Below, piece after piece: positions 1 to 64,000 of a stretch of DNA of 64,000 nucleotides. Position 1 is the first letter of the stretch, and each line of letters starts with the position of its first letter. Under the pieces are notes generated by a model. That model saw only the letters and a program-made list of their open reading frames with translations. It made no database searches and had not been told where the DNA came from. Origin of the DNA: an uncultured Bacilli bacterium (GTDB lineage Bacteria > Bacillota_I > Bacilli_A > RF39 > UBA660); assembly GCA_934096105.1 (NCBI GenBank), contig CAKOLH010000005.1, positions 1,094 through 65,093 on the forward strand, in the 5' to 3' direction. A program made the position numbers and the translations under genes.

Positions 1-552
1 AGTTGTTCTTTTGATATTAGTACATTTTATATTATATTTATTTAATTTTATTTGCTTTATATATGATAGTGCAAGTAAATCATTTGGTGTATCTACTTTT
101 ACATTTGTTATATCTTCGAGAGCTTTATTAGTACTAGTAGCATAATTTAAACCTTTACTTAAATAATGTTTTACTTTTTCTTGATATTCTTTATTATTTA
201 TTTGAATATCTGCGAGTAACTCTAAGTCCTCAATGGTATCTCTTTCAGTTCCAAATACTAGAGTATCTATATCTAGATAATTTAATATCTTTACTGCTCC
301 TTCTGCAAAGATATCTGAAGCCTGCGTAGAATAAACAAAAGGCAGTTCTATTACTAAATCTATACCATTATCTAATGCTATTTTAGTTTTATCCCATTTA
401 TTTAATAATGAAATATCTCCCCTTTGAGTAAATGAAGAAGATACTACTGAGATTAGTGTGCTATCTGGATATCTTTTTTTTATTTCTTTTATTTGATATA
501 AATGACCATTGTGAAATGGATTATATTCTGCGATTATACCAATTTTATGCAT
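1..552 (-). CDS. tmcAL: tRNA(Met) cytidine acetate ligase TmcAL (YlbM/UPF0348 family). This is the N-terminal part; the C-terminus lies beyond the window start.
   Basis: My own minus-strand translation from ATG (552-550) gives MHKIGIIAEYNPFHNGHLYQIKEIKKRYPDSTLISVVSSSFTQRGDISLLNKWDKTKIALDNGIDLVIELPFVYSTQASDIFAEGAV. It is collinear with B. subtilis YlbM, including the EYNPFHNGH motif. It is absent from the ORF track because it runs off the window. Confidence 0.8.
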   Translation of the reverse strand, partial: MHKIGIIAEYNPFHNGHLYQIKEIKKRYPDSTLISVVSSSFTQRGDISLLNKWDKTKIALDNGIDLVIELPFVYSTQASDIFAEGAVKILNYLDIDTLVFGTERDTIEDLELLADIQINNKEYQEKVKHYLSKGLNYATSTNKALEDITNVKVDTPNDLLALSYIKQIKLNKYNIKCTNIKRTT

Positions 553-603
553 AATTATCACCGGTTATATAATAACATATTTGAATAAATAATGCAAAGA
601 AAA

Positions 604-619
604 TATTTCTCGGGAAATA
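604..619. promoter_or_regulatory. Noc-binding-site-like palindrome (NBS1), TATTTCTCGGGAAATA
   Basis: Matches the B. subtilis NBS consensus tATTTCCCGGGAAATa at 15 of 16 positions. Lies in the divergent tmcAL/GT2 intergenic region. Confidence 0.55.
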
Positions 620-643
620 ATTTTAATTATGGTATATAGTTTT

Positions 644-730
644 GGCTTTTATATAATAGATTTTAAATTAAGACTTTATCAAAGGCTTAATTTAACACTC
701 TAAGACTACAGGCTTAGAGTGAACATAATA
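644..730 (+). repeat. Twin-hairpin intergenic repeat, copy A
   Basis: 5' box ggcttttatataatagat. Hairpin 1 at 665-693 (aaattaag/cttaattt). Hairpin 2 at 696-721 (cactctaag-actacagg-cttagagtg). 3' tail aacataata. Same architecture as copies C, D, E and F. Confidence 0.75.
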
Positions 731-737
731 GATGTGC

Positions 738-766
738 TTGTTTATTAATTTATTGTATGATATAAT
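738..766 (+). promoter_or_regulatory. Sigma-A-type promoter for the GT2 gene (TTGTTT-17 nt-TATAAT with an extended TG)
   Basis: -35 TTGTTT at 738-743, 17-nt spacer ending in tga, -10 TATAAT at 761-766. Lies about 30 nt upstream of the start codon at 796. Confidence 0.5.
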
Positions 767-795
767 ACACTTGTAATTTGAAGTGAGGTTGTTGT

Positions 796-2310
796 ATGTA
801 TTTAATGAATATTATAAGTTCGATAGGAGAACATTACTTATCTTGGAGACATGTATATAATGTCATTGGTAGTGTTTTAACTATATTGATGGCCTATAAA
901 ACTATTTATTGGCTTATTGGTTTATTCTTTACTAGGAAGTTTAAGCCAGCGAAGAAAAAACATAAATATGCTATTTTAATAGCGGCGAGAAATGAAAAGA
1001 ATGTTATTGGTAATTTACTTGATAGTATAAATAAGCAAGATTATCCAAGGGAACTTCTTACTACTTTTGTAGTTGCGGATAATTGTACTGATAATACTGC
1101 TGAAATTGCTAGAGAGCATGGGGCTGTCTGCTACGAAAGATTCGATAATGAACATAAAACTAAAGGGTTTGCTCTTCAGTATCTTCTAGAAAAAATAGGA
1201 GAAGACTATGGTAGAATGAGTTTTGAAGGATATTTTATATTTGACGCTGATAATCTTTTAAAGAATGATTATATTAGTAAAATGAATGATGCTTTTGATT
1301 CTGGAGAAAAGATTATTACTTCTTATCGAAATACTAAAAACTTTGATGAAAACTGGATAGCATCTACATATGCAATACATTGGATTAGATCTATTAGATG
1401 TAATCATAGAGCTAGGTCAGTACTTAGATTAGCTACGAATATACAAGGTACAGGATTTTTATTTACTAATGAGATTGTAAAAAATGGATGGCATTATACT
1501 TCTCTTACTGAAGATAGAGCACTTACTGCGGATGCTGTTGCTCAAGGATATAGAATATCTTATCAAGATGAGGCTATGTTTTATGATGAACAACCTACTA
1601 GTTTAAAAGTTGCTTTAAGGCAAAGAACTAGATGGTCTAAAGGACACCTACTTGCCTTTGTTGAATCTGGACCATATCTATTTATTAATATATTCTTTGG
1701 TAAATTATTTTTAAAAACTAGATGGCAGGAAAAGAAGAAGAAGAAAGAAAAGAAAACATTTAAAAGTGTTATGTTATCTATTGTAGAATCTATTAGACAC
1801 AGATTTGCTTCTTTTGATACTTTAATGCAACTTACGCCATTTTCAGTATTTAATCTTGCTAGATGGCTAATTGTTGTAGTTATTATGTATGGCTGCTACT
1901 GCTATAACATGGGAATTAATGGTAGTAATTTATTTAGTGGTAGTACTTATTTAGCAAAGGCTCTTAGAAGTTTATTTGAAATTAAGATAGTAGTTAACCC
2001 TGGTATTAATGCTTTCTTTGTAGGAATGCTTATTTCTATTTGGTTTAGACTTTTATATAGAATAGGTATGTATTTTCAAGATATGTGGATAGCAGTTTAT
2101 GTATTTATTATTGAAAGAAAAAATATTAAAAAGATTCCTTTTATGAAGAAAGTATTATATACTTTAACTTGGCCTACATTTGATATAATTGGTAGATATA
2201 GTACTTATGCTGCTTTATTTATGAAAGTTACTTGGAAGCCTATTCCTCATGATAGTAAAGTTACTATTGATGATATTCATAGTAATAAAGAAGAAAACTC
2301 TAATTCTTAA
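796..2310 (+). CDS. Family-2 glycosyltransferase, integral membrane type
   Basis: GT-A fold motifs: ILIAARNEKNVIGNLLDSINKQDYP, FVVADNCTDNT, FDADN, QGTGF and a QRTRWSKGH-type motif. One N-terminal TM segment and several C-terminal TM segments. RBS GTGAGG lies 7 nt upstream. Confidence 0.8.
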   Translation: MYLMNIISSIGEHYLSWRHVYNVIGSVLTILMAYKTIYWLIGLFFTRKFKPAKKKHKYAILIAARNEKNVIGNLLDSINKQDYPRELLTTFVVADNCTDNTAEIAREHGAVCYERFDNEHKTKGFALQYLLEKIGEDYGRMSFEGYFIFDADNLLKNDYISKMNDAFDSGEKIITSYRNTKNFDENWIASTYAIHWIRSIRCNHRARSVLRLATNIQGTGFLFTNEIVKNGWHYTSLTEDRALTADAVAQGYRISYQDEAMFYDEQPTSLKVALRQRTRWSKGHLLAFVESGPYLFINIFFGKLFLKTRWQEKKKKKEKKTFKSVMLSIVESIRHRFASFDTLMQLTPFSVFNLARWLIVVVIMYGCYCYNMGINGSNLFSGSTYLAKALRSLFEIKIVVNPGINAFFVGMLISIWFRLLYRIGMYFQDMWIAVYVFIIERKNIKKIPFMKKVLYTLTWPTFDIIGRYSTYAALFMKVTWKPIPHDSKVTIDDIHSNKEENSNS

Positions 2311-2322
2311 GAACTAGAGTTT

Positions 2323-4302
2323 TTATATTGTTTTATTTTGTCTTTCTTTTATTTGTTTAAAATAATTATATTTTAATGTTAAATCATTTTTCTTTATTAG
2401 ATAGTTTATATAATAGTTTTTATCTTCAAGTAATAAACTATCTATTTCTTTACCTTTAGTTATAACACCACCATCTACATAGATACTTCCATCATACCAA
2501 GAATAATCACTAAAGAATACTGAACCATGATAGTTATTATCTAAAGCATCAGTACCTATATAATAATTTGAATTATAATCTATTCCATATAGATTTAATA
2601 CTGTAGGTAGTACATTTAACTGTGATGTTACTTCTTTTATTGCTTTCTTATCTTTATTGTTATGCCATATAAAGAATGGGGTATGATTAATTAAGTTATT
2701 ATCTGTTTCTTTATATTTATCTAAGATTGTTTGATCTGATAATGTATATAGATAATGGTCTGTAAATACAACGATTGTTGTGTTATCTAATAAGTTTCTT
2801 TCTGTTAATTCATTTAATAATAATTCCATCATATAATCTGTTTCTTTTGCTTGTCTCCTAGCACAAGATTCTTCAGTCATTTCTGGATATACATAATCTT
2901 TTGGTAACTCCTCTAAGTTGTTTTCACTTAAGTAATCTAGTGTTAATAACTTTCTACAATTACCTTTTTCTGTTGTAAATGGCATATGATTAGTATAAGT
3001 TATGATATAATTAACAAATTTTTCATTTTCAAACATTTTTTCTTTGAATGTTTCATTTAATATTAATTCTCTATCTAAAACATAAGAATCATCTTTATAT
3101 GTTCCTAAATCTACTAGTCCATAATAATTATCATAGCCCCAGTTTTTATAGTTGACTCCTCGTGAATAGTATTCACTAGTATTCATATGAAAGGCATTAA
3201 CTGTGTATCCTTCGTTTTTGAATAGATGGGCTAATGAATATGGAAATGTATTTTTATTAAAAGTATAAGCATTTTGAGTATATGATAAAGGAGTTATAAA
3301 TCCTGTATTAACTGCAAACTCTGAGTTAAAGGTAGAGCCTCCTCCATTGTAATATGAATAATGATTAGTAAAGTTAATACTATTATTCATCATTTTATAT
3401 AATGTAGGAGTATCTTCTTCAGTAATTAACCAGTTATCTATTCCTTCAAGCTGTACTATTATTAAGTTATTATCTTTATATTTTCCTGTGTATTTGTTTG
3501 TCTCTTTTGTCTCCTCTTTATTATATTCTTCCTCAAGGAATGTTAAGTCTTCTTCATTAGTTGTCTTCTTGGCTTTAATAAATGTTACATAGAAATTTCT
3601 TACTGTATATTCGTATACTCCTGATACCATCATACTTTTATTATTATCATTAAAACTCATATATATATTTCTAGGATTTCTCCAGGTACTCCAAGTAAGT
3701 TCTTCATTTGGAGTACCTAATAGAAATGGTATTATAAAATGTAATATTAGAAAAGCAAAAAATACTTTTATTACGCTTTTTAATTTTGTTTTATTTCTAC
3801 TTGGATAAAATTTTAATCCTAAAATAAACGATCCTATTATTGGTACCATTAATATGTATACCCAAATATTACAATCTTTTATAGCATCTAGAAAATATTC
3901 AGAACCTTCTCCTGCAAGCAAAACCATACTAAAGTCAAAAAATGTACCAGTCATTGAGTAATATATATTATTTACTGTATATACTGCAAATGATAATATA
4001 AAGAAGATAATATATATTGTCTTTCCAATCTTTTTCTTATAAAATAGAGAAGCTCCTAATACAAAGAATATCCATGATAGAGTAAATAGTATTGGTACTA
4101 ATTTCATAATTCCATAGAAATGGATTTTATATCCTAATATTTTAGTAAATAAGTCTATTAATATAAATGGTAAGGCTAATATTAATATGTAATAGTATTT
4201 CTTTATTATATCTAATATCTTATTTAGTATCTTTTTTATATCTATATTTTTCTTTTTTATTTTATTATTTTTACTTTTAATCTTTTTTACTTCTTTTGAC
4301 AC
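2323..4302 (-). CDS. LTA synthase / sulfatase-family (alkaline phosphatase superfamily) membrane protein
   Basis: Five or so N-terminal TM helices followed by an extracellular sulfatase-like domain (LIIVQLEGIDNW, GGGSTFNSEFAVNTG, FTDHY). This is the typical LtaS-family architecture. Confidence 0.75.
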   Translation of the reverse strand: MSKEVKKIKSKNNKIKKKNIDIKKILNKILDIIKKYYYILILALPFILIDLFTKILGYKIHFYGIMKLVPILFTLSWIFFVLGASLFYKKKIGKTIYIIFFILSFAVYTVNNIYYSMTGTFFDFSMVLLAGEGSEYFLDAIKDCNIWVYILMVPIIGSFILGLKFYPSRNKTKLKSVIKVFFAFLILHFIIPFLLGTPNEELTWSTWRNPRNIYMSFNDNNKSMMVSGVYEYTVRNFYVTFIKAKKTTNEEDLTFLEEEYNKEETKETNKYTGKYKDNNLIIVQLEGIDNWLITEEDTPTLYKMMNNSINFTNHYSYYNGGGSTFNSEFAVNTGFITPLSYTQNAYTFNKNTFPYSLAHLFKNEGYTVNAFHMNTSEYYSRGVNYKNWGYDNYYGLVDLGTYKDDSYVLDRELILNETFKEKMFENEKFVNYIITYTNHMPFTTEKGNCRKLLTLDYLSENNLEELPKDYVYPEMTEESCARRQAKETDYMMELLLNELTERNLLDNTTIVVFTDHYLYTLSDQTILDKYKETDNNLINHTPFFIWHNNKDKKAIKEVTSQLNVLPTVLNLYGIDYNSNYYIGTDALDNNYHGSVFFSDYSWYDGSIYVDGGVITKGKEIDSLLLEDKNYYINYLIKKNDLTLKYNYFKQIKERQNKTI

Positions 4303-4370
4303 CTAAATCACCACTACTGAAATTATACTATAATATTGTTTTTTTGTAAATAATTTATATAATGTTAACA

Positions 4371-4460
4371 ATTACTAAGACTTTGGTTTAGTAATTTTTT
4401 TGAAGACCTGAGGCTTCAAAAACAGCGAGCAATGAAATGCGAGATGAAATAAATAAAAAA
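4371..4460 (+). repeat. Twin-hairpin intergenic repeat, copy B (subtype II)
   Basis: Hairpin 1 at 4371-4395 (attactaag-actttgg-tttagtaat). Hairpin 2 at 4397-4422 (tttttgaag-acctgagg-cttcaaaaa). The tail cagcgagcaatgaaatgcgagatgaaa is shared with copy G. Confidence 0.7.
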
Positions 4461-4526
4461 CTATTTTCTTTTTAATATTTATTTGGTATAATTTAGTTAT
4501 AATAGAGATAGAAGGAAGGGCTAGTT

Positions 4527-6287
4527 ATGTTTAAAGAAATTACCGCAATTAGTAAAAATTATGCTATTGTTAAAATTGATAATGTAATTAATGATGACTT
4601 ACTTAATTTAAATGTTATTTTTGAAGAAAATAATAAGAAGATATTAGGAGAAATTGAAGAAATAATTAATAGTGAGGCTAAAATTACTTTTTTAGGTGAA
4701 TTTATTAATGATAAGTTTTTTGATGGTATTATTAGAAAACCTAGTATTAATGCTAAAATAAGAATAATTAATGGTAATGAACTAGCAGAACTTACTGGCT
4801 ACAATGATAGTACGGCGATGATGCTTGGACTATCTCCTTTATATAATAATAGCCCTGTTAAAATTAATATTGATGATATGTGGAGTAATCATACCGCTAT
4901 ATTTGGTAATACTGGTAGTGGTAAAACATATGGGGTGGCTAGACTAGTACAAAATTTATTTACTATGCCTAACTATATTCCATTTAATAGTGTTATATTT
5001 ATATTTAATAATACTGATGAATATGATAATGCTTTTAAATCTATTAATAGTTATAATTTTAATTTTAATTACAAGATGTTTAGTACTGATACAGATAGTA
5101 ATAATAATATTTTAAAATTACCTTTATGGCTTATGTCAGTAGATGATTATGCTAATTTACTTGATGTTAGTGCTTATAGTCAAATTATGGTTATTGAAAA
5201 AATGCTTAATTATGTTTCTTTATTTGCAAGAAATGATGAAGAATCTAATAAGTATAAGAATCACTTAATTGCTACCGCTATTACATCTGTTCTTTATTCT
5301 AATCAGGTATCTGCGAGAATAAGAGACCAAATATTTTCTATTTTAACTAGTTGTAGTACTAAAGAACTTAACTTGGACGTTGATGTTCCTGGTGTTGGTT
5401 ATACGAGACAATTTAGAAAATGCTTTGAAATAGATAGTCAGGGACAATTTGCTGAAAGAGTTCTTATTACAGAATATATTAAGAAATTTATTGATAATGA
5501 TACTAAATGGAAAGAAGATTATACACCTGTATATTTTACTATTGATGATTTAGAGGAAGCACTTAATTTTACTTTAATATCTGAAGGAGTTCTTCTTAAT
5601 GAGAAATCTTATGCAGAAGGTACTGCTTTAAAAGTTAAATTACATAGTATTGCTAATAGTTCTTTGAGAAGTTATTTTGAAGTAGAAAAGTTTTGTACTA
5701 TTAATGAATTTATATCTGACTTAATACTAGTGGATGGTAATAAGAGAGCACAAATTATTAATTTTGTACTTGAAGGTATTGATGATAGATTTGCTAAAGC
5801 TTTAGTTAAAATTTATTCTAGAATATTCTTTAATTTTATGAAGAGTCTTCCTTCGAGGGGTTCTATGCCTATTAATATCATGCTTGAAGAGGCTCACAGA
5901 TATGTTCAAAAAGATATTGATAATGATATACTTGGATATAATATATTTGAAAGAATTGCTAAGGAAGGTAGAAAATTTGGTGTTATGATGGATTTAGTAA
6001 CACAAAGACCTACTGAATTATCTGAAACGGTATTATCACAATGTAGTAATTTCTTGATATTTAAAATTAATCATCCTGCTGACTTAGAATATATTGAAAA
6101 AATGGTACCAAACATTAGTAGTGATGTTTTAGAAAAGCAAAAATCACTTCAAGCAGGTACTTGTGTGGCTTTTGGTAAAATGATGAAGATACCTATGATT
6201 GTAAAAATGGAACTTCCTAATCCAGAACCACAGAGTTCAAATGCTCATGTATTTGACAAATGGATGATACAGTGGAAAACTAACTAA
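4527..6287 (+). CDS. HerA/FtsK-type P-loop ATPase (DUF87-like), orphan
   Basis: The N-terminal barrel-like region is followed by Walker A FGNTGSGKTY and Walker B-like INIMLEEAHRY. A conserved GRKFGV...QRP segment is typical of HerA-family ATPases. No nuclease partner gene is adjacent. Confidence 0.65.
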   Translation: MFKEITAISKNYAIVKIDNVINDDLLNLNVIFEENNKKILGEIEEIINSEAKITFLGEFINDKFFDGIIRKPSINAKIRIINGNELAELTGYNDSTAMMLGLSPLYNNSPVKINIDDMWSNHTAIFGNTGSGKTYGVARLVQNLFTMPNYIPFNSVIFIFNNTDEYDNAFKSINSYNFNFNYKMFSTDTDSNNNILKLPLWLMSVDDYANLLDVSAYSQIMVIEKMLNYVSLFARNDEESNKYKNHLIATAITSVLYSNQVSARIRDQIFSILTSCSTKELNLDVDVPGVGYTRQFRKCFEIDSQGQFAERVLITEYIKKFIDNDTKWKEDYTPVYFTIDDLEEALNFTLISEGVLLNEKSYAEGTALKVKLHSIANSSLRSYFEVEKFCTINEFISDLILVDGNKRAQIINFVLEGIDDRFAKALVKIYSRIFFNFMKSLPSRGSMPINIMLEEAHRYVQKDIDNDILGYNIFERIAKEGRKFGVMMDLVTQRPTELSETVLSQCSNFLIFKINHPADLEYIEKMVPNISSDVLEKQKSLQAGTCVAFGKMMKIPMIVKMELPNPEPQSSNAHVFDKWMIQWKTN

Positions 6288-6290
6288 TAT

Positions 6291-6317
6291 AAAGCCTTAT
6301 AAAAAAAGGCTTTTTTT
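6291..6317 (+). terminator. Rho-independent terminator after the HerA-like gene
   Basis: Stem aaagcctt/aaggcttt followed by a T-run. Confidence 0.7.
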
Positions 6318-6318
6318 A

Positions 6319-6398
6319 TGTATCCACAATATCCACAGGGCTGTGGAAAAGTAAAGTAACACCTGTTAATAACAAAATTCGACAAAATTTGTGGATAA
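6319..6398. promoter_or_regulatory. oriC part 1: DnaA-box cluster upstream of dnaA
   Basis: gTATCCACA at 6320-6328 and aTATCCACA at 6329-6337. TGTGGAAAA at 6342-6350 is the reverse complement of TTTTCCACA. TGTGGATAA at 6390-6398 is a perfect reverse-strand TTATCCACA. AT-rich promoter DNA follows. Confidence 0.8.
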
Positions 6399-6550
6399 CC
6401 CTTTAAAACACATATTTTATATGGTATTATATTGTTGAAAAGATGTTTATAACTTGTTAATTTACATGTTTATTAAAATTTTGTACTAGACAAATTTAAA
6501 ATTTGTTATATAATAATGTTAATGGAATACTTAGTTAGGAGGTTTTGCGA

Positions 6551-7912
6551 ATGAATACAGAGATTATTTGGAACAATTTTCTTGAAAAAATTAAAGAGCG
6601 AATATCTCCTTTATCTTATGATACATGGTTTAAAGATACTAAGTTATATAAATTAGATAAGAACACTGCGATTATTATAGTTCCAATGATTTTACATAAA
6701 AAACATTTAGAAGAAAACTATTTAGATGAAATAGAAGAAATATTTAATTCAATTACAGGGACTAATTTTAATTTTCAATTTAAACTAGAAAATGAAATAA
6801 CGGAAGATACTTTAGAAGAAAAAATTATTGATGAAACAGAAAGTATTGGAGTTCCACATCAAACTAGTAGTTCCGCTAATCTAAATAGTGAATATACTTT
6901 TGATAGTTTCATAGTAGGTGATTCTAATAGATTTGCTTTTACTGCGGCGAGAGCTGTGGCTGAAAAACCAGGTAAGGCTTATAATCCTTTGTTTCTGTAT
7001 GGAAAAAGTGGACTTGGTAAAACTCATTTGATGCACGCTATTGGTAATTATATATTAGAAAATTCTAATAAAAAAGTACTTTATGTATCTAGTGAGCAGT
7101 TTGTAAACGATTATATTTATGCTGTTAGAAACAACGAAAAAAATAGTTTTGATAGAATTGATTCTTTTAAAAATAAATATCGTAATATTGATGTACTAAT
7201 AATTGATGATATTCAGTTTCTAGGTAGTGCCACTAAAGGGCAGGAGGAATTTTTCCATACCTTTAATGAATTACATGACTCTAATAAACAGATAATTATA
7301 GCCTCTGATAGATCGGTAGATGACCTGAAAATGCTGGAAAATAGGTTAATTACTAGATTTAACTGGGGACTTACCGCGAATATAACACCACCTGATTTTA
7401 ATTTAAGAGTAGATATTATTAAAAAGAAAATATCACATCAAGAGGCGGCGGAAGATATACCAATTGAAGTTATTGAGTATATAGCAAATATTAATGATTC
7501 AGATGTTAGGCAGTTAGAAGGCGCTATTACAAGAGTATTTGCATATGCCTCAATGATGAATAGAGGTATAATTAATCTTGATATTGCTATTGAAGCTCTC
7601 AAAGATAAGGTATCTGAAAAAAGTGTATATAAAAATGATGTTCATAGGATACAAAGAATAGTATGTGAATACTTTAAAATAGATATTGAGGACTTAAAAG
7701 GTAAAAAAAGAAGTAAAGATGTCAATTATCCTAGACAAATAGCCATTTATTTATGTAGAAAGATGACTAGTGAGTCATTTCCAAAGATGGGAACATATTT
7801 TGGTGGTAGAGACCATTCCACAATTATCAGTGCATATCAAAGAATAGAGAATGATTTAAAGACAAATCCACAGCTTCAAATAGTAATAAATGAACTAAAA
7901 GAAAAAATATAG
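6551..7912 (+). CDS. dnaA: Chromosomal replication initiator DnaA
   Basis: AAA+ Walker A GKSGLGKTHL, LIIDDIQF, and a C-terminal DNA-binding domain (GGRDHSTIISAYQRI). AGGAGG lies 8-9 nt upstream of ATG 6551. The ORF-track TTG at 6545 is too close to the RBS. Confidence 0.95.
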   Translation: MNTEIIWNNFLEKIKERISPLSYDTWFKDTKLYKLDKNTAIIIVPMILHKKHLEENYLDEIEEIFNSITGTNFNFQFKLENEITEDTLEEKIIDETESIGVPHQTSSSANLNSEYTFDSFIVGDSNRFAFTAARAVAEKPGKAYNPLFLYGKSGLGKTHLMHAIGNYILENSNKKVLYVSSEQFVNDYIYAVRNNEKNSFDRIDSFKNKYRNIDVLIIDDIQFLGSATKGQEEFFHTFNELHDSNKQIIIASDRSVDDLKMLENRLITRFNWGLTANITPPDFNLRVDIIKKKISHQEAAEDIPIEVIEYIANINDSDVRQLEGAITRVFAYASMMNRGIINLDIAIEALKDKVSEKSVYKNDVHRIQRIVCEYFKIDIEDLKGKKRSKDVNYPRQIAIYLCRKMTSESFPKMGTYFGGRDHSTIISAYQRIENDLKTNPQLQIVINELKEKI

Positions 7913-8030
7913 TGGATAAAAACAAAGATATCAACAGGTTTTGTTGATAAAGAAAAGTATATAAAACAAGAAAAAAATAAAGATATCAACAATATCAACA
8001 GTATAATAATAATAATTATATAATAAAAGA
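7911..8030. promoter_or_regulatory. oriC part 2 (incC-like): DnaA boxes plus a TAA-trinucleotide run and AT-rich DNA between dnaA and dnaN
   Basis: AGTGGATAA at 7911-7919, ATATCAACA at 7928-7936, TGTTGATAA at 7942-7950, and tandem ATATCAACA at 7983-7991 and 7992-8000. These are followed by TAA x4 at 8004-8015 and then pure A/T up to the dnaN RBS. Confidence 0.7.
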
Positions 8031-8045
8031 AAGAGGATGATAAAA

Positions 8046-9161
8046 ATGAAATTCAAAGTAAAGAAAGAAATATTATTAGAAAGTTTAAACAATACTGCTA
8101 GAGCAATATCTACGAAAAATTTAATACCAATATTAACAGGTATAAAATTTGAATTAAAAGAAGATGGATTATATTTATATGCAAGTGATACCGATGTATC
8201 TATTAGATCATTTATACCAAAAGATAAATTAACAAGTACTAGTGAACTTGGTAGTATAGTAATTGGAGGTAAGTATATAGTAGAAATAATAAGAAAGTTA
8301 CCAAATACTGATATTTCTATTGAAGTAATTGATGGATATAAACTAATTGTTAGTACAGATAATACAGAGTTTAATTTAAATGGTATAAATCCTAATGAAT
8401 TTCCTAATTTAGATTTAGATGAAACTAAAGAACCAATTGTAGTAAATAATGGAATATTTAAAGATATTATTAATCAAACTGTATTTGCCACTAGTCAAAG
8501 TGAGACTAGACCTCTTCTTACAGGTATTAATTTTAAACTATCTGGTAATAGTTTTGAGGTTTTAGCAACAGACTCTTATAGACTTGCTAGAAAGTATGTA
8601 GAAATTGATAAGGATATTGAAAATGAGGTAAATATTGTAGTTCCTGGTAAAAACTTACTTGAACTTACAAAGATGTTAGATGATGATACCGCTAGTGTGG
8701 AAATGCATTTATTTAGTAATAAAATATTATTTAAGTACAAAAATATTGTATTCTTATCTAGATTGCTATCTGGAACATATCCAACTACTTCAAATATTAT
8801 TCCAAAAGATTTTAATATTGAATTAGAATGTAAATTTGATGATTTATTTAATATGATAGATAGAGCATCTCTTCTTACATCTGATAGAGAAAAGAATACT
8901 GTAAAACTTACATTAACTAAGGATGAACTTATGATTTCTTCAAATAGTCCTGAAATAGGTAGAGTAGAAGAAAAGATAAGTATTAGTTCTGATAAGGAAA
9001 TTAATATATCATTTAGTTCTAAGTTTATGCTTGATGCTATTAAAAGTTTTAACAAGGATAAGGTTGTCCTTTGTATGAATAATGATAGTTCTCCTATTGT
9101 TATTAAGAATAATGAAGATAGTTCTTTAATACAATTAGTACTTCCTATTAAAACTTGTTAA
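8046..9161 (+). CDS. dnaN: DNA polymerase III beta sliding clamp
   Basis: Full-length collinearity with DnaN (three beta-clamp domains; LLTGI, ATDSYRLA and LSGTYP motifs). GAGG lies 9 nt upstream of ATG 8046. The ORF-track ATG at 8037 abuts the RBS. Confidence 0.95.
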   Translation: MKFKVKKEILLESLNNTARAISTKNLIPILTGIKFELKEDGLYLYASDTDVSIRSFIPKDKLTSTSELGSIVIGGKYIVEIIRKLPNTDISIEVIDGYKLIVSTDNTEFNLNGINPNEFPNLDLDETKEPIVVNNGIFKDIINQTVFATSQSETRPLLTGINFKLSGNSFEVLATDSYRLARKYVEIDKDIENEVNIVVPGKNLLELTKMLDDDTASVEMHLFSNKILFKYKNIVFLSRLLSGTYPTTSNIIPKDFNIELECKFDDLFNMIDRASLLTSDREKNTVKLTLTKDELMISSNSPEIGRVEEKISISSDKEINISFSSKFMLDAIKSFNKDKVVLCMNNDSSPIVIKNNEDSSLIQLVLPIKTC

Positions 9162-9181
9162 TTAATAATATTTATTAAAAA

Positions 9182-9208
9182 TACTCTCATTAGGAGAGTT
9201 TTTTTTTG
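9182..9208 (+). terminator. Rho-independent terminator after dnaN
   Basis: Stem actctc/gagagt followed by T9. Confidence 0.75.
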
Positions 9209-9227
9209 TCCACAATTATGTGGATAT
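9206..9227. promoter_or_regulatory. Inverted pair of DnaA-box-like 9-mers
   Basis: TTGTCCACA at 9206-9214. TGTGGATAT at 9219-9227 is the reverse complement of ATATCCACA. Confidence 0.5.
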
Positions 9228-9272
9228 AAATTAAATGTACTGAATTAGATTCTAAATCAAATATTTCGTAAG

Positions 9273-9385
9273 GGCTTATATAGATGGATATGGCTGATAT
9301 ATTATTTTGAGACAATATGTTGACTCAAAATAACATTGTAAGACTAAAAAATAAGGCTTACAATGCAAATAAAATAAAAAAATAC
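9273..9385 (+). repeat. Twin-hairpin intergenic repeat, copy C (subtype I)
   Basis: 5' box ggcttatatagatggatatggctgatat. Hairpin 1 at 9302-9333 (ttattttgag/ctcaaaataa). Hairpin 2 at 9334-9365 (cattgtaag-actaaaaaataagg-cttacaatg). Confidence 0.8.
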
Positions 9386-9470
9386 TTTTATCGACAAATT
9401 TCAACAAAATTCGACATATCTTTATGCTTTAATATTTTTCACATATTTTATATGTGGAAAGGGGGTAATT

Positions 9471-9932
9471 ATGAGAGATTATGTTATTAATGAAGAACTT
9501 TTATGTTTTACCCAAGATACTATAGAAAAAGATAATGTTTTGGTTATAGAAAAGTCTAAAAGATTAACTTTTAAAGGTAATTCACTAAAGTTTTTACGAA
9601 GATGTTGTTTCTGCTACGGACATTCTTATAATATTCAGAGACAATTTGTAATAGACCATTTTAATTATTATATTAAAACTCCTATTATACTATCTGAGTA
9701 CAATAAAATAATATTATTTCCTACAGCATCACCAGAATCTAATAAATGTATTTGGCTTTCTTATAATAATATTGAAAGATATGTAGAGGCTGAAAAAAAC
9801 TATACAGAAATTTATTTTAAAGGTGGAAAAGTATTAAAAATCAGAGCTCCATATACTACTATTGACAACCAAATTACTAAGTGTATCAAGATAGAAAAAT
9901 TACTTAATAGTCTACAATATACTGAAATGTAA
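9471..9932 (+). CDS. ComK-family protein (competence transcription factor-like)
   Basis: Aligns by eye with the B. subtilis ComK core: CCFCYGHSYNIQR vs CRFFGSSYAGRK; KTPIILSEYNKIILFPTASPESNKCIWLS vs KPPIMVDPSNQIFLFPTLSSTRPQCGWIS; and TEIYFKGGKVLKI...DNQITK vs TEVTFSNGKTMEL...ENQVYR. Has a strong RBS (AAGGGGG). Confidence 0.6.
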   Translation: MRDYVINEELLCFTQDTIEKDNVLVIEKSKRLTFKGNSLKFLRRCCFCYGHSYNIQRQFVIDHFNYYIKTPIILSEYNKIILFPTASPESNKCIWLSYNNIERYVEAEKNYTEIYFKGGKVLKIRAPYTTIDNQITKCIKIEKLLNSLQYTEM

Positions 9933-10074
9933 TGAAGTCTTAAAAAATAAGGAAAAAAGGCAAAAAATGGCCTTTTTTGCTTTTAAAAATAGGCTATTTA
10001 TGATATAATTATGTATGTATAGGGATACATGAGTAGATTAATTATTTAACTACGAGCAAAAAAGAGGCTGTAAA

Positions 10075-11193
10075 ATGAAAATTACAAAAATGACATTAAA
10101 AAAATATCGTAATTATGATAATTTAGAAATTAGTTTTAATGATAATTTAAATATTATTATTGGTGATAATGCTCAAGGTAAAACTAATTTATTAGAATCT
10201 ATTTATGTTCTTGGAGTTACTAGATCTTTTTTATCTGGTAACGATAGGAATCTTATTAAATTTGAAAATAAGGCTTCTTTAATAAAAGGTGAAGTTATTA
10301 CTAATAATGGGAAAATTAATTTAGAAGTTTTAATTAACGAAAATGGTAAAGTAGTTAAAGTAAATAACAAAGAAATTAAAAAACTTAGTGATTACATATC
10401 GTTACTTAATGTTATTGTATTTAATTCTGATAGTATAAGAATATTTAAAGATAGTCCTAATTCTCGGAGAAAGTACTTTAATATTGAAATTAGTCAAATT
10501 AATAAGAAATATTTAAAGTTACTTAGTGATTATAATACTATATTAAGACAGAGAAATGAATTTCTTAAGGTAATTAATGTTAATAAGGAAAATGATATGA
10601 TGTATTTAAGTATATTGAATGAAAAGTATGTACTTTTATCCTTAGAAATATATAACTATCGGAAAAGATTTATTGATGATATTAATATGTATTTGGGTAA
10701 TTCTTTTAAATATATTACTGGATATGATGATTTAATGATTAAATATGTCTCTAATTTTAGTAATTTTGATAAGGAAACTTTTTTAAAAAAACTAAATGAT
10801 AATTTAAGTAGAGATATTCAATATAAAATGACTTTAATTGGACCTAATAGAGATGATTTTTATTTTTTATTAGGTGATAAAAATTTGTCATTATATGGCA
10901 GTCAAGGACAGATTAGAAGTGCTGTTTTAGCTCTTAAATTGTCAGAAGTTAAGTTATTTAGTAATATTACTGGTGATACACCAATACTTTTACTTGATGA
11001 TATGTTTAGTGAATTAGACATAAATAAGAAAAATAATATTTTAAAATTTTTGGATGGTAATATACAAACTATAATTACTACGACAGATATTAAGAATATT
11101 AATGAAAAAATAAAGGAAAAAGCTAATGTTTATGAAATAAAAGAAGGAAAAATTATTTCCCGGGAAATAATTTCCAAGCAGGAAGGTGATTAA
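10075..11193 (+). CDS. recF: DNA replication/repair protein RecF
   Basis: Walker [13 protein letters not shown], signature GSQGQIRS, and Walker [12 protein letters not shown]. Sits in the canonical position before gyrB. Confidence 0.93.
11154..11169. promoter_or_regulatory. Noc-binding-site palindrome (NBS2), TATTTCCCGGGAAATA, inside the recF 3' end
   Basis: A 16/16 match to the NBS consensus. It is the centre of a perfect 22-bp palindrome, aattatttcccgggaaataatt (11151-11172). It encodes KIISREII. Confidence 0.65.
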
Positions 11194-11195
11194 AT

Positions 11196-13118
11196 ATGAA
11201 TAATGAACATTATGATGCATCAGACATACAAGTTCTTGAAGGACTAGAAGCCGTTAGAAAAAGACCAGGTATGTATATAGGAACTACTGATATTAAAGGA
11301 TTACATCATTTGGTATGGGAAATAGTAGATAACTCTATAGATGAAGCTTTGGCTGGATATTGTAAAAATATAGAAGTTGTCATAAATAAGGACAATTCTG
11401 TTACTGTAAAAGATGATGGTAGAGGTATACCTGTTGGTATTCATCCAAAAACTGGAAAATCCACTGTTGAAACAGTTTATACAGTACTTCATGCAGGTGG
11501 TAAATTTGGCGGTGGCGGATACAAAGTATCTGGCGGATTACATGGAGTTGGTGCCTCTGTAGTTAATGCATTAAGCAAATGGGTTGAAGTAAGGGTTTAT
11601 AAAAATGGTAAAGTTTATTTCATTAGATTTGAAGATGGTGGTCATACTGTAGCACCTTTAAAAGTTATAGATGAGTGCTCTCCTGATAGAACTGGTACTA
11701 CAGTTACATTTAAACCTGATCCTACTATATTTGATAGTGATATTTATGATTATGAAATACTTAAGGTAAGAATTAGAGAATTAGCATTTTTAAATAAAGG
11801 ACTTTGTATTACTTTACGTGATGATAGAGATGATGAAGATACTACTGGAGAAAAATTCTTGTATGAAGGTGGTATTAGTGAATATGTAAGATTCATAAAT
11901 AAGGGAAAAACTCCTTTACATGATGATATTATTCATCTTACTGGTGAAGAAGATGGTGTTATGTTTGAAGTTGCAATGCAATATAACACTAGTTATAATG
12001 ATAATATTTATTCATTTGTTAATAATATTAACACTCACGATGGTGGAACTCATGAAGAAGGTGTTAGAAGAGCTTTAACTAGAGTTATTAATAGTTATGC
12101 TAGAAAAAATAATTTACTAAAAGAAAAAGATGATTCTTTAACTGGCGACGATGTTAAAGAAGGCCTAACAATGATTATTTCTTGCAAGCATCCTAATCCA
12201 CAGTTTGAAGGTCAAACAAAGGGTAGACTTGGTAATTCTGAAGTTAGAAAACTTGCTGATAGCGTCTTTTCACAAGGATTTGAAAGATTTTTATTAGAAC
12301 ATCCAGAAGATGCAAAGATAATAGTAAATAAGGCTTTACTTGCTTGTAGGGCTAGAAACGCTGCGAGAAAAGCAAGAGAAATTACTAGAAAAACTGATTT
12401 ATCTACTACTAATTTCTTTGGTAAATTGTCTGATTGCAAAAGTAAAGATCCTAAGGTATCTGAAATATTTATAGTCGAGGGAGATAGTGCTGGTGGATCC
12501 GCTAAAAAGGGAAGAGATTCTATGACACAAGCTATTTTGCCACTTAGAGGTAAAATTCTTAATGTTGAAAAGGCTAGACTCGATAAAGCATTATCAAATG
12601 AAGAAATTAGAACTATTATAACTGCATTTGGAACTGGTATAGGTGAAGAATTTGACTTATCTAAACTTAGATACGATAAAATTATTATAATGACCGATGC
12701 CGATGTTGATGGATCACATATTAGAGTTCTTCTTCTTACGTTATTTTATAGGTTCTTTAAACCAATTGTTGAAGCAGGCCATGTTTATGCTGCTCAACCT
12801 CCATTATTTAGAATAATGCATGGAAAAACAAGAAGATATGTACTTGATGAGAAAGAAAAAGAAGCATATTTAGCAACTCTTCCTGAAAATGTAAGAAATC
12901 GTGCTGAGATAGCTCGTATGAAAGGTTTAGGAGAGATGGATGCAGAAGAATTAAATGAAACTACTATGGACATTAATAAGAGGGTATTGCGTAGAATAAC
13001 TGTTGATGATTGTGTATCTGCTGATGCTATATTCGAAAAATTAATGGGTGATGATGTAGAACCTAGAAGGGCATTTATTGAAGAGAATGCTAGATATGTT
13101 AAAAATCTTGATATTTAG
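11196..13118 (+). CDS. gyrB: DNA gyrase subunit B
   Basis: GHKL ATPase motifs ([23 protein letters not shown]), Toprim EGDSAGG and DADVDGSHI. Confidence 0.97.
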
Positions 13119-13129
13119 GAGGTTATGTT

Positions 13130-15739
13130 ATGGAAAATGAAAATATAAAAAATGATAATAATGATATTAATGAACTTGTTGATAGAGCAATGAATGATAT
13201 TAATCAAACCGATAAAAATGAAGAGACTAAAGATGAAACTGCTGAAAATTCTGAAATAGAAGAGGATAATTTTAATGGTGATTTTCATGAAAAGGATAGT
13301 AGTACTGCTAATGACATTGTTTCTGAGGTTAAGGATTCATTTATTGACTATTCTATGAGTGTTATTACATCAAGGGCTATTCCTGACCTTAGAGACGGAT
13401 TAAAGCCTGTTCACAGAAGAATTTTATGGTCTATGTATGAAGAAGGTAATACACCTGATAAACCTCATAAAAAATCTGCAACTACTGTTGGTTATGTTAT
13501 GGGACATTATCATCCTCATGGTGATAGTTCTATATATGAAGCAATGGTTCGTTTGGCACAAGACTTTAACGAAAGATATATGTTAGTTGATGGTCATGGT
13601 AATTTTGGTAATATTGAGGGTGATGGAGCTGCTGCATATCGTTACACAGAAGCAAGATTATCTAAAATTTCTCTTGAACTTATTAGAGATATTAATAAAA
13701 ACACTGTTGATATGGATGATAATTTTGATGAGACTAGTAAAGAACCAAGAGTATTACCAAGTAGATTTCCTAATATATTAGTAAATGGTTCAATGGGTAT
13801 AGCTGTTGGTATGGCCACAAATATTCCTCCTCATAATTTAGGTGAAGTAATTGATGGTTGTGTTGCATATATTGATAATCATGATATAGATACTTTGGAA
13901 CTTATGGAGTACGTTAAAGGGCCTGATTTTCCTACTGGTGGTATTATACTTGGTAATTCAGGTATAAAAAAGGCATATGAAACTGGTAGAGGATCTATTA
14001 CTATTCGTAGTAGAGCTGAAATAGAGGAACACAATAATCATAATACTATTGTTATTACTGAGGTTCCTTATGGTGTAAACACGATGGAACTTAAGAATAA
14101 AGTTGCTGAACTTGTTAGAGATAAAGTAATTGATGGTATATCTGATTATCATACTGACTTAAAGGATGGGGTTAAAATAACTATTACTTTAAAGAGAGAT
14201 GCTAATCCACAAGTTGTACTTAATAATTTATATAAACATACTAATTTTCAAATTTCTTATGGTATTATATTTTTAATGCTTGATCAAGGAGTTCCTAAAA
14301 CTTTAGGATTAAAGGATATTATTTCTAAATATATTGATCATCAAAAGGAAGTTATTATCAGAAGAACTAGATTTGATTTAGATAAAGATGAGAGAAGAGT
14401 TCATATTTTAGAGGGTTATAAGATAGCACAAGATAATATTGATGAAGTTATTAAAATAATAAAGACCGCTAAAAGTGATGTTGAGGCTAAGGAAAAATTG
14501 ATGAGTCGATTTGCTTTATCTGAAATTCAAACTGATGCTATATTAGAATTGAAATTACGTCGTTTGACTGGAATGGAAAGAGAGAAGATTGAGGCTGAAC
14601 TTGCTGATTTACTTCTTGAAATAGAGGAATTGAAGTCTATTCTTGCTTCTGAAGAAAAAGTTCTTAATATAATTAAGAAGGAATTATTAGATATTAAGAG
14701 TAGGTATGCTGATGAAAGAAGAACTCATATTGATATGACTGCTGTTGAATATATTGAAGATGAAAGTTTAATTCCTGAAGATAAGGTTGTTATTACTTTA
14801 ACTAAGAAGGGTTATATTAAGAGATTATCTGCTTCTACTTATAAAACACAACATAGAGGTGGTGTTGGTATTAAGGGTATGTCTACTAATGAGGAAGACT
14901 TTGTCGAACAAATTCTTAACTGTTCTACTCATGATTATGTCTTATTCTTTACTAATATGGGTAAGGTTTATAGAGTTAAGGGTTATAAAATTCCTGAATA
15001 TAGTAGACAATCTAAGGGATTACCTATTATTAATTTACTTAACTTAGAACAGGGTGAGTATGTTACTGCATTGCTTAATGGCTCTAATGATAGTGAAGAT
15101 AAGTATTTGATATTTGCTACTAAAAGTGGATTGATTAAGAGAACTGATTTGGCTGAATTTTATAATATTAGAACTAATGGTAAGAGATTTATTACTTTGA
15201 GAGATGATGATGAACTTATTTCTGTTAAGGGTACTACTGGTGATAATGATATATTAATGGCTTCTTCTAATGGTAGAATGGTAAGATTTAATGAAAACTC
15301 TATTAGAGTTATGGGAAGAGGCGCTTCTGGTGTTAGAGGTATTAATTTAGATGGTGGTTTCCTTGTTGGTATGGAAGTTGTTAAACCTAATGAAGATGTT
15401 CTTGTTATTAGTGAATATGGTTATGGTAAAAAGACTCCTATTGAAGAATATAGAATAACTAATAGAGGCGGTAAGGGTGTTAAGACTATTAATATTACTG
15501 AGAAGAATGGTTCTATTGTTTCCTTTAAGACTGTTACTGATGATAAGGACTTGATAATTATCACTGATACTGGTATGATTATTAGATTAGCTGTTGATAA
15601 GATTTCTAGAATGAGTAGGGTTACTCAAGGCGTAAGACTTATTAATCTTAAGGATGAGACTAAGGTTAGTGGAACTGCTATTGTTGATAAGGACGATGAA
15701 GAACAGGTTTTAGAAGATATTAATTCAAAGAGTGAGTAA
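13130..15739 (+). CDS. gyrA: DNA gyrase subunit A, with an N-terminal acidic extension of about 55 aa
   Basis: RAIPDLRDGLKPVHRR, HPHGD and AAAYRYTEARL (active-site Tyr), plus a C-terminal beta-pinwheel. A strong RBS (AGGAGG) precedes ATG 13130. Confidence 0.95.
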   Translation: MENENIKNDNNDINELVDRAMNDINQTDKNEETKDETAENSEIEEDNFNGDFHEKDSSTANDIVSEVKDSFIDYSMSVITSRAIPDLRDGLKPVHRRILWSMYEEGNTPDKPHKKSATTVGYVMGHYHPHGDSSIYEAMVRLAQDFNERYMLVDGHGNFGNIEGDGAAAYRYTEARLSKISLELIRDINKNTVDMDDNFDETSKEPRVLPSRFPNILVNGSMGIAVGMATNIPPHNLGEVIDGCVAYIDNHDIDTLELMEYVKGPDFPTGGIILGNSGIKKAYETGRGSITIRSRAEIEEHNNHNTIVITEVPYGVNTMELKNKVAELVRDKVIDGISDYHTDLKDGVKITITLKRDANPQVVLNNLYKHTNFQISYGIIFLMLDQGVPKTLGLKDIISKYIDHQKEVIIRRTRFDLDKDERRVHILEGYKIAQDNIDEVIKIIKTAKSDVEAKEKLMSRFALSEIQTDAILELKLRRLTGMEREKIEAELADLLLEIEELKSILASEEKVLNIIKKELLDIKSRYADERRTHIDMTAVEYIEDESLIPEDKVVITLTKKGYIKRLSASTYKTQHRGGVGIKGMSTNEEDFVEQILNCSTHDYVLFFTNMGKVYRVKGYKIPEYSRQSKGLPIINLLNLEQGEYVTALLNGSNDSEDKYLIFATKSGLIKRTDLAEFYNIRTNGKRFITLRDDDELISVKGTTGDNDILMASSNGRMVRFNENSIRVMGRGASGVRGINLDGGFLVGMEVVKPNEDVLVISEYGYGKKTPIEEYRITNRGGKGVKTINITEKNGSIVSFKTVTDDKDLIIITDTGMIIRLAVDKISRMSRVTQGVRLINLKDETKVSGTAIVDKDDEEQVLEDINSKSE

Positions 15740-15761
15740 GAGTAATTATTTACTCTTTTTT
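15740..15761 (+). terminator. Rho-independent terminator after gyrA
   Basis: Stem gagtaa/ttactc followed by T6. Confidence 0.7.
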
Positions 15762-15772
15762 GTTATGTATAT

Positions 15773-15788
15773 TATTTCTCGGGAAATA
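15773..15788. promoter_or_regulatory. Noc-binding-site-like palindrome (NBS3), TATTTCTCGGGAAATA
   Basis: Identical to NBS1 (15/16 to consensus). Intergenic, about 190 bp upstream of the first parS. Confidence 0.55.
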
Positions 15789-15889
15789 ATTATTATTAGA
15801 TAAGATAAAATATCTGAGATAGCAAACAAATGTTTGCTATCTCGGATTGCTTACTAAACTTGTATTTTTTGTAGAAATATGATATAGTG

Positions 15890-15970
15890 TTGTTGATACA
15901 ACATTAATGGTGGAATCAAGTCAGGGGCGGAAGCCAGCAGCTTTAACATTTAATTAATGTGTGTATCTTT
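15890..15970 (+). ncRNA. ffs: Signal recognition particle RNA, short (4.5S-like) type
   Basis: Domain IV core GUCAGGGGC-GGAA-GCCAGCAGC at 15920-15941. It carries the conserved UCAGG / AGCA loops around a GGAA tetraloop. The core is closed by a long helix (GATACA-ACATTAAT ... ATTAATGT-GTGTATC) and followed by a T-run (15968-15975). The exact ends are approximate. Confidence 0.8.
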
Positions 15971-15975
15971 TTTTT

Positions 15976-17104
15976 ATGTTCCACGTGAAACATAAATATT
16001 AACTACTTTATTATTAGAAATATATCTACTATGTTATTATTATTATTTTAACTTTTGTTAATAATATATAATATAAAACCGAATATTAAAAGTTTTGTTT
16101 TTTATGAAATTTATTTATATTTTTCATTATTATTATTTTATAACTTATGTTCCACGTGAAACGTAAGTTTTCCACAGATTATTTATAATGACAAAAAGTA
16201 ATTACTTAAGTTTATCTTTTGATTTTAATATATACATTAATAAGTAAGACATCTTACTTATTTTAATATTTATTAATATAACGTTTCATGTGGAACGTAA
16301 ATATCCACAGTTTTACTGGTTAGTATATATCTTTGTAAAACATATTATTTAGTGTTATTCATATTCTATTATATATTTGATTATTTAAATTTTACCTTAC
16401 GCTTTTTTAACTATTATCATTTTAACAATGATAGTAATGTTCCACGTGGAACATGAGTTTTCCACAACTTTTGTATATAACCTTATTGTATCGTGTATTT
16501 TACATTTTTAATTATGTCCTCTTTTTATAAAAAAGAGTGAATTATATCATTAATTTTGATTAAAATTAATATTTTTATTGTTTTAATTTATTTATGTTTC
16601 ACGTGAAACATAAATATCAACAGTTTTTTATTTAAATGTATATATAAAAATATAATTATTGTTAAAAATCTATTTGATATTATTATTAATGTACTATTTT
16701 AACCTAAAAAATAAAATTATTACATTTTTAAACTCATTCTTTTATAATTAATTATATTTTTTGATAAATATAGTAATGTTTCACGTGAAACATGAGTTTT
16801 CCACAATTTTTTGTATAGATTTATTTTATTATGCATTGCGTTTATTTATTTTAATGTATTTTTTATAAAAAAGAGTGAATTATATCATTAATTCTAATTA
16901 AAATTGGTATTTTTATTGCTTTAAATTGATTTATGTTTCACGTGAAACTTTAACATCAACAGTTTCTATGATTGAAGCAGATATATATAATACGATTATA
17001 ATTAGAGTTATTTTGAATGTTATTATAAATATTATTATTTAATTTTCAAATTTGTGTTTTACTAATTAATTTTACTAAAAAAACTGATGTTCCACGTGAA
17101 ACAT
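15976..17104 (+). repeat. Array of eight parS (ParB/Spo0J centromere) sites; six are fused to a DnaA-box-like 9-mer
   Basis: The 18-mers are: 15976-15993 atgttccacgtgaaacat; 16147-16164 atgttccacgtgaaacgt; 16281-16298 acgtttcatgtggaacgt (degenerate); 16437-16454 atgttccacgtggaacat; 16594-16611 atgtttcacgtgaaacat; 16776-16793 atgtttcacgtgaaacat; 16933-16950 atgtttcacgtgaaactt; 17087-17104 atgttccacgtgaaacat. The consensus equals parS, TGTTNCACGTGAAACA. The downstream 9-mers are TTTTCCACA at 16168, 16458 and 16797; ATATCCACA at 16301; ATATCAACA at 16614; and ACATCAACA at 16953. Confidence 0.85.
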
Positions 17105-17196
17105 CAATTTTTTATTCATATGTTGATATGTAAAAAATTTATTATTATTTATTTTTCTGATATACTTGTTGATAGAGATTGGAGTTGGCCTATATT

Positions 17197-17622
17197 ATGG
17201 TAGAAAAATATATGAAAATGGCACTTTCAGAGGCTAAAAAGGCTTATTGTAAAGATGAGATTCCTGTTGGATGTGTTATTGTGTATAAAAATGAGGTTAT
17301 TGCCTGTGGATATAATGAAAAAGAGAGTAAAAATAGTGCAATTAGGCATGCTGAAATAGTAGCTATTGAAAATGCCTGTGGAAAACTCGAAACATGGCAC
17401 TTGGATGAATGTGTTCTTTATGTTACTTTAGAGCCTTGTATGATGTGTTTAGGTGCTATTATTGAGGCTAGAATTAAAAATGTTTATTTTGGAGCAAAAA
17501 ACAGTAACGAACAAATGTATGATAAAATTAAAGTTAAAAGCTTTGTAAATCTAACTTTTGTTAACAATGAAGCATGTTCTAAAATTTTATCTGATTTTTT
17601 TGTAAATAAAAGAAAAAAATGA
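17197..17622 (+). CDS. tadA: tRNA adenosine(34) deaminase TadA
   Basis: CDA zinc motifs HAEIVAIE and LEPCMMCLGA. The start was moved to ATG 17197 (MVEKYMKMALSEAKKA), which aligns with TadA N-termini. The ORF-track TTG is at 17179. Confidence 0.9.
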   Translation: MVEKYMKMALSEAKKAYCKDEIPVGCVIVYKNEVIACGYNEKESKNSAIRHAEIVAIENACGKLETWHLDECVLYVTLEPCMMCLGAIIEARIKNVYFGAKNSNEQMYDKIKVKSFVNLTFVNNEACSKILSDFFVNKRKK

Positions 17623-17671
17623 TGTTTATATACTTGTTTTGTGGTATAATTGATTATGAGGGAGGTAGTCT

Positions 17672-19342
17672 GTGAGTTATTTAGCTTTGTATAGAAAATA
17701 TAGACCTGTTGATTTTGATAATGTGTATGGTCAGGAAGAGGTAGTAACTGTTATTAAAAATGCAATTAATAATAATATGGTTTCGCATGCTTATTTGTTC
17801 TGTGGTCCTAGGGGTACTGGTAAAACTACTATTGCTAAGATAATTGCTAGGATGGTTAATTGTGAAAATTTGATTGATGGCAAGCCTTGTGGTAAATGTT
17901 ATAATTGTATTAACTTTCTTAATAGTAATGATATAGTGGAAATTGATGCTGCTTCGAATAATGGTGTTGATGAAATTAGAGAACTTAGGGATAAAATTAA
18001 TCTTGTGCCTAGTAATGCTAAATATAAGGTTTATATTATAGATGAAGTTCATATGCTCACTACTCAAGCTTTTAATGCTCTTTTGAAGACTCTTGAAGAA
18101 CCTCCGGCACATGTTATTTTTATTTTGGCTACTACAGAGCCCCATAAAATTCCACTTACTATCGCTTCAAGATGCCAAAAATTTAGATTTACCAAGATCA
18201 ATTCAAAGAAGATTGTTGATAGATTAAGAGAAATAGCTAAACTTGAAAACATTGCTATTGATGAAGATGCTCTTTATGAAATTGCACGAATTTCTGATGG
18301 CGGAATGAGAGACGCTATTAATTTTTTGGATCAACTTGTTGCCTATGATAATAAAACAATTACCCTTGATGATATCTATAAGGTAAATGGATCAGTTTCT
18401 TATAATGATATTTATTTATTACTCAAATCAATTGTTGACAATGATAAGGTTGAAATTATTAGATTTTTTGATACGTTTGATAGCAGTGGAAAGGATATTA
18501 ATAAATTTGCTTCTGAATTAATATTGTTTTTAAAAGATGTAATTTTATATAATAATGCTAAATTACTATCTGATATTGATATTAAAAATGAAAATATTAT
18601 ACTTGTTAATGATTTGTATGATTCTAAAATTGTTTATGAGTTAATTGAAAAACTTAATGAAATACAAAATTCTCTGAGAACTTCAACGCATGGCTGTATT
18701 TTATTTATGACTGCTATTTTGAAATTTTCCGATAATTATTTTGAGAATTTTATTGATAATAATTTAGAAAAAAAGGTTGTAGATAATACTACTAAAAATG
18801 AAAATAAAATTATTTCCCAGGAAATAATTAAAAAAAATATAAATAAAATTGAAAATAAGAATGAACAAATAAATGATGAGGCAAATATTGAAAATATTAA
18901 CATCAGAATTAATAATGCTTTGGCTACCGCAAATAAGGAAAGCTTAAGTAAAATTAAAGAACAATGGTCTTTAATAGATGAGTATTTATATGATGATGTT
19001 TATTCTGTTGTTGCTGGATTATTAAAGGATTCTATACCTGTGGTAGCTTCTGAAAAATATATTATTGTTTCAAATAGTCTTGAATCTGTAGCCAACCGAA
19101 TTAATGATAATTTTTCTTTGATAGATGAATTTCTTTTGAAAATATTTAAAAATAAAATTTTAATTGTTGGTATGTCTAATGATGATTGGAATGTTGAAAA
19201 AAATAAATATATTTCTAATATTAAAAATGGTATTAAATATATTGAAAAAGATTTTATTAATACTGATAGGGTTAAAAATAAAAAATCTTCTGTTGATGAA
19301 CTTATTGATTTAATGGGAGAAAATATAATAGAATATAAATAA
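17672..19342 (+). CDS. dnaX: DNA polymerase III subunit gamma/tau
   Basis: GPRGTGKTT, a zinc module CGKCYNC, DEVHMLT and SRCQ. GTG start with GGAGG upstream. The C-terminal part is N/K-rich and poorly conserved. Confidence 0.93.
   Translation: MSYLALYRKYRPVDFDNVYGQEEVVTVIKNAINNNMVSHAYLFCGPRGTGKTTIAKIIARMVNCENLIDGKPCGKCYNCINFLNSNDIVEIDAASNNGVDEIRELRDKINLVPSNAKYKVYIIDEVHMLTTQAFNALLKTLEEPPAHVIFILATTEPHKIPLTIASRCQKFRFTKINSKKIVDRLREIAKLENIAIDEDALYEIARISDGGMRDAINFLDQLVAYDNKTITLDDIYKVNGSVSYNDIYLLLKSIVDNDKVEIIRFFDTFDSSGKDINKFASELILFLKDVILYNNAKLLSDIDIKNENIILVNDLYDSKIVYELIEKLNEIQNSLRTSTHGCILFMTAILKFSDNYFENFIDNNLEKKVVDNTTKNENKIISQEIIKKNINKIENKNEQINDEANIENINIRINNALATANKESLSKIKEQWSLIDEYLYDDVYSVVAGLLKDSIPVVASEKYIIVSNSLESVANRINDNFSLIDEFLLKIFKNKILIVGMSNDDWNVEKNKYISNIKNGIKYIEKDFINTDRVKNKKSSVDELIDLMGENIIEYK
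18811..18826. promoter_or_regulatory. Noc-binding-site-like palindrome (NBS4), TATTTCCCAGGAAATA, inside dnaX
   Basis: Matches the consensus at 15 of 16 positions, within aattatttcccaggaaataatt (18808-18829). It encodes KIISQEII in the variable linker of DnaX. Confidence 0.5.
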
Positions 19343-19358
19343 AGGAGATTGATAAAAA

Positions 19359-19655
19359 ATGAATTTACAAAATATGATGATGCAGGCAAGAAAAATGCAA
19401 AAGGATATTGAAAAAACAAAAAGTGAACTTGAAAGTAAGGAATATGAAGGCAATTCTCAATTTGTTACTGCAGTTGTTAGTGGAAATGGAAAACTAAAAT
19501 CTGTTAATATTGATATGGAAGAACTAGCAAGTGATGATAGAGAAATATTAGAAGATATGCTGTTGGTAGCAGTAAATAATGCTATTGATAAGATGGAAAA
19601 AGATAAAGAAGAAAAATTTGGTAAATATGGCCAGATGTTTAATGGTTTGATGTAA
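19359..19655 (+). CDS. ybaB: Nucleoid-associated protein YbaB/EbfC
   Basis: About 100 aa. The N-terminus is MMQARKMQKDIEK and a G.G...V motif is present. Sits in the canonical dnaX-ybaB-recR position. Confidence 0.9.
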   Translation: MNLQNMMMQARKMQKDIEKTKSELESKEYEGNSQFVTAVVSGNGKLKSVNIDMEELASDDREILEDMLLVAVNNAIDKMEKDKEEKFGKYGQMFNGLM

Positions 19656-19656
19656 T

Positions 19657-20250
19657 ATGTATCCTAATAGTGTTAAAAATGTTATTGATTGTTTGAAAGA
19701 TTTACCTGGAATTGGTGAAAAAACTGCTGAAAGGCTTGCTTTTTCTTTAATTAACTTTGATAAGGATAAGCTTACTTTATTTTCTGAATCTATATGTGGT
19801 ATTAGGGATAAACTTACTAATTGTCAAATATGCGGTAATATTTGTGAAGGCAATATTTGCCCCATATGTTTGGATAAGGAAAGAAATAATAATCTTATAT
19901 TTGTTGTTGAAAAGGCTAAAGATATTTCTTTATTTGAAAAAATTAATGTATATAAGGGAAAATATCATGTTCTTGGTGGTTTAATATCTCCGCTTGAGGG
20001 AATTGGACCTGAGGATATTAATATTAATAAATTAATTTCACGAATTGACGATGATAAAGTAAATGAGATTATTCTTGCTTTAAAGCCTTCAATTGAGGGA
20101 GAGACTACTATGCAGTATATTAAAAAACTTCTTGAAAATAAAAGTGTTAAGGTTACTAGAATTGCTACTGGTATTCCAATGGGAACTGATATTGAATATA
20201 TTGACCCTATGACATTGGAGTTTGCTTTGGAGGGCAGAAAAGACATATAA
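19657..20250 (+). CDS. recR: Recombination protein RecR
   Basis: HhH LPGIGEKTAERLAF, a C4 zinc finger (CQICGN...CPIC) and a Toprim domain. Confidence 0.95.
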   Translation: MYPNSVKNVIDCLKDLPGIGEKTAERLAFSLINFDKDKLTLFSESICGIRDKLTNCQICGNICEGNICPICLDKERNNNLIFVVEKAKDISLFEKINVYKGKYHVLGGLISPLEGIGPEDININKLISRIDDDKVNEIILALKPSIEGETTMQYIKKLLENKSVKVTRIATGIPMGTDIEYIDPMTLEFALEGRKDI

Positions 20251-20284
20251 TTTACTTTGTTTCATATAATTTCTTGGGTGAAAT

Positions 20285-20479
20285 ATGTTTATGCTAAAAA
20301 AAATTCTTTTTTTGATAAGAAAATTTATATTTGGTGTACTATTTATTTATGCTTTTAATGTTATTGTTTTTCCTATAAATGCTACAATTTCAATGAATAT
20401 ATTTACTATTTTAATTGTTTCTATTTTTGGATTACCTGGTATTATTGGCGTTTGTTTATTTTCTATTTTTGTTTTGTAA
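20285..20479 (+). CDS. bofA: BofA-family small membrane protein (pro-sigma-K processing inhibitor-like)
   Basis: Two TM helices and a PIN..T....I..IFGLPGI motif like B. subtilis BofA. Same position downstream of recR as in B. subtilis. Confidence 0.6.
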   Translation: MFMLKKILFLIRKFIFGVLFIYAFNVIVFPINATISMNIFTILIVSIFGLPGIIGVCLFSIFVL

Positions 20480-20492
20480 GGAGAGTAATATT

Positions 20493-21440
20493 ATGTTAGA
20501 TAATTATAAGTATGAACAACCTATATTGTATAATATTTTAAATAATTCTATTATTAATAATAAGTTATCTCATGCTTATTTATTTGATTCTAATGGTAAT
20601 AGCGATGTCTATGATATAGTTTTATCTTTTACTAAAATGATTATTACTTCTAATATTACAGATGAAAATGAAAAAAATAATATTTGCATGCGAATTGATG
20701 ATGGAAATTATGTTGATGTTAAGATTATTGAACCTGATGGTATGTGGATAAAAAAAGATCAACTTTTGGATTTACAAAGTGAATTTAGTAAGAAATCTAT
20801 TGAAGGCAGTAAAAAGGTTTATATTATTAAGTCTGCAGATAAAATGAATATTCAAACTGCTAATTCTATACTTAAGTTTTTAGAGGAGCCTATTGATGAG
20901 ATAATTGCTATATTAATTGTTGATAATATTAACTTGATGTTACCTACGATTATATCTAGGTGTCAGGTTATTAAATTAAATAAAAAAACTTTGTCTTCAA
21001 ATAGTATTGATAATTTTTCGGCATATTTTTATCAATCCAGATATGCTTTACTTACTGAAAATGAAAAAAGAGAATTAATTGAATCTGTAATTAATTTCAT
21101 TTATTATATAGAGAATAATGGTATTGATACTCTTATTTATACAAAAAAAATGTGGCATAGCATTTTTAAAGATAGAGATTTGTGTATATTGGCAGTTAAT
21201 CTTTGTATTTATTTTTATTATGATGTTATTAAATATAAATGTGATTTAAATAATTATTTTTATGGGGACAAGCTATCTAAAATTAGTTTTGTTTCTGAAA
21301 ATAACGATTATGAAAAGCTAATTAAAAAAATTCAAATATTAGATAGAACAGAAAATTATTTAAAAAGAAATTTAAATATAAATTTACTTATTGATAAAAT
21401 GATTATAGATATGTGTGGTGATGATTATGAAAATAGCTAG
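20493..21440 (+). CDS. holB: DNA polymerase III subunit delta prime
   Basis: LSHAYLF, the clamp-loader AAA+ fold, and SRCQ. The start was moved to ATG 20493, behind AAGGAGAG. The ORF-track start at 20415 overlaps bofA. Confidence 0.85.
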   Translation: MLDNYKYEQPILYNILNNSIINNKLSHAYLFDSNGNSDVYDIVLSFTKMIITSNITDENEKNNICMRIDDGNYVDVKIIEPDGMWIKKDQLLDLQSEFSKKSIEGSKKVYIIKSADKMNIQTANSILKFLEEPIDEIIAILIVDNINLMLPTIISRCQVIKLNKKTLSSNSIDNFSAYFYQSRYALLTENEKRELIESVINFIYYIENNGIDTLIYTKKMWHSIFKDRDLCILAVNLCIYFYYDVIKYKCDLNNYFYGDKLSKISFVSENNDYEKLIKKIQILDRTENYLKRNLNINLLIDKMIIDMCGDDYENS

Positions 21441-22200
21441 TGTTAAAATTAATAATTTTGCTAAAACTTTATATTATGATTGTAATAATCTTAATTTAAA
21501 GAAAAATTTGACTGTAATTGTTAATACAGAAAGAGGACTTGAATTTGGTACTGTTGTTGATTTTCTTGATGTTGATGATGGTAATTATGAAAAAGTTGTT
21601 AGAATTGCTACTAAAAAGGATTATTTGCAACATTTGAAAAATATTAATGAAGCTAAACTAGCACTTGATAAATGCCGTGAACTTGCTGAAAAAAATGGTT
21701 TGAAAATGGTTATTATAGATGCAACTTATAATTTTGATAAAAGTCAACTTTTGTTTAGATTTTTAGCAGATGAAAGAATTGATTTTAGGAATTTAGCTAG
21801 GGAGTTGGGTTCTAGGCTTAAAACTAGAATTGAACTAAGACAGATAGGAATTAGGGATAAAGCAAAGGAGATTGGCGGCATTGGTCCTTGTGGAAGACAT
21901 TTATGTTGTAGTACTTTTCTTACTAGTTTTGATGCGGTATCAATTAGTATGGCTAAAAATCAAGGCCTTGCTTTAAATCCTACAAAAATTAATGGTGTTT
22001 GTGGAAGGCTCCTTTGTTGTTTAAACTATGAAAATGAGCTGTATACTGAACTAAAAAAAGATGTTTTAGATGTTGGCAAAAAAACGTTTATTAATGGTAA
22101 GGAAGGAAAAGTTATTTCATCTGAACCTTTGTTAGGTAAATATAAGGTACTTATTGATGATGAAATAATTGAGATTGATGTAAATGATAGTAAAAAATAA
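21427..22200 (+). CDS. ricT: PSP1-domain protein RicT/YaaT
   Basis: PSP1 C-terminal domain with the Cys cluster GPCGRHLCCSTFL...CGRLLCCLNYE. Follows holB as in B. subtilis. The start is uncertain (21415, 21421 or 21427). Confidence 0.85.
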   Translation: MKIASVKINNFAKTLYYDCNNLNLKKNLTVIVNTERGLEFGTVVDFLDVDDGNYEKVVRIATKKDYLQHLKNINEAKLALDKCRELAEKNGLKMVIIDATYNFDKSQLLFRFLADERIDFRNLARELGSRLKTRIELRQIGIRDKAKEIGGIGPCGRHLCCSTFLTSFDAVSISMAKNQGLALNPTKINGVCGRLLCCLNYENELYTELKKDVLDVGKKTFINGKEGKVISSEPLLGKYKVLIDDEIIEIDVNDSKK

Positions 22201-22906
22201 TTTATTAAATTATAGTAACGCCTATATTTATCAGGATACAGAATATTTTAAAATGTCTCTTGATAGTCTTTTACTTGCAAAATTTGTAACTATTAATATG
22301 CGTGATAAAAATATAATTGATTTGGCTACTGGTAACGCCCCAATACCAATGCTTTTAACTTATAGAACTAAAGCTCATATATGTGGCGTTGAAATACAAA
22401 AAGAGATATACAATCTTGCTATTTTATCTATTAAAGAAAATAAAATGACACAACAAATTAGTTTAATAAACGATGATGTTAATAACATTACTGATTATTT
22501 TAAACCTGATACATTTGATGTTGTTACTTGTAATCCACCTTATTTTAAAACTAATAACATTTTATTTGAAAATAATAATATTATTAAAGCATCTGCAAGA
22601 CATGAAAAACTATTAACTTTAGAGGATGTTTTAAGAGTTAGTAAATATCTTTTGAAAAATAATGGTAGACTTGCTATGGTTCATAGGACTGAAAGATTAA
22701 TGGAAATTCTATCTCTTATGAAAAAGTATAACATTGAACCTAAAAAGATTAGATTTGTTTATCCTGATAATGCGAAAAATAGTGATTTGGTTTTAATTGA
22801 AGGTACTTTAAATGGTAAAAGTGGTGTTAAAATTATGAATCCTTTGTTTGTTTATGATAAAAAAGATGTTTATTCTAAAGAAGTAAAGGATATGTTTGGA
22901 GAGTGA
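22184..22906 (+). CDS. SAM-dependent methyltransferase, YabB / tRNA1(Val) m6A37 (TrmN6)-like
   Basis: SAM-binding DLATGNA and catalytic NPPYF. Syntenic with B. subtilis yabB. Confidence 0.8.
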   Translation: MIVKNNLLNYSNAYIYQDTEYFKMSLDSLLLAKFVTINMRDKNIIDLATGNAPIPMLLTYRTKAHICGVEIQKEIYNLAILSIKENKMTQQISLINDDVNNITDYFKPDTFDVVTCNPPYFKTNNILFENNNIIKASARHEKLLTLEDVLRVSKYLLKNNGRLAMVHRTERLMEILSLMKKYNIEPKKIRFVYPDNAKNSDLVLIEGTLNGKSGVKIMNPLFVYDKKDVYSKEVKDMFGE

Positions 22907-22911
22907 GTTTT

Positions 22912-23751
22912 ATGATACAAAATAGTTATGATGAAAATCCAACTTTATATTTGATATCTACTCCTATTGGAAATTTAGAGGATATGACTTATAGGAGTGT
23001 TAAAATATTAGAAGAAGTTAGTGCTGTTTTTTCAGAAGATACAAGAGTAACTCTTAATTTACTTACTCATTATGGTATTAGTAAGAAATTGATAGCTCTT
23101 CATGAACATAATGAAGATACTGCTAAAGAGAAGGTACTCGAACATCTTAAAAATGGCGATAATGTTGCTTTGGTTACTGATAGAGGTACTCCAATAATTA
23201 GTGATCCTGGATATAAAACGGTAAAATATGTTAGTGATAATGGTTATAATGTTGTTGCACTTCCTGGGGCTACTGCATTTGTTCCAGCACTTATTACTTC
23301 TGGTATTGCACCACAACCATTTTTATTTTATGGATTTCTTGATAGCAAGGATAGTATTAGAAAAAAAGAATTAGAGTTTTTATCAGATGAAGAAGAAACT
23401 ATGATTTTTTATGAGGCACCTCATAGAATTATGAAAACTTTGAATATGATGCTTAATATATTTGGTGATAGAGATATTAGTATATCTAGAGAAATTACTA
23501 AAAAGTTTGAAACTATTTATCGTGGAAAAATTAGTAATGTAATTAATCTTGTTCCTGAAAAAGGGGAGTTTGTTATTGTTGTTAGCGGTATGAAAGAAAG
23601 AAAAACAGATGATACTATTAGTGTTCGCGATGCTGTAAATAATTATATTAGTGCTGGATTTGATGTAATGACTTCAATTAAAAAAGTTGCTAAAGATAGA
23701 GGACTTGCTAAAAATGTTATTTATAAAGAGTATCATCGGGAGGATAAATAA
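22912..23751 (+). CDS. rsmI: 16S rRNA (cytidine1402-2'-O)-methyltransferase RsmI
   Basis: Tetrapyrrole-methylase fold: LYLISTPIGNLEDMT, EDTR and SDPG. ATG 22912 is preferred over GTG 22903 on RBS spacing. Confidence 0.9.
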   Translation: MIQNSYDENPTLYLISTPIGNLEDMTYRSVKILEEVSAVFSEDTRVTLNLLTHYGISKKLIALHEHNEDTAKEKVLEHLKNGDNVALVTDRGTPIISDPGYKTVKYVSDNGYNVVALPGATAFVPALITSGIAPQPFLFYGFLDSKDSIRKKELEFLSDEEETMIFYEAPHRIMKTLNMMLNIFGDRDISISREITKKFETIYRGKISNVINLVPEKGEFVIVVSGMKERKTDDTISVRDAVNNYISAGFDVMTSIKKVAKDRGLAKNVIYKEYHREDK

Positions 23752-24320
23752 TGAAGTTAATTGTGGGACTAGGTAATCCTGGAAAGGAATACGATAAGAC
23801 TAGACATAACATTGGGTTTAATGTTCTTGATTTATTAGCGAATAAGTATAATATTACATTTAGTGAAAATAAGAAATTTAATGCTCTTGAGGCTAGTTTT
23901 AATTTGATGGGAGAAAAAATTATTTTGGTAAAGCCACTTACTTTTATGAATTTATCTGGTGATAGTGTAATTAAGTATATGAATTATTATGATATTAAAA
24001 TTAATGATCTTTTGGTTATTCATGATGATTTAGATATGGAACTTGGTAAAATTAGAATTGTTTTTGATAGTTCTAGTGGTGGCCATAATGGAATTAAAAG
24101 TATCATTAATAATTTGAATAGTCAGAAATTTACTAGATTAAAAATTGGTATTTCTCATAATAAAAATATTGATACTAAGGATTATGTACTTGGTAAATTT
24201 AAAGATGATGATTGGAAAATTTTAACTGATTCCTATGATAAGGTACTTGATATAGTGGAAAATTTTATTAGTAAAGATACTAATACTTTAAAACAAATTT
24301 ATAGTAATAAAAATAATTAG
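23751..24320 (+). CDS. pth: Peptidyl-tRNA hydrolase
   Basis: MKLIVGLGNPG..Y..TRHNIGF and GGHNG motifs. Confidence 0.95.
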   Translation: MKLIVGLGNPGKEYDKTRHNIGFNVLDLLANKYNITFSENKKFNALEASFNLMGEKIILVKPLTFMNLSGDSVIKYMNYYDIKINDLLVIHDDLDMELGKIRIVFDSSSGGHNGIKSIINNLNSQKFTRLKIGISHNKNIDTKDYVLGKFKDDDWKILTDSYDKVLDIVENFISKDTNTLKQIYSNKNN

Positions 24321-24374
24321 ATATAAAATGAGATACAATATTTTTGTATCTTTTAGTATTGGAGGTGAGAATAT

Positions 24375-27300
24375 ATGAAGTTTTTTGATAATTTATTTGA
24401 TGTTAATAATAGAGATGAACAACTAGTTACTGGTTTAAATAAAGAACTTAATAGTGTTTATACTTATGACTATTTTAACAAATATAATAATAATATTTTA
24501 CTTGTTACTAATTCTTTATATGAGGCTAATGATTTATATAATAGATTATCTAATTATACTGATAGAGTATTATTTTTTCCTATGGATGACTTTATGACTA
24601 GTGAGGCTTCGATTATCAGTCCTGAACTTATGATTGAAAGATTAAATACTTTGAATAAACTTGTTAATAATGATAGGTATATTGTTGTAACTAATTTGAT
24701 GGGCTTACTTAGATATCTTCCTAATAGGTCTTTATATAAGGGTAAAATTATTAATTTGAACGTTAATGAAGATGTAAATAGGGAAGTGTTAATTAACAAT
24801 TTAATTGACTTAGGTTATGATAGAGTACCACTTGTTACTAAAACTGGTGAGGTGGCTATTAGAGGATATGTAATTGATATATTTCCTATGGAAACTGATA
24901 GTCCTATTAGAATAGAGTTTTGGGGAGATACTATTGATAGTATTAAATATTTTGATTTGGATAGTCAGATTTCTAGTGATAGTATTAATACTATTTCTAT
25001 ATATCCTTTTACGGAATTTTTACTTGATAACAAGTTAGATGTTGACAGTAAAATGCGTAAGCAGAAATATTTATCACATTATTCTAAAGATATTCAAGGT
25101 ATATGGAATTATTTAGATAACTGTACTCTTATATATTATGATTATAACCAAATTATATCGGCTTATAGATTACTTAGAGAGAGTATTATTAATTATGATA
25201 AAGAAATAAAAGATTCTATTAAAACTGATTATATGTTTGATATTTCTGATGTTAAATATAATAATATTATTTATATGTTAGAGTTTGATAATATTCTTGA
25301 TTTAAATATTAAATGTAAAAATAATTATTTATCTAATAACATTGATAATTATCATGGTGATTTTGAAAAGATTAAAACAAGTCTTTTTAAATATATAACT
25401 GGTGGTAAGACTGTTATTATGTGTATCGATAATAAAGACGTTGCTAAGAGAGTTATCACTTATTTAGATATTATGGATGATGTTGTGCTAACTAGAGAGA
25501 ATGAAATTATTAAGAATAAGATTAATATTATTAATAAATATATTATAAGTGGATTTATATATGATAATTATGTTGTTATTTCTTCAAATGATTTATTTGG
25601 CAAGATAGAAGAAAAGAAGAAAGTTAAAAATAAGTATAAAGTTGGTACTAAGATTAGTAATATTAATAACTTAGAGAAGGGTGATTATATTGTTCATATT
25701 GATCATGGTATTGGACAATATGTTGAATTATGTACTTTATCTAAGAATGGTTTGAAAAAGGATTATATTAAACTTTTATATGCTGATGGTGATGTTTTAT
25801 ATTTACCAGTAGAAAAGATTGATAAAATTACTAAGTTTACTGGTAGAGAAGGGGCTATTGTAAGACTTGATAAGTTGGGTACTGATTCTTGGAATAAGAA
25901 GAAGGCTAGGGTTAGAAGTAAACTAGAGAATATAGCGGGTGATTTAATTAGAGTGTCTGCTGAAAGAGAAAATTCTAAAGGTTTTGCTTTTAGTCCTGAT
26001 GATGAAGAACAAATATTATTTGAAAGTAAGTTTAAATATACTGCTACTGCTGATCAGGAAAGGGCTATAGGAATTATTAAACATGAAATGGAAAAGGATA
26101 AACCTATGGATATGCTTTTATGTGGTGATGTTGGATATGGTAAAACAGAGGTAGCTTTTAGGGCAATATTTAAGGCTGTTAATGATGGTAAACAAGTTGC
26201 TTATTTATGTCCTACAACTATTCTTTCTAGTCAGCAATATAATTCTGCATTAGACAGGTTTGCTGATTTTCCAATTAATATTGCATTACTTAATAGATTT
26301 ACTTCTGTTAAAGAGCAAAATGCTATTTTTAAGAACTTAAAGGAAGGTAAAATTGATATTTTATTTGGTACACATAAACTTCTTAATGATAAAGTGGATT
26401 TTAAAGACTTGGGATTACTTATTATTGATGAAGAACAGAGATTTGGTGTTGTACATAAAGAGAAAGTTAAGAAATATAAGAGTAGTATTGATGTTTTAAC
26501 TCTTAGTGCTACTCCTATTCCTAGAACTCTTCAAATGTCTATGTCTGGTATTAGAGGACTTGCTCTTATTGAGACTCCTCCAGAGAAGCGAAGACCAATA
26601 CAGACTTATGTAATGCCTGAGAGTGTAAATATTATTAAAGATGCTATTTATAAAGAATTATCTAGAAATGGTCAAGTGTTTATGCTTTATAATAGTGTTG
26701 AAAAAATAGATAGTAAACTTGAAGAGATACATAAATTGGTACCAGAGGCTAATATTAGATATGCTCATGGTAGAATGACTAAGGTTGAACTTGAGAATAT
26801 TATGATTGACTTTACTAATCATAAGTTTGATATATTACTTTGTACAACAATTATTGAAACTGGTATTGATATTCCTAATGTTAATACTTTGATTGTTTTG
26901 GATGCTGATAATTTTGGTTTATCACAGTTATATCAAATTAGAGGTAGAATTGGTCGTAGTGATAGAATTGGCTATGCTTATCTTATGTATAATGGTAAAA
27001 AAGAACTTAATGATTTAGCAGTTAAAAGACTTAATACTATAAAAGAGTTTACTGAACTTGGTAGTGGTTTTAAGATAGCTATGAGAGATTTATCTATTAG
27101 AGGAGCAGGAGATATTCTTGGTAGTGAACAATCTGGTTTTATTGATAGTATTGGTATTGATTTGTATTTGAAGATGTTAAAAGAAGAAGTAGATAAACTT
27201 AAAGGTATTAAGATAGAAGGAGAAAAAGATGAAAGTTCTAAACCTCTTATTGAGGTTGAAACGCATATTTCTAATGAATATGCTCCTGATGATGAAATTA

Positions 27301-27692
27301 AACTTGAAGTTCATAAATTAATTAATAATATTAATTCTGAGGAAGACATTGATAATTTGTGTACAGTACTTAGAGATAGATTTGGTAAAGTTACTGATGA
27401 AATGATTATTTATATGCATGAAGAATTGTTTGAGAAACAGGCTAAGTCTCTTAATATTAAGGAAACTAAGCAAACTAAGAATTATGTTGAGATAGTTCTT
27501 CCACAGTATTTGTCTAAGCAAATTGATGGAGAAAAGTTATTTTTTACGGCATATGAGATATCTAAATATTTTAGATTTTCTTATAGTAATAATCAGATTC
27601 ATATTTACTTAGATACTATTAAGTTAGATAAACATTTTGTTTATTATTTGAATGATTTACTTAATATTATTATTAAAGATATTAAGAAATAA
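24375..27692 (+). CDS. mfd: Transcription-repair coupling factor Mfd
   Basis: CarD-like RID domain (GDYIVHIDHGIGQY), SF2 helicase motifs (GDVGYGKTEVA, DEEQRFG) and a TRG motif region. Confidence 0.95.
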   Translation: MKFFDNLFDVNNRDEQLVTGLNKELNSVYTYDYFNKYNNNILLVTNSLYEANDLYNRLSNYTDRVLFFPMDDFMTSEASIISPELMIERLNTLNKLVNNDRYIVVTNLMGLLRYLPNRSLYKGKIINLNVNEDVNREVLINNLIDLGYDRVPLVTKTGEVAIRGYVIDIFPMETDSPIRIEFWGDTIDSIKYFDLDSQISSDSINTISIYPFTEFLLDNKLDVDSKMRKQKYLSHYSKDIQGIWNYLDNCTLIYYDYNQIISAYRLLRESIINYDKEIKDSIKTDYMFDISDVKYNNIIYMLEFDNILDLNIKCKNNYLSNNIDNYHGDFEKIKTSLFKYITGGKTVIMCIDNKDVAKRVITYLDIMDDVVLTRENEIIKNKINIINKYIISGFIYDNYVVISSNDLFGKIEEKKKVKNKYKVGTKISNINNLEKGDYIVHIDHGIGQYVELCTLSKNGLKKDYIKLLYADGDVLYLPVEKIDKITKFTGREGAIVRLDKLGTDSWNKKKARVRSKLENIAGDLIRVSAERENSKGFAFSPDDEEQILFESKFKYTATADQERAIGIIKHEMEKDKPMDMLLCGDVGYGKTEVAFRAIFKAVNDGKQVAYLCPTTILSSQQYNSALDRFADFPINIALLNRFTSVKEQNAIFKNLKEGKIDILFGTHKLLNDKVDFKDLGLLIIDEEQRFGVVHKEKVKKYKSSIDVLTLSATPIPRTLQMSMSGIRGLALIETPPEKRRPIQTYVMPESVNIIKDAIYKELSRNGQVFMLYNSVEKIDSKLEEIHKLVPEANIRYAHGRMTKVELENIMIDFTNHKFDILLCTTIIETGIDIPNVNTLIVLDADNFGLSQLYQIRGRIGRSDRIGYAYLMYNGKKELNDLAVKRLNTIKEFTELGSGFKIAMRDLSIRGAGDILGSEQSGFIDSIGIDLYLKMLKEEVDKLKGIKIEGEKDESSKPLIEVETHISNEYAPDDEIKLEVHKLINNINSEEDIDNLCTVLRDRFGKVTDEMIIYMHEELFEKQAKSLNIKETKQTKNYVEIVLPQYLSKQIDGEKLFFTAYEISKYFRFSYSNNQIHIYLDTIKLDKHFVYYLNDLLNIIIKDIKK

Positions 27693-27775
27693 AGTTAAAT
27701 ATTTTATTTCTTTTTGTTTACTTGTATAATTATTTATTTATTTGACAAAATATTAAAGAAGGTATAGGTGAATAT

Positions 27776-28306
27776 ATGAAAACAACTGGAGTTATAAGAA
27801 GAATTGATGAACTTGGTAGAATTGTTATACCAAAAGAAATTAGAAAGAGTTTAAGAATTAAAAATGGTGAAAGTTTAGAAGTTTATTTGGATGGTGATAG
27901 TATTATATTAAAGAAATTTTCACAAATTGAAAGTTTAGAGAGTATTTCTGTTGATTATGTAGAGGCATTTAATCAAATTATTAAACATAATATTATTGTT
28001 ACTGATAGAGATAAAGTGGTTGCTGTTAGTGGCCCTTTGAAGAAGAAGTATTTGGGTAAAAATATTAATGAATTTACTGAACGTTCTATTGAAAGAAGGG
28101 ATTCTTTTTCTGAAAAGCAAAAGAAGGAGTTTAAAATTATTGAAGATGAAGAAGATGTTGGTTATTATACTTTTGCTTCGATTGTTAATAATGGTGATGC
28201 TATTGGTAGTGTAATATTGATATCTTTAGATACTCCTTTGTCTGATACTGAAGATAAACTAGCTATTGTTTTATCTAATTTACTTAGTAAACAATTTATT
28301 GATTAA
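27776..28306 (+). CDS. spoVT: AbrB-family regulator SpoVT (AbrB swapped-hairpin N-domain plus GAF-like C-domain)
   Basis: MKTTGVIRRIDELGRIVIPKEIRKSLRI plus a C-terminal domain of about 120 aa. Follows mfd as in B. subtilis. Confidence 0.85.
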   Translation: MKTTGVIRRIDELGRIVIPKEIRKSLRIKNGESLEVYLDGDSIILKKFSQIESLESISVDYVEAFNQIIKHNIIVTDRDKVVAVSGPLKKKYLGKNINEFTERSIERRDSFSEKQKKEFKIIEDEEDVGYYTFASIVNNGDAIGSVILISLDTPLSDTEDKLAIVLSNLLSKQFID

Positions 28307-28310
28307 TTTA

Positions 28311-28425
28311 TTTATGTTCACTAGTAAGCCTTATGTATAAGTCTTACTAGTGTTATTTTTAGCCTGTAGTCTAAAAATAATGTACCAACCGTACATATTA
28401 TATATAAGCAGGTTATATATATTAA
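28311..28425 (-). repeat. Twin-hairpin intergenic repeat, copy D-minus (full copy, inverted orientation)
   Basis: Read on the minus strand it has three parts. The 5' box is gcttatatataatatgtacggttggtaca. Hairpin 1 at 28353-28380 is ttatttttag-actacagg-ctaaaaataa. Hairpin 2 at 28319-28352 is cactagtaag-acttatacataagg-cttactagtg, followed by aacataaa. Confidence 0.75.
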
Positions 28426-28463
28426 GAAATTAATTTTAGTAGTTATATAATATGAAATGCTTT

Positions 28464-28516
28464 AATACTGAGACTTTAGGCTCAGTATTGCTTAGAGAGA
28501 CCTTATGCTCTCTAAG
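28464..28516 (+). repeat. Twin-hairpin intergenic repeat, copy D-plus (hairpin pair only)
   Basis: Hairpin 1 at 28464-28489 (aatactgag-actttagg-ctcagtatt). Hairpin 2 at 28491-28516 (cttagagag-accttatg-ctctctaag). Confidence 0.65.
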
Positions 28517-28536
28517 AAAAAAATAATAAATAATAC

Positions 28537-28565
28537 TTGAAAATATATCTATTGTATGATAAAAT
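28537..28565 (+). promoter_or_regulatory. Sigma-A-type promoter of the T-box leader (TTGAAA-17 nt-TAAAAT)
   Basis: -35 at 28537-28542, 17-nt spacer, -10 at 28560-28565. Confidence 0.5.
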
Positions 28566-28571
28566 ACTTTG

Positions 28572-28790
28572 TGTAAAGCGAAGAAGGAAAGAGTATTAGT
28601 AATATTTATAGAGAGTCTATGTTTGGTGGAAATAGATAAGAAAAGCTATTATAAATGGTTCTGGAGCAGTTATATCTAATAGGTATAAACGGTTGTTACG
28701 TTATAACTTAATGAGTGTATATATTATAAAATAAGGTGGTACCGCGGAATATTTTTCGTCCTTTGGTTAGCCTTATTTTTTTATTTTATG
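28572..28790 (+). promoter_or_regulatory. T-box riboswitch leader, probable Met specifier (AUG at 28655-28657)
   Basis: Stem I start AAAGCGAAGAAGGAAAGAGTA, AGAGAG box and distal GGTGGAAA. The candidate specifier is ataaATGg. The conserved T-box sequence AAATAAGGTGGTACCGCGG lies at 28729-28747. A terminator-like helix (ATAAGG...CCTTAT) with T7 lies at about 28731-28783. The downstream operon contains metG. Confidence 0.8.
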
Positions 28791-28800
28791 GAGGTATGTA

Positions 28801-30814
<2,014 letters not shown>

Positions 30815-30816
30815 TT

Positions 30817-30841
30817 AGAGGACTTTAATGGTCCTCTTTTT
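30817..30841 (+). terminator. Rho-independent terminator after metG
   Basis: Stem agaggac/gtcctct followed by TTTT. Confidence 0.8.
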
Positions 30842-30941
30842 ACATTTTGTTAGTGTAAAATAATAGAAAATGTGTTTACTAATTTATTAAAGTATGATAT
30901 ATTCTTAGTGTAGTACCTGCAGTGGAAAAGGAGAAAAAGGT

Positions 30942-31103
30942 ATGCTTAACACTAGAAAATGGAACCTTATTTTTAAGATATCTTGTGGTATTTTAGCTGG
31001 TGTGTTGGTTTCTTTTGTTGTTGTAGGTAGTAATATTCTTGATTTATTATACTTAGGTATAATAGTTGTGCTATTTTTTAAATATGTAGCTAATAAAAAG
31101 TAA
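30942..31103 (+). CDS. Small hydrophobic protein (53 aa), hypothetical
   Basis: My own translation gives MLNTRKWNLIFKISCGILAGVLVSFVVVGSNILDLLYLGIIVVLFFKYVANKK. AGGAG lies 8 nt upstream. It is below the ORF-track size cut-off. Confidence 0.4.
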   Translation: MLNTRKWNLIFKISCGILAGVLVSFVVVGSNILDLLYLGIIVVLFFKYVANKK

Positions 31104-31150
31104 AATAATTATACTATATTAGTATGATTTTTTTATTGGAGGTGTTTTTA

Positions 31151-31906
31151 ATGTATATTGATACGCATTGTCATGTGCTTAGTGAATACTATGATAATAT
31201 TGAAAAAATTGTTAGAAAATGCAAAGAAAATAATGTTACTAAGATTATAGTTAGTGGCTGTGATATGAAATCTAATATAGAGGTTTTGAAACTGGTTAAT
31301 AAGTATGATATTATTTATGGTACTATTGGATTTCATCCTACGGAATTGGATGGCTTTAAAGAAGATTATTTTGATTTTTTAATAGATAATATTAATAATA
31401 ATAAAATTGTTGGTATAGGTGAAATTGGACTTGATTATCATTATGAAGATACTGATAAAGAAATGCAAAGAATAGTTTTTAATAGACAACTTGAAATTGC
31501 TGAAAAATTTAATAAACCAGTTGTTGTTCACAGTAGAGATTCTATTGGGGAAACATATAATATATTAAGTAAATATAATTTAAGAGGCAGTATACATTGT
31601 TTTAGTGGTTCATTAGAAATGGCTAAATTATTTACTAAATTAGGATATAAGTTGGGAGTTGGAGGTATAATTACTTTTAAAAATGCTAAAAATATTAAAG
31701 AAGTAGTAAAAAATATAGATTTATCATATATTTTATTAGAAACTGATAGTCCATATCTTAGTCCTGAACCTTATCGAGGTAGTAAAAATGATCCTTCTAA
31801 TATACCAGTTATTGCTGAATGTATTGCTAGTATTAAAGGTGTAACAAATGCAGATGTTGCAAGGGTTACGACCGCTACTGCAGAGGGGGTATTTGACTTT
31901 TTATAA
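31151..31906 (+). CDS. tatD: TatD-family metal-dependent DNase/hydrolase (YabD)
   Basis: MYIDTHCH, GEIGLDY, VVHSRD, HCFSG and ETDSPYL. The start was moved to ATG 31151, behind GGAGG. Confidence 0.92.
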   Translation: MYIDTHCHVLSEYYDNIEKIVRKCKENNVTKIIVSGCDMKSNIEVLKLVNKYDIIYGTIGFHPTELDGFKEDYFDFLIDNINNNKIVGIGEIGLDYHYEDTDKEMQRIVFNRQLEIAEKFNKPVVVHSRDSIGETYNILSKYNLRGSIHCFSGSLEMAKLFTKLGYKLGVGGIITFKNAKNIKEVVKNIDLSYILLETDSPYLSPEPYRGSKNDPSNIPVIAECIASIKGVTNADVARVTTATAEGVFDFL

Positions 31907-31958
31907 AAAAGATGTTACAATTAATATGCTTTAAAATATTAATGAGGTGAGACATAAT

Positions 31959-32711
31959 ATGAAAAAAGTAGCTGCGAAAATAATAACTATTTCTTCACAG
32001 TTATTAGTGGCTAGTGTATTTTTATTCTTACTATTTTCTAGTGAAACTGGAAATGGTAATGATAAAAGTGTGGTAGTAAACAATAGTAATTTTAATAAAA
32101 TGGCAGATAAAACTTTGTTTCTTTTTAATAGCTTAGAAAATAAAAAAGAAGAAACTGATTCTAGTGTTGTTGTTGAGCTTACTTCTGCTGATGTAGTAGA
32201 GGAACCTAAAGTAGAAGAGAATATTAAACAAGAAACAGTTAAAGAAGAAGTTAGAGAAGAAACTCCTAAAGAAGAAGAAACTAAAGTAACTCCTTTAGAA
32301 CCGGATTTTAGTGATAGAACAGCATTAGAGACATTTGTTGGTAGTTTGACAGGATATGGACCTGACTGCTATGGATGCGGCGGTAGAACTAGTACTGGTT
32401 ATGACTTAAGAGAAAATATATATTATGACGATGCTGAATATGGTACTATTAGAATTGTTGCTGCTGATAAATATTTTCCTTTTTACTCTATAATTAGAAT
32501 AAGTAATGTTCCGGGAATGGAACCATTTATTGCTATAGTACTTGATAGAGGCGGGGATGTTGGCTGGTATAGAAATTCTGTAAGTGGTGAAATAATGTTT
32601 GATAGTCAAAAAGGTACTCTATTTGACCTAGCATTCACTACTGAAAAAGATCCTAATATATTAGGTAAAACAAATAATGTTAAATTTGAAGTTTTAAGAA
32701 GTGGTAGATAA
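31959..32711 (+). CDS. 3D-domain (MltA/RlpA-like double-psi beta-barrel) cell-wall protein, YabE-like
   Basis: N-terminal TM/signal segment, an E/K-rich linker, and a C-terminal 3D domain (TGYGPDCYGCGGRTSTGYDL...IRIVAAD...VLDRGG). Syntenic with B. subtilis yabE after tatD. Confidence 0.75.
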   Translation: MKKVAAKIITISSQLLVASVFLFLLFSSETGNGNDKSVVVNNSNFNKMADKTLFLFNSLENKKEETDSSVVVELTSADVVEEPKVEENIKQETVKEEVREETPKEEETKVTPLEPDFSDRTALETFVGSLTGYGPDCYGCGGRTSTGYDLRENIYYDDAEYGTIRIVAADKYFPFYSIIRISNVPGMEPFIAIVLDRGGDVGWYRNSVSGEIMFDSQKGTLFDLAFTTEKDPNILGKTNNVKFEVLRSGR

Positions 32712-32724
32712 CACTTCTTTTTTT
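32696..32724 (+). terminator. Rho-independent terminator after the 3D-domain gene
   Basis: Stem aagaagtg/cacttctt followed by T5. The stop codon lies in the loop. Confidence 0.7.
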
Positions 32725-32773
32725 CGACATTTTTTTAATTTTTTGTATCATATAATTATATAGAGGTAATGAT

Positions 32774-33700
32774 ATGAAAAAGATAATATTATTTACGGTT
32801 ATAATTATATTTATTCCATTTGTTATAGTAAGCTTTTTTAAAATCGATAAAAAGGAAGAAATAAAACTTAATTATGAGTCTAATACTATTATTAGAATCA
32901 AAAGACTAAGCAGTGGTGAAATTGAATACTTGCCCTTTGAAGAATATATAGTTGGTGTACTTGCTGGTGAAATGCCTATTTATTTTGAAAAAGAGGCATT
33001 TAAGGCTCAAGCAGTGGCTGCGCGAAGTTATGCTTTAAAAAAAATAGAGTATAATAAAGATAATGAGTATGATGTTGTTGATTCAGTTCTTAACCAAGTA
33101 TATTTAGATAATTATTATTTAAAAGAGGCTTGGGGTAATAAGTATGTTGATAACATTAATAAATTAAGGGAAGCAGTTAATGATACTTCTTTGGAATATT
33201 TAGATTATAATGGTGAAGTTATTGATGCATTGTTTTTTTCTACAAGTAATGGATATACTGAAAATGCTTCTTTGGTATTTAATATTGATTTACCTTATTT
33301 ACAGAGTGTTACATCTATGTGGGATAGTTCCACTAGTAGTGCTTTTAAGAGTACTAAAAAAATTTCTAGTAGTGATTTTTATTCTTCTTTAGGATTAGAA
33401 AAATCTAATACATTAAACTTTAAAGTTTTAAAAAGAAGTAGTACTAATAGAATATTAAATCTTAGTATTAATGGCAAAGAATTTACCGGCAGAGAATTAT
33501 ATGATAAACTTGGTTTAAAATCTACTGATTTTTCTTTGAAACAAGATGGAGATAATATTGTTATTGATACTGTAGGCTATGGTCATGGTGTTGGGATGAG
33601 TCAGTATGGTGCTGAAGGCATGGCACTTGAAGGTTATTCTTATAAAGATATTCTTTCTCATTACTATGTTGGTACTTCAATTAAAAAATTATTAAATTAA
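32774..33700 (+). CDS. spoIID: Stage II sporulation protein D (SpoIID/LytB-domain lytic transglycosylase)
   Basis: N-terminal TM segment, then EEYIVGVLAGEMP..F..EAFKAQAVAARSYAL, FFSTSNGYTEN and GHGVGMSQYGA. Confidence 0.88.
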   Translation: MKKIILFTVIIIFIPFVIVSFFKIDKKEEIKLNYESNTIIRIKRLSSGEIEYLPFEEYIVGVLAGEMPIYFEKEAFKAQAVAARSYALKKIEYNKDNEYDVVDSVLNQVYLDNYYLKEAWGNKYVDNINKLREAVNDTSLEYLDYNGEVIDALFFSTSNGYTENASLVFNIDLPYLQSVTSMWDSSTSSAFKSTKKISSSDFYSSLGLEKSNTLNFKVLKRSSTNRILNLSINGKEFTGRELYDKLGLKSTDFSLKQDGDNIVIDTVGYGHGVGMSQYGAEGMALEGYSYKDILSHYYVGTSIKKLLN

Positions 33701-33747
33701 TGTATATATTTTTTAATTTAGGAAACAATTATAGTAGAGGTGAGAAT

Positions 33748-34389
33748 ATGAAAATGAAAAGAGTTAAGCCACTCTTAGTACCTATGATTTACGGAGTATG
33801 TGTTATTGCATTTTTGTTTTGTATGTATTTTGCAGGTAAACTATCTAATAATTTGTTATTTAAAGATAAGGAAAATACTAACTATGTTGATGGTGAAATT
33901 GTATCTGAATATGATAAAGATGTACCGGTAGTTAGTACTAGTTCTAAAATAGTAAGACCTTATTTAGATAGTAAGGTTTCTATTTATAAGACTTTTTATG
34001 ACTATCAAGGTGAGGCTGATAATCAGGAAAAATCTATTATTCTTTATGAAGATACCTATATGCAAAACTCTGGTGTTGATTATACTAGTGAAAGTTCATT
34101 TGATGTAATTAGTATTCTTGATGGTACAGTAATAAATGTTTATGAAAATAAAATTCTTGGTACTTCTATTGAAGTTAGACATAGTAATGAACTTATTAGT
34201 GTTTATCAAAGCTTGTCTGAGGTTACTGTAAAAGAGGGAGATAATGTTATTCAGGGGCAAATACTTGCTAAAAGTGGTTTATCTAATATTAATAAAGAGT
34301 TGAATAATCACTTACATTTTGAATTATATTATAAAGGCTCTATAGTTAATCCAGAAGAATATTATAATAAATCTGTTGATGAATTATAG
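33748..34389 (+). CDS. Membrane-anchored M23/LytM-domain protein, SpoIIQ-like
   Basis: One TM segment plus a LytM domain carrying HLHFE, but with NSGVDY where HxGxD is expected (first Zn ligand His replaced by Asn). It sits between spoIID and spoIIID, as spoIIQ does in clostridia as I recall. The start was moved to ATG 33748, behind AGAGGTGAG. Confidence 0.6.
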   Translation: MKMKRVKPLLVPMIYGVCVIAFLFCMYFAGKLSNNLLFKDKENTNYVDGEIVSEYDKDVPVVSTSSKIVRPYLDSKVSIYKTFYDYQGEADNQEKSIILYEDTYMQNSGVDYTSESSFDVISILDGTVINVYENKILGTSIEVRHSNELISVYQSLSEVTVKEGDNVIQGQILAKSGLSNINKELNNHLHFELYYKGSIVNPEEYYNKSVDEL

Positions 34390-34451
34390 GCAATAAGCCT
34401 TTTTTTACATAATATGTTATCTTATAAATATAATTTTATAGGTGAGCATAT

Positions 34452-34739
34452 ATGGATAAGAAAATTATTTCTAGAGTAATCGAAGAGGCTAACTATATTA
34501 TTGATACTAATGAAACTATTAGGGAGGTATCTTTAATATTTGGCGTATCTAAGAGTACTGTACATAAGGACATGAGAGAAAAGTTGGTGTTACTTGACAG
34601 TGCTTTATATAAAAAAGTGTCAAGTGTTTTGGAATATCATACTTATATTAAGCATATTAGAGGGGGACAGGCTACAAAAGATAAGTTTTTAGATAAAAAA
34701 AGGGAATCTACTCTATTAAAAAATGTTAAATTGTGGTAA
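34452..34739 (+). CDS. spoIIID: Sporulation transcriptional regulator SpoIIID
   Basis: About 95 aa with an HTH: IREVSLIFGVSKSTVHKDM. The conserved N-terminus is IISRVIEEANYII. Adjacent to mbl, as in Bacillus and Clostridium. Confidence 0.88.
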   Translation: MDKKIISRVIEEANYIIDTNETIREVSLIFGVSKSTVHKDMREKLVLLDSALYKKVSSVLEYHTYIKHIRGGQATKDKFLDKKRESTLLKNVKLW

Positions 34740-34763
34740 AATGTAAATGAGGATGGTGATTTT

Positions 34764-35756
34764 ATGTTTAACAAAGATATTGGAATTGACTTAGGAACCG
34801 CTAATGTACTTATATATATTAAGGGACAGGGTATTGTATTAAATGAGCCATCTGTTGTTGCAATAGACGCTGATACTAAAAGGCCTTTAGCGGTAGGAAC
34901 TGAGGCACATGAAATGCTTGGTAGAACTCCTGGTAAGGTGAAGGCTATTAAACCAATGAAAGATGGTGTAATTGCCGACTACGACACTACTGAGGTTATG
35001 CTTAATTATTTTATAAAAAAAGTAAATGGTAAAAGTTTCTTTTCTAGGCCTAGAATATTAATATGTTGTCCATCTAATATTACTCAGGTTGAAAAAAATG
35101 CTATTAAGGAGGCTGCTGAGAGAACTGGAGCTAAAAAGGTATTTTTGGAAGAAGAACCTAAAGTGGCCGCTATTGGTGCTGGTATGGATATATCTAAACC
35201 AAGTGGTAATATGGTAATTGATATTGGTGGTGGTACTACTGATATTGCTATTTTATCTTTGGGTGGTATTGTTAATAGTGCTTCAATTAGAATTGCTGGT
35301 AATGCTTTTGATAATGATATTGTTAAATATATTAAGGATAAATATAAATTGTTGGTAGGAGAGAGAACTGCTGAGGATATTAAAATAAGTATTGGTACTG
35401 TTTTTCCTGGTTCTAGAAATGAGAAAATGGAAGTTAGAGGAAGGGACTTAGTTACTGGTCTTCCTCATACAATTACTTTGACAAGTGATGAAGTAGAAGA
35501 AGCATTAAGGGAAAGTGTTTATACTATTATTCATGCAGTTAAAGGTATACTTGAACAAACTCCTCCAGAATTATCTGCTGATATTATTGATAAAGGTATA
35601 GTACTTACTGGTGGTGGCGCTTTAGTAGATGGGTTTGCTCAAATACTAAGTCAAGAACTTAAAGTGCCTGTATTTATCGCGGAATCTCCACTTACTTGTG
35701 TGGCTGAAGGTACAGGAATACTTTTAGATAATTTGTATATGTTAGAAAGACAATAA
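34764..35756 (+). CDS. mbl: Rod shape-determining actin homolog MreB/Mbl
   Basis: DLGTANVLIY, PSVVA, MVIDIGGGTTDIA and LTGGGA. The position next to spoIIID suggests the Mbl paralog. Confidence 0.9.
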   Translation: MFNKDIGIDLGTANVLIYIKGQGIVLNEPSVVAIDADTKRPLAVGTEAHEMLGRTPGKVKAIKPMKDGVIADYDTTEVMLNYFIKKVNGKSFFSRPRILICCPSNITQVEKNAIKEAAERTGAKKVFLEEEPKVAAIGAGMDISKPSGNMVIDIGGGTTDIAILSLGGIVNSASIRIAGNAFDNDIVKYIKDKYKLLVGERTAEDIKISIGTVFPGSRNEKMEVRGRDLVTGLPHTITLTSDEVEEALRESVYTIIHAVKGILEQTPPELSADIIDKGIVLTGGGALVDGFAQILSQELKVPVFIAESPLTCVAEGTGILLDNLYMLERQ

Positions 35757-35770
35757 TGTCTTTTTCTTTT
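35746..35770 (+). terminator. Rho-independent terminator after mbl
   Basis: Stem aaagaca/tgtcttt followed by a T-rich run. Confidence 0.65.
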
Positions 35771-35855
35771 ATGTAAAATATATGTCAAAGTAAATAAATT
35801 ATATTTAATTTAATTGATTTTTTTAGTATAATTATGTTGAAGGAATGGTGATAAT

Positions 35856-36287
35856 ATGACAATTGGTCTTGCTAGTGATCATCGTGGTTATAAAGCAAAA
35901 AAATTTTTGAAAGATAGTTTATATAAATATGATGTTATTGATTATGGAACTGATACTGAGGATAGTGTTGATTTTCCAGTTTATGCCAAGAAACTAGGAA
36001 CTGCTATTCAAAATGGTGAGGTTGATTTAGGAATTGCTATATGTGGTACTGGTATAGGTATGAGTATTACTTTAAATAAAATGAAAGGTGTATATTGTGC
36101 CAAAGTTTCAAATGAGAGTGAAGCTATTTTATGTAAAGCACACAATGATGCTAATTGTATAGCAATGAGTGAAGAATTAGATGAGGATTTAATGCTAGAT
36201 ATTGTTGATAAATTTATTAATACTCCTTTTACTAATGTAAGTAAATATATAAGAAGAAATGATATGATTAAGGATTTAGAAAAATAA
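35856..36287 (+). CDS. rpiB: Ribose-5-phosphate isomerase B (RpiB/LacAB family)
   Basis: IGLASDHRGY, ICGTGIGMSI and NKMKGVYCA motifs. Confidence 0.88.
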   Translation: MTIGLASDHRGYKAKKFLKDSLYKYDVIDYGTDTEDSVDFPVYAKKLGTAIQNGEVDLGIAICGTGIGMSITLNKMKGVYCAKVSNESEAILCKAHNDANCIAMSEELDEDLMLDIVDKFINTPFTNVSKYIRRNDMIKDLEK

Positions 36288-36475
36288 TGGTTAAGTTCTT
36301 ATTATATTTGTTGGTACTTCCATTGGTTATCTATGCTATGGATAGTGTTAACTTTACTAATATATTTAAAAAAAATAAGATAGTACAAGCTAGAATTTTC
36401 TATATTCTTCTTATATTTGGGTTATCTTATTTAGTATGTAGTTTTATATACGATTTTTTATACATGATTAAGTAA
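36287..36475 (+). CDS. Small membrane protein, DUF1146/YwzB-like
   Basis: Two TM helices. The central segment (K.N.V.QARIFYILL.F.LSY.V..F) resembles B. subtilis YwzB. Its ATG overlaps the rpiB stop. Confidence 0.5.
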   Translation: MVKFLLYLLVLPLVIYAMDSVNFTNIFKKNKIVQARIFYILLIFGLSYLVCSFIYDFLYMIK

Positions 36476-36543
36476 ATTATTACTTAATTTTTTCTTTTAA
36501 TTTTATTTATTATATGGTAAAATATGTAACGTGTGGTGATATT

Positions 36544-37527
36544 ATGTTTAAAATTGGTAATATTGTTATTAAAGGTAATGTAGTACTTGCTCCAATGGCT
36601 GGTGTATGTAATAGTGCTTTTAGAAAAATCATAAAAGAAATGGGATGTCCTTTGGTATATGCTGAAATGGTTAGTGATAAAGGACTTGTTTATGATAGTA
36701 AGAAAACAAAGAATATGCTTTATTTTGAAGAGTGTGAGCGACCTATAGCGCAGCAGATATTTGGAAGTGACAAAGATACTTTTGTAGAGGCTGCTAAAAT
36801 GGTTGAAGAGATTATGCATCCAGATATTATTGATATTAATATGGGATGTCCCGTACCTAAAGTTGCTGTAAAGTCTCAAGCTGGAAGTGCACTTCTTAAG
36901 AATCCAGATAAAATAAGAGACATTGTTAGTGCAGTGGTGAAAGCAGTAACTGTTCCAGTAACTGTTAAAATTAGAAGTGGTTGGGATACAAATAATATTA
37001 ATGCTGTAGAGGTTGCTAAAATATGTGAAGAGGCTGGCGCTAGTGCTATTACTGTTCATGGAAGAACTAGGAGTCAGGGTTATTCTGGAAGTGTTGATTT
37101 AGATATAATAAAAAAAGTTAAAGAGGCTGTATCTATTCCAGTAATAGGTAATGGTGATATTACTAGTATTGAATCTGCTGAAAGGATGTTATCTTATACT
37201 GGATGTGATGCTATTATGATAGGCAGAGGGGTACTTGGGAATCCTTGGTTAATGAAGGAAATTATTACATATCTAGATACTGGTAAGATAATTGATAAAC
37301 CTAGTTATGAAGATAAAATAAATATGTGTTTTCATCACTTGGATTATTTACTTAAAATTAAAGATGAAAAAGTTGCAATACTTGAAATGAGAAGTCATGC
37401 TGCTTGGTATTTAAAGGGACTTCCTGGAGCACAAAGCGTTAAAAATGAAATATTTAAAGCAAAAACTAGTGAAGAACTAAAAAATATTCTTAATAACTAT
37501 TTAAAAGAACTAAAAAATAATGTATAA
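36544..37527 (+). CDS. dusB: tRNA dihydrouridine synthase DusB
   Basis: LAPMAGV, DINMGCP, VTVKIR and HGRTR motifs. The start was moved to ATG 36544 (MFKIGN). Precedes lysS as in B. subtilis. Confidence 0.92.
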   Translation: MFKIGNIVIKGNVVLAPMAGVCNSAFRKIIKEMGCPLVYAEMVSDKGLVYDSKKTKNMLYFEECERPIAQQIFGSDKDTFVEAAKMVEEIMHPDIIDINMGCPVPKVAVKSQAGSALLKNPDKIRDIVSAVVKAVTVPVTVKIRSGWDTNNINAVEVAKICEEAGASAITVHGRTRSQGYSGSVDLDIIKKVKEAVSIPVIGNGDITSIESAERMLSYTGCDAIMIGRGVLGNPWLMKEIITYLDTGKIIDKPSYEDKINMCFHHLDYLLKIKDEKVAILEMRSHAAWYLKGLPGAQSVKNEIFKAKTSEELKNILNNYLKELKNNV

Positions 37528-37549
37528 TATTTACTAGGAGATGAAAATT

Positions 37550-38143
37550 ATGAAGGCAAGTTTTTTCAAGAGAATGGGAGCATTTATATTAGACTATTTT
37601 ATAGTTATATTTATTGTTTCTTTAATAACAATGGGCTTTAATAGTAATAAAACTAGCGATTTAACAGATAAAATGAGTAAACTATTAAGTGATTATCAAA
37701 GTGGTGAAATTACTATAGATGAATATAAAGATGAAACTTATAAAATTAATTATGAATTACAAAAGAGTAATTTGACTACTAATATTGTTTCTGTAACTTT
37801 ATATATTGGATATTTTGTAGTGTTTGCAACTTTAAATAAAGGTCAAACATTAGGTAAAAAACTATTAAAAATTAAAGTAGTAAATAAAGATGGAGATAAA
37901 CCTAGTATATGGAATATGTTACTTAGAAGTTTGTTTATATATAATATAGTTAGTGCTTTATTCAGTATAATATTTGTTAATTTATTAAGTGTTAATACAT
38001 TTACTTATATTTATACAATTGTTGGATATGTAGAATTCTTTGTTATTATAGTATCATTCTTTATGGTAACTTATAAGAAAGATGGCAGAGGTTTACATGA
38101 TATGATTGCAGGAACTAGTGTAATAGAAGAGGTGAAAGAATAA
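37550..38143 (+). CDS. RDD-family membrane protein
   Basis: FFKRMGAFILDYFIV, GQTLGKKLLKIKV and GRGLHDMIAGT (RDD signature). ATG 37550 is preferred because ATG 37541 abuts the RBS. Confidence 0.75.
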   Translation: MKASFFKRMGAFILDYFIVIFIVSLITMGFNSNKTSDLTDKMSKLLSDYQSGEITIDEYKDETYKINYELQKSNLTTNIVSVTLYIGYFVVFATLNKGQTLGKKLLKIKVVNKDGDKPSIWNMLLRSLFIYNIVSALFSIIFVNLLSVNTFTYIYTIVGYVEFFVIIVSFFMVTYKKDGRGLHDMIAGTSVIEEVKE

Positions 38144-39612
38144 TGGAAAGACAATTTAGTGAACAAGAACAAGTTAGAAGAGATAAATTAGAAGAAATAA
38201 GAAATTATTGTAATCCGTATCCAGAGAGATATGAAGTTACACACAAAATTAAAGATGCTAGATTATTAGAAGATGGAACTACTGATGTAGCTATTGCAGG
38301 TAGAATTGTATTTATGAGAAAGATGGGAAAATTATCTTTTGTAAGAATTCGTGACATTGAAGGAGACATGCAACTTGAAATTAAAATTGATATGGTTGGT
38401 GAAGATAAATATGCCTTCTTTAAAAAATTAATTGATACTGGTGATTTTATTGGCGCAAAAGGGGAAATATTTACTACGCAAACTGGTGAAAAAACTTTAA
38501 GAGTACATAGTTTTGAATTTTTAGGAAAGGCACTTAGACCGCTTCCTGAAAAATTCCATGGTCTTACTGATATGGAAATGAAATATAGACAAAGATATGT
38601 AGACTTAATTATGAATGAAGAGACTAGAAGGGTTTTTCTTGGTAGAAGTAAATTATATGCTTATATTCATAAGTTTTTAGGAGAAAATGGTTTCTTAGAA
38701 GTAGAAACTCCAATATTACAAAATGCTGTATGTGGTGCTAGTGCAAAGCCATTTTATACTCATCATAATGCTTTAGATATGGATTGTAATCTTAGAATAG
38801 CTCCTGAAACATATTTAAAACAATGTGTTGCAGGTGGATTTAATAGAGTATATGAAGTAGCAAAATGCTTTAGAAATGAAGGTATGGATACAGAACATCT
38901 TCAAGAGTTTACTCAAGTTGAATGGTATGCTTCTTATTGGAACTTTGAAGATAATATTAAGTTCTATCAAAGTTTTATTAGAGGTTTACTTACTGAACTT
39001 ACTGGTAGTACTAAGATTGAATATCAAGATAATATTATTGACTTCGGTGCTGAATGGAAAAGAATTAACTATGTAGAAGAAATGAGAAAAGTATTAGGAT
39101 TTGATTTTCTTGATATTGAAGAACCTTCATTACTTAAAGATAAAGTTGTTGAAGCAGGTTTATTTACTTATGAAGACCTTGATGAAGTAAAATCTCTTAG
39201 TCAAATTATTGATTTTATATACAAGAGAAAAATTAGAACTGATGTTTTAGAACCTACAATTATATATAATTATCCAGCAGTTCTTATACCACTTGCTAGA
39301 AGAAATGATATGGATAAGAGAATTATTGATGTCTTCCAAGTTGTTGCTTGTGGTACTGAACTTTGTAAAGCCTACTCTGAATTAGTTAATCCAATTACCC
39401 AAAGAGAGACTTTTGAAGAACAATTAAAGGCTAAGGCTCAAGGTGATGATGAGACTATGGAATTAGATGAAAGTTTCTTATCTGCAATGGAGCAAGGTAT
39501 GCCTCCGATAAGTGGACTTGGTTTTGGTATAGATAGACTTATGATGATTATATTTAATCAACCTTCAATTAGGGATGTAGTATTGTTTCCTCAAATGAAG
39601 GATAAAAAATAG
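38143..39612 (+). CDS. lysS: Lysine--tRNA ligase, class II
   Basis: An OB-fold N-domain and class II motifs (RQRYVDL, FRNEG, GFGIDRL). Confidence 0.95.
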   Translation: MERQFSEQEQVRRDKLEEIRNYCNPYPERYEVTHKIKDARLLEDGTTDVAIAGRIVFMRKMGKLSFVRIRDIEGDMQLEIKIDMVGEDKYAFFKKLIDTGDFIGAKGEIFTTQTGEKTLRVHSFEFLGKALRPLPEKFHGLTDMEMKYRQRYVDLIMNEETRRVFLGRSKLYAYIHKFLGENGFLEVETPILQNAVCGASAKPFYTHHNALDMDCNLRIAPETYLKQCVAGGFNRVYEVAKCFRNEGMDTEHLQEFTQVEWYASYWNFEDNIKFYQSFIRGLLTELTGSTKIEYQDNIIDFGAEWKRINYVEEMRKVLGFDFLDIEEPSLLKDKVVEAGLFTYEDLDEVKSLSQIIDFIYKRKIRTDVLEPTIIYNYPAVLIPLARRNDMDKRIIDVFQVVACGTELCKAYSELVNPITQRETFEEQLKAKAQGDDETMELDESFLSAMEQGMPPISGLGFGIDRLMMIIFNQPSIRDVVLFPQMKDKK

Positions 39613-39712
39613 ACTTAAAGTATTATAAAATAAGGGAAAAACACTTGAAATTTTCTCTTTTTTATTTACTTTTAGTTCATTTGTGTTATAATTAATGTTA
39701 GAGGAGGTTATT

Positions 39713-41164
39713 ATGAAAAAACATAGTTTATTTAAAGTAATATTGATTGTTTTTGGAGCACTTGTGCTAATTAATGGAGGTCTTGCAATAGCAGGTCAAT
39801 TTGTCGAAAAACTTAATGTATTTAAGATGATTCCAATTGGTGATACTCTAATTAATTTCACTCAGTCATTCTATTACTTCTTTGATACTGCTGTTTATTT
39901 ATTAGTACTTGGTGCTTTTTATGGTGTATTAAAAGAAGTACCTGCTTATAAGAAACTAGTTGATAATATTGCTAGTAAAGTTAAAGCTCATGGTAATTTA
40001 TTTATAATAATTGTTACTATATTATTTGCTGTTTTAACTTCAGTTACTGGTCTTATTGGAGCAATTCTTGTATTTGTACCATTTATTGCTGCAATTATAT
40101 TAGCAATGGGTCATGATAAGTTAGTTGCTATTAGTTCAACAGTTGTTTCAATGTTAGTAGGTTTTATAGGAGGTATCTATATAACATTTAGAGATCCTAA
40201 TGGTTATTATGGGTATAGTGCCACTACTATCGAAGGGTTATCTTCATTAGATTTATATTCTAATATATGGGCTAAATTAGTTCTTCTTGTTCTTGGAGTT
40301 GCTTTACTTATATTCTTCATTTTAAGATATATTAAAAATGTTCAAGATAAGAAAGTTAAATATGAATTAAATGAAAGTAACGAAGTATTAGTTTCTGAAG
40401 TTAAGGGTGACTACAAAAATATTAGAACATGGCCTATAATTGTTGTTCTATCAGTAATACTTGTTGTTCTTATTTTAGGATATTTACCTTGGAATACATT
40501 ATTTGGTATTAAATGCTTTGATAAATTTAATGAATGGTTACTTGGAATAAAGATTGGAGAATTTGAAGTATTCTCTAACGTTATTACTTCTAATGCATAT
40601 TCATTAGGTAATTGGGCTAGTCTTGGTTCATATATGTCTATAATTATCACTTTAATTCTATTTACTTTAATTCTTAAGTTTATTTATAGAGTTAAATTTG
40701 ATGAGGCTATTGACAACTTTATGAATGGCGCTAAAAAGATGGTACCTGCTGTATTCTTAGTTATGCTTGCATCTGCCATATTAGTTTGTGCTTATAACTT
40801 TGGATTTATGTCTAATATTATTAGTTTGATTTCTGATTCTAAACTTGGATTAAACATTTTAACAGGAACTTTAATCAGTGGTTTAGGAACACTACTTCAT
40901 ACTGATTTATATTATACTGTTGCTGGTGTGTATTCTACAATGATAGCTCAAGTAACTGATGAATCATTATATTCTGTATATGCTTTATTATTTCAAAGTG
41001 TTTATGGTATTGTTAGTATTATAGGGCCTACTAGTTTGTTAGTAATATTTGCTCTTAAATATTTTGATGTTCCATATACTACTTGGGTAAAATATATATG
41101 GAGATTTGTATTAATGTTATTGTTACTTGTAATATTAGTATTACTTGTATTATCATTAATATAA
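39713..41164 (+). CDS. Polytopic membrane transporter, YfcC/DcuC-like (assignment tentative)
   Basis: About 11-12 predicted TM helices. General resemblance to the YfcC family. The start was moved to ATG 39713, behind GAGGAGG. Confidence 0.4.
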   Translation: MKKHSLFKVILIVFGALVLINGGLAIAGQFVEKLNVFKMIPIGDTLINFTQSFYYFFDTAVYLLVLGAFYGVLKEVPAYKKLVDNIASKVKAHGNLFIIIVTILFAVLTSVTGLIGAILVFVPFIAAIILAMGHDKLVAISSTVVSMLVGFIGGIYITFRDPNGYYGYSATTIEGLSSLDLYSNIWAKLVLLVLGVALLIFFILRYIKNVQDKKVKYELNESNEVLVSEVKGDYKNIRTWPIIVVLSVILVVLILGYLPWNTLFGIKCFDKFNEWLLGIKIGEFEVFSNVITSNAYSLGNWASLGSYMSIIITLILFTLILKFIYRVKFDEAIDNFMNGAKKMVPAVFLVMLASAILVCAYNFGFMSNIISLISDSKLGLNILTGTLISGLGTLLHTDLYYTVAGVYSTMIAQVTDESLYSVYALLFQSVYGIVSIIGPTSLLVIFALKYFDVPYTTWVKYIWRFVLMLLLLVILVLLVLSLI

Positions 41165-41178
41165 ATATTTATAATAAC

Positions 41179-41210
41179 AAAAACATCTAAATTATTTTAG
41201 GTGTTTTTTT
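41179..41210 (+). terminator. Rho-independent terminator
   Basis: Stem aaaaacatctaaa/tttaggtgttttt followed by a T-run. Confidence 0.8.
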
Positions 41211-41220
41211 ATATATTTCT

Positions 41221-41335
41221 GGCTTATATATGATAGGTATGGCTGATACACTATTTTTAGATTATAAGCTAAAAATAGCACTGAAAGACTTATGAAATAA
41301 GGCTTAAAGTGAACATAAAGAATAAATAAAAAAAG
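41221..41335 (+). repeat. Twin-hairpin intergenic repeat, copy E (subtype I)
   Basis: 5' box ggcttatatatgataggtatggctgataca. Hairpin 1 at 41251-41278 (ctatttttag-attataag-ctaaaaatag). Hairpin 2 at 41279-41311 (cactgaaag...cttaaagtg, imperfect). Tail aacataaag. Confidence 0.8.
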
Positions 41336-41411
41336 TCTATTTTTCTTGATTAAAATTTAGAAAATTATATCATTATATTCATAGAATATGTTAGAGAGGA
41401 GAAATAATAAT

Positions 41412-43718
41412 ATGATTGGAAATTTTAATGAAGAAGCACAAACAGTACTAATGAATGCAAAAAAAGAGATGTTAGATTTAGGACATCCATATATAGGAAC
41501 AGAACATTTACTTCTTTCTATTTTGAATACGGATAGTAATATTACTGAAAGATTGAATAATTATGGTCTTTATTATGATAATTTTAAAGAAGAACTATCT
41601 AAAGTGGTAGGTACTAGTAAAAAGAAAAGTGAATATTTTTTATATACACCATTACTTAGAAAAGTAATTGAATCCGCTATTATGGATAGTAAAGATAATA
41701 ATGATGGCGAAGTAACTTTAGAACACTTATTTTTTTCAATGTTAGAAGAGGGTGAAGGTATTGCTATTAGAATACTAATTGGAATGGATATTGATATAGA
41801 ATCTATGTATGATGATTTTTCTACTAGTCTTATAAAGAAAAGTAAAAAGAATAAGAAGAAAAAGCTGCTTATAGATGATTTAGGAATTGATCTTACCAAT
41901 GAGGCTAAGAATGGTAAGTTAGACCCAGTTATTGGAAGAGAAAAAGAAGTTAGAAGAGTAATGGAAATACTTTGTAGAAGAACTAAAAACAACCCTATTT
42001 TAATTGGTGAGGCTGGTGTAGGTAAGACTGCTATTGTGGAAGAACTATCTAGATTAATTGCTAATGAAGATGTTCCATCTGGATTAATAGGTAAGAGAAT
42101 TATTTCTTTAGATATGGCTACGATGGTTGCTGGTACTAAGTATCGTGGTGAATTTGAAGAAAGAATGAAAAAAGTACTTAAAGAAATTGAAGATAATACA
42201 GAAATTATTTTATTTATAGATGAAATTCATACTTTGGTTGGTGCAGGTGGCGCTGAAGGAGCAATAGATGCTTCAAATATATTAAAGCCTTCTTTAGCTA
42301 GAGGTAAAATTAGATGTATAGGAGCTACTACTACTGAGGAATATAAGAAATTTATTGAAAAAGATTCTGCTTTGGAAAGAAGATTTCAGAAGGTATTTGT
42401 TGAAGAATCTAGTATTGCTGAAACTAAAAATATTTTATTTAATATAAGGAATATATATGAAAAATATCATAATGTCGTTATTAGCGATGATATACTTAAT
42501 AGTTTAGTTGATATTTCAGAAAAATATATATTTGATAGAAATAGACCTGATAAAGAAATAGATGTTTTAGATGAGGTTTGTGCTAGAGTTAGTATGGAAG
42601 AAACTGGCAGTGATAGATTAAAAAATATTAAGAAGGAAATTAATAGACTAGGTAAAGAAAAGAATAGTTTTATTATTGATAATGATATTGATAAGGCTTT
42701 TGATATTAGAAAAAAAGAGGCTAAGTTAATGTCAGAACTTAATGAGTTAGAATTATCTTGTAGTGTTAAAAAAAATGAGGTTACTACATTTGATATTGCT
42801 TCGGTTATTAGTAATAGAGTAAAAATACCTACTGAAGATATACTTAGTAATAATATAGATAGCATTTATGAAATGGAAAGAAAATTAAAGAGTATTATTA
42901 TTGGTCATGATAATGTCATTGATAATCTTATGAATATTACTAAAAGAATTAAATATGGTGACAATAGATGTTATTCTATGCTATTTGTTGGTCCATCTGG
43001 AGTAGGAAAAACACTTTTAGCCAAAGAGTATGCTAAACTTCTAGTAGGAGAGAATAATCTAATTAGACTTGATATGAGTGAATATAGTGATAGTACATCG
43101 GTTAATAAAATACTTGGTTCTTCTCCTGGATATATTGGATATGATGATAATAAAAATGTTTTGGAAGAAATTAGAAATAAACCTAATTCAGTATTATTAC
43201 TTGATGAAATAGATAAGGCACATCCTTCGGTTATTAATTTATTTTATCAGATATTAGAAGAGGGAAAAATAAAAAATTCTAAAGGTGTTACTATTAGATT
43301 TAATAATATGGTTATTATTATGACTTCTAATGTTGGATTTGAAAAAAACAATATTGGCTTCAATAAAAATAATGATAATATTAATGGTTTAAAAAATAGA
43401 TTTTCAACAGCCTTTATTAATAGAATTGATGGTATTATGACTTTTGATAGACTAAGTGAAAATGATATAAGAAAGATTGTTACTAATAAGCTCGAAGTAA
43501 TTAATAAAAAACATTCTGATATTAATATTACTTATGCTGATGAAGTTATTGATAAAATTATTAAAGAAAGTGATTTTTATGAGTTTGGGGCAAGGCGTCT
43601 TGATAAAATTATTTCTAGAGGGATAGAAAATGTTATATTGGAAGCTATTATTAATAATTTTAAGGATGTTTATATTGATAAGTTGAATGATTATGAAAAA
43701 AATATCACTAAAGCCTAG
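41412..43718 (+). CDS. clpC: ATP-dependent Clp protease ATP-binding subunit ClpC-like (class I AAA+, two NBDs)
   Basis: Clp_N repeats (GHPYIGTEHLLLS), NBD1 GEAGVGKTAIVE, NBD2 GPSGVGKTLLA and LLLDEIDKAH. No ctsR/mcsAB upstream. The start was moved to ATG 41412. Confidence 0.85.
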   Translation: MIGNFNEEAQTVLMNAKKEMLDLGHPYIGTEHLLLSILNTDSNITERLNNYGLYYDNFKEELSKVVGTSKKKSEYFLYTPLLRKVIESAIMDSKDNNDGEVTLEHLFFSMLEEGEGIAIRILIGMDIDIESMYDDFSTSLIKKSKKNKKKKLLIDDLGIDLTNEAKNGKLDPVIGREKEVRRVMEILCRRTKNNPILIGEAGVGKTAIVEELSRLIANEDVPSGLIGKRIISLDMATMVAGTKYRGEFEERMKKVLKEIEDNTEIILFIDEIHTLVGAGGAEGAIDASNILKPSLARGKIRCIGATTTEEYKKFIEKDSALERRFQKVFVEESSIAETKNILFNIRNIYEKYHNVVISDDILNSLVDISEKYIFDRNRPDKEIDVLDEVCARVSMEETGSDRLKNIKKEINRLGKEKNSFIIDNDIDKAFDIRKKEAKLMSELNELELSCSVKKNEVTTFDIASVISNRVKIPTEDILSNNIDSIYEMERKLKSIIIGHDNVIDNLMNITKRIKYGDNRCYSMLFVGPSGVGKTLLAKEYAKLLVGENNLIRLDMSEYSDSTSVNKILGSSPGYIGYDDNKNVLEEIRNKPNSVLLLDEIDKAHPSVINLFYQILEEGKIKNSKGVTIRFNNMVIIMTSNVGFEKNNIGFNKNNDNINGLKNRFSTAFINRIDGIMTFDRLSENDIRKIVTNKLEVINKKHSDINITYADEVIDKIIKESDFYEFGARRLDKIISRGIENVILEAIINNFKDVYIDKLNDYEKNITKA

Positions 43719-43731
43719 TGATATTTTGTTA

Positions 43732-44760
43732 TTATTTTATTAATCCCCATCCAGTTACTACATATCTTCCGCCTTGCTTTTTGGCTGCTGCTGGGGGATT
43801 ATTATATAATTTGCCATTTATTGATAATGATGATGATTGACCACCATCTAAGTTGGCAGCATTGTATGCACCATATCTAGTTAGAATGTCTACCATATCT
43901 TGAAGACTGGCACCATTGATGTAATTTTCTCCGTCTACTACTAGAAACAAAATTATACCTGATTTTGTTTGTCCTATAGCTACTCTTGGAGCATAACCCC
44001 ATGGATCTCCAACTATTTCAAGTGGTTTTCCATTAACTATCAAGAATGGTCCAAATACCATAGCATCATTTATATTTTCTTTTAATGCTTCATTAGCAGT
44101 AGCGTTGGTCATTAGTTTTAATTTTCCATCCTTGGTAAGTCCTATTATGTTGTCTCTAGCGGTATCAGCGGTGTCTGCTCCCCAAGTTATTTCTCCATCT
44201 TGAATAACCACTCCAATTGGTATATCCGAACCATATCCAGAGTCTTGGAAGCCTCCACCATTAATACATACTGAGCCACCATATCTTTCGCACATGGTGA
44301 TTATTCTTTCTCCTTTACCACCGACATTAAATTCTTTTGTGGAAATTAATCTTACTTTTTTTGGCTTGTAGATGGCTACTAAATATCCATTAGAGTTTCC
44401 TACTTTTAAATCAATTACTTTGTAGTCATCATCAGGATTTTCTCTTGTATATAATTCTTCTTCATACTTATCTTTATATTTTGATTTTTCTTTTGTATCT
44501 ATTACTATTGCATCTGTGTTGGCATCCTCTTCAAAAGATACAAAGTAATTACTAGCCATTATTTTATCTATTGTTTTTTGATTATAGAAGATATTAGCAA
44601 AATATTGATGATGCATAGTTTTCATCGCAGTATTTACATACATATTTCTTACTTTATCCCAAGGACCATACATCATAAAGAAACACCAGACTGCAATTAA
44701 ATCTAAAATTATAAATAGAATGGTTGTTTTATATATCTTTACTTTCTTTCTTTCTCTCAT
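43732..44760 (-). CDS. Phosphodiester glycosidase family protein (DUF2233/NAGPA-like), membrane-anchored
   Basis: N-terminal TM segment. INGGGFQD and ANLDGGQSS motifs are typical of the family. Its ATG overlaps the upstream stop (TAATG). Confidence 0.65.
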   Translation of the reverse strand: MRERKKVKIYKTTILFIILDLIAVWCFFMMYGPWDKVRNMYVNTAMKTMHHQYFANIFYNQKTIDKIMASNYFVSFEEDANTDAIVIDTKEKSKYKDKYEEELYTRENPDDDYKVIDLKVGNSNGYLVAIYKPKKVRLISTKEFNVGGKGERIITMCERYGGSVCINGGGFQDSGYGSDIPIGVVIQDGEITWGADTADTARDNIIGLTKDGKLKLMTNATANEALKENINDAMVFGPFLIVNGKPLEIVGDPWGYAPRVAIGQTKSGIILFLVVDGENYINGASLQDMVDILTRYGAYNAANLDGGQSSSLSINGKLYNNPPAAAKKQGGRYVVTGWGLIK

Positions 44761-46094
44761 TATTCTACCTCCAAAGGACTATCTATAGTTCCTGTACCTT
44801 TGGTAAGTTTATCTTTATCTATAGATATTACTGGTACTATTTTTAAACTTGTTGAAGATGATTTTGTATATAGTTTAAAATCATTTTGGAATACATACAT
44901 ATTATTACTATTTTTCTCTATTCCAGTAGACATAAAGTAATTTGTTAGTTTATTATTTAAGATTGGGTCTCCTAGTGAAAGTACTGATACTTTAGTATCT
45001 ATTGTCTCTTTAAGTACTTTAGCATAATCAAAGTCTGTAGTATTGCTATATAATCCATTAGCAAACTTTGTCTCTTTAATTAAATCTTTATAGCTTAATT
45101 TATTTAGATATGTATTATTTAAATAGTAAGCTAATGTCTTATTTTTTGTATCATTATATTGATATCCATTAGATGAATAATTGTATTTTTGTTCTTCATT
45201 ATTTACTGTCAAATAATTATTTAATGATAATTTTACTTCTTTATCATTAACTTCATATATTCTCCAGATATCATTACCAAGTTTTACATAACTTCCAAAT
45301 AAACTATTTTCTCCTTCAAATGTGTATGGATTATCTTCTGTACCATCACCACCAGTTGCTTCTATTGTTGCTTTGATTGTTATTACTGGTTTGATTCCTA
45401 TTACATCAGTACCATCACTTTTACCAAGCTTTCCTTCATTATCTATATACCAAGATTTATTTTCTTTGTTATTATTTATTAAATAAAAGTATTCTTCATT
45501 ATTCATAAAACTATCGTTACCACCAGTGTTTACATAATCATTTAGTGATGGTATTGTTATGTAAGTATCCTCGGTTAAATCTTTACATGATATACTTTTA
45601 GTATCCTCAATTATATCTTTGCAAGTTTTAGTAAATGTTAAATACTTGCTCATATTATTTAAATTATTTTCAAGTATACCTGTGTATTCTTCATTATCTT
45701 TCTTATTTAACCATTTACTTATATAGGAAGAATTGTATTCCTTACTTTCTCCTTTAGCAAGTGATGTTATACTGCTATCTGATATCATGGTAATTGTATT
45801 ATCATTATTTATCTTTATTATTCTCCATAATAAATTTGAATATGAAACATAATTATTTATGTTGGTACCACTAAAATAGTATTCACCATTAACCATTTTA
45901 AAGTTTTCATTATCTTTATTATTTTCTTTAATGTTTTTTGCCATAGAATTGGTTTCTTCTACTTTGTTATTTTCTATATATAATTTAATAAATCTTCCTC
46001 CATAAAAAATAACGCATGCTAGTAAGAACATTAGACTTACTAGATTAAATATTTTCTGTACACTTATTTTTCTTTTACTTCTTTCTTTACTCAC
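44760..46094 (-). CDS. Hypothetical membrane-anchored extracellular protein with an internal duplication
   Basis: N-terminal TM segment. Two similar halves (LWRIIKINNDNTITMISD ... TGGDGTEDNPYTFE and IWRIYEVNDKEVKLSLNN ... GTGTIDSPLEVE). GTG start with GAGGGA upstream. Confidence 0.55.
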   Translation of the reverse strand: MSKERSKRKISVQKIFNLVSLMFLLACVIFYGGRFIKLYIENNKVEETNSMAKNIKENNKDNENFKMVNGEYYFSGTNINNYVSYSNLLWRIIKINNDNTITMISDSSITSLAKGESKEYNSSYISKWLNKKDNEEYTGILENNLNNMSKYLTFTKTCKDIIEDTKSISCKDLTEDTYITIPSLNDYVNTGGNDSFMNNEEYFYLINNNKENKSWYIDNEGKLGKSDGTDVIGIKPVITIKATIEATGGDGTEDNPYTFEGENSLFGSYVKLGNDIWRIYEVNDKEVKLSLNNYLTVNNEEQKYNYSSNGYQYNDTKNKTLAYYLNNTYLNKLSYKDLIKETKFANGLYSNTTDFDYAKVLKETIDTKVSVLSLGDPILNNKLTNYFMSTGIEKNSNNMYVFQNDFKLYTKSSSTSLKIVPVISIDKDKLTKGTGTIDSPLEVE

Positions 46095-46291
46095 TTCATC
46101 ATCCCTCTTTTACCATTTAATTATATCAAAACTAATATATTTTTACAATAGTTCATTTATAATATTTTATGTCTTTATGTCAAATGTTAAGTATAGTATT
46201 TTTTTATTTATTATACCTAATAAAATGTTTTGAAATAAAAATAATTTACTTAGTATAAAATAAATGTTATAATGGAACTAGGTGAATTGTA

Positions 46292-46486
46292 ATGAATTAT
46301 AATTTAGGTGATAAAGTTATTATGAAAAAGGTACATCCATGTGGCTCTAGTGAATTTGAAATAATTAGATTAGGTGCAGATATTAAAATAAAATGTACTA
46401 ATTGTAATAGAGTAATAATGCTTCCTAGAGTGGATTTTAATAAAAAAATAAAAAAGGTGGTTGAAAATGAAAAAAAAGAAAGTTAG
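46292..46486 (+). CDS. DUF951-family small protein (YyzM-like)
   Basis: Motifs G....MKK.HPCGS..FEI.R.GADI...C..C are typical of DUF951. The family is commonly linked to ychF. Confidence 0.7.
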   Translation: MNYNLGDKVIMKKVHPCGSSEFEIIRLGADIKIKCTNCNRVIMLPRVDFNKKIKKVVENEKKES

Positions 46487-48002
46487 ACTACATCCGGCTT
46501 TAGTATTTTTAATTCTTACTTTAGCTGTTATGATACTTAGTAGTTTGGGTAGTATATTTAATTTAGAGTCTAGTTATTATGTAGTTAATGAGGTTACTGG
46601 TGATTTAACAACACAAACTGTTAATATTCATAATTTGTTTAATAGAACAGGACTTCAGTATTTGATTAGTAATATGTTAAACAATTTTATTAGTTTTGCT
46701 CCTCTTGGTAATTTAATTATTGGTTTACTTGGAGTTGGTGTAGGATATAAGAGCGGTTTTCTTAACTCAATATTTAAAGTTATTGGTGAGAAGGTACCAA
46801 GAAAAGTACTTACTTTCTTAGTTGTACTTCTTGGAGTTATCTTTTCAATGTTCTATGAAGTTGGATATGTAATATTAATTCCATTAGCGGCAATATTATT
46901 TATGAACTTAGGTAGACATCCATCTGCGGGTATTTGTGCTGCTTTTGCTGGTATTACTTTTGGATATGGTGGTAATGTTATTGTTAATAGATTAGATAGT
47001 ATGTTAACTACTTATTCAAATAAGGCTGCACTTATACTTGATTCATCATATAATGTTAATTTGTATGGTAATATTATTTTCACTATTGTTAGTACAATAC
47101 TTGTAGCTTATGTTGGTATGATAGTTACAGAGAGATTTATTATACCAAAACTTGGTAAGTATTCTTTTGATGAAGAAGAACCATCACAAGTTGGTGAGGT
47201 TTCTAAAAAAGAAAGAAAAGGTATTGCTATATCATTACTTGCTACTTTGATAGTTGGTATTCTTCTTGTATATTGTATTATTAAGGGACTTCCTTTCTCT
47301 GGACTATTCTTAGATCTTAGTCAAAGTAAATATGTTGATATGCTATTTGGTGAAGGCTCTTACTTTTATCAAGGCTCTGTTACTATATTCTCATTCTTAC
47401 TTATATTTAGTTCATTAATATATGGTATGAGAGTTAGAACAATTAATAACAATAGGGATTTAGTAGATGGAATGAGTTACTATTTAAAAGATGTTGCTTC
47501 TTTATTAGTACTTATATTCTTTGCTTCACAGTTTTGTATGATATTTAGAGAAACTAATATAGGTTTATATATTGTAGCATCCTTATCTGAACTACTTAAT
47601 GGTATGCAGTTATCTGGACTTGCTCTTGTAGTCATTACATTCTTAATAGTGGCTTTATCAACATTCTTTGTTCCTATGGCTTCGACTAAATGGGCTATGC
47701 TTTCACCAGTAATTGTTCCAATGTTTATGCAAAGCTCTATGACCCCTGAATTTGCTGAGGTTGTCTTTAGAGCGGGTGATTCTTGTATAAAGGGTATTAC
47801 TCCAGTATTTAGTTACTTTGTTATACTAATTGGTTTCTTACATATTTATGATAAAAGAAAGAATGATGTTATTACTATTACTGATGCTATGTCATTGATG
47901 GTACCTTATACTATTGCTTTTGTAATATTATATTTTGTTATAATGTTAGCCTTCTATATCATGGGAATTCCTATAGGATTTGGTACTGGTGTTATGTTAT
48001 AA
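46467..48002 (+). CDS. AbgT-family transporter (p-aminobenzoyl-glutamate transporter family)
   Basis: N-terminus ..RLHPALVFLILT and a 12+ TM profile typical of AbgT. ATG 46467 sits 6 nt after AAGGTGG. Confidence 0.7.
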   Translation: MKKKKVRLHPALVFLILTLAVMILSSLGSIFNLESSYYVVNEVTGDLTTQTVNIHNLFNRTGLQYLISNMLNNFISFAPLGNLIIGLLGVGVGYKSGFLNSIFKVIGEKVPRKVLTFLVVLLGVIFSMFYEVGYVILIPLAAILFMNLGRHPSAGICAAFAGITFGYGGNVIVNRLDSMLTTYSNKAALILDSSYNVNLYGNIIFTIVSTILVAYVGMIVTERFIIPKLGKYSFDEEEPSQVGEVSKKERKGIAISLLATLIVGILLVYCIIKGLPFSGLFLDLSQSKYVDMLFGEGSYFYQGSVTIFSFLLIFSSLIYGMRVRTINNNRDLVDGMSYYLKDVASLLVLIFFASQFCMIFRETNIGLYIVASLSELLNGMQLSGLALVVITFLIVALSTFFVPMASTKWAMLSPVIVPMFMQSSMTPEFAEVVFRAGDSCIKGITPVFSYFVILIGFLHIYDKRKNDVITITDAMSLMVPYTIAFVILYFVIMLAFYIMGIPIGFGTGVML

Positions 48003-48049
48003 ATAAAAAGTTGTACTTCGGTATAGCTTTTTTTAAATCTTATGATCTT

Positions 48050-48150
48050 GCTTATATATAATAGATATGGCTGATATATTTATTTGAGACAATACTTTGG
48101 CTCAAATAAACACTTTAAGACCTAGGCTTAAAGTGAAACAAATAAAAAAT
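48050..48150 (+). repeat. Twin-hairpin intergenic repeat, copy F (subtype I)
   Basis: 5' box gcttatatataatagatatggctgatatat. Hairpin 1 at 48079-48110 (tttatttgag/ctcaaataaa). Hairpin 2 at 48111-48135 (cactttaag-acctagg-cttaaagtg). Confidence 0.8.
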
Positions 48151-48230
48151 ATTTATAATTACTTATATAAAAATGTTTATTTTATAGTTAATTTTTGTTA
48201 TAATATTTAGGTAAGAAAGAAGTGATATAA

Positions 48231-49328
48231 ATGAGTTTAACTGCTGGTATTGTAGGTCTTCCTAACGTAGGAAAGAGTACTTTATTTAATGCTATAACTA
48301 AAAAGAATATACTAGCTGCAAATTATCCATTTGCTACAATTGATCCTAATGTTGGTGTAGTTACTGTTCCAGATAAGAGAGTAGAGGTATTAGAGAATAT
48401 GTATGTTCCTGAGAGAACTATTCCTACTACTTATGAATTTACGGATATTGCGGGACTAGTAAAGGGAGCTAGTACTGGTGAAGGACTTGGTAATAAGTTT
48501 CTATCACATATAAGACAAGTAGATGCTATTGTTGAGGTTGTTAGATGTTTTGATGATGAAAATGTTATTCATGTTGATGGTAGTGTTGATCCAATAAGAG
48601 ATATTGAAGTTATTAATGTAGAACTAGTTCTTTCAGATTTAGAAATTATTACTACAAGAATTGGTAAAATTGGTAAAAAGGCTATGACCACTAAAAACAA
48701 GGATGATGTCAAAGAAATAGAGTTATTAGAAAAAATAAAAGACGCACTAGAAAAGAATATTCCTGTTAGAAAACTTGGCTTAGATGATGAAGAAAAGAAA
48801 ATTATTAGTTCATTTAATTTAATTACTTTAAAACCTATTATATATGCTCTTAATGTTAGTGAAGAAGATATTATTAATGGTAATGAGTATACAAATAGAG
48901 TATGTGAGTATGCTAAAAATGAAGGTAGTGAAGTAGTTATTATCTCGGCGAAGATAGAAAGTGAACTTGCTGAACTTGATGATGACGAAAAAATGTTATT
49001 CTTAAATGAACTTGGTATTACTTCAAGTGGTCTTGATAAGTTAATTGATAAAACTTATAAATTACTTGGACTTGCTACATTCTTTACTGTTGGATCGGAT
49101 GAAGTTAGGGCTTGGACATTTAAAAAGGGTATGAAGGCTCCTGAATGTGCTGGTATTATTCATTCTGATTTTGAAAGAGGTTTTATTAAGGCTGAGGTTA
49201 TGTCTTATGATGATTTAGTGGCTGCTGGTAGTGAACTAAAAGTTAGAGAAGCTGGTAGAGCAAGAATTGAAGGAAAAGAATATGTAATGCAGGACGGAGA
49301 TATTTGTCATTTTAGATTTAATGTATAG
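48231..49328 (+). CDS. ychF: Redox-regulated ribosome-binding ATPase YchF
   Basis: GIVGLPNVGKSTLFNA, DIAGLVKGAS, and a C-terminal TGS-like domain (FFT.G..EVRAWT...G..AP.AAG.IH.DFE.GFI). Confidence 0.95.
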   Translation: MSLTAGIVGLPNVGKSTLFNAITKKNILAANYPFATIDPNVGVVTVPDKRVEVLENMYVPERTIPTTYEFTDIAGLVKGASTGEGLGNKFLSHIRQVDAIVEVVRCFDDENVIHVDGSVDPIRDIEVINVELVLSDLEIITTRIGKIGKKAMTTKNKDDVKEIELLEKIKDALEKNIPVRKLGLDDEEKKIISSFNLITLKPIIYALNVSEEDIINGNEYTNRVCEYAKNEGSEVVIISAKIESELAELDDDEKMLFLNELGITSSGLDKLIDKTYKLLGLATFFTVGSDEVRAWTFKKGMKAPECAGIIHSDFERGFIKAEVMSYDDLVAAGSELKVREAGRARIEGKEYVMQDGDICHFRFNV

Positions 49329-49339
49329 AAAGGGTAAAT

Positions 49340-51124
49340 ATGAAAAATAGAAAAGATATTGATAAGAAGTATACTTGGAATTTAGATGTTATTTATAGTA
49401 ATACTACAGAATTTAATAAGGACTATGACTTAGTAATAGATAAAATTAATTCTTTAAAAAAGTATGAAAATACTATGATGGACAATAGTGATAATTTTTA
49501 TGATTCTATTAGATTATCATTTGAAATAGAAAGATTAATTGATAAGTTATATTGTTATGCTAATTTATCTTTTGATTTAAATACTTCAAATAATGATAAA
49601 CAAGAACTATGTGAGAAAGTATCTAATTTAAGAAGTAAATACAATGAGAGCAGTTATTTCATAGTACCTAGTATTTTAAAGAATGATTATTGTGTTATAG
49701 AAAAATATATTAAAGAGAATCCTTTAATTAAAAATTATGAAATTTCTATTAGGGAAATATATAGATATAAAGAACATACTCTTTCTGATGCAGAAGAGAA
49801 ACTTTTATCAAGTATTAGTAAGATGGTAGGAAACTCTTATGATACATATGAACTATTTAAAGACTGTGATATGTCTTTTGATAGTATTGAAGATGAGAAT
49901 GGTAATAAAGTAGAACTTAATAATAGTAATTATACTCTATATATTGAAAGTAAAGATAGAAGAGTAAGAAAAGATACTTTTAATACTTTATATAAAGAGT
50001 ATAAAAAATATACTAATACTTTTGCTTCTTTAATATCCTCAAATATGAAAGAACTATCTACGATGGCTAAGATTAATAAGTATAATACTGCTATTGAGAT
50101 GAGTTTATATGCTGATGATGTTGATATTAAAGTATATAATAATTTAATAGATAGTGTTCATAAACATATTGATTATATTTATGATTATTATAAGTTAAAG
50201 AAAGATATTCTTAATTTAGATAATATTCATTTATATGATATATATGTACCTATTGGTAATAGTCTTGATAAGAAATATAGTTATGAAGAAGCAAAAGAGG
50301 TTATACTTAAGGTATTGGAAGTATTTGGAGATGAATATATAAACAAGGTAAAAGAGGCTCTTGATAATAGATGGATAGATGTATATCCCACTAAAAACAA
50401 GAGGACTGGTGGATATTCTGGTGGTAGTTATGATACTTATCCATATATTTTACTAAACTATCAAGATAAATATAATGATATGTCTACTTTAATTCATGAA
50501 ATGGGCCACTCTATGCATAGTTATTATTCTAGAAATTATAATGATTATCAAAATAGTGAATATAGAATATTTGTCGCTGAGGTTGCTTCGACAGTTAATG
50601 AATTATTACTTAGTCATTATTTACTTGAACATAGTAGCGATGTAGAAGAGAAGAAATATATTTTAAATAATTTAATGGAATTATATAGAGCTACTATATA
50701 CAGACAGACTATGTTCGCTGAATTTGAAAGAGATATATCTAGTATTATTGATAATGATGGCGCTCTTACTTCAGATAAATTATCTAATATGTATTATGAT
50801 TTGAATAAATTTTACTTTGGTGATGGAGTAGTAGTTGATGATGAAATCAGATACGAATGGGAGAGAATACCACACTTCTACTACGACTTCTATGTATATA
50901 AGTATGCTACGGGGTTAAGTGCGGCGACCGCTATTGTGAAGGGTATACTAGATAAGAAGGAAAATGCAGTGGAAAATTATATTGATTTTCTAAAGTGTGG
51001 TTCTAGATTATCTCCTATTGAATCTTTAAAAGTGGCTGGTGTTGATTTAACTAATAGTAGTGTTGTAGATACTGCTCTTGATGAATTTAAAAATATACTC
51101 GATACGTATAAAAGTATGATATAA
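49340..51124 (+). CDS. pepF: Oligoendopeptidase F (M3B family)
   Basis: Zinc motif HEMGHSMH, about 600 aa, with the typical PepF N-terminal helical domain. Confidence 0.9.
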   Translation: MKNRKDIDKKYTWNLDVIYSNTTEFNKDYDLVIDKINSLKKYENTMMDNSDNFYDSIRLSFEIERLIDKLYCYANLSFDLNTSNNDKQELCEKVSNLRSKYNESSYFIVPSILKNDYCVIEKYIKENPLIKNYEISIREIYRYKEHTLSDAEEKLLSSISKMVGNSYDTYELFKDCDMSFDSIEDENGNKVELNNSNYTLYIESKDRRVRKDTFNTLYKEYKKYTNTFASLISSNMKELSTMAKINKYNTAIEMSLYADDVDIKVYNNLIDSVHKHIDYIYDYYKLKKDILNLDNIHLYDIYVPIGNSLDKKYSYEEAKEVILKVLEVFGDEYINKVKEALDNRWIDVYPTKNKRTGGYSGGSYDTYPYILLNYQDKYNDMSTLIHEMGHSMHSYYSRNYNDYQNSEYRIFVAEVASTVNELLLSHYLLEHSSDVEEKKYILNNLMELYRATIYRQTMFAEFERDISSIIDNDGALTSDKLSNMYYDLNKFYFGDGVVVDDEIRYEWERIPHFYYDFYVYKYATGLSAATAIVKGILDKKENAVENYIDFLKCGSRLSPIESLKVAGVDLTNSSVVDTALDEFKNILDTYKSMI

Positions 51125-51127
51125 GAA

Positions 51128-51154
51128 AGAGACAATTTAATTGTCTCTCTTTTT
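51128..51154 (+). terminator. Rho-independent terminator after pepF
   Basis: Stem agagacaa/ttgtctct followed by cTTTTT. Confidence 0.8.
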
Positions 51155-51284
51155 GTGGTTATGGTTTTTATCAAAAATAAATTCTATGTTATAATTTTAT
51201 TAACTTTGTTTATTATTTTGAAAATTTATATAAAAAATGAATGTAACCATACTATAAAATCAGTACGATGACATTCATAATTTT

Positions 51285-51692
51285 TTATTTAATACTTCTT
51301 AAATAAGTAACTAAATTATTAGCGTGATTATAGTAGGTATTACCATTACTTGCTTTTAATACTACGCTATCATTATCTATTATCTGTATATCTATTTTTT
51401 GTACTACATTATTATTATCGTATCTTATAGTAAAAGTATCATAGCATTTATCATTACTACCTGTCCATGGACCATTATTAGATAATTCTTTCCAGTATGT
51501 ATCTATTTTGTTTAATACTTCTTTATCTAGTTTATTTTCGGTATTTTCACAATCTATATAGTATACATCATAGTTAGTCTTTAATATATCTTTAGTCCAA
51601 TTACCACTCTGTTTATTTATTAAAATAACTATTATTACTCCTAGTAAAATGACTGCAGTTACTCCTAATACAATATAATTTTTCTTAGTCAT
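51285..51692 (-). CDS. Hypothetical membrane-anchored protein (135 aa)
   Basis: N-terminal TM helix and a soluble domain with no motif I recognise. RBS AAGGAGGA precedes the ATG on the minus strand. Confidence 0.55.
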   Translation of the reverse strand: MTKKNYIVLGVTAVILLGVIIVILINKQSGNWTKDILKTNYDVYYIDCENTENKLDKEVLNKIDTYWKELSNNGPWTGSNDKCYDTFTIRYDNNNVVQKIDIQIIDNDSVVLKASNGNTYYNHANNLVTYLRSIK

Positions 51693-51807
51693 ATATCCTC
51701 CTTATATTCTAAGTTAATATTATCATTAAGAAAAAATTGTGTCAATATTTTTGCGTTAGATATTTCTTTTTGTGTCAAATTAATGTATACTAATAATAGG
51801 TGATTAG

Positions 51808-52897
51808 ATGGAACTTTATGAATTAAAAAAAGAGTATAAAATATTAGAAAATAAAATTATTGATCTTAGGAGGTCTCTTTGACTTAGATAGTAAAATTAA
51901 AAGAGTAGAAGAAATTAATAATTTAATGCTTGATAGTTCTTTTTGGGATGATAGAACTTCCTCTGAAAAGTTAGTTAGTGAACTTAAGCATGATAAAAAT
52001 ATTATAGATAATATTAATAACTTAGAGAGTAAGATTAATAGTAATATTGATATGCTTAATGATGTTAAAGATAGTGATAATGAAATGTTATCACTGATTG
52101 AAGAAGAATATCATGATATTAATAAATTAATAGATAAGGCTACTTTAGATACTTATTTAAGTGGTGAATATGATAATTCTAATGCTATTATGGAAATACA
52201 TGCTGGTGCAGGTGGTACTGAATCATGTGACTGGGCATTAATGTTATATAGAATGTATACTAGATATGCTAGTGGTAATGGCTATACTATTACAGAACTT
52301 GATAAGCAGGATGGTGAAGAGGCTGGGATTAAGTCGGTATTATTTCAAGTTAATGGACCTTTAGCCTATGGCTACTTAAAACACGAAAAAGGAGTACATA
52401 GGTTAGTTAGAATTAGTCCATTTGATGCAAATAAGAGGAGACATACATCTTTTGCTGCGGTTGATGTACTGCCTGAGATAGATAATAATATAGATGTAGA
52501 AATTAATGATAGTGACATTAGAGTAGATATTTATCGTAGTAGTGGCCCTGGTGGACAAGGCGTAAACACTACTGATAGTGCAGTTAGAATTACACATATT
52601 CCTACGGGTATTGTTGTTACTTGTCAAAATGAAAGAAGTCAAATTAGAAACAAAGAAAAAGCACTTGAAGTACTTAAGGGTAAATTATTATTACTGGAAA
52701 AAGAAAAGCAAGATGAAAAGATTAATGGTATTAAAGGGGAGCAACTATCTAATGGCTGGGGAAGTGCTAAGAGAAGTTATGTATTATGTCCTTATACTTT
52801 AGTTAAAGATAACAATAGCGGATATGAAAGTAGTAATGTAAATGGTATATTAGATGGCGAAATAGAGGAAATGTTAGAATTTGGAATAAAAGAATAA
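51808..52897 (+). CDS. prfB: Peptide chain release factor 2, requires a programmed +1 frameshift (frame 0: 51808-51879; +1 frame: 51881-52897)
   Basis: Frame 0 reads MELYELKKEYKILENKIIDLRRSL then TGA (51880-51882). The classic site AGGAGG-tct-CTT-TGA-C is present. The +1 frame continues DLDSKIKRVEE..., with the SPF tripeptide (RISPFD) and GGQ (SGPGGQGVNTT). Confidence 0.95.
51868..51883 (+). promoter_or_regulatory. prfB +1 frameshift site (internal SD AGGAGG plus CTT TGA C)
   Basis: The sequence aggaggtctctttgac matches the conserved bacterial prfB recoding signal. Confidence 0.95.
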
Positions 52898-52909
52898 AGG
52901 GTGATTTAT

Positions 52910-53812
52910 ATGGGAATATTTGATTATTTTAGAAAGAAAAAGGTAGATAGTATTATAACTAAGGTTAACAAGAAAAATATCGGTAGGAGATATTGTATGC
53001 TTGTACTTGGTACTTTAATTGTAGCATTTTCTTTTAATTTGTTCTTTTTAAGATATAATTTAGCTTGCTTTGGAGTAAGTGGTATATCAATAGTACTCAG
53101 TAAGTTTGGTATTAATCCTTCAATATTTATTTTAGGATGCAATATTTTACTAATGATACTTGCTTATTTTACATTAGGATTTGAAAATACTAAGAATCAA
53201 TTAGTTGGAGCTTTAATATATCCTGTATTGGTACAACTTACTGGTTATATTACTAAATACATAGATTTAGGAGACACTGAAATGATAGTTATTGCTGTAG
53301 TAGGTGGCGTACTTGCAGGTATCGGCTACGGACTAATATATAAGAGTAATTTCTCTACTGGTGGTACTGATGTTATCGTGGGTATTATTCATAAGTATTT
53401 AAAAATGTCTATGGGAACTGCTGGTCTCATAGTTAACGGATGCATTATATTACTCGGTAAACTTGTATTTGGATGGGATATAGTACTTTATGCTATATTA
53501 GTATCATACTTAATATCAGTATTTACTGATAAGATATTACTTGGTATATCTAAGAGTAAAGCATTTTATATAGTTGTTAATAAAGAAAAAGATGATATGG
53601 TAAGAGATTTTCTTATATCACTTCCTGATGTTGGGACAACAGTTATAGATGCTGAAGGTGGCTATTCTAGTGAAAATGAAACTCTTTTACTAGCGGTTGT
53701 TCCTACGAGAAGTTATTTTATAGTAAAGGAAGGTTTAAAAGAGATAGATAATAATATATTTTTCTTAGTATGTGACTCCTACGAAGTAAGTGATAATGGT
53801 GATTTATCATGA
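52910..53812 (+). CDS. YitT-family membrane protein (DUF2179 C-terminal domain), paralog 1
   Basis: 5-6 TM helices with STGGTD, then a C-terminal DUF2179-like domain (TVIDAEGGYS...LLAVV). Confidence 0.8.
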   Translation: MGIFDYFRKKKVDSIITKVNKKNIGRRYCMLVLGTLIVAFSFNLFFLRYNLACFGVSGISIVLSKFGINPSIFILGCNILLMILAYFTLGFENTKNQLVGALIYPVLVQLTGYITKYIDLGDTEMIVIAVVGGVLAGIGYGLIYKSNFSTGGTDVIVGIIHKYLKMSMGTAGLIVNGCIILLGKLVFGWDIVLYAILVSYLISVFTDKILLGISKSKAFYIVVNKEKDDMVRDFLISLPDVGTTVIDAEGGYSSENETLLLAVVPTRSYFIVKEGLKEIDNNIFFLVCDSYEVSDNGDLS

Positions 53813-54690
53813 AAATAAGTAAGAATGAAAAGTTTGATATTAAAAAACTAGAGAAAATTATTAAAGATAAAAATACTTATTATAATTTTTTTCTCTTTAT
53901 AATGGGGATGGCTCTTAGTGCTATTTCTGTTAGTGTATTTTATTCTCCTAATGAAGTAGTTACTACTGGTAGTACAGGACTTGCAATTATACTAAACAAA
54001 TATTTAAATATAGATTTATCATTATTAGTGTTATGTTTATCGTCAATGTTACTTGTTTTATCTTTTTTAGTATTTGGCGTTAATTATGGATCAAAACATA
54101 TTCTTGGTACATTATTATTTCCAGTATTTTTAAAGAGTGCTACTTTAATTAATAGAGTTGTTAATTTTGAAGGAGTATCTTTATTTCTACTTATAGTTAT
54201 TGGCGGAGTACTTTCTGGTATTGGCTTTGGACTAGTTAAAAGAAGTAACTATAGTCTTGGGGGATTTTACGTATTATATGATATTATTAATAAAAGATTT
54301 AAAATATCTATAGGTAAGGCTAGTTTGGTATGTAATAGTATAATTATAATACTTAGTATATTTACTTTTGGCATAGATAAATGTATATATGCTATTATTG
54401 GATTATATATGACTAGTTATTTTGGTGATAAGATAATGCTTGGTATATCTAGTAATAAGGCTTTTTATATTATTACTAGAAAACCTTCAGAAGTTAAAGA
54501 ATATATTATTAATAATTTAAATCATACTGTTACTGTGGTAAAAGCAAAGGGAGGCTATAGTGATAGAAAAAAAACTATGCTTCTTTGTGTAATACCTACC
54601 GTAGAATATGTAAAAATGAAAGAGGTTATTAAAACAATAGATGAAAGGGCTTTCTTCTTGGTTACTGATAGTTATACAGTGTCTAAGTAG
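53809..54690 (+). CDS. YitT-family membrane protein (DUF2179 C-terminal domain), paralog 2
   Basis: Same architecture as paralog 1 (TVVKAKGGYSDRKKTMLLCVI). There is a 4-nt overlap with paralog 1. Confidence 0.8.
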   Translation: MKISKNEKFDIKKLEKIIKDKNTYYNFFLFIMGMALSAISVSVFYSPNEVVTTGSTGLAIILNKYLNIDLSLLVLCLSSMLLVLSFLVFGVNYGSKHILGTLLFPVFLKSATLINRVVNFEGVSLFLLIVIGGVLSGIGFGLVKRSNYSLGGFYVLYDIINKRFKISIGKASLVCNSIIIILSIFTFGIDKCIYAIIGLYMTSYFGDKIMLGISSNKAFYIITRKPSEVKEYIINNLNHTVTVVKAKGGYSDRKKTMLLCVIPTVEYVKMKEVIKTIDERAFFLVTDSYTVSK

Positions 54691-54775
54691 AAAAATTATG
54701 TAAAATAATCAATAGTGGTTTAAAAAATATTGAAATAATGGTATAATTAATTATACAGATATGGAGGTAGTAAAA

Positions 54776-55471
54776 GTGGAGTTAATTAGAATTAGTGATG
54801 TTCAAAAGACTTATAAAACTGGTACCGTAGCACTATATGATTTTAATCTTAGTATTAAAAAGGGCGAATTTGTATTTGTAATAGGTGCTTCAGGTAGTGG
54901 TAAGTCTACTTTGATAAAAATGTTATATAGGGAAGAAAAACCTGATAAAGGTTCTATAATAATAGGTGGTATTAATGTAGCAAAACTTAGAAATAGAAAA
55001 GTATATGCTCTAAGAAGAAAGTTAGGAGTAGTCTTTCAAGATTTTAAACTATTACCTAAGCTTACAGTATATGAAAATGTAGCTTTTGCTATGGAAGTAC
55101 TAGGATATGATAAAAAAGAAATACATAAAAGAGTAATGGATGTTCTTGACTTGGTAGGATTAAAAAATAAAGTAAGACAGTTTCCAGACCAATTATCTGG
55201 TGGTGAACAACAAAGAGTTGTTATAGCAAGAGCGATTGTTAATAAACCTAAACTTCTTATATGTGATGAACCTACAGGTAACTTAGATCCTGATACTTCA
55301 ATGGAAATTATGAAGGTACTTGATGAAATTAATGCAATGGGAACTACAATCATAATGGCTACTCATGATAGAGATATTGTTGATAGAATGAAGAAAAGAG
55401 TTATAGTACTTGATAGAGGAAGACTTGCTAAAGATATAGAGAAAGGAAGCTACTGCAATGAAAAGTTTTAG
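54776..55471 (+). CDS. ftsE: Cell division ATP-binding protein FtsE
   Basis: Walker A GASGSGKST, signature LSGGEQQR and Walker B LLICDEPTGNLD. GTG 54776 lies 8 nt after GGAGG and is preferred. ATG 54761 is an alternative. Confidence 0.9.
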   Translation: MELIRISDVQKTYKTGTVALYDFNLSIKKGEFVFVIGASGSGKSTLIKMLYREEKPDKGSIIIGGINVAKLRNRKVYALRRKLGVVFQDFKLLPKLTVYENVAFAMEVLGYDKKEIHKRVMDVLDLVGLKNKVRQFPDQLSGGEQQRVVIARAIVNKPKLLICDEPTGNLDPDTSMEIMKVLDEINAMGTTIIMATHDRDIVDRMKKRVIVLDRGRLAKDIEKGSYCNEKF

Positions 55472-56378
55472 AAGTATAAGAAGATATTTTAGAGATGCTA
55501 TTCATGGAGTATTTAGAAACTTTTCTTTATCACTTGCATCAATTTCATGTATAACTATTACTTTAATAGTAGTGGCAGTATCATTAATTTTATCTTATAA
55601 TGTTGAACACTTTTCTGACTCAATTAGAAAAGATGTAACTGTAGTTATGTTTTTAAAGAAAGAAACTACAAAAGAAGATTTAACTAAAATAAAAAAAGAA
55701 CTTGAAAGTATTGAAAATATTGAAAATAGTAGTATTGAACTTAAAACTAAAGAAGAATCTGCTAATGAATTGAAAAATGGTAATGAAATATTTGCCACTA
55801 CTGTTGATAGATGGACTGAAGAAACAAACCCCTTGCTTGATAGTTATATGTTTAAAGTAAAAGATATTGTTCAAATAGATGATACAGTAAAAGAAGTAAA
55901 AAACTTATCTTTTTCTAAAGATAAGATAAATAATATTAATTATGGAGAAGATATTGTACACCAATTAATTGAAGTATTTAATGTGGTAAAGAAAATATGT
56001 ATAGTAGCAGTTTTATCACTAGTTCTAGTTACAGCATTCTTGATTGCTAATACTATTAAACTTGCAATATATTCTAGAAAAAGAGAAATTGAAATAATGA
56101 GACTAGTAGGAGCTTCAAATATATCTATTAAGATACCATTCATTATTGAAGGATTATTTATAGGACTTCTTGGTTCTATAGTACCAATACTTATTACAAT
56201 ATTTGGTTATACTTCTTTATATGATTACTTTGGTGGTAAATTATTTGGTTCTGGCCTTGCTGAACTAGTTAATCCAATGCCATTTATATATCAAGTATCA
56301 GGTGTACTTGTAGCTATTGGTATTGTTGTTGGTATGATAGGTAGTTACCAAGCAGTAAGAAAATACTTGAAAATATAG
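55458..56378 (+). CDS. ftsX: Cell division permease-like protein FtsX
   Basis: TM1, an extracellular domain, then three TM helices with the REIEIMRLVGAS motif. Overlaps the ftsE stop. Confidence 0.9.
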   Translation: MKSFRSIRRYFRDAIHGVFRNFSLSLASISCITITLIVVAVSLILSYNVEHFSDSIRKDVTVVMFLKKETTKEDLTKIKKELESIENIENSSIELKTKEESANELKNGNEIFATTVDRWTEETNPLLDSYMFKVKDIVQIDDTVKEVKNLSFSKDKINNINYGEDIVHQLIEVFNVVKKICIVAVLSLVLVTAFLIANTIKLAIYSRKREIEIMRLVGASNISIKIPFIIEGLFIGLLGSIVPILITIFGYTSLYDYFGGKLFGSGLAELVNPMPFIYQVSGVLVAIGIVVGMIGSYQAVRKYLKI

Positions 56379-56390
56379 TGTTTTCTTTTT

Positions 56391-56825
56391 TTAATCAATT
56401 TTACCACATAACCAATCTAAAGATAATTTATATTTAATTGCTATTTCATAAACAAAACTTGTTAAAATTAAAGTTTTACCTGACTCGTAAGCACTAATAG
56501 TAGAATGAGTTGTATTTAAGTCTTTAGCAAGTTCTTCTTGAGTTATATCAAATTTATGTCGTGTATATAATAATCTCTTTCCGACTATTTTAGGATCTAT
56601 AGATTTATTTATAATCTTATATTCCTTTACATTGCTTATTTGCAAAATGTAATCTAAACTAACATTAAAATAATTAGAATAGATATTAAGTTTTTCTAAG
56701 GGTATTATTTCTTTACCTGTTTCCCATTGAGAAATGGCAACTCTACTGACATTTAGTATTTTTCCCATATCTTCTTGTGTTAGGTCTTTTTCTTCTCTTA
56801 AAAAAAATAGTCTTTCAAAATTCAT
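56391..56825 (-). CDS. XRE-family transcriptional regulator with two tandem HTH domains
   Basis: HTH 1: LREEKDLTQEDMGKILNVSRVAISQWETGK. HTH 2: RHKFDITQEELAKDLNTTHSTISAYESGK. The start was moved to ATG 56825 (MNFERLFF) with a GGTGA RBS. The upstream part of the ORF-track frame is hydrophobic read-through. Confidence 0.8.
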   Translation of the reverse strand: MNFERLFFLREEKDLTQEDMGKILNVSRVAISQWETGKEIIPLEKLNIYSNYFNVSLDYILQISNVKEYKIINKSIDPKIVGKRLLYTRHKFDITQEELAKDLNTTHSTISAYESGKTLILTSFVYEIAIKYKLSLDWLCGKID

Positions 56826-56931
56826 ATTAATCACCATATCAATTTTCCCATTAAAAATGTAAAAAAATGAATTTGTGTAAGAAAATACGACAAAATATGA
56901 TATAATATATTTGAGAGGTAGGTGAAAAATA

Positions 56932-58023
56932 ATGAAAAAAGAAAAAGACATCAATTATTACAGAAGTTTATTACACAAAGATATTATTGCTCTATTAATA
57001 GTAGCAATTATTAGCACAATAATAAATTTATTGTTTATGGGAAAGGGCCATGATGAAGCTGTACTAATATTTTTAAAATCAATTATGTTTATAATTATCT
57101 CTATAATTATAATATGCAATAAAAAAGAAATAAAAAAGTTTATTGGAACATTAAGTATAATTACTGGCTGTTTAATGATATTAACATCAATAGGTGACGG
57201 CTCATTGTTTGGTATAGTATATTTTTTATTAGGAATATTTTTAGGAGTACATTCTTTCTTCTATTTGAAGAAATTTAGTAATAATGATACTCAGGTTGAT
57301 TATTCAAATGAGGTTATTGTCAAAAATAGAAAAGTAAAATATATATCTTTAATACCTATTTTTATAACTATAGTTTTAGTTATATTAGGATTTGTATTTA
57401 ATCAATCTTTAATAGGCATTTCTTGGTGTAGTATATTAATTTTGCTTGTAAATATCGCGAATATTATTTTATGTATTATTTTACATCATAAGAAAATAAA
57501 ATCAGTACTTATTTACATAATTCTAGTTATATCTATAATGATAACGTTATTCAGTGGCTTATTTTTAATAGATGAAATTGGACAAAAAATAAGAAAAACT
57601 AATTATTATGATAGTGAAAAATTTTTAATTGAATATGCAAAAGAAGCAGAAGAAGATTTAAAAGATGATATAGTTCAAGCAGGAAATCTAAAAAAATTAA
57701 ATATAGATATTTCAAAAGAAAATGTAATAACATTAGATGATTTTTTAAGTACTATATCAACAAATGAAATTTTATCTAATCATATATATTCTATAAACGA
57801 GTTAGAAAAAAATGGTTATTCTTGTAATGGCTATGCTATTTTAAAATTTAAAGATACAGCAGATAAAGACCGTTACAATCTAATATTAAAAGAAGAATAT
57901 AATGATATCACTAATATGAATAGATTTTTTGACATCAGCACTTATATAAGTTGCTCTGGAAAATATTCATATAAAACAAATGGCTTTAATGAAGATATTA
58001 TTAATACTAAATTGGATAATTAA
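56932..58023 (+). CDS. Hypothetical polytopic membrane protein with a C-terminal soluble domain of about 150 aa
   Basis: About 7-8 TM helices followed by a hydrophilic domain with no recognisable motif. Divergent from the XRE gene. A TGATATAAT promoter and GAGGTAGGTGA RBS lie upstream. Confidence 0.6.
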   Translation: MKKEKDINYYRSLLHKDIIALLIVAIISTIINLLFMGKGHDEAVLIFLKSIMFIIISIIIICNKKEIKKFIGTLSIITGCLMILTSIGDGSLFGIVYFLLGIFLGVHSFFYLKKFSNNDTQVDYSNEVIVKNRKVKYISLIPIFITIVLVILGFVFNQSLIGISWCSILILLVNIANIILCIILHHKKIKSVLIYIILVISIMITLFSGLFLIDEIGQKIRKTNYYDSEKFLIEYAKEAEEDLKDDIVQAGNLKKLNIDISKENVITLDDFLSTISTNEILSNHIYSINELEKNGYSCNGYAILKFKDTADKDRYNLILKEEYNDITNMNRFFDISTYISCSGKYSYKTNGFNEDIINTKLDN

Positions 58024-58066
58024 ATAATAAAAAAATTAGAATAAACAAAATTTAAGGAGTTAAAAA

Positions 58067-58612
58067 ATGAGTGAAATATTAATAACTAAAATTACTTTTG
58101 GAATACTTTTGTCAATAGGTTCTTTTGTATTATTTGTTTTGTCATTTAAACTATTTTATAAATATTTAATACAAGAAAAAAGATGTACTTCGAAAGTTAA
58201 AGGAATAATCAAAAAATATACATTAGCAACCCGTGGAGGAGAAAATAGTGGTATTCATTTACCTGTTGTGCTTTATATTGTAAATGGTAAAGAATATAAA
58301 GTTGTGGGTCCTGAATATAAAGCATATAAAATAATAACAAAAAGTAGTCCATATAATAAAAATGAAATAGAATATAAAGAAGAAAATCAAATTTTAGAAA
58401 TAAATAGGACTTCTAATTCTTTTGTGGGTGTTTATAATAATCCAATTGAAAAATTATACCCAATAGATTCGGAAATAGATGTTTATTACGACCCTGATAA
58501 TCCTAAATTATCTTATGTTTTAAGATATTGTAATAAAAAATGGGCATTCTATTTAATGTTTTGTTCTGCATTATTTTTAGTAATTGACTTATTAATTTTA
58601 CTGACATTATAA
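58067..58612 (+). CDS. DUF3592-like membrane protein
   Basis: TM helix, then a beta-rich middle domain (C.SKVKGII...VVLYIVNGKEYKV...IDVYYDPDNP), then a C-terminal TM helix. This architecture is typical of DUF3592. Confidence 0.55.
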   Translation: MSEILITKITFGILLSIGSFVLFVLSFKLFYKYLIQEKRCTSKVKGIIKKYTLATRGGENSGIHLPVVLYIVNGKEYKVVGPEYKAYKIITKSSPYNKNEIEYKEENQILEINRTSNSFVGVYNNPIEKLYPIDSEIDVYYDPDNPKLSYVLRYCNKKWAFYLMFCSALFLVIDLLILLTL

Positions 58613-58673
58613 ATAAACGGCAATAAAATATAATCAAAAATTCAAACTAAAACTATATTTATGTAAAATATTT

Positions 58674-58702
58674 TATATATCAACATATCCTGTTGATATA
58701 TA
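58674..58702. terminator. 12-bp perfect hairpin between convergent genes (possible bidirectional terminator)
   Basis: tatatatcaaca-tatcc-tgttgatatata with A/T-rich flanks and no clean T-run. Confidence 0.35.
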
Positions 58703-58706
58703 AAAA

Positions 58707-59258
58707 TTATCTATATTTTCTTATTTTCTTATATTCATTAATACCATATTTTTCATTTAATGTATCATAAAAAATAAATTTATGCGGTGGATTATAAGTT
58801 AAATAAATAAAACCTAGATATATTATAATTATTATAGGAACTGAAAGTGCATTTAATACTTTTAGTTCTTTTTCTTTTAATATATTATAACTTACTATTT
58901 GACCTATAATATATACTATTATCATGAGAGTTATTGATATAAACATAGATTCTCCTAATAACTTATATAGAGGTATATATATTACTAAGTATAATGGTAT
59001 TTGCATTATTGGAATGAAATATGTATTAAATGGTAAATTATTATATGTAATGTTATATTTCTTTAAAAGAATATATTCTATTAAACTGTATATTAATGTT
59101 GAAGTAAATAATATTTTCATATGTTCCCAAATGCTTTCATTTACTGGAAAGATAAATGAAAAGATAATATTAGGAAAAATATCATAAACAAAATGTGATA
59201 TAAAAGATAATATAGTTATAATAATTACTCCAAGTATTTTTATTTTCTTTAAATTCAT
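58707..59258 (-). CDS. Hypothetical polytopic membrane protein (183 aa)
   Basis: 5-6 TM helices with a PVNESIWEHMK motif. The family is not confidently recognised. Confidence 0.55.
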   Translation of the reverse strand: MNLKKIKILGVIIITILSFISHFVYDIFPNIIFSFIFPVNESIWEHMKILFTSTLIYSLIEYILLKKYNITYNNLPFNTYFIPIMQIPLYLVIYIPLYKLLGESMFISITLMIIVYIIGQIVSYNILKEKELKVLNALSVPIIIIIYLGFIYLTYNPPHKFIFYDTLNEKYGINEYKKIRKYR

Positions 59259-59316
59259 ATATTTATACTCCTTTATTTATTATATTATTATTATAACTAA
59301 ATAATTAAAAAATATT

Positions 59317-59410
59317 AATTTTAGAGATTATAAGCTCTAAAATTCTTTATGAAGACTTAATGGCTTCATAAAGCATCGAACAACAAAGTGTGAGATGAAA
59401 AAACTAATAA
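59317..59410 (+). repeat. Twin-hairpin intergenic repeat, copy G (subtype II)
   Basis: Hairpin 1 at 59317-59344 (aattttagag-attataag-ctctaaaatt). Hairpin 2 at 59345-59373 (ctttatgaag-acttaatgg-cttcataaag). The tail catcgaacaacaaagtgtgagatgaaa resembles that of copy B. Confidence 0.75.
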
Positions 59411-59459
59411 ATACCTTTATTTTTATATACTTTTTTAGTATAATATATATTGTGATAGT

Positions 59460-60707
59460 ATGAAAAAAAGTTATATATTTATAGGTATATTTTTAATATT
59501 TATTATAATTATTACAATAGTAGGTAGTATCATAGTTACAGGTAATATTAAAGTAAGTGAAGATAAAGATATTCTATTAGTGCAAAGTAATAAAGAAGTA
59601 TATTTTAAACCTTATGGTTATAGTATTGATAATCCTAATATAGTAGTTAATCCTTATGGTAATAGTCCTTTAACAGCACTAGTAATGTTTGAAACAGATA
59701 ACTATAGTGAAGTATCTATTAAAATATTAAGTAAAGATGGTAATAGTGATATAAATTATACATTTAGTAAAAATAAGTATCATTTAATACCAATATATGG
59801 ATTATATGCTGATTATGATAATACAGTTATATTATCAAGTGAAGGTAAGAGTAAAACTATTAATATTAAGACTGATAGTTTACCTGAAGACTTTACTTAT
59901 GTAGATAATATGACTTATGATAATTTTATATTTTATAATAGTAATTATCCTTATGCTATTGATAGCAATGCTGAAGTAAGATGGTATTTAAATAGTAATT
60001 ATTATGGTAATATAAGTATGACTAATGAATCTTCAATTGTTATTGGTAGTGATAGATATAATGAGAATGGTAATGTAATATCTTTATATCAAATGAACCT
60101 ATTAGGTAAAATTTATAATGAATACATAGTTAATAATTATTATGGAGTTAATACTGTTTATGGAGGTGTAGTTACTGTACTTTCTAATGATGTTATCTCA
60201 ATTGATTTACAGACTGGTAATACTATAAAGAAGTATTTTAAGAAAGACGATTATGATTATATTGATAATGTAGATGGTAATATTATTTTAAGAAAGGATG
60301 ATGCTTTTTATAAAGTGGGGGATGATAATAAACTAGAAGATACTACTTATGAATATAAAGAAAAAGTAATAAGTTTTTATAATAATACTTCTAATTATAG
60401 TATTGTACCTTCAGTTAGATATGGTAAGTTAGATGAGACTACTGAAAGTAAAAAGAAAGTATCTTTAATTAATTATGATAAAAGTAATGATGTAGATGTT
60501 TCTTTTGAGAAAGAAGTAGATAGAATAATGATTAAGAATAATAATAAAGATAAAGTTTATGTTATTCTTGATAAGTTTTTAGATAAGAGAGTGTATGAAG
60601 TATCGGATACTTTTTATATTAATGATACAGGTCTTAATGGTAAGTATACAGTTTATGTTAAGGAAAAAGATAAACTATATAGAACAGACTATTATATCGA
60701 GGTGTAA
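59460..60707 (+). CDS. Membrane-anchored protein with an arylsulfotransferase (ASST)-like N-terminal domain (tentative)
   Basis: N-terminal TM segment. The segment VNPYGNSPLTALVMFETDNYSEVSIKI...HLIPIYGLYADYDNTV resembles the ASST N-domain signature. The protein is shorter than canonical ASST. Confidence 0.4.
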   Translation: MKKSYIFIGIFLIFIIIITIVGSIIVTGNIKVSEDKDILLVQSNKEVYFKPYGYSIDNPNIVVNPYGNSPLTALVMFETDNYSEVSIKILSKDGNSDINYTFSKNKYHLIPIYGLYADYDNTVILSSEGKSKTINIKTDSLPEDFTYVDNMTYDNFIFYNSNYPYAIDSNAEVRWYLNSNYYGNISMTNESSIVIGSDRYNENGNVISLYQMNLLGKIYNEYIVNNYYGVNTVYGGVVTVLSNDVISIDLQTGNTIKKYFKKDDYDYIDNVDGNIILRKDDAFYKVGDDNKLEDTTYEYKEKVISFYNNTSNYSIVPSVRYGKLDETTESKKKVSLINYDKSNDVDVSFEKEVDRIMIKNNNKDKVYVILDKFLDKRVYEVSDTFYINDTGLNGKYTVYVKEKDKLYRTDYYIEV

Positions 60708-60708
60708 A

Positions 60709-61905
60709 ATGGAAAGAATAATTTTACATGTTGATGTTAATAATGCTTTTCTTAGTTGGTCTGCGGTGTGGCTACTAAAGAATGGTTATGGAAAAGATAT
60801 TAGAAATAGGTATGCTGTTATTGCAGGAGATGAAACTCAAAGAAGAGGTATTGTTTTAGCAAAGAGTAATCTGTGTAAAAAGAAAGGCGTTAAAACTGCT
60901 GAAGCAATTTATTTGGCTAGGAAAAAATGCCCTTATTTAGAGATTTATCCTCCTAGATATGATGTGTATAAAAAGTTTTCAGATATGATGTATAAATATT
61001 TATGTAATTATACTAATATTATTGAAAGATATTCTATCGATGAGTGTTTTCTTGATTACACTGGTAGTGTTAAGCTGTTTGGTGATCCGGTGAAAGTAGC
61101 TTATAAAATTAAAGATGATATTTATAGAAAATTTGGATTTACTGTTAATGTTGGTGTTGGTAATAATAAATTACTTGCTAAAATGGCTTCTGACTTTGAA
61201 AAACCTAATAAAGTACATACGCTATTTAGTAATGAGGTAGAAACTAAGATGTTTCCTCTTCCGATAGAAGATTTATTTATGACTGGTAGGGCAAGTGCTA
61301 AAAAACTTAGAGAGATGGGTATTACTACGATTGGAGAACTTGCTAGAACACCAGAGGAAGAACTTACTAAGAAGTTTAAATCTATGGGTAAGATGTTACA
61401 TGATTATGCAAATGGTATTGATAATAGTGAAGTTATGTATGAAAGAGAGCAGGCTAAGAGTATTTCTAACTCGACAGTTCTTCCATATAACTATAGAGAT
61501 TCTGGCATGATAAAGAATGTTATATCTGATTTATCTAAGGAAATTGGCAAAAAACTAAGAGACAATAAATTATATGCTGATACGATTGGTGTTTGGTTTA
61601 AATATACTTATTTTGATAAGATTAGTAAACAAATCAAATTAGATAATAGTATCGCAAATGATGAAGAAATAGCAGGAAAGGCTTTTAGTATTTTTAATGA
61701 ACTATGGAATGGTGAAGATGGTATTAGAAGTGTATGTGTATTTGTCAGTGGTCTATCTAATGAGAGAAAAGTGCAGCTTTCTTTATTTGATGAAAAGATA
61801 GAAGAAGAAGAAAAAGAGGACAAACTACAAGAAGTAATTGATGACATTAGAAATAAGTTTGGGGATAGTGTTATTGGTTTTGCAAATGAGAGAAATAACA
61901 AATAG
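60709..61905 (+). CDS. Y-family DNA polymerase (DinB/UmuC-type translesion polymerase)
   Basis: ILHVDVNNAFLSWSAV (the first catalytic Asp motif), SIDECFLD, and the KLLAKMASDFEKP and HhH regions. The start was moved to ATG 60709 behind GAGGTG, 1 nt after the upstream stop. Confidence 0.88.
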   Translation: MERIILHVDVNNAFLSWSAVWLLKNGYGKDIRNRYAVIAGDETQRRGIVLAKSNLCKKKGVKTAEAIYLARKKCPYLEIYPPRYDVYKKFSDMMYKYLCNYTNIIERYSIDECFLDYTGSVKLFGDPVKVAYKIKDDIYRKFGFTVNVGVGNNKLLAKMASDFEKPNKVHTLFSNEVETKMFPLPIEDLFMTGRASAKKLREMGITTIGELARTPEEELTKKFKSMGKMLHDYANGIDNSEVMYEREQAKSISNSTVLPYNYRDSGMIKNVISDLSKEIGKKLRDNKLYADTIGVWFKYTYFDKISKQIKLDNSIANDEEIAGKAFSIFNELWNGEDGIRSVCVFVSGLSNERKVQLSLFDEKIEEEEKEDKLQEVIDDIRNKFGDSVIGFANERNNK

Positions 61906-61914
61906 GGAGGCATT

Positions 61915-64000
61915 ATGGGATTATTTGATGGATTTAAAAAAAGAAAAAAAGACTATAAAGAAGTAGCTGCGGATAACACAAAGTTATCAGAAAGAGATAT
62001 GCTTATTAATAAAATCGGTAGTGATAAAATAGAATATATTTGTGATATGTATATGATAAAAAAAGATAATTTATCTATTGATTTTTTAACAAAATTAGCT
62101 TCTTCTGAAGAAATAATTAACTTTTTAACCCAAAACTTTTTAACTTCTGAAAGTGTACAAAAAATGAATAATAATAATTTTTCATTGAACGATGTCTTGA
62201 ATAATTTTCAATATGATATTTTACGATTTCCTGTTTTGTTTAAAGATGATGAAAAAAATAAGATATCATTACTTAATAAAGAAATAAAGGTTTTACAAGG
62301 TAATTATGTATCTCTTCAAATGGATGATTTTAATTTAAATAACCTATCTCTCAATGAAGAATATGATACGACTATACAATCTTATTTTAGTAATGTTACT
62401 ATAAAAAAAGATAGTAAAAAAATTTTATCTATCAAACTGAATGATATCTATTCAATTTCAGATATTAATATGTTGTTTCCTAGTAATAATATTTATTATA
62501 ATGCTCATAATTTTTCTTATTGTGTAGATAATTCATTACAAATAAATAATAAAACTATTGTTGTTATTAGTTCGGAAAAATTTAAAAATTTGACTGAGAC
62601 ACAAGTAGAAAATTTAAAAAATTGCATGGTTGTACTAAAAGAAGATACAAATAAAATTAGTAAACTATATGATAATTTTAGAAATAAAAATTTTAATGAT
62701 AATTTTCCTGCTTTAGAAAATGATAATCTAAATAATGAACTTATTAAAACTAATCATTTATTATATATAGTCAATAATTCTAATTTAGAGAGTAATAGAA
62801 AGAAGTATTTTGAATATTGGATAAAAAAATATTATAAAAATAATAGTTTACCTTATTATGTACAGGAATTTGCTGATAAGTTAATTAAAGAAATAGGAAT
62901 AGATGAGATAAAAAAAATCTCTTACCAATTTGATGGTTTAGAATATAATAAAAAAATAAATGTTATTGAATCTGATAATTATGATGTATCAATATTTTTA
63001 GGTGAATTTGAAAATATTAATAATGTATATTTATCTACATTAATTAATGCTATCAATAGGTTAAATAGTGAAGAGAAAAAAATAGTACTTAGTGATTCTA
63101 GAGTTAAAAATAAACTTGCAAAAGAAATACTTAGTGGCTCTAGTAGTGATATATATGGTTATTTTGAATCATTAAAATTAAAATTATCAGTTACTGAAAT
63201 ATTGTCTTTGCTTGATGTTAAGAAAATTAAAGATAATTTTATAGGAGATAAAAAACATTTAGAATATAAACTATTTGCTAGTTTATGCCGCAGTGAAGTG
63301 GAGGTAAATGAAACAATCACTTACTTACTTAACAATGATGAGATGTTTATAGAATTTTTTAAACAAAGTACTAATTTTTATAGTGCACTTGGAAGTTTGA
63401 ATGGGAAGTTGTTAATAGATACATTAACTAAACTTAAACAGAATAATATGGATACTCAATGTTATGATTTTGTTAGTTGCCTTTCTTTAGATACCCAAAA
63501 GGAACTTATTGATGAGAGACTTGATGATGAAATTATTTCTATACTTATACCAAAATTTAGAATAGATGCAGTAAATTATTTTTTTAAGGTAGATAATAGA
63601 GCAAATTATTTATTTAAAAATTTTAATATTCAGAAGTTTGCCGAAGTGGGTGTAATATTTAATGATACCATTTTAAGAAGTGATGAGTTTTTTGATATGT
63701 TAAAGAGTAAAAGTTTTGTGGACTTTCGAACAAATATAAATAATGTTGAAGTAAACAATTTACCTGAGTTTATTGAGATTAAACTAAAAAAATATTATGA
63801 TGAAATATTTAATGATTATGATGAAAAAAAGGAAATGTTTAAGGAATACATAGAAATACTTGATGCTCCTGATACATTTAGAGATTATAAGAAATTTAAT
63901 AATTATATATTAGATGATAATGCATCTCAAATTTTAAATTTGTCTAATCAATTAAAAAATGGTGATTGTATTGATAAGTTTAAAAAATTAACTAATCAAA
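61915..64000 (+). CDS. Large hypothetical protein, at least 695 aa, with its C-terminus beyond the window end
   Basis: I translated frame 1 codon by codon from ATG 61915 to 64000 and found no stop (MGLFDGFKKRKKDYKEVAADNTKLSERDML ... GDCIDKFKKLTNQ). GGGAGG lies 5 nt upstream and there is a 9-nt gap after the polymerase stop. It is absent from the ORF track because it has no stop in the window. I recognise no motif in it. Confidence 0.7.
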   Translation, partial: MGLFDGFKKRKKDYKEVAADNTKLSERDMLINKIGSDKIEYICDMYMIKKDNLSIDFLTKLASSEEIINFLTQNFLTSESVQKMNNNNFSLNDVLNNFQYDILRFPVLFKDDEKNKISLLNKEIKVLQGNYVSLQMDDFNLNNLSLNEEYDTTIQSYFSNVTIKKDSKKILSIKLNDIYSISDINMLFPSNNIYYNAHNFSYCVDNSLQINNKTIVVISSEKFKNLTETQVENLKNCMVVLKEDTNKISKLYDNFRNKNFNDNFPALENDNLNNELIKTNHLLYIVNNSNLESNRKKYFEYWIKKYYKNNSLPYYVQEFADKLIKEIGIDEIKKISYQFDGLEYNKKINVIESDNYDVSIFLGEFENINNVYLSTLINAINRLNSEEKKIVLSDSRVKNKLAKEILSGSSSDIYGYFESLKLKLSVTEILSLLDVKKIKDNFIGDKKHLEYKLFASLCRSEVEVNETITYLLNNDEMFIEFFKQSTNFYSALGSLNGKLLIDTLTKLKQNNMDTQCYDFVSCLSLDTQKELIDERLDDEIISILIPKFRIDAVNYFFKVDNRANYLFKNFNIQKFAEVGVIFNDTILRSDEFFDMLKSKSFVDFRTNINNVEVNNLPEFIEIKLKKYYDEIFNDYDEKKEMFKEYIEILDAPDTFRDYKKFNNYILDDNASQILNLSNQLKNGDCIDKFKKLTNQ

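What the first reader, a model, noticed from the sequence alone, without database searches (positions are those of the whole stretch)
644..59410. Dispersed twin-hairpin intergenic repeat family (at least 8 copies in 64 kb) with compensatory stem substitutions, always just upstream of promoters
Seen in the sequence:
- Copies lie at 644-730 (A), 4371-4460 (B), 9273-9385 (C), 28311-28425 (D-minus, inverted), 28464-28516 (D-plus), 41221-41335 (E), 48050-48150 (F) and 59317-59410 (G).
- A single family-like hairpin, aataagtaag-acat-cttacttatt, lies at 16239-16262 inside the parS island.
- Each copy has two directly abutting hairpins. The stems end in AG/CT. The loops start with AC (or AT) and usually end in GG.
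- The hairpin-2 stems differ between copies but stay complementary:
  - cactCtaag/cttaGagtg (A)
  - cactTtaag/cttaAagtg (F)
  - catTGtaag/cttaCAatg (C)
  - cactAGtaag/cttaCTagtg (D-minus)
  - tttttgaag/cttcaaaaa (B)
  - ctttatgaag/cttcataaag (G)
- Loop length varies from 7 to 15 nt.
- Subtype I (A, C, D-minus, E, F) has a 5' box GGCTTATATA..ATAG.TATGGCTGATA (truncated in A) and a 3' tail GTGAACATAA (A, D-minus, E; gtgaaacaaa in F, diverged in C).
- Subtype II (B, G) lacks the 5' box and shares the tail CAkCGArCAAyrAArTGyGAGATGAAA.
- Apart from D-minus, every copy is co-oriented with the next + strand gene. All but D-plus end 75-110 bp before that gene's start codon. The genes are GT2, the HerA-like gene, the ComK-like gene, clpC, ychF and the ASST-like gene. 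D-plus lies about 285 bp before dut, just upstream of the T-box leader promoter.
- For A, B, F and G the element lies upstream of a recognisable TGnTATAAT-type -10.

Inference:
- Covariation implies selection for the folded structure (DNA cruciform/hairpin or RNA), not for the sequence.
- Candidate functions are REP/MITE-like elements recognised by a structure-specific protein, promoter-insulating elements, or a family of small structured RNAs. For the last, the 5' box contains a possible TTGCTT-17/18-TGaTATATT promoter.
- I cannot place it in any named repeat family from memory.
Basis: seen in the sequence. Interest (0 to 1): 0.65.

Follow-up and report, generated by a model that had tools for sequence, protein, structure and literature searches.

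The report
Genus-wide tandem-hairpin intergenic repeat family
The eight "twin hairpins" are real copies of a repeat that occurs about 150 times in this small gut-bacterium genome, is confined to one genus, has inserted beside gene ends, and resembles E. coli REP elements although the enzyme that moves or reads it was not found.

Summary
Observation confirmed. All 8 copies lie at the stated coordinates. A covariance model finds exactly these 8 in the window (E 3e-12 to 1e-7). The 16239 hairpin is not a member (E 0.36).

The family is genome-wide: 219 hairpins at 152 loci in 1.18 Mb, against 1 in a reversed-genome control. Stems are 9-10 bp, variable but Watson-Crick paired. The apex is invariant: A-T / G-C / A.G mismatch / C-G plus a loop.

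It occurs in 1 of 98 genera sampled in the order, at 0 to about 125 copies per species. Sites E and F are empty in three relatives, where the element sits right after a terminator's T-run. Copies 94-96% identical have unrelated flanks, with no terminal inverted repeats or target duplication.

"Always upstream of promoters" does not hold genome-wide. Elements hug gene 3' ends in both orientations and also lie between convergent genes.

Stems show almost no G.T pairs. Orthologues show 6 compensated double changes where about 0.3 are expected. This favours a folded single-strand DNA element, REP-like, over an RNA.

No RAYT, no matching IS200/IS605 element and no Rfam family was found. I class it as a new variant of a known kind.

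The parts
627..730 (+). Copy A, subtype I. It has a 5' box (TATATA 633-638, GGCTT 644-648, no HP0), HP1 663-695, HP2 696-721 and the tail GAACATAA.
   Evidence: 61.4 bits, E 3e-12; DNA fold -17.5 kcal/mol, z -10.3
4370..4446 (+). Copy B, subtype II. HP1 is 4370-4396, HP2 is 4397-4422 and HP3 is 4423-4446 with a tandem G.A. It lies upstream of the DUF87/HerA-like gene next to dnaA. The site is orthologously conserved in 13 species, with different stems.
   Evidence: (E 1.9e-9)
9255..9375 (+). Copy C, subtype I. It has a 5' box (GGGCTT 9272-9277), HP1 9302-9333 (apex decayed from GGCT to GACT), HP2 9334-9365 and a diverged tail.
   Evidence: families D4, D15; E 1.3e-7
28312..28425 (-). Copy D-minus, subtype I, inverted. 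The tail is at 28312-28321, HP2 and HP1 lie within 28319-28380 and the 5' box extends to 28425.
   Evidence: (E 5.4e-9)
28463..28517 (+). Copy D-plus, a bare twin hairpin. The HP2 apex is degenerate (TGCT). It forms a head-to-head pair with D-minus, upstream of the T-box leader.
   Evidence: (E 5.7e-11)
41211..41322 (+). Copy E, subtype I. It starts directly after the T-run (41204-41210) of the upstream gene's terminator (stem 41184-41203). The site is empty in L002/G002, L003 and L004.
   Evidence: (E 1.5e-8)
48036..48143 (+). Copy F, subtype I. It starts directly after the terminator T-run (48029-48035). The site is empty in L002/G002, L003 and L004.
   Evidence: (E 4.1e-10)
59317..59397 (+). 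Copy G, subtype II. HP1 is 59317-59344 (apex AGAT..AGCT, that is, C-G replaced by T-A), HP2 is 59345-59373 and HP3 is 59374-59397 (CATCGAAC..GTGAGATG, with a tandem G.A).
   Evidence: (E 1.1e-9)
16239..16262 (.). A plain 10-bp palindrome with loop ACAT in the parS island. It is not a family member because it lacks the GG of the apex.
   Evidence: 13.5 bits, E 0.36

Best explanation
What it is. The copies belong to a genus-specific family of non-coding, REP-like tandem-hairpin elements. The elements are 55-135 nt long and come in three architectures.

Proposed mechanism:
- The unit that matters is a hairpin formed by one DNA strand, the 'top' strand, which reads AGAC..GGCT.
- Any 9-10 bp Watson-Crick stem will do.
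- The stem carries an invariant apex: G-C, an A.G mismatch, one C-G pair and a small loop.
- That apex is the recognition feature for a structure-specific protein that has not been identified.

History. The elements were copied as discrete units into gene-poor spots next to gene 3' ends. The typical spot is right after the T-run of an intrinsic terminator. Copy number expanded to very different degrees in different species of the genus.

Maintenance. After insertion the two arms are kept complementary, by selection, by arm-to-arm templated correction (template switching), or by both. Loops drift fast. Some old copies have been kept at the same locus across the genus.

Shown: abundance, structure, taxonomic restriction, insertion polymorphism, discrete boundaries without inverted ends or target duplications, coupled arm evolution and top-strand asymmetry.

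Inferred: that the folded form is DNA rather than RNA, that a protein reads the apex, and the mode of mobilisation.
For: Abundance and location:
- 219 hairpins at 152 loci, against 1 in the reversed-genome control. 215 of 219 are intergenic.
- Stem lengths cluster at 10 bp for the first hairpin and 9 bp for the second.

Distribution:
- R1 matches 23 of 24 other species of the genus, at 0 to about 125 copies.
- It matches 0 of 16 genomes outside the genus and 1 of 98 genera among 201 genomes of the order.

Mobility:
- Sites E and F are empty in G002/L002, L003 and L004. The junction lies at the terminator T-run.
- 9 of 15 comparable G000 sites are empty in G002, and 1 of 10 the other way round.
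- Subtype I copies up to 96% identical have unrelated flanks, sharp boundaries, no terminal inverted repeats and no target duplication.

Position:
- Elements lie closer to the upstream stop codon than to the next start codon in both orientations.
- Where a separate terminator exists, the order is terminator-then-element in 46 cases and the reverse in 18.

DNA rather than RNA, and the top strand:
- Among 1764 stem pairs, G.T accounts for 11 and A.C for 6. Purine-purine mismatches on the top strand number 46, against 19 pyrimidine-pyrimidine.
- The top strand folds more stably than the bottom strand in 8 of 8 window copies.

Coupled arms:
- In 457 orthologous pairs between G000 and G017 there are 12 single changes and 6 double changes. 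[quoted passage not shown]
- About 0.3 (stem rate) to 0.8 (flank rate) doubles are expected from independent change.
- Divergence is 11.4% in loops, 4.1% in flanks and 2.6% in stems.

Persistence: copy B holds 3-4 different fully paired stem states at one orthologous site in 13 species.

Precedent: in E. coli REPs, mismatched residues at the loop edge are needed for RAYT cleavage of single-stranded REP DNA (PMC3733652).
Against: - No partner enzyme was found. G000 has no Y1/HUH transposase.
- The IS200/IS605 copies present in 8 of 30 species have unrelated ends and do not track copy number.
- G000 holds no multicopy transposase. The closed genome G015 holds only IS3-type insertion sequences.
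- There is no strict orientation bias relative to replication, unlike IS200/IS605. Subtype I splits 50 leading to 23 lagging in G000. G015 splits 48 to 47.
- All 33 comparable sites are shared with a relative whose ychF gene is 96% identical, so there is no sign of current activity.
- Tandem G.A motifs and long-kept copies would also suit an RNA or a host function.
- Transcription could not be examined.
- Metagenome-assembled genomes may lack the plasmid or phage that carries the enzyme, so its absence is weak evidence either way.
Confidence: 0.5

Rival explanations
1. The elements are a family of structured RNAs. Subtype I would be a small RNA gene with its own promoter in the 5' box (a perfect TATAAT inside GGCTTATATATAATAG). 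The other subtypes would be 3'-UTR or processing elements. The apex mismatch and the tandem G.A motifs would be protein-binding RNA motifs, for example for an L7Ae-type or other hairpin-binding protein.
For: - The 5' box contains an invariant TATAAT/TATGAT. A weakly conserved T-rich block lies 17-18 nt upstream of it.
- The third hairpin keeps a tandem G.A/A.G duplex even when its loop is placed on the other side.
- Top-strand asymmetry of mismatches and of fold energies.
- Subtype I is co-oriented with flanking genes about 2:1.
- Old copies keep their structure across the genus.
Against: - G.T pairs make up 0.6% of stem pairs and are no commoner than other mismatches.
- Half of the compensated changes are transversion pairs, which cannot pass through a G.U intermediate.
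- About 40% of elements are antisense to both neighbours, and subtype III is mostly antisense.
- Most elements lie beyond a terminator, and most are not followed by a U-run.
- The small hairpin HP0 starts right after the putative -10, so it would be cut by the predicted start site.
- The promoter scan finds nothing in the boxes of E and F.
- No Rfam match.
Confidence: 0.2
2. The elements are host chromosomal structural sites rather than mobile DNA. They would be cruciform or hairpin-forming palindromes serving the cell, for example as supercoil sinks or gyrase sites, nucleoid-protein sites, or lagging-strand priming or fork-related signals. They would be spread and kept by selection.
For: - Long-term retention at fixed loci with structure maintained: copy B in 13 species, and the pair 61-68 nt past the stop of the second HerA-like gene in 6 species. 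That pair includes the only two copies in G021.
- No transposase was found.
- E. coli REP/BIME elements bind gyrase and IHF (own knowledge; PMC2817692 abstract).
Against: - Copy number ranges from 0-2 to more than 100 among species of one genus that share core genes. An essential host function would not vary like that.
- Near-identical copies have unrelated flanks, and insertions are lineage-specific. Both are signatures of mobility.
- Mismatches are asymmetric between strands, which argues against a symmetric double-stranded cruciform role.
Confidence: 0.15
3. The hairpins are transcription terminators or insulators of a lineage-specific type, placed at gene ends to stop read-through in either direction.
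For: - Elements hug stop codons. Subtype III sits 7-54 nt after stops.
- In 20 of 115 element-bearing 3' regions the element hairpin is itself followed by a T-run.
- F's HP2, read on the minus strand, is called terminator-like by the scan.
- Convergent gaps are enriched: 12 of 38, against 14 of 81 divergent gaps.
Against: - 64 of 115 element-bearing 3' regions have a separate canonical terminator. That rate (56%) is no lower than in regions without an element (46%).
- Most elements lack a U-run.
- 14 elements lie in divergent gaps, which contain no gene end.
- An invariant mismatch at the apex is not needed for termination.
Confidence: 0.1

Closest known systems
REP / BIME / REPIN elements with RAYT transposases (Enterobacteria, Pseudomonas, Stenotrophomonas)
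   Same: - Short extragenic palindromes at more than 100 copies per genome, clustered into composite units.
- Located at gene ends.
- Copy number differs strongly between related species.
- Stems keep pairing while their sequence classes differ.
- A mismatch at the loop edge is a key feature, and it is required for RAYT cleavage of single-stranded REP DNA (PMC3733652; PMC3479197 title and abstract).
   Different: - No GTAG or CGTC tag at the hairpin foot.
- Hairpins abut in direct tandem rather than in the inverted pairs of REPINs or the alternating arrangement of BIMEs.
- Stems are AT-rich and far more diverse within one genome.
- There is no RAYT gene, and the Y1 transposases found in the genus are ordinary IS200/IS605 with unrelated ends.
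- The host is a reduced, 27% GC, uncultured gut Bacilli lineage.
IS200/IS605-derived miniature elements (palindrome-associated transposable elements, PATEs)
   Same: - No terminal inverted repeats and no target duplication.
- Subterminal hairpins in the same orientation on one strand.
- Insertion next to a short preferred sequence, here a T-rich TYTWRR or terminator T-run.
- Hairpin imperfections serve as recognition features (own knowledge of IS608).
   Different: - No cognate TnpA. The tnpA-tnpB copies in relatives and the solo tnpB in G000 have different ends.
- No strong lagging-strand-template bias.
- Elements consist of 2-4 hairpins with little else.
CGTC-type REPs and Rickettsia palindromic elements, which lack a dedicated transposase
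   Same: An abundant palindromic repeat family for which no dedicated transposase is known (PMC3733652, conclusions).
   Different: Different tag, different sequence and different hosts. Those families are single palindromes, some of them inserted inside genes. Here 215 of 219 hairpins are intergenic.
BOX, RUP and SPRITE repeats of Streptococcus pneumoniae; Correia elements of Neisseria (own knowledge)
   Same: Small, structured, non-coding intergenic repeats at about 100 or more copies, restricted to a lineage. They have modular architecture, and effects on neighbouring transcription have been proposed.
   Different: Those families have conserved sequence modules or terminal inverted repeats with target duplications. 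Here only an 8-nt apex is conserved and the stems vary freely.

Membership tests
REP / REPIN-RAYT system | Short extragenic palindromes at high copy number | tested here: met
   219 hairpins at 152 loci in 1.18 Mb, against 1 in the control. 215 are intergenic.
REP / REPIN-RAYT system | Conserved GTAG (or CGTC) tetranucleotide at one end of the palindrome (PMC3733652) | tested here: not met
   No conserved tag flanks the hairpin feet. GTAG occurs only as the loop of the optional small hairpin HP0 in some subtype I copies.
REP / REPIN-RAYT system | A RAYT (Y1 HUH transposase) gene in the genome, typically flanked by REPs | tested here: not met
   PF01797 is absent from G000 and from most high-copy species. 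The 8 of 30 species that have it carry ordinary tnpA-tnpB insertion sequences with unrelated hairpins. Caveat: these are metagenome-assembled genomes.
REP / REPIN-RAYT system | Two REPs in inverted orientation (REPIN) or alternating orientation (BIME) | tested here: not met
   Hairpins within an element are always direct and abutting. Inverted pairs of whole elements, such as D-minus with D-plus, are occasional.
REP / REPIN-RAYT system | Unpaired residues at the loop edge that the enzyme needs | tested here: inconclusive
   An invariant A.G mismatch one pair below the loop is present. Whether any enzyme needs it cannot be tested here.
IS200/IS605-derived miniature elements | No terminal inverted repeats, no target duplication, and same-strand subterminal hairpins | tested here: met
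   Boundary alignments of pairs 94-96% identical with unrelated flanks, and empty-site alignments.
IS200/IS605-derived miniature elements | A full-length insertion sequence with the same ends that encodes TnpA | tested here: not met
   A self-comparison of the closed genome G015 finds none.
IS200/IS605-derived miniature elements | Orientation bias to the lagging-strand template | tested here: not met
   In G000, subtype I splits 50 to 23 and subtype III splits 6 to 13. G015 splits 48 to 47.
Classical MITEs | Terminal inverted repeats and target-site duplication | tested here: not met
   The ends are TATATA.. and ..GTGAAYATAA. They are not inverted copies of each other, and there are no flanking direct repeats.
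Any Rfam RNA family | A match to a curated covariance model | tested here: not met
   The gathering-threshold scan of the window finds only the T-box leader and SRP RNA. Permissive scans of F and G give only chance-level hits.
Intrinsic terminators | A hairpin immediately followed by a U-run at a gene end | tested here: not met
   Only 20 of 115 element-bearing 3' regions have a T-run after the element hairpin. 64 of 115 have a separate terminator.
Integron attC sites | Conserved R''/R' core sites (RYYYAAC / GTTRRRY), cassette arrays and an IntI integrase | not tested
   By direct reading the hairpin feet are variable and no cassette array is seen. IntI was not searched for. This family was considered only as an analogy for structure-based recognition of single-stranded DNA.

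The most novel reading that the evidence does not exclude
The family may be the substrate of a hairpin-specific single-strand DNA enzyme of a new kind, not a Y1/HUH RAYT. Such an enzyme would recognise only an 8-nt apex with a fixed A.G mismatch on any Watson-Crick stem. It would copy whole hairpin arrays to terminator T-runs. If so, this would be a REP-like system that arose independently in a reduced gut Bacilli genus. Its arms would be continually re-symmetrised by template switching, making it a natural example of self-maintaining palindromes.
Probability: 0.12. Interest if true: 0.8.

Novelty: new variant of a known kind. Interest (0 to 1): 0.55.

Why it matters
- REP-type repeats are well studied only in Proteobacteria, where a RAYT explains them. 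This is an equally abundant family, about one element per 8 kb and roughly 1-1.5% of a 1.2-Mb genome. It lives in an uncultured, AT-rich gut Bacilli genus, has a different architecture and has no RAYT.
- It gives a clean natural data set on how hairpin arms co-evolve. Compensated double changes, including transversion pairs, occur between genomes only about 4% apart. This bears on the long-standing question of whether 'compensatory' substitutions need selection or can arise from template switching.
- On the practical side, these repeats break metagenome assemblies. They also mimic structured RNAs in covariation screens, and they could serve as strain-typing markers.

Tried and rejected
2. RAYT/IS200: absent in G000. 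Present in 8 of 30 species, but with unrelated ends and no relation to copy number.
3. Solo TnpB in G000 (C8:10836-11948): its 3' region is unrelated to the elements.
4. ORF6N-domain proteins: G000 has 4 copies, each followed by an element. Rejected because G019 has 72 elements and no such gene, while G006 has 1 element and 7 genes.
5. HerA-like (DUF87) ATPases:
   - The best or only copies in low-copy genomes lie beside one paralogue.
   - However, both paralogues are present in 30 of 30 species of the genus, and HerA-like matches occur in 94 of 98 genera of the order.
   - The linkage therefore reflects old copies, not a specific partner.
6. Multicopy genes as a hidden transposase: G000 has only surface-protein and phage-type DNA-binding families. 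The closed genome G015 has an IS3-family element and surface-protein repeats, none with family hairpins.
7. Genes bracketed by elements ('REPtron' search): nothing consistent.
8. Promoter in the 5' box: not detected by the consensus scan. 5'-box-only loci exist (G000 C4:72853, C27:194), but the downstream genes have other promoters.
9. Terminator replacement: rejected.
10. A statistical pair count on the copy-B orthologues was not run because loop-length differences would make the automatic alignment unreliable. The series is reported by direct reading instead.


Full report
**1. Observation**

I built a covariance model (R1) from 17 equal-length twin hairpins found elsewhere in the genome. 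Run on the whole window with filters off, it returns exactly the eight listed sites. E-values run from 3e-12 to 1.3e-7.

The extra hairpin at 16239-16262 scores E = 0.36 and lacks the apex GG. It is not a member.

As single-stranded DNA, every copy folds into the predicted abutting hairpins with z-scores of -4.4 to -10.3. In 8 of 8 copies the AGAC..GGCT ('top') strand is 0.9-3.7 kcal/mol more stable than its complement.

**2. The family is genome-wide**

The window lies in a genome of 1.18 Mb, 47 contigs and 26.9% GC.

A scan for [stem]-AG-A-Y-loop-R-G-CT-[stem] finds 219 hairpins, against 1 in the reversed genome. They group into 152 loci, and 215 of the 219 are intergenic.

- Stems are almost always 10 bp in the first hairpin and 9 bp in the second. 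Their sequence is highly variable.
- The apex is constant: A-T, G-C, an A.G mismatch, then C-G (sometimes T-A), then usually a tetraloop ending in A. Alternatively a short extra helix follows.

Three architectures occur:

- **Subtype I** (A, C, D-minus, E, F), about 128-135 nt. The layout is TYTWRR | TATATA..GGCTTATATATAATAG, then an optional small covarying hairpin, HP1, CA, HP2 and GTGAAYATAA.
- **Subtype II** (B, G).
- **Subtype III.** Bare twin hairpins, typically CATAAGGAAG.. followed by CCTCTTAAG... D-plus is a bare twin hairpin of this kind, with different stems.

**3. Distribution**

- R1 matches 23 of 24 other species of the same genus. Copy number runs from 0, 1 or 2 up to about 125.
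- It matches none of 16 genomes outside the genus.
- Among 201 genomes drawn from 98 genera of the order, only this genus matches.
- Record titles show the organism belongs to uncultured gut Bacilli / 'Tenericutes' of the UMGS1185 and CAG:762 group.
- Copy number does not follow relatedness in any simple way.

**4. Mobility**

Around ychF, sites E and F are filled in the window and in UMGS1185. They are empty in G002/L002 and in the more distant L003 and L004, so they are gains.

In both cases the element begins immediately after the T-run of the upstream gene's terminator.

Across 330 kb of G002, 9 of 15 comparable G000 sites are empty. One G002 element is missing in G000 with a clean junction.

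Subtype I copies up to 96% identical have unrelated flanks and sharp ends. There are no terminal inverted repeats and no target duplication.

Against a relative whose ychF gene is 96% identical (G017), all 33 comparable sites are shared. Activity is therefore not recent.

**5. Position and orientation**

- Genome-wide, elements are nearer the upstream stop codon than the next start codon, in both orientations.
- They occupy 12 of 38 convergent gaps, 107 of 471 tandem gaps and 14 of 81 divergent gaps.
- Where a separate terminator exists, they lie after it in 46 cases and before it in 18.
- Orientation relative to neighbours is mixed. Subtype I splits 39 sense to 20 antisense. Subtype III splits 4 to 12.
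- There is no strict bias relative to replication. Subtype I splits 50 to 23 in G000. The closed genome G015 splits 48 to 47.
- Downstream genes do have their own promoters. That follows simply from the elements being intergenic.

**6. DNA or RNA**

Among 1764 stem pairs there are 11 G.T pairs and 6 A.C pairs. Stems under selection as RNA normally tolerate many G.U pairs.

The commonest non-Watson-Crick pairs are G.A, A.G and A.A on the top strand: 46 purine-purine against 19 pyrimidine-pyrimidine. One particular strand therefore folds, but not with RNA pairing rules.

In 457 orthologous stem pairs between G000 and G017 there are 12 single changes and 6 double changes. [quoted passage not shown]

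Independent change predicts about 0.3 doubles at the stem rate and about 0.8 at the flank rate. Of those, only about a third would be complementary.

Loops differ by 11.4%, flanks by 4.1% and stems by 2.6%.

This coupling fits selection on pairing. It fits equally well arm-to-arm templated correction during replication, as described for hairpins in PMC8794818.

At one fixed locus (copy B, upstream of the DUF87 gene next to dnaA), 13 species show three to four different, fully paired stem states. They also conserve a tandem G.A in the third hairpin.

**7. Search for a partner**

- No Y1/HUH transposase is present in G000.
- Ordinary IS200/IS605 copies occur in 8 of 30 species. Their ends are unrelated and they do not track copy number.
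- A solo TnpB in G000 is unrelated.
- G000 has no multicopy transposase. The closed genome G015 has only an IS3-family element.
- ORF6N proteins and the HerA-like ATPases were tested as leads and rejected.
- No Rfam family matches.
- The promoter scan finds nothing in the 5' boxes of E and F.

**8. Verdict**

This is a real, abundant, genus-restricted, REP-like tandem-hairpin repeat. It most probably acts, and spread, as folded single-strand DNA read at its mismatch-bearing apex by an unknown protein.

It fails the defining tests for REP/RAYT, for IS200/IS605-derived elements and for classical MITEs. I therefore file it as a new variant of a known kind.

Earlier agents of this scan reached the same general label for other windows.

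- the terminator-adjacent empty sites;
- the element boundaries;
- the excess of compensated doubles in orthologues;
- the scarcity of G.T pairs;
- the 1-of-98-genera distribution;
- the explicit rejection of Y1, TnpB, ORF6N and HerA as partners.

Noticed in passing
window 4527-6287; G000 C3:67927-69672; loci L121-L129, L134-L163: Each species of the genus has two paralogous DUF87/HerA-like ATPase genes (41% identical). One sits directly upstream of dnaA-dnaN. The other has a twin hairpin 61-68 nt past its stop codon, antisense, in at least six species. In the low-copy genome G021 the only two twin hairpins are this conserved pair, between the gene and a convergent uvrA.
   Followed up: yes
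window 602-622, 11152-11172, 15771-15790, 18809-18829: A second, unrelated palindrome, ATTATTTC(C/T)CGGGAAATAAT, recurs at least four times in the window and again at a contig end (G000 C42). One copy lies just 5' of copy A. It may be a terminator or a binding site.
   Followed up: no
window 15976-17104: A cluster of parS-like palindromes (TGTTCCACGTGAAACA) lies in gene-free DNA next to the SRP RNA gene (15885-15982), downstream of gyrA. The repeat finder returned them as families D1-D3.
   Followed up: no
window 56401-58672: A 2.27-kb segment carrying three ORFs (56391-56954 minus strand, 56932-58023, 58067-58612) is absent from the nearly identical UMGS1185 contig (L001). This is a strain-level indel.
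   Followed up: no
G000 C21:13906-15806 and C7:48373-50346: There are four paralogous genes of about 290 aa. Each has an ORF6N DNA-binding domain and a conserved C-terminal domain with no Pfam match and an HDRFIIID motif. Copy number varies from 0 to 13 across the genus.
   Followed up: partly
G000 C7:14432-14560: In one subtype I element a 33-nt hairpin unit (CTAACACTATTAAGACTTAGAATAAGGCTTAAT) is repeated three times in tandem. This shows that hairpin number can grow by local duplication.
   Followed up: no
G015 (closed 1.46-Mb genome, L164-L236): Simple ORF calling gives only 44% coding density, and many core genes show in-frame stops. This points either to an error-rich long-read assembly or to extensive pseudogenisation. 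Hairpins there also show an absolute + strand excess (87 to 36) in both replichores.
   Followed up: partly
G000 C27:194-500: A 5'-box-only copy lies about 75 nt upstream of a strong promoter (TTGAAT-17-TGATATAAT). That promoter drives an apparently structured non-coding RNA ending in a terminator. The RNA was not identified.
   Followed up: no
G000 C1:45735, C2:46879, C2:71461, C4:24791, C15:19644: Several subtype I copies follow paralogous surface-protein genes. The gene's stop codon lies in the element's 5' terminal TYTWRR block (cTAAgTATATA). These copies were therefore duplicated together with the gene ends.
   Followed up: partly

Follow-up and report, generated by a model that had tools for sequence, protein, structure and literature searches.

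The window analysed here is a 64,000-nucleotide (64-kb) stretch of DNA from an uncultured bacterium of the human gut. Its dnaA gene (6545–7912) is flanked by two clusters of DnaA boxes. One lies at the left of oriC (6320–6398; GTATCCACA, ATATCCACA, TTTTCCACA and TTATCCACA) and served as the reference repertoire; the other lies between dnaA and dnaN (7911–8000; TTATCCACT, three copies of ATATCAACA, and TTATCAACA). Further along comes gyrA (13130–15739, + strand), an 869-aa ORF; the protein cluster to which its exact product belongs carries the name DNA gyrase subunit A [Clostridium sp. CAG:302]. It is followed by a small SRP RNA gene (15885–15982, + strand; Rfam RF00169, 54 bits versus a gathering score of 40), a series of parS palindromes, and tadA (17198–17622, + strand). 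The latter encodes a tRNA adenosine deaminase (Pfam MafB19-deam and dCMP_cyt_deam_1), to which gene calls in other assemblies of this species assign 141 aa. In relatives, gyrA always precedes the parS array and is its conserved upstream anchor; tadA marks the downstream boundary. The array lies 9.4–10.6 kb from the start of dnaA and is richer in A+T than any other kilobase of the window (GC 0.178).

This region had been described in an earlier note as 1.2 kb of gene-free DNA. No ORF of at least 40 aa occurs between 15740 and 17178, and an Rfam scan of the array, permissive threshold included, returned nothing besides the SRP RNA. Because the SRP RNA gene ends at 15982, its 3' end overlapping the first parS by 6 nt, the description holds only from 15983 on. 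The same arrangement of SRP RNA and array is seen in three relatives (L092, L088 and L097). Promoter-like sites are at chance level (16 versus 18.1 expected), leaving a transcriptional role for the region unsupported.

Seven matches to the canonical 16-bp parS, TGTTNCACGTGNAACA, were found in the window at two or fewer mismatches, compared to 0.08 expected, and none of 100 shuffles reached this number. With an eighth, degenerate copy they span 15977–17103 (∼1.1 kb), and a search of the rest of the 64 kb gave no further parS. Five copies lack mismatches: parS 1 (15977–15992, TGTTCCACGTGAAACA), parS 4 (16438–16453, TGTTCCACGTGGAACA), parS 5 (16595–16610, the perfect palindrome TGTTTCACGTGAAACA), parS 6 (16777–16792, likewise a perfect palindrome) and parS 8 (17088–17103, TGTTCCACGTGAAACA). 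parS 2 (16148–16163, TGTTCCACGTGAAACG) and parS 7 (16934–16949, TGTTTCACGTGAAACT) have one mismatch each, and parS 3 (16282–16297, CGTTTCATGTGGAACG) has three. The sites vary at the two positions given as N in the canonical ParB consensus. Start-to-start distances along the array are 171, 134, 156, 157, 182, 157 and 154 bp.

All eight palindromes reported earlier are thus present, but they do not form eight equal tandem units. Sites 1, 3, 5 and 7 are of type A and sites 2, 4, 6 and 8 of type B, and four A+B dimers make up the array, the final two of them being 76% identical over 121 nt. Tandem Repeats Finder returned five short local repeats only, and no array spanning the island or having the period of the parS unit. 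Spacers between the parS sites are mutually unrelated except in the latest duplication, and what had been called a tandem repeat is a set of dispersed palindromes in divergent spacers. Independent assemblies of the same species contain the array again, and strain variants show a recombinational 182-bp deletion within it, with one end at parS 5. The array evolves by duplicating or deleting an A+B dimer unit of ∼310–340 bp.

Conservation of the island in related genomes

We compared the low-GC relatives that have at least 1.5 kb of sequence after gyrA (n = 36). All 36 carry at least two parS within 2.5 kb after the gene (median 4.5, range 2–9), so an array that had been put forward as unusual is commonplace within its own lineage. 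Comparison of the gyrA–tadA region, as the earlier note had proposed, finds the array conserved in position, and absence from relatives does not count against it. The array is ancient and keeps its position throughout the low-GC 'CAG-302 / Bacilli bacterium' lineage.

Outside Bacilli, tight clustering of parS is the common state, and scattered sites have been held typical of Bacilli (PMC8357415); the latter generalization fails for a large uncultured gut lineage. Dense non-coding parS clusters occur also in two Clostridia (L057 and L085), directly upstream of soj-spo0J. Given these clusters and the prevalence of tight clustering outside Bacilli, the resemblance to plasmid centromeres suggested earlier was overstated; constant-period head-to-tail repeats and an adjacent par operon are both absent. 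We rejected a plasmid-type iterated centromere (F sopC, P1 parS Box A/B, type Ib/II) on the basis of the 134- to 182-bp period, the unrelated spacers and the lack of par genes nearby. The sites, the gene content and the 9.4-kb distance from the dnaA start support the idea that a non-coding island beside oriC is dedicated to parS. We conclude that the gyrA–tadA spacer is a real, conserved, origin-proximal centromere island of the chromosome.

DnaA-box-like 9-mers adjacent to parS

Six of the eight sites (parS 2–7) are followed on the + strand, after a gap of 3–4 bp, by a DnaA-box-like 9-mer. Next to parS 2, 4 and 6 this is TTTTCCACA (16168–16176, 16458–16466 and 16797–16805; gap 4), identical to a 9-mer in oriC at 6342 (– strand). 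parS 3 has ATATCCACA (16301–16309; gap 3), found in oriC at 6329, and parS 5 has ATATCAACA (16614–16622; gap 3), which occurs three times in the dnaA–dnaN spacer (7928, 7983 and 7992). A weak version with three mismatches, ACATCAACA, accompanies parS 7 (16953–16961; gap 3). The positions, strand and spacing given in the earlier note are correct, as is its observation that variants in the array recur in the oriC clusters at 6320–6398 and 7911–8000. Relative to TTATCCACA, four of the array boxes have one mismatch, one has two and one has three; none is perfect. At the terminal units, where parS 1 and parS 8 are still perfect, the neighboring 9-mer has decayed (to ATATTAACT in the case of parS 1). 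Between the last parS and tadA (17121–17175, – strand) lie two inverted DnaA-box-like 9-mers, ATATCAACA at 17121, which is conserved in L092, and CTATCAACA at 17167.

The exact pattern of parS plus 9-mer occurs five times in the 64-kb window, compared to zero expected, and every occurrence is inside the array; the composite unit is not scattered through the window. We also counted boxes in the array relative to spacers resampled from a first-order Markov model, and obtained 4 versus 0.29 for the window, 3 versus 0.11 for L092 and 5 versus 0.12 for L088. One caveat here is that counts within an array are not independent events, because the units share ancestry and may have been homogenized by gene conversion. 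Adjacent array boxes are 133–183 bp apart and are hence isolated. The cooperative DnaA oligomers of oriC and of DnaA-box clusters need boxes that are closer than this, and such close packing is not seen in the array.

Across lineages, a box with at most one mismatch lies 0–6 nt from parS in 24 half-flanks at nine loci, whereas 300 permuted motifs averaged 0.64 and never exceeded 10. Outside the genus-level clade, the box stands at a gap of 0–3, on either side of parS and in either orientation. L015 uses TTATTAACA and TTATCAACA in both array and oriC, and L037 and L032 do the same with TTATTCACA and TTATCCACA; in other lineages the neighbor of parS is a perfect TGTGGATAA. Metagenomes yielded additional parS/DnaA-box arrays, with pairs also seen upstream of soj-spo0J and on high-GC contigs; these serve as examples only and not as a measure of enrichment, as the selection of hits was biased and had no denominator. 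Most arrays have no boxes (∼30 of 45), including that of L090 (83% GyrA identity), and boxed ones make up about one in four of the unbiased arrays (roughly 10–15 of 45). With most relatives' arrays lacking it, the box is not essential to how an array functions. The fixed gap, which had been called hard-wired, holds in the genus-level clade (3–5 bp) and not in other lineages; with gap, side and orientation differing among these, the spacing of 3–4 bp is genus-specific rather than universal. Such varied geometry, together with the many boxless arrays, points to an effect of proximity and not to a stereospecific ParB–DnaA complex.

Sister species provide a further view of the boxes. L088 and the window show 29% divergence at gyrA four-fold sites, and their spacers can be aligned only at parS-centered cores; nonetheless, five of the seven parS in L088 retain a box, at gap 3. 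Conservation is one-sided, extending to the right of parS from +16 to ∼+29 and to the left only to –1 and –3, and information content drops abruptly past the 9-mer. At the orthologous type-B box, TTTTCCACA is replaced in L088 by TTATCAACA, each of which is one mismatch from TTATCCACA, and in L097 (GyrA 84%) ATATCCACA is found at gap 5. Substitutions in sister species remain inside the predicted DnaA-box repertoire, then, while the spacers diverge beyond alignment, and we read the retention of the boxes as reflecting selection rather than shared descent.

These observations (the survival of boxes between unalignable spacers, the confinement of substitutions to DnaA-box variants and the sharp end of conservation) argue against the view that the 9-mers in a genuine ParB centromere are passengers of an ancestral A+B unit, similar to one another through duplication or gene conversion and of no meaningful DnaA-binding capacity. 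The same can be said of the unrelated lineages, which reached the same pairing in different geometries and with their own oriC variants. The passenger view fits growth of the array by unit duplication, as evident in the A/B dimers and the similarity of the last two, and it fits the recombinational deletion that separates strains, the terminal units without intact boxes and the boxless arrays of most relatives. On balance, we regard it as rather unlikely.

Noc-binding sites and candidate ParB-family proteins

A palindrome resembling the Noc-binding site (NBS), ATTTCTCGGGAAAT (15774–15787), lies ∼200 bp before parS 1 and has one mismatch; the orthologous NBS is perfect in L092, L088 and L095. 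The window contains four NBS-like sites, compared to 0.12 expected, of which one is a perfect match to ATTTCCCGGGAAAT and three have one mismatch. NBS are ∼24-fold enriched within and around these arrays. In L018 and L027, single NBS and single parS alternate along the array, and the repeat unit of L165 pairs parS with both a DnaA box and a Noc site.

We searched the window and every locus for the corresponding proteins by tblastn, with B. subtilis Spo0J and Soj and the Noc-type protein of the lineage as queries. The 64-kb window gave no detectable homologue of ParB, Noc or Soj, in agreement with the earlier reading that it holds no parA, parB or noc. Nor was a parB for the parS-specific class of ParB (R173/G201) found in the 5.5 kb upstream of the window, or within 10 kb on either side of gyrA in low-GC relatives. 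A homologue search starting from the ParB-family ORF of L029, with the 20-kb context around P0268, gave the Noc-type gene only, and none of these searches tied a ParB-family protein to the species of the window itself. That gene, located after rsmG in L029 and L099, is the sole ParB-family gene seen in relatives. Its product has Q173/K179/R201-type residues (GISQ...ANK...ERHAR) and Noc as its best NCBIfam match, and in both genomes soj-spo0J is absent behind it.

Conceivably, these genomes have no canonical ParB. In that case soj-spo0J would have been lost, and the Noc-type paralogue, or a different member of the ParB family with altered or dual specificity, would bind both parS and NBS. The identity of the sole ParB-family gene, the absence of soj-spo0J behind it, and the enrichment of NBS and their alternation with parS are all in line with this. 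We nevertheless consider it quite unlikely. The search for par genes covered ∼20–70 kb per genome, and hence parB may lie elsewhere; R173 is required for binding of parS in the Caulobacter ParB scaffold (PMC7383237); and the variation of the array sites at the two N positions suits canonical ParB. Moreover, parS and NBS remain distinct kinds of site and hybrids between them are very rare, as two proteins would predict.

A second possibility involving ParB is that the 9-mer gives ParB an additional, incomplete half-site (the third), or that it acts as a second recognition element in an extended centromere, much like P1 Box A/Box B or the half-parS of Pseudomonas. TTTTCCACA is indeed ambiguous in this regard, being just two mismatches off the left arm of parS, TGTTCCACG, and it forms a hairpin with the right arm of parS at 16446–16465. 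P. aeruginosa ParB is reported to bind half-parS heptamers (PMC10419367). But the type-A boxes (ATATCMACA) and all TTATCAACA boxes of L088 are 4–5 mismatches from half-parS and 1–2 from a DnaA box, leading us to reject a half-parS origin for these. As the neighbor is a perfect TGTGGATAA in other lineages and box variants follow the oriC of each genome, we deem this possibility very unlikely for the 9-mers in general. It is highly improbable that the region serves chiefly to bind DnaA (as a titration locus resembling datA or a DBC, or as an auxiliary module of the origin set in 18% GC DNA) with parS secondary, since, for all that six same-strand and two inverted boxes lie in the most AT-rich kilobase with oriC nearby, the universal element is parS (36 of 36 relatives) and boxes are found in only about one in four of the unbiased arrays, these boxes are >130 bp apart, and canonical box clusters flank dnaA (6320–8000). 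For the last two reasons, a second origin was also rejected.

Discussion

In line with the earlier proposal, DnaA boxes are the best interpretation of the 9-mers: they match oriC variants, are kept in sister species, and are strongly enriched relative to shuffled sequences and permuted motifs. The DnaA boxes of the array are probably functional. We consider it reasonably probable that the island is a centromere in which oriC-type DnaA boxes are interleaved with parS, coupling the two systems in cis by proximity. Protein binding and the direction of coupling are what we infer from sequence, conservation, enrichment and the match between array and oriC boxes.

How might such an island work? The eight iterated parS palindromes would be loading sites for a ParB-type CTP clamp. 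In the genus-level clade, each internal parS has a DnaA box of an oriC variant on its origin-distal side, 3–5 bp away. If DnaA binds these boxes, as we think likely, the island would double as an origin-proximal DnaA-box cluster, in one-to-one register with the ParB loading sites. The likeliest consequence would be mutual interference through proximity. DnaA bound 3–4 bp from parS could impede ParB loading or escape of the clamp to one side, and/or loading and sliding of ParB could strip DnaA off boxes that serve as a titrating reserve. In both cases, free DnaA, and hence initiation potential, would be coupled in cis to assembly of the centromere.

In other bacteria, coupling between replication and segregation operates in trans via ParA/Soj and is known mainly from a few model species. 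The locus described here and dozens of related arrays would represent a purely cis arrangement, with sites for the initiator and the centromere-binding protein only a few bp apart. Pairs of parS and DnaA box, up to six per array, appear to have arisen repeatedly and with differing geometries, and no ParA has been seen in the lineage concerned. This raises the question of whether ParB loading and DnaA binding at a distance of 0–5 bp exclude, block or help each other.

A broader and more speculative proposal, to which we give a modest chance, is that the island downstream of gyrA is a modular landing pad, in which parS is combined with a DnaA box, a Noc site or both, and that coupling in cis replaces the ParA/Soj–DnaA circuit in these small-genome gut Bacilli, which apparently lack soj-spo0J at the canonical locus. 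If so, DnaA beside each parS would gate loading or escape of the ParB clamp, or ParB loading would free titrated DnaA, and segregation, initiation timing and nucleoid occlusion would be set at a single locus. In a stronger version of this proposal, parS may be read by a non-canonical ParB-family protein.

Comparison with known systems

With the clustered parS of other chromosomes, such as those of Caulobacter and the 10-site cluster of Corynebacterium glutamicum, the island shares the canonical 16-bp site, present in several copies as a tight origin-proximal cluster (PMC8357415, PMC7083940, PMC5815017). By analogy, nucleation of ParB-CTP clamps and loading of SMC, as in those systems, would be expected here. 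The island differs in its much higher density, with eight sites packed into 1.1 kb of DNA that is non-coding throughout, and in its location downstream of gyrA rather than beside parAB, none of which was found nearby. It also belongs to the class Bacilli, where scattered parS are considered typical (PMC8357415).

A precedent for DnaA at a centromere is found in Caulobacter crescentus, where DnaA is reported to bind DnaA boxes in the parS region using the same domain IV as at the origin (Mera, Kalogeraki and Shapiro 2014, as reviewed in PMC6399470). There, as is proposed here, DnaA boxes inside the parS region link initiator and centromere directly in cis. The claim that a composite of parS and DnaA box is undescribed must therefore be narrowed: DnaA at the centromere has this precedent (PMC6399470), whereas the iterated pairing, with one box per parS at a gap of 3–5 bp, is absent there. 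The organism studied here is also from a different phylum, and no ParA was seen.

Other systems share part of this arrangement. DnaA-box clusters (DBCs) near oriC restrain initiation in B. subtilis, and removing them acts synergistically with the loss of Spo0J (PMC3245932). Like these DBCs and E. coli datA, the boxes of the array are extra-origin sites near oriC, but DBCs are dense and separate from parS, whereas here single boxes ∼155 bp apart are each tied to one parS. On chromosome II of V. cholerae, ParB2 loaded at parS2-B spreads over the rctA 39-mer and displaces the initiator RctB (PMC3688505). A centromere site there adjoins an initiator-binding site, coupling segregation to initiation; it is one site on a plasmid-derived replicon and involves RctB, in contrast to an array with DnaA-type boxes. 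The cisII and cisMP direct-repeat arrays of Deinococcus radiodurans interact specifically with both DnaA and ParB (PMC7671480). Unlike the island, they belong to secondary replicons, lie upstream of parAB, consist of repeats that are not canonical parS and act as both origin and centromere. Finally, the lineage has perfect copies of ATTTCCCGGGAAAT and, behind rsmG, a gene of the Noc type, which recall the Noc–NBS system of Bacillota (PMC7383237, PMC4331003, PMC5540599). NBS are scattered genome-wide in B. subtilis; in this uncultured gut lineage they can instead concentrate at the centromere, within the parS array and close to it, and some relatives have them alternating with parS unit by unit.

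An array of parS sites between gyrA and tadA

A search of the window with TGTTNCACGTGNAACA, allowing up to two mismatches, returned seven parS sites (15977, 16148, 16438, 16595, 16777, 16934 and 17088), compared to 0.08 expected from shuffled sequence; none of 100 shuffles reached seven. The site at 16282 makes an eighth, with three mismatches, and elsewhere in the 64 kb there is no match closer to parS than this. Six 9-mers resembling the DnaA box lie on the plus strand, 3–4 bp past parS sites 2 to 7. These data confirm the eight parS sites and six same-strand 9-mers described earlier. The exact parS-plus-9-mer composite occurs five times in the window (zero expected), always within the array.

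The array is flanked by gyrA (13130–15739) upstream and tadA (17198–17622) downstream, and its nucleotides 16001–17000 form the most AT-rich kilobase of the window (GC 0.178). The array had been called gene-free, and the whole spacer indeed has no ORF of at least 40 aa; however, a small SRP RNA at 15885–15982, the sole RNA-family match in the spacer, overlaps the first parS with its 3′ end. Between the gyrA stop codon and this RNA lies an inverted repeat (15812–15847; 17-bp arms, 94% complementary, 2-nt gap), probably the gyrA terminator; a 12-pair hairpin at 15816–15843 was scored as terminator-like on the minus strand. The start of tadA (its first 190 bp) also contains, in minus-strand orientation, three one-mismatch DnaA-box-like 9-mers (17280–17385; TTATACACA, ATATCCACA and TTTTCCACA), which may reflect chance or coding constraint.

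Repeat analysis shows that the eight units are not equivalent. Type A (TTTATGTTyCACGTGAAACATAAATATCMACAG; 15976, 16281, 16594, 16933) alternates with type B (TAATGTTyCACGTGrAACATGAGTTTTCCACA; 16147, 16437, 16776, 17087), and the array thus consists of four A+B dimers with a period of ∼305–340 bp. Outside the motifs, only the latest pair of dimers can still be recognised as similar (76% identical across 121 nt), and Tandem Repeats Finder reported only five short local repeats, none spanning the island or at the period of the parS units. In the terminal units, parS is perfect and the 9-mers are decayed. Assembled independently from metagenomes, this species shows either eight sites or seven. The seven-site form (contigs L002, L004 and L006) lacks exactly the 182 bp that separate two perfect palindromes of identical sequence (16595 and 16777). 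This could be the expected product of recombination between parS copies; the alternative is assembly collapse.

Many parS sites are palindromic beyond 16 bp. For 209 unique sites (from the window and loci L007–L055, L088, L090 and L092), the mean extension is 2.78 bp, compared to 1.53 (sd 0.06) with flanks randomly re-paired. Extensions of at least 4 bp are seen in 57 of the 209, with covarying flanks (caa/ttg, taa/tta, ata/tat), and position −1/+1 is A/T in 94%. Selection for a hairpin or cruciform, or a mutational mechanism, may be the cause. Where parS comes directly 3′ of the gyrA stop codon, T-runs follow some of the sites, giving them a terminator-like look.

Conservation of the array

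The GyrA protein falls into a cluster that carries the names 'DNA gyrase subunit A [Clostridium sp. CAG:302]' and, for other entries, 'Bacilli bacterium'; we take this lineage to be GTDB order RF39. Contigs of the same species come from human-gut metagenomes. We compared the gyrA-downstream region, as the earlier note had proposed, among ∼50 low-GC relatives (one genome per species, GyrA identity 59–81%). For 36 relatives, 1.5 kb or more of sequence was available past gyrA, and every one of them has the array, with 2–9 parS sites (up to one mismatch) within 2.5 kb and a median of 4.5. Clostridia from the same scan showed no array after gyrA; some of them (L057, L085) have 5–6 parS sites in ∼230 bp directly upstream of soj-spo0J. 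These data indicate that a dense non-coding parS array is the rule here and is not unknown elsewhere in Bacillota, arguing against the initial view of it as atypical for a Firmicute chromosome. Tight clustering of parS is in fact regarded as the common bacterial state, scattered sites being peculiar to a few lineages including Bacilli (PMC8357415). We conclude that the island is a real and conserved feature, very probably an unstudied centromere found throughout the lineage.

No canonical rpmH-rnpA-...-rsmG-noc block lies upstream of dnaA in the window (1–6287), where genes for a glycosyltransferase, an LtaS-like sulfatase and a HerA/FtsK-like ATPase are found. Gene content here is strain-variable, with a transposase, thyA, DHFR and thymidylate kinase in one assembly (L095, 1–10000) and a T4SS coupling protein, polA and fpg in another (L096, 1–10000), as might be expected if the origin region has been rearranged or has taken up mobile DNA. 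Between dnaN and recF is a ComK-family gene (9471–9932), kept in relatives; ahead of it (9206–9227) is an inverted DnaA-box-like pair, TTGTCCACA and ATATCCACA, and in locus L087 the corresponding position is occupied by a perfect TTATCCACA. Farther along, a T-box leader (28572–28766; Rfam RF00230, 101.7 bits) precedes ORFs at 28801–30814, the second of which is called as a class I aminoacyl-tRNA synthetase gene in contig L001.

The 9-mers as probable DnaA boxes

The array 9-mers and the oriC boxes of the window are the same variants, the latter being GTATCCACA, ATATCCACA, TTTTCCACA and TTATCCACA at oriC-left (6320–6398) and TTATCCACT, ATATCAACA (three copies) and TTATCAACA in the dnaA-dnaN spacer (7911–8000). 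Boxes with up to one mismatch number four in the window array, where 0.29 would be expected if its spacers are resampled with a first-order Markov model; the figures are three versus 0.11 in sister taxon L092 and five versus 0.12 in L088. Counts within an array are not independent, as its units share ancestry.

The sister taxa, obtained through GyrA homologues, are 89% (L092), 71% (L088) and 61% (L090) identical to the window at gyrA four-fold sites. Intergenic DNA of the window and L088 is alignable only over part of the SRP RNA and parS-centred cores of 30–60 bp. Despite this divergence, TTATCAACA follows five of the seven L088 parS sites at a gap of 3. At the orthologous type-B position, the window and L092 have TTTTCCACA and L088 has TTATCAACA; these forms are two substitutions apart, and each is one mismatch from the DnaA consensus. 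Sister taxon L097 (GyrA identity 84%) has ATATCCACA at a gap of 5; the array of L090 (83%) has no boxes. When 21 units from three species are stacked, information content right of parS runs to ∼+29 before reaching background, while on the left there is constraint at −1 and −3 only.

Could the 9-mers be half-parS sites? TTTTCCACA differs from the left arm of parS at two positions and can pair with the right arm in a hairpin, but ATATCMACA and TTATCAACA are 4–5 mismatches from half-parS, and for these boxes we reject the idea. On several independent lines of evidence, the 9-mers are reasonably likely to be functional DnaA sites. No box in the window array is a perfect match to the consensus, one has three mismatches, and the box-to-box distance of 133–183 bp is unlike the packing seen at oriC and in the DnaA-box clusters of B. 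subtilis.

Pairing of boxes and parS in other lineages

An unbiased set of 45 arrays contains 33 boxes, compared to 6.4 expected, concentrated in this genus and in loci L015/L016, L043, L032 and L037. About two thirds of the arrays have no box, and hence a centromere of this kind can do without one. A box lies within 0–6 nt of parS in 24 half-flanks at nine loci. Permuting the motif 300 times, with its composition unchanged, gave 0.64 such half-flanks on average and never more than 10.

The earlier note had described the gap as fixed. This stands for this genus, where the box lies to the right of parS, pointing outward, at a gap of 3–5, but side, orientation and gap differ elsewhere: right and inverted at a gap of 1–3 in L015/L016, left and abutting parS in L037, L032 and L050, and left and inverted in L043. 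Because the geometries vary, a stereospecific ParB-DnaA complex is disfavoured and an effect of proximity only is favoured. Variants common to oriC and array are the unusual TTATTAACA plus TTATCAACA in L015, and TTATTCACA and TTATCCACA in L037 and L032. Such mirroring is expected if one protein reads both sets of sites.

A metagenome scan found at least 120 stretches with a perfect TTATCCACA within 0–6 bp downstream of parS, matches selected for the pairing, with no denominator, and thus not a measure of enrichment. Those listed include further arrays downstream of gyrA, in each of which the composite occurs several times (L117, L135, L138, L165, L171, L179). Loci outside the lineage are L108, L121, L123, L126, L131, L132, L154 and similar; L100, L106, L109, L114, L151, L172 and L174; and L167. 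Also among the matches listed are parS sites abutting a perfect box up to 1 kb upstream of soj-spo0J (contigs of 40–62% GC), a contig family of 56–60% GC in which parS, a 5-bp gap and the box are kept while the gap sequence varies, and one symmetric box-parS-box palindrome (L167, 1676–1711).

Candidate readers of the array

As had been noted, homologues of ParB, Noc and Soj are missing from the window, and none was found in the 5.5 kb upstream. The sole ParB-family gene found among low-GC relatives follows mnmG-rsmG (L029, 1209–2681; L093, 2501–3517, equal to L099, 10001–11017); soj-spo0J is absent after it in L029 and L099. Aligned to published positions, the specificity residues of its product (P0268) are Q173, K179 and R201, the Noc pattern associated with binding to the Noc-binding site (NBS); R173 is invariable in parS-specific variants (PMC7383237). 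The best NCBIfam model is Noc at 300 bits, below its 315-bit cut-off, with the generic ParB domain at 186 bits. The protein totals 338–490 aa, with an HTH region reading LGISQSSVANKVRLLNLP...ISERHARSL and a long acidic low-complexity linker, and presumably lacks the N-terminal membrane-targeting helix of B. subtilis Noc.

NBS (ATTTCCCGGGAAAT) matches in the window, one perfect and three with one mismatch (605, 11155, 15774, 18812), compare to 0.12 expected; that at 15774 is 200 bp ahead of the first parS. Over all loci, NBS density is 1.06/kb in arrays (±250 bp) versus 0.044/kb elsewhere, a ∼24-fold difference. In L018 (12550–13387) and L027 (12711–13534), one parS and one NBS alternate per repeat unit with a period of 117–118 bp, and the unit of L165 (2564–3038) comprises DnaA box, parS and NBS. 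Variation among the parS sites is confined to the two N positions of their consensus, and NBS remain a class distinct from parS; canonical ParB would therefore be the most economical reader of parS. Its gene was not found in the regions inspected, which is the main gap in the case.

Function and comparison with known systems

The island is very probably a ParB loading platform. What the analysis establishes is sequence, conservation and statistics, and binding by any protein is inferred. As the sites lie 0–5 bp apart in any orientation, the best-fitting reading of the pairing is that parS and boxes modulate each other in cis, a speculative idea that we offer tentatively and with considerable doubt. 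DnaA might act as a roadblock or occluder of ParB; alternatively, ParB might evict titrated DnaA. The locus thereby offers a cis layout, simple enough to be tested, through which replication and segregation could be coupled.

Origin-proximal parS clusters are well known. In the literature searched, which does not cover all journals, we found no account of iterated one-to-one parS/DnaA-box pairing, of an array that follows gyrA in this lineage, or of a centromere at which NBS are concentrated. The nearest known case of a centromere containing sites for the initiator is Caulobacter, in which DnaA binds boxes of the parS region (PMC6399470). The earlier interpretation is largely sound, the corrections being this precedent, the genus-specific gap and the ordinariness of the array for its lineage. 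Clusters of DnaA boxes close to oriC in B. subtilis hold back initiation and show a genetic interaction with Spo0J (PMC3245932). ParB2 of V. cholerae, loaded at parS2-B, spreads over an adjacent inhibitory site in competition with the initiator (PMC3688505), and repeat arrays of D. radiodurans are bound by both DnaA and ParB (PMC7671480).
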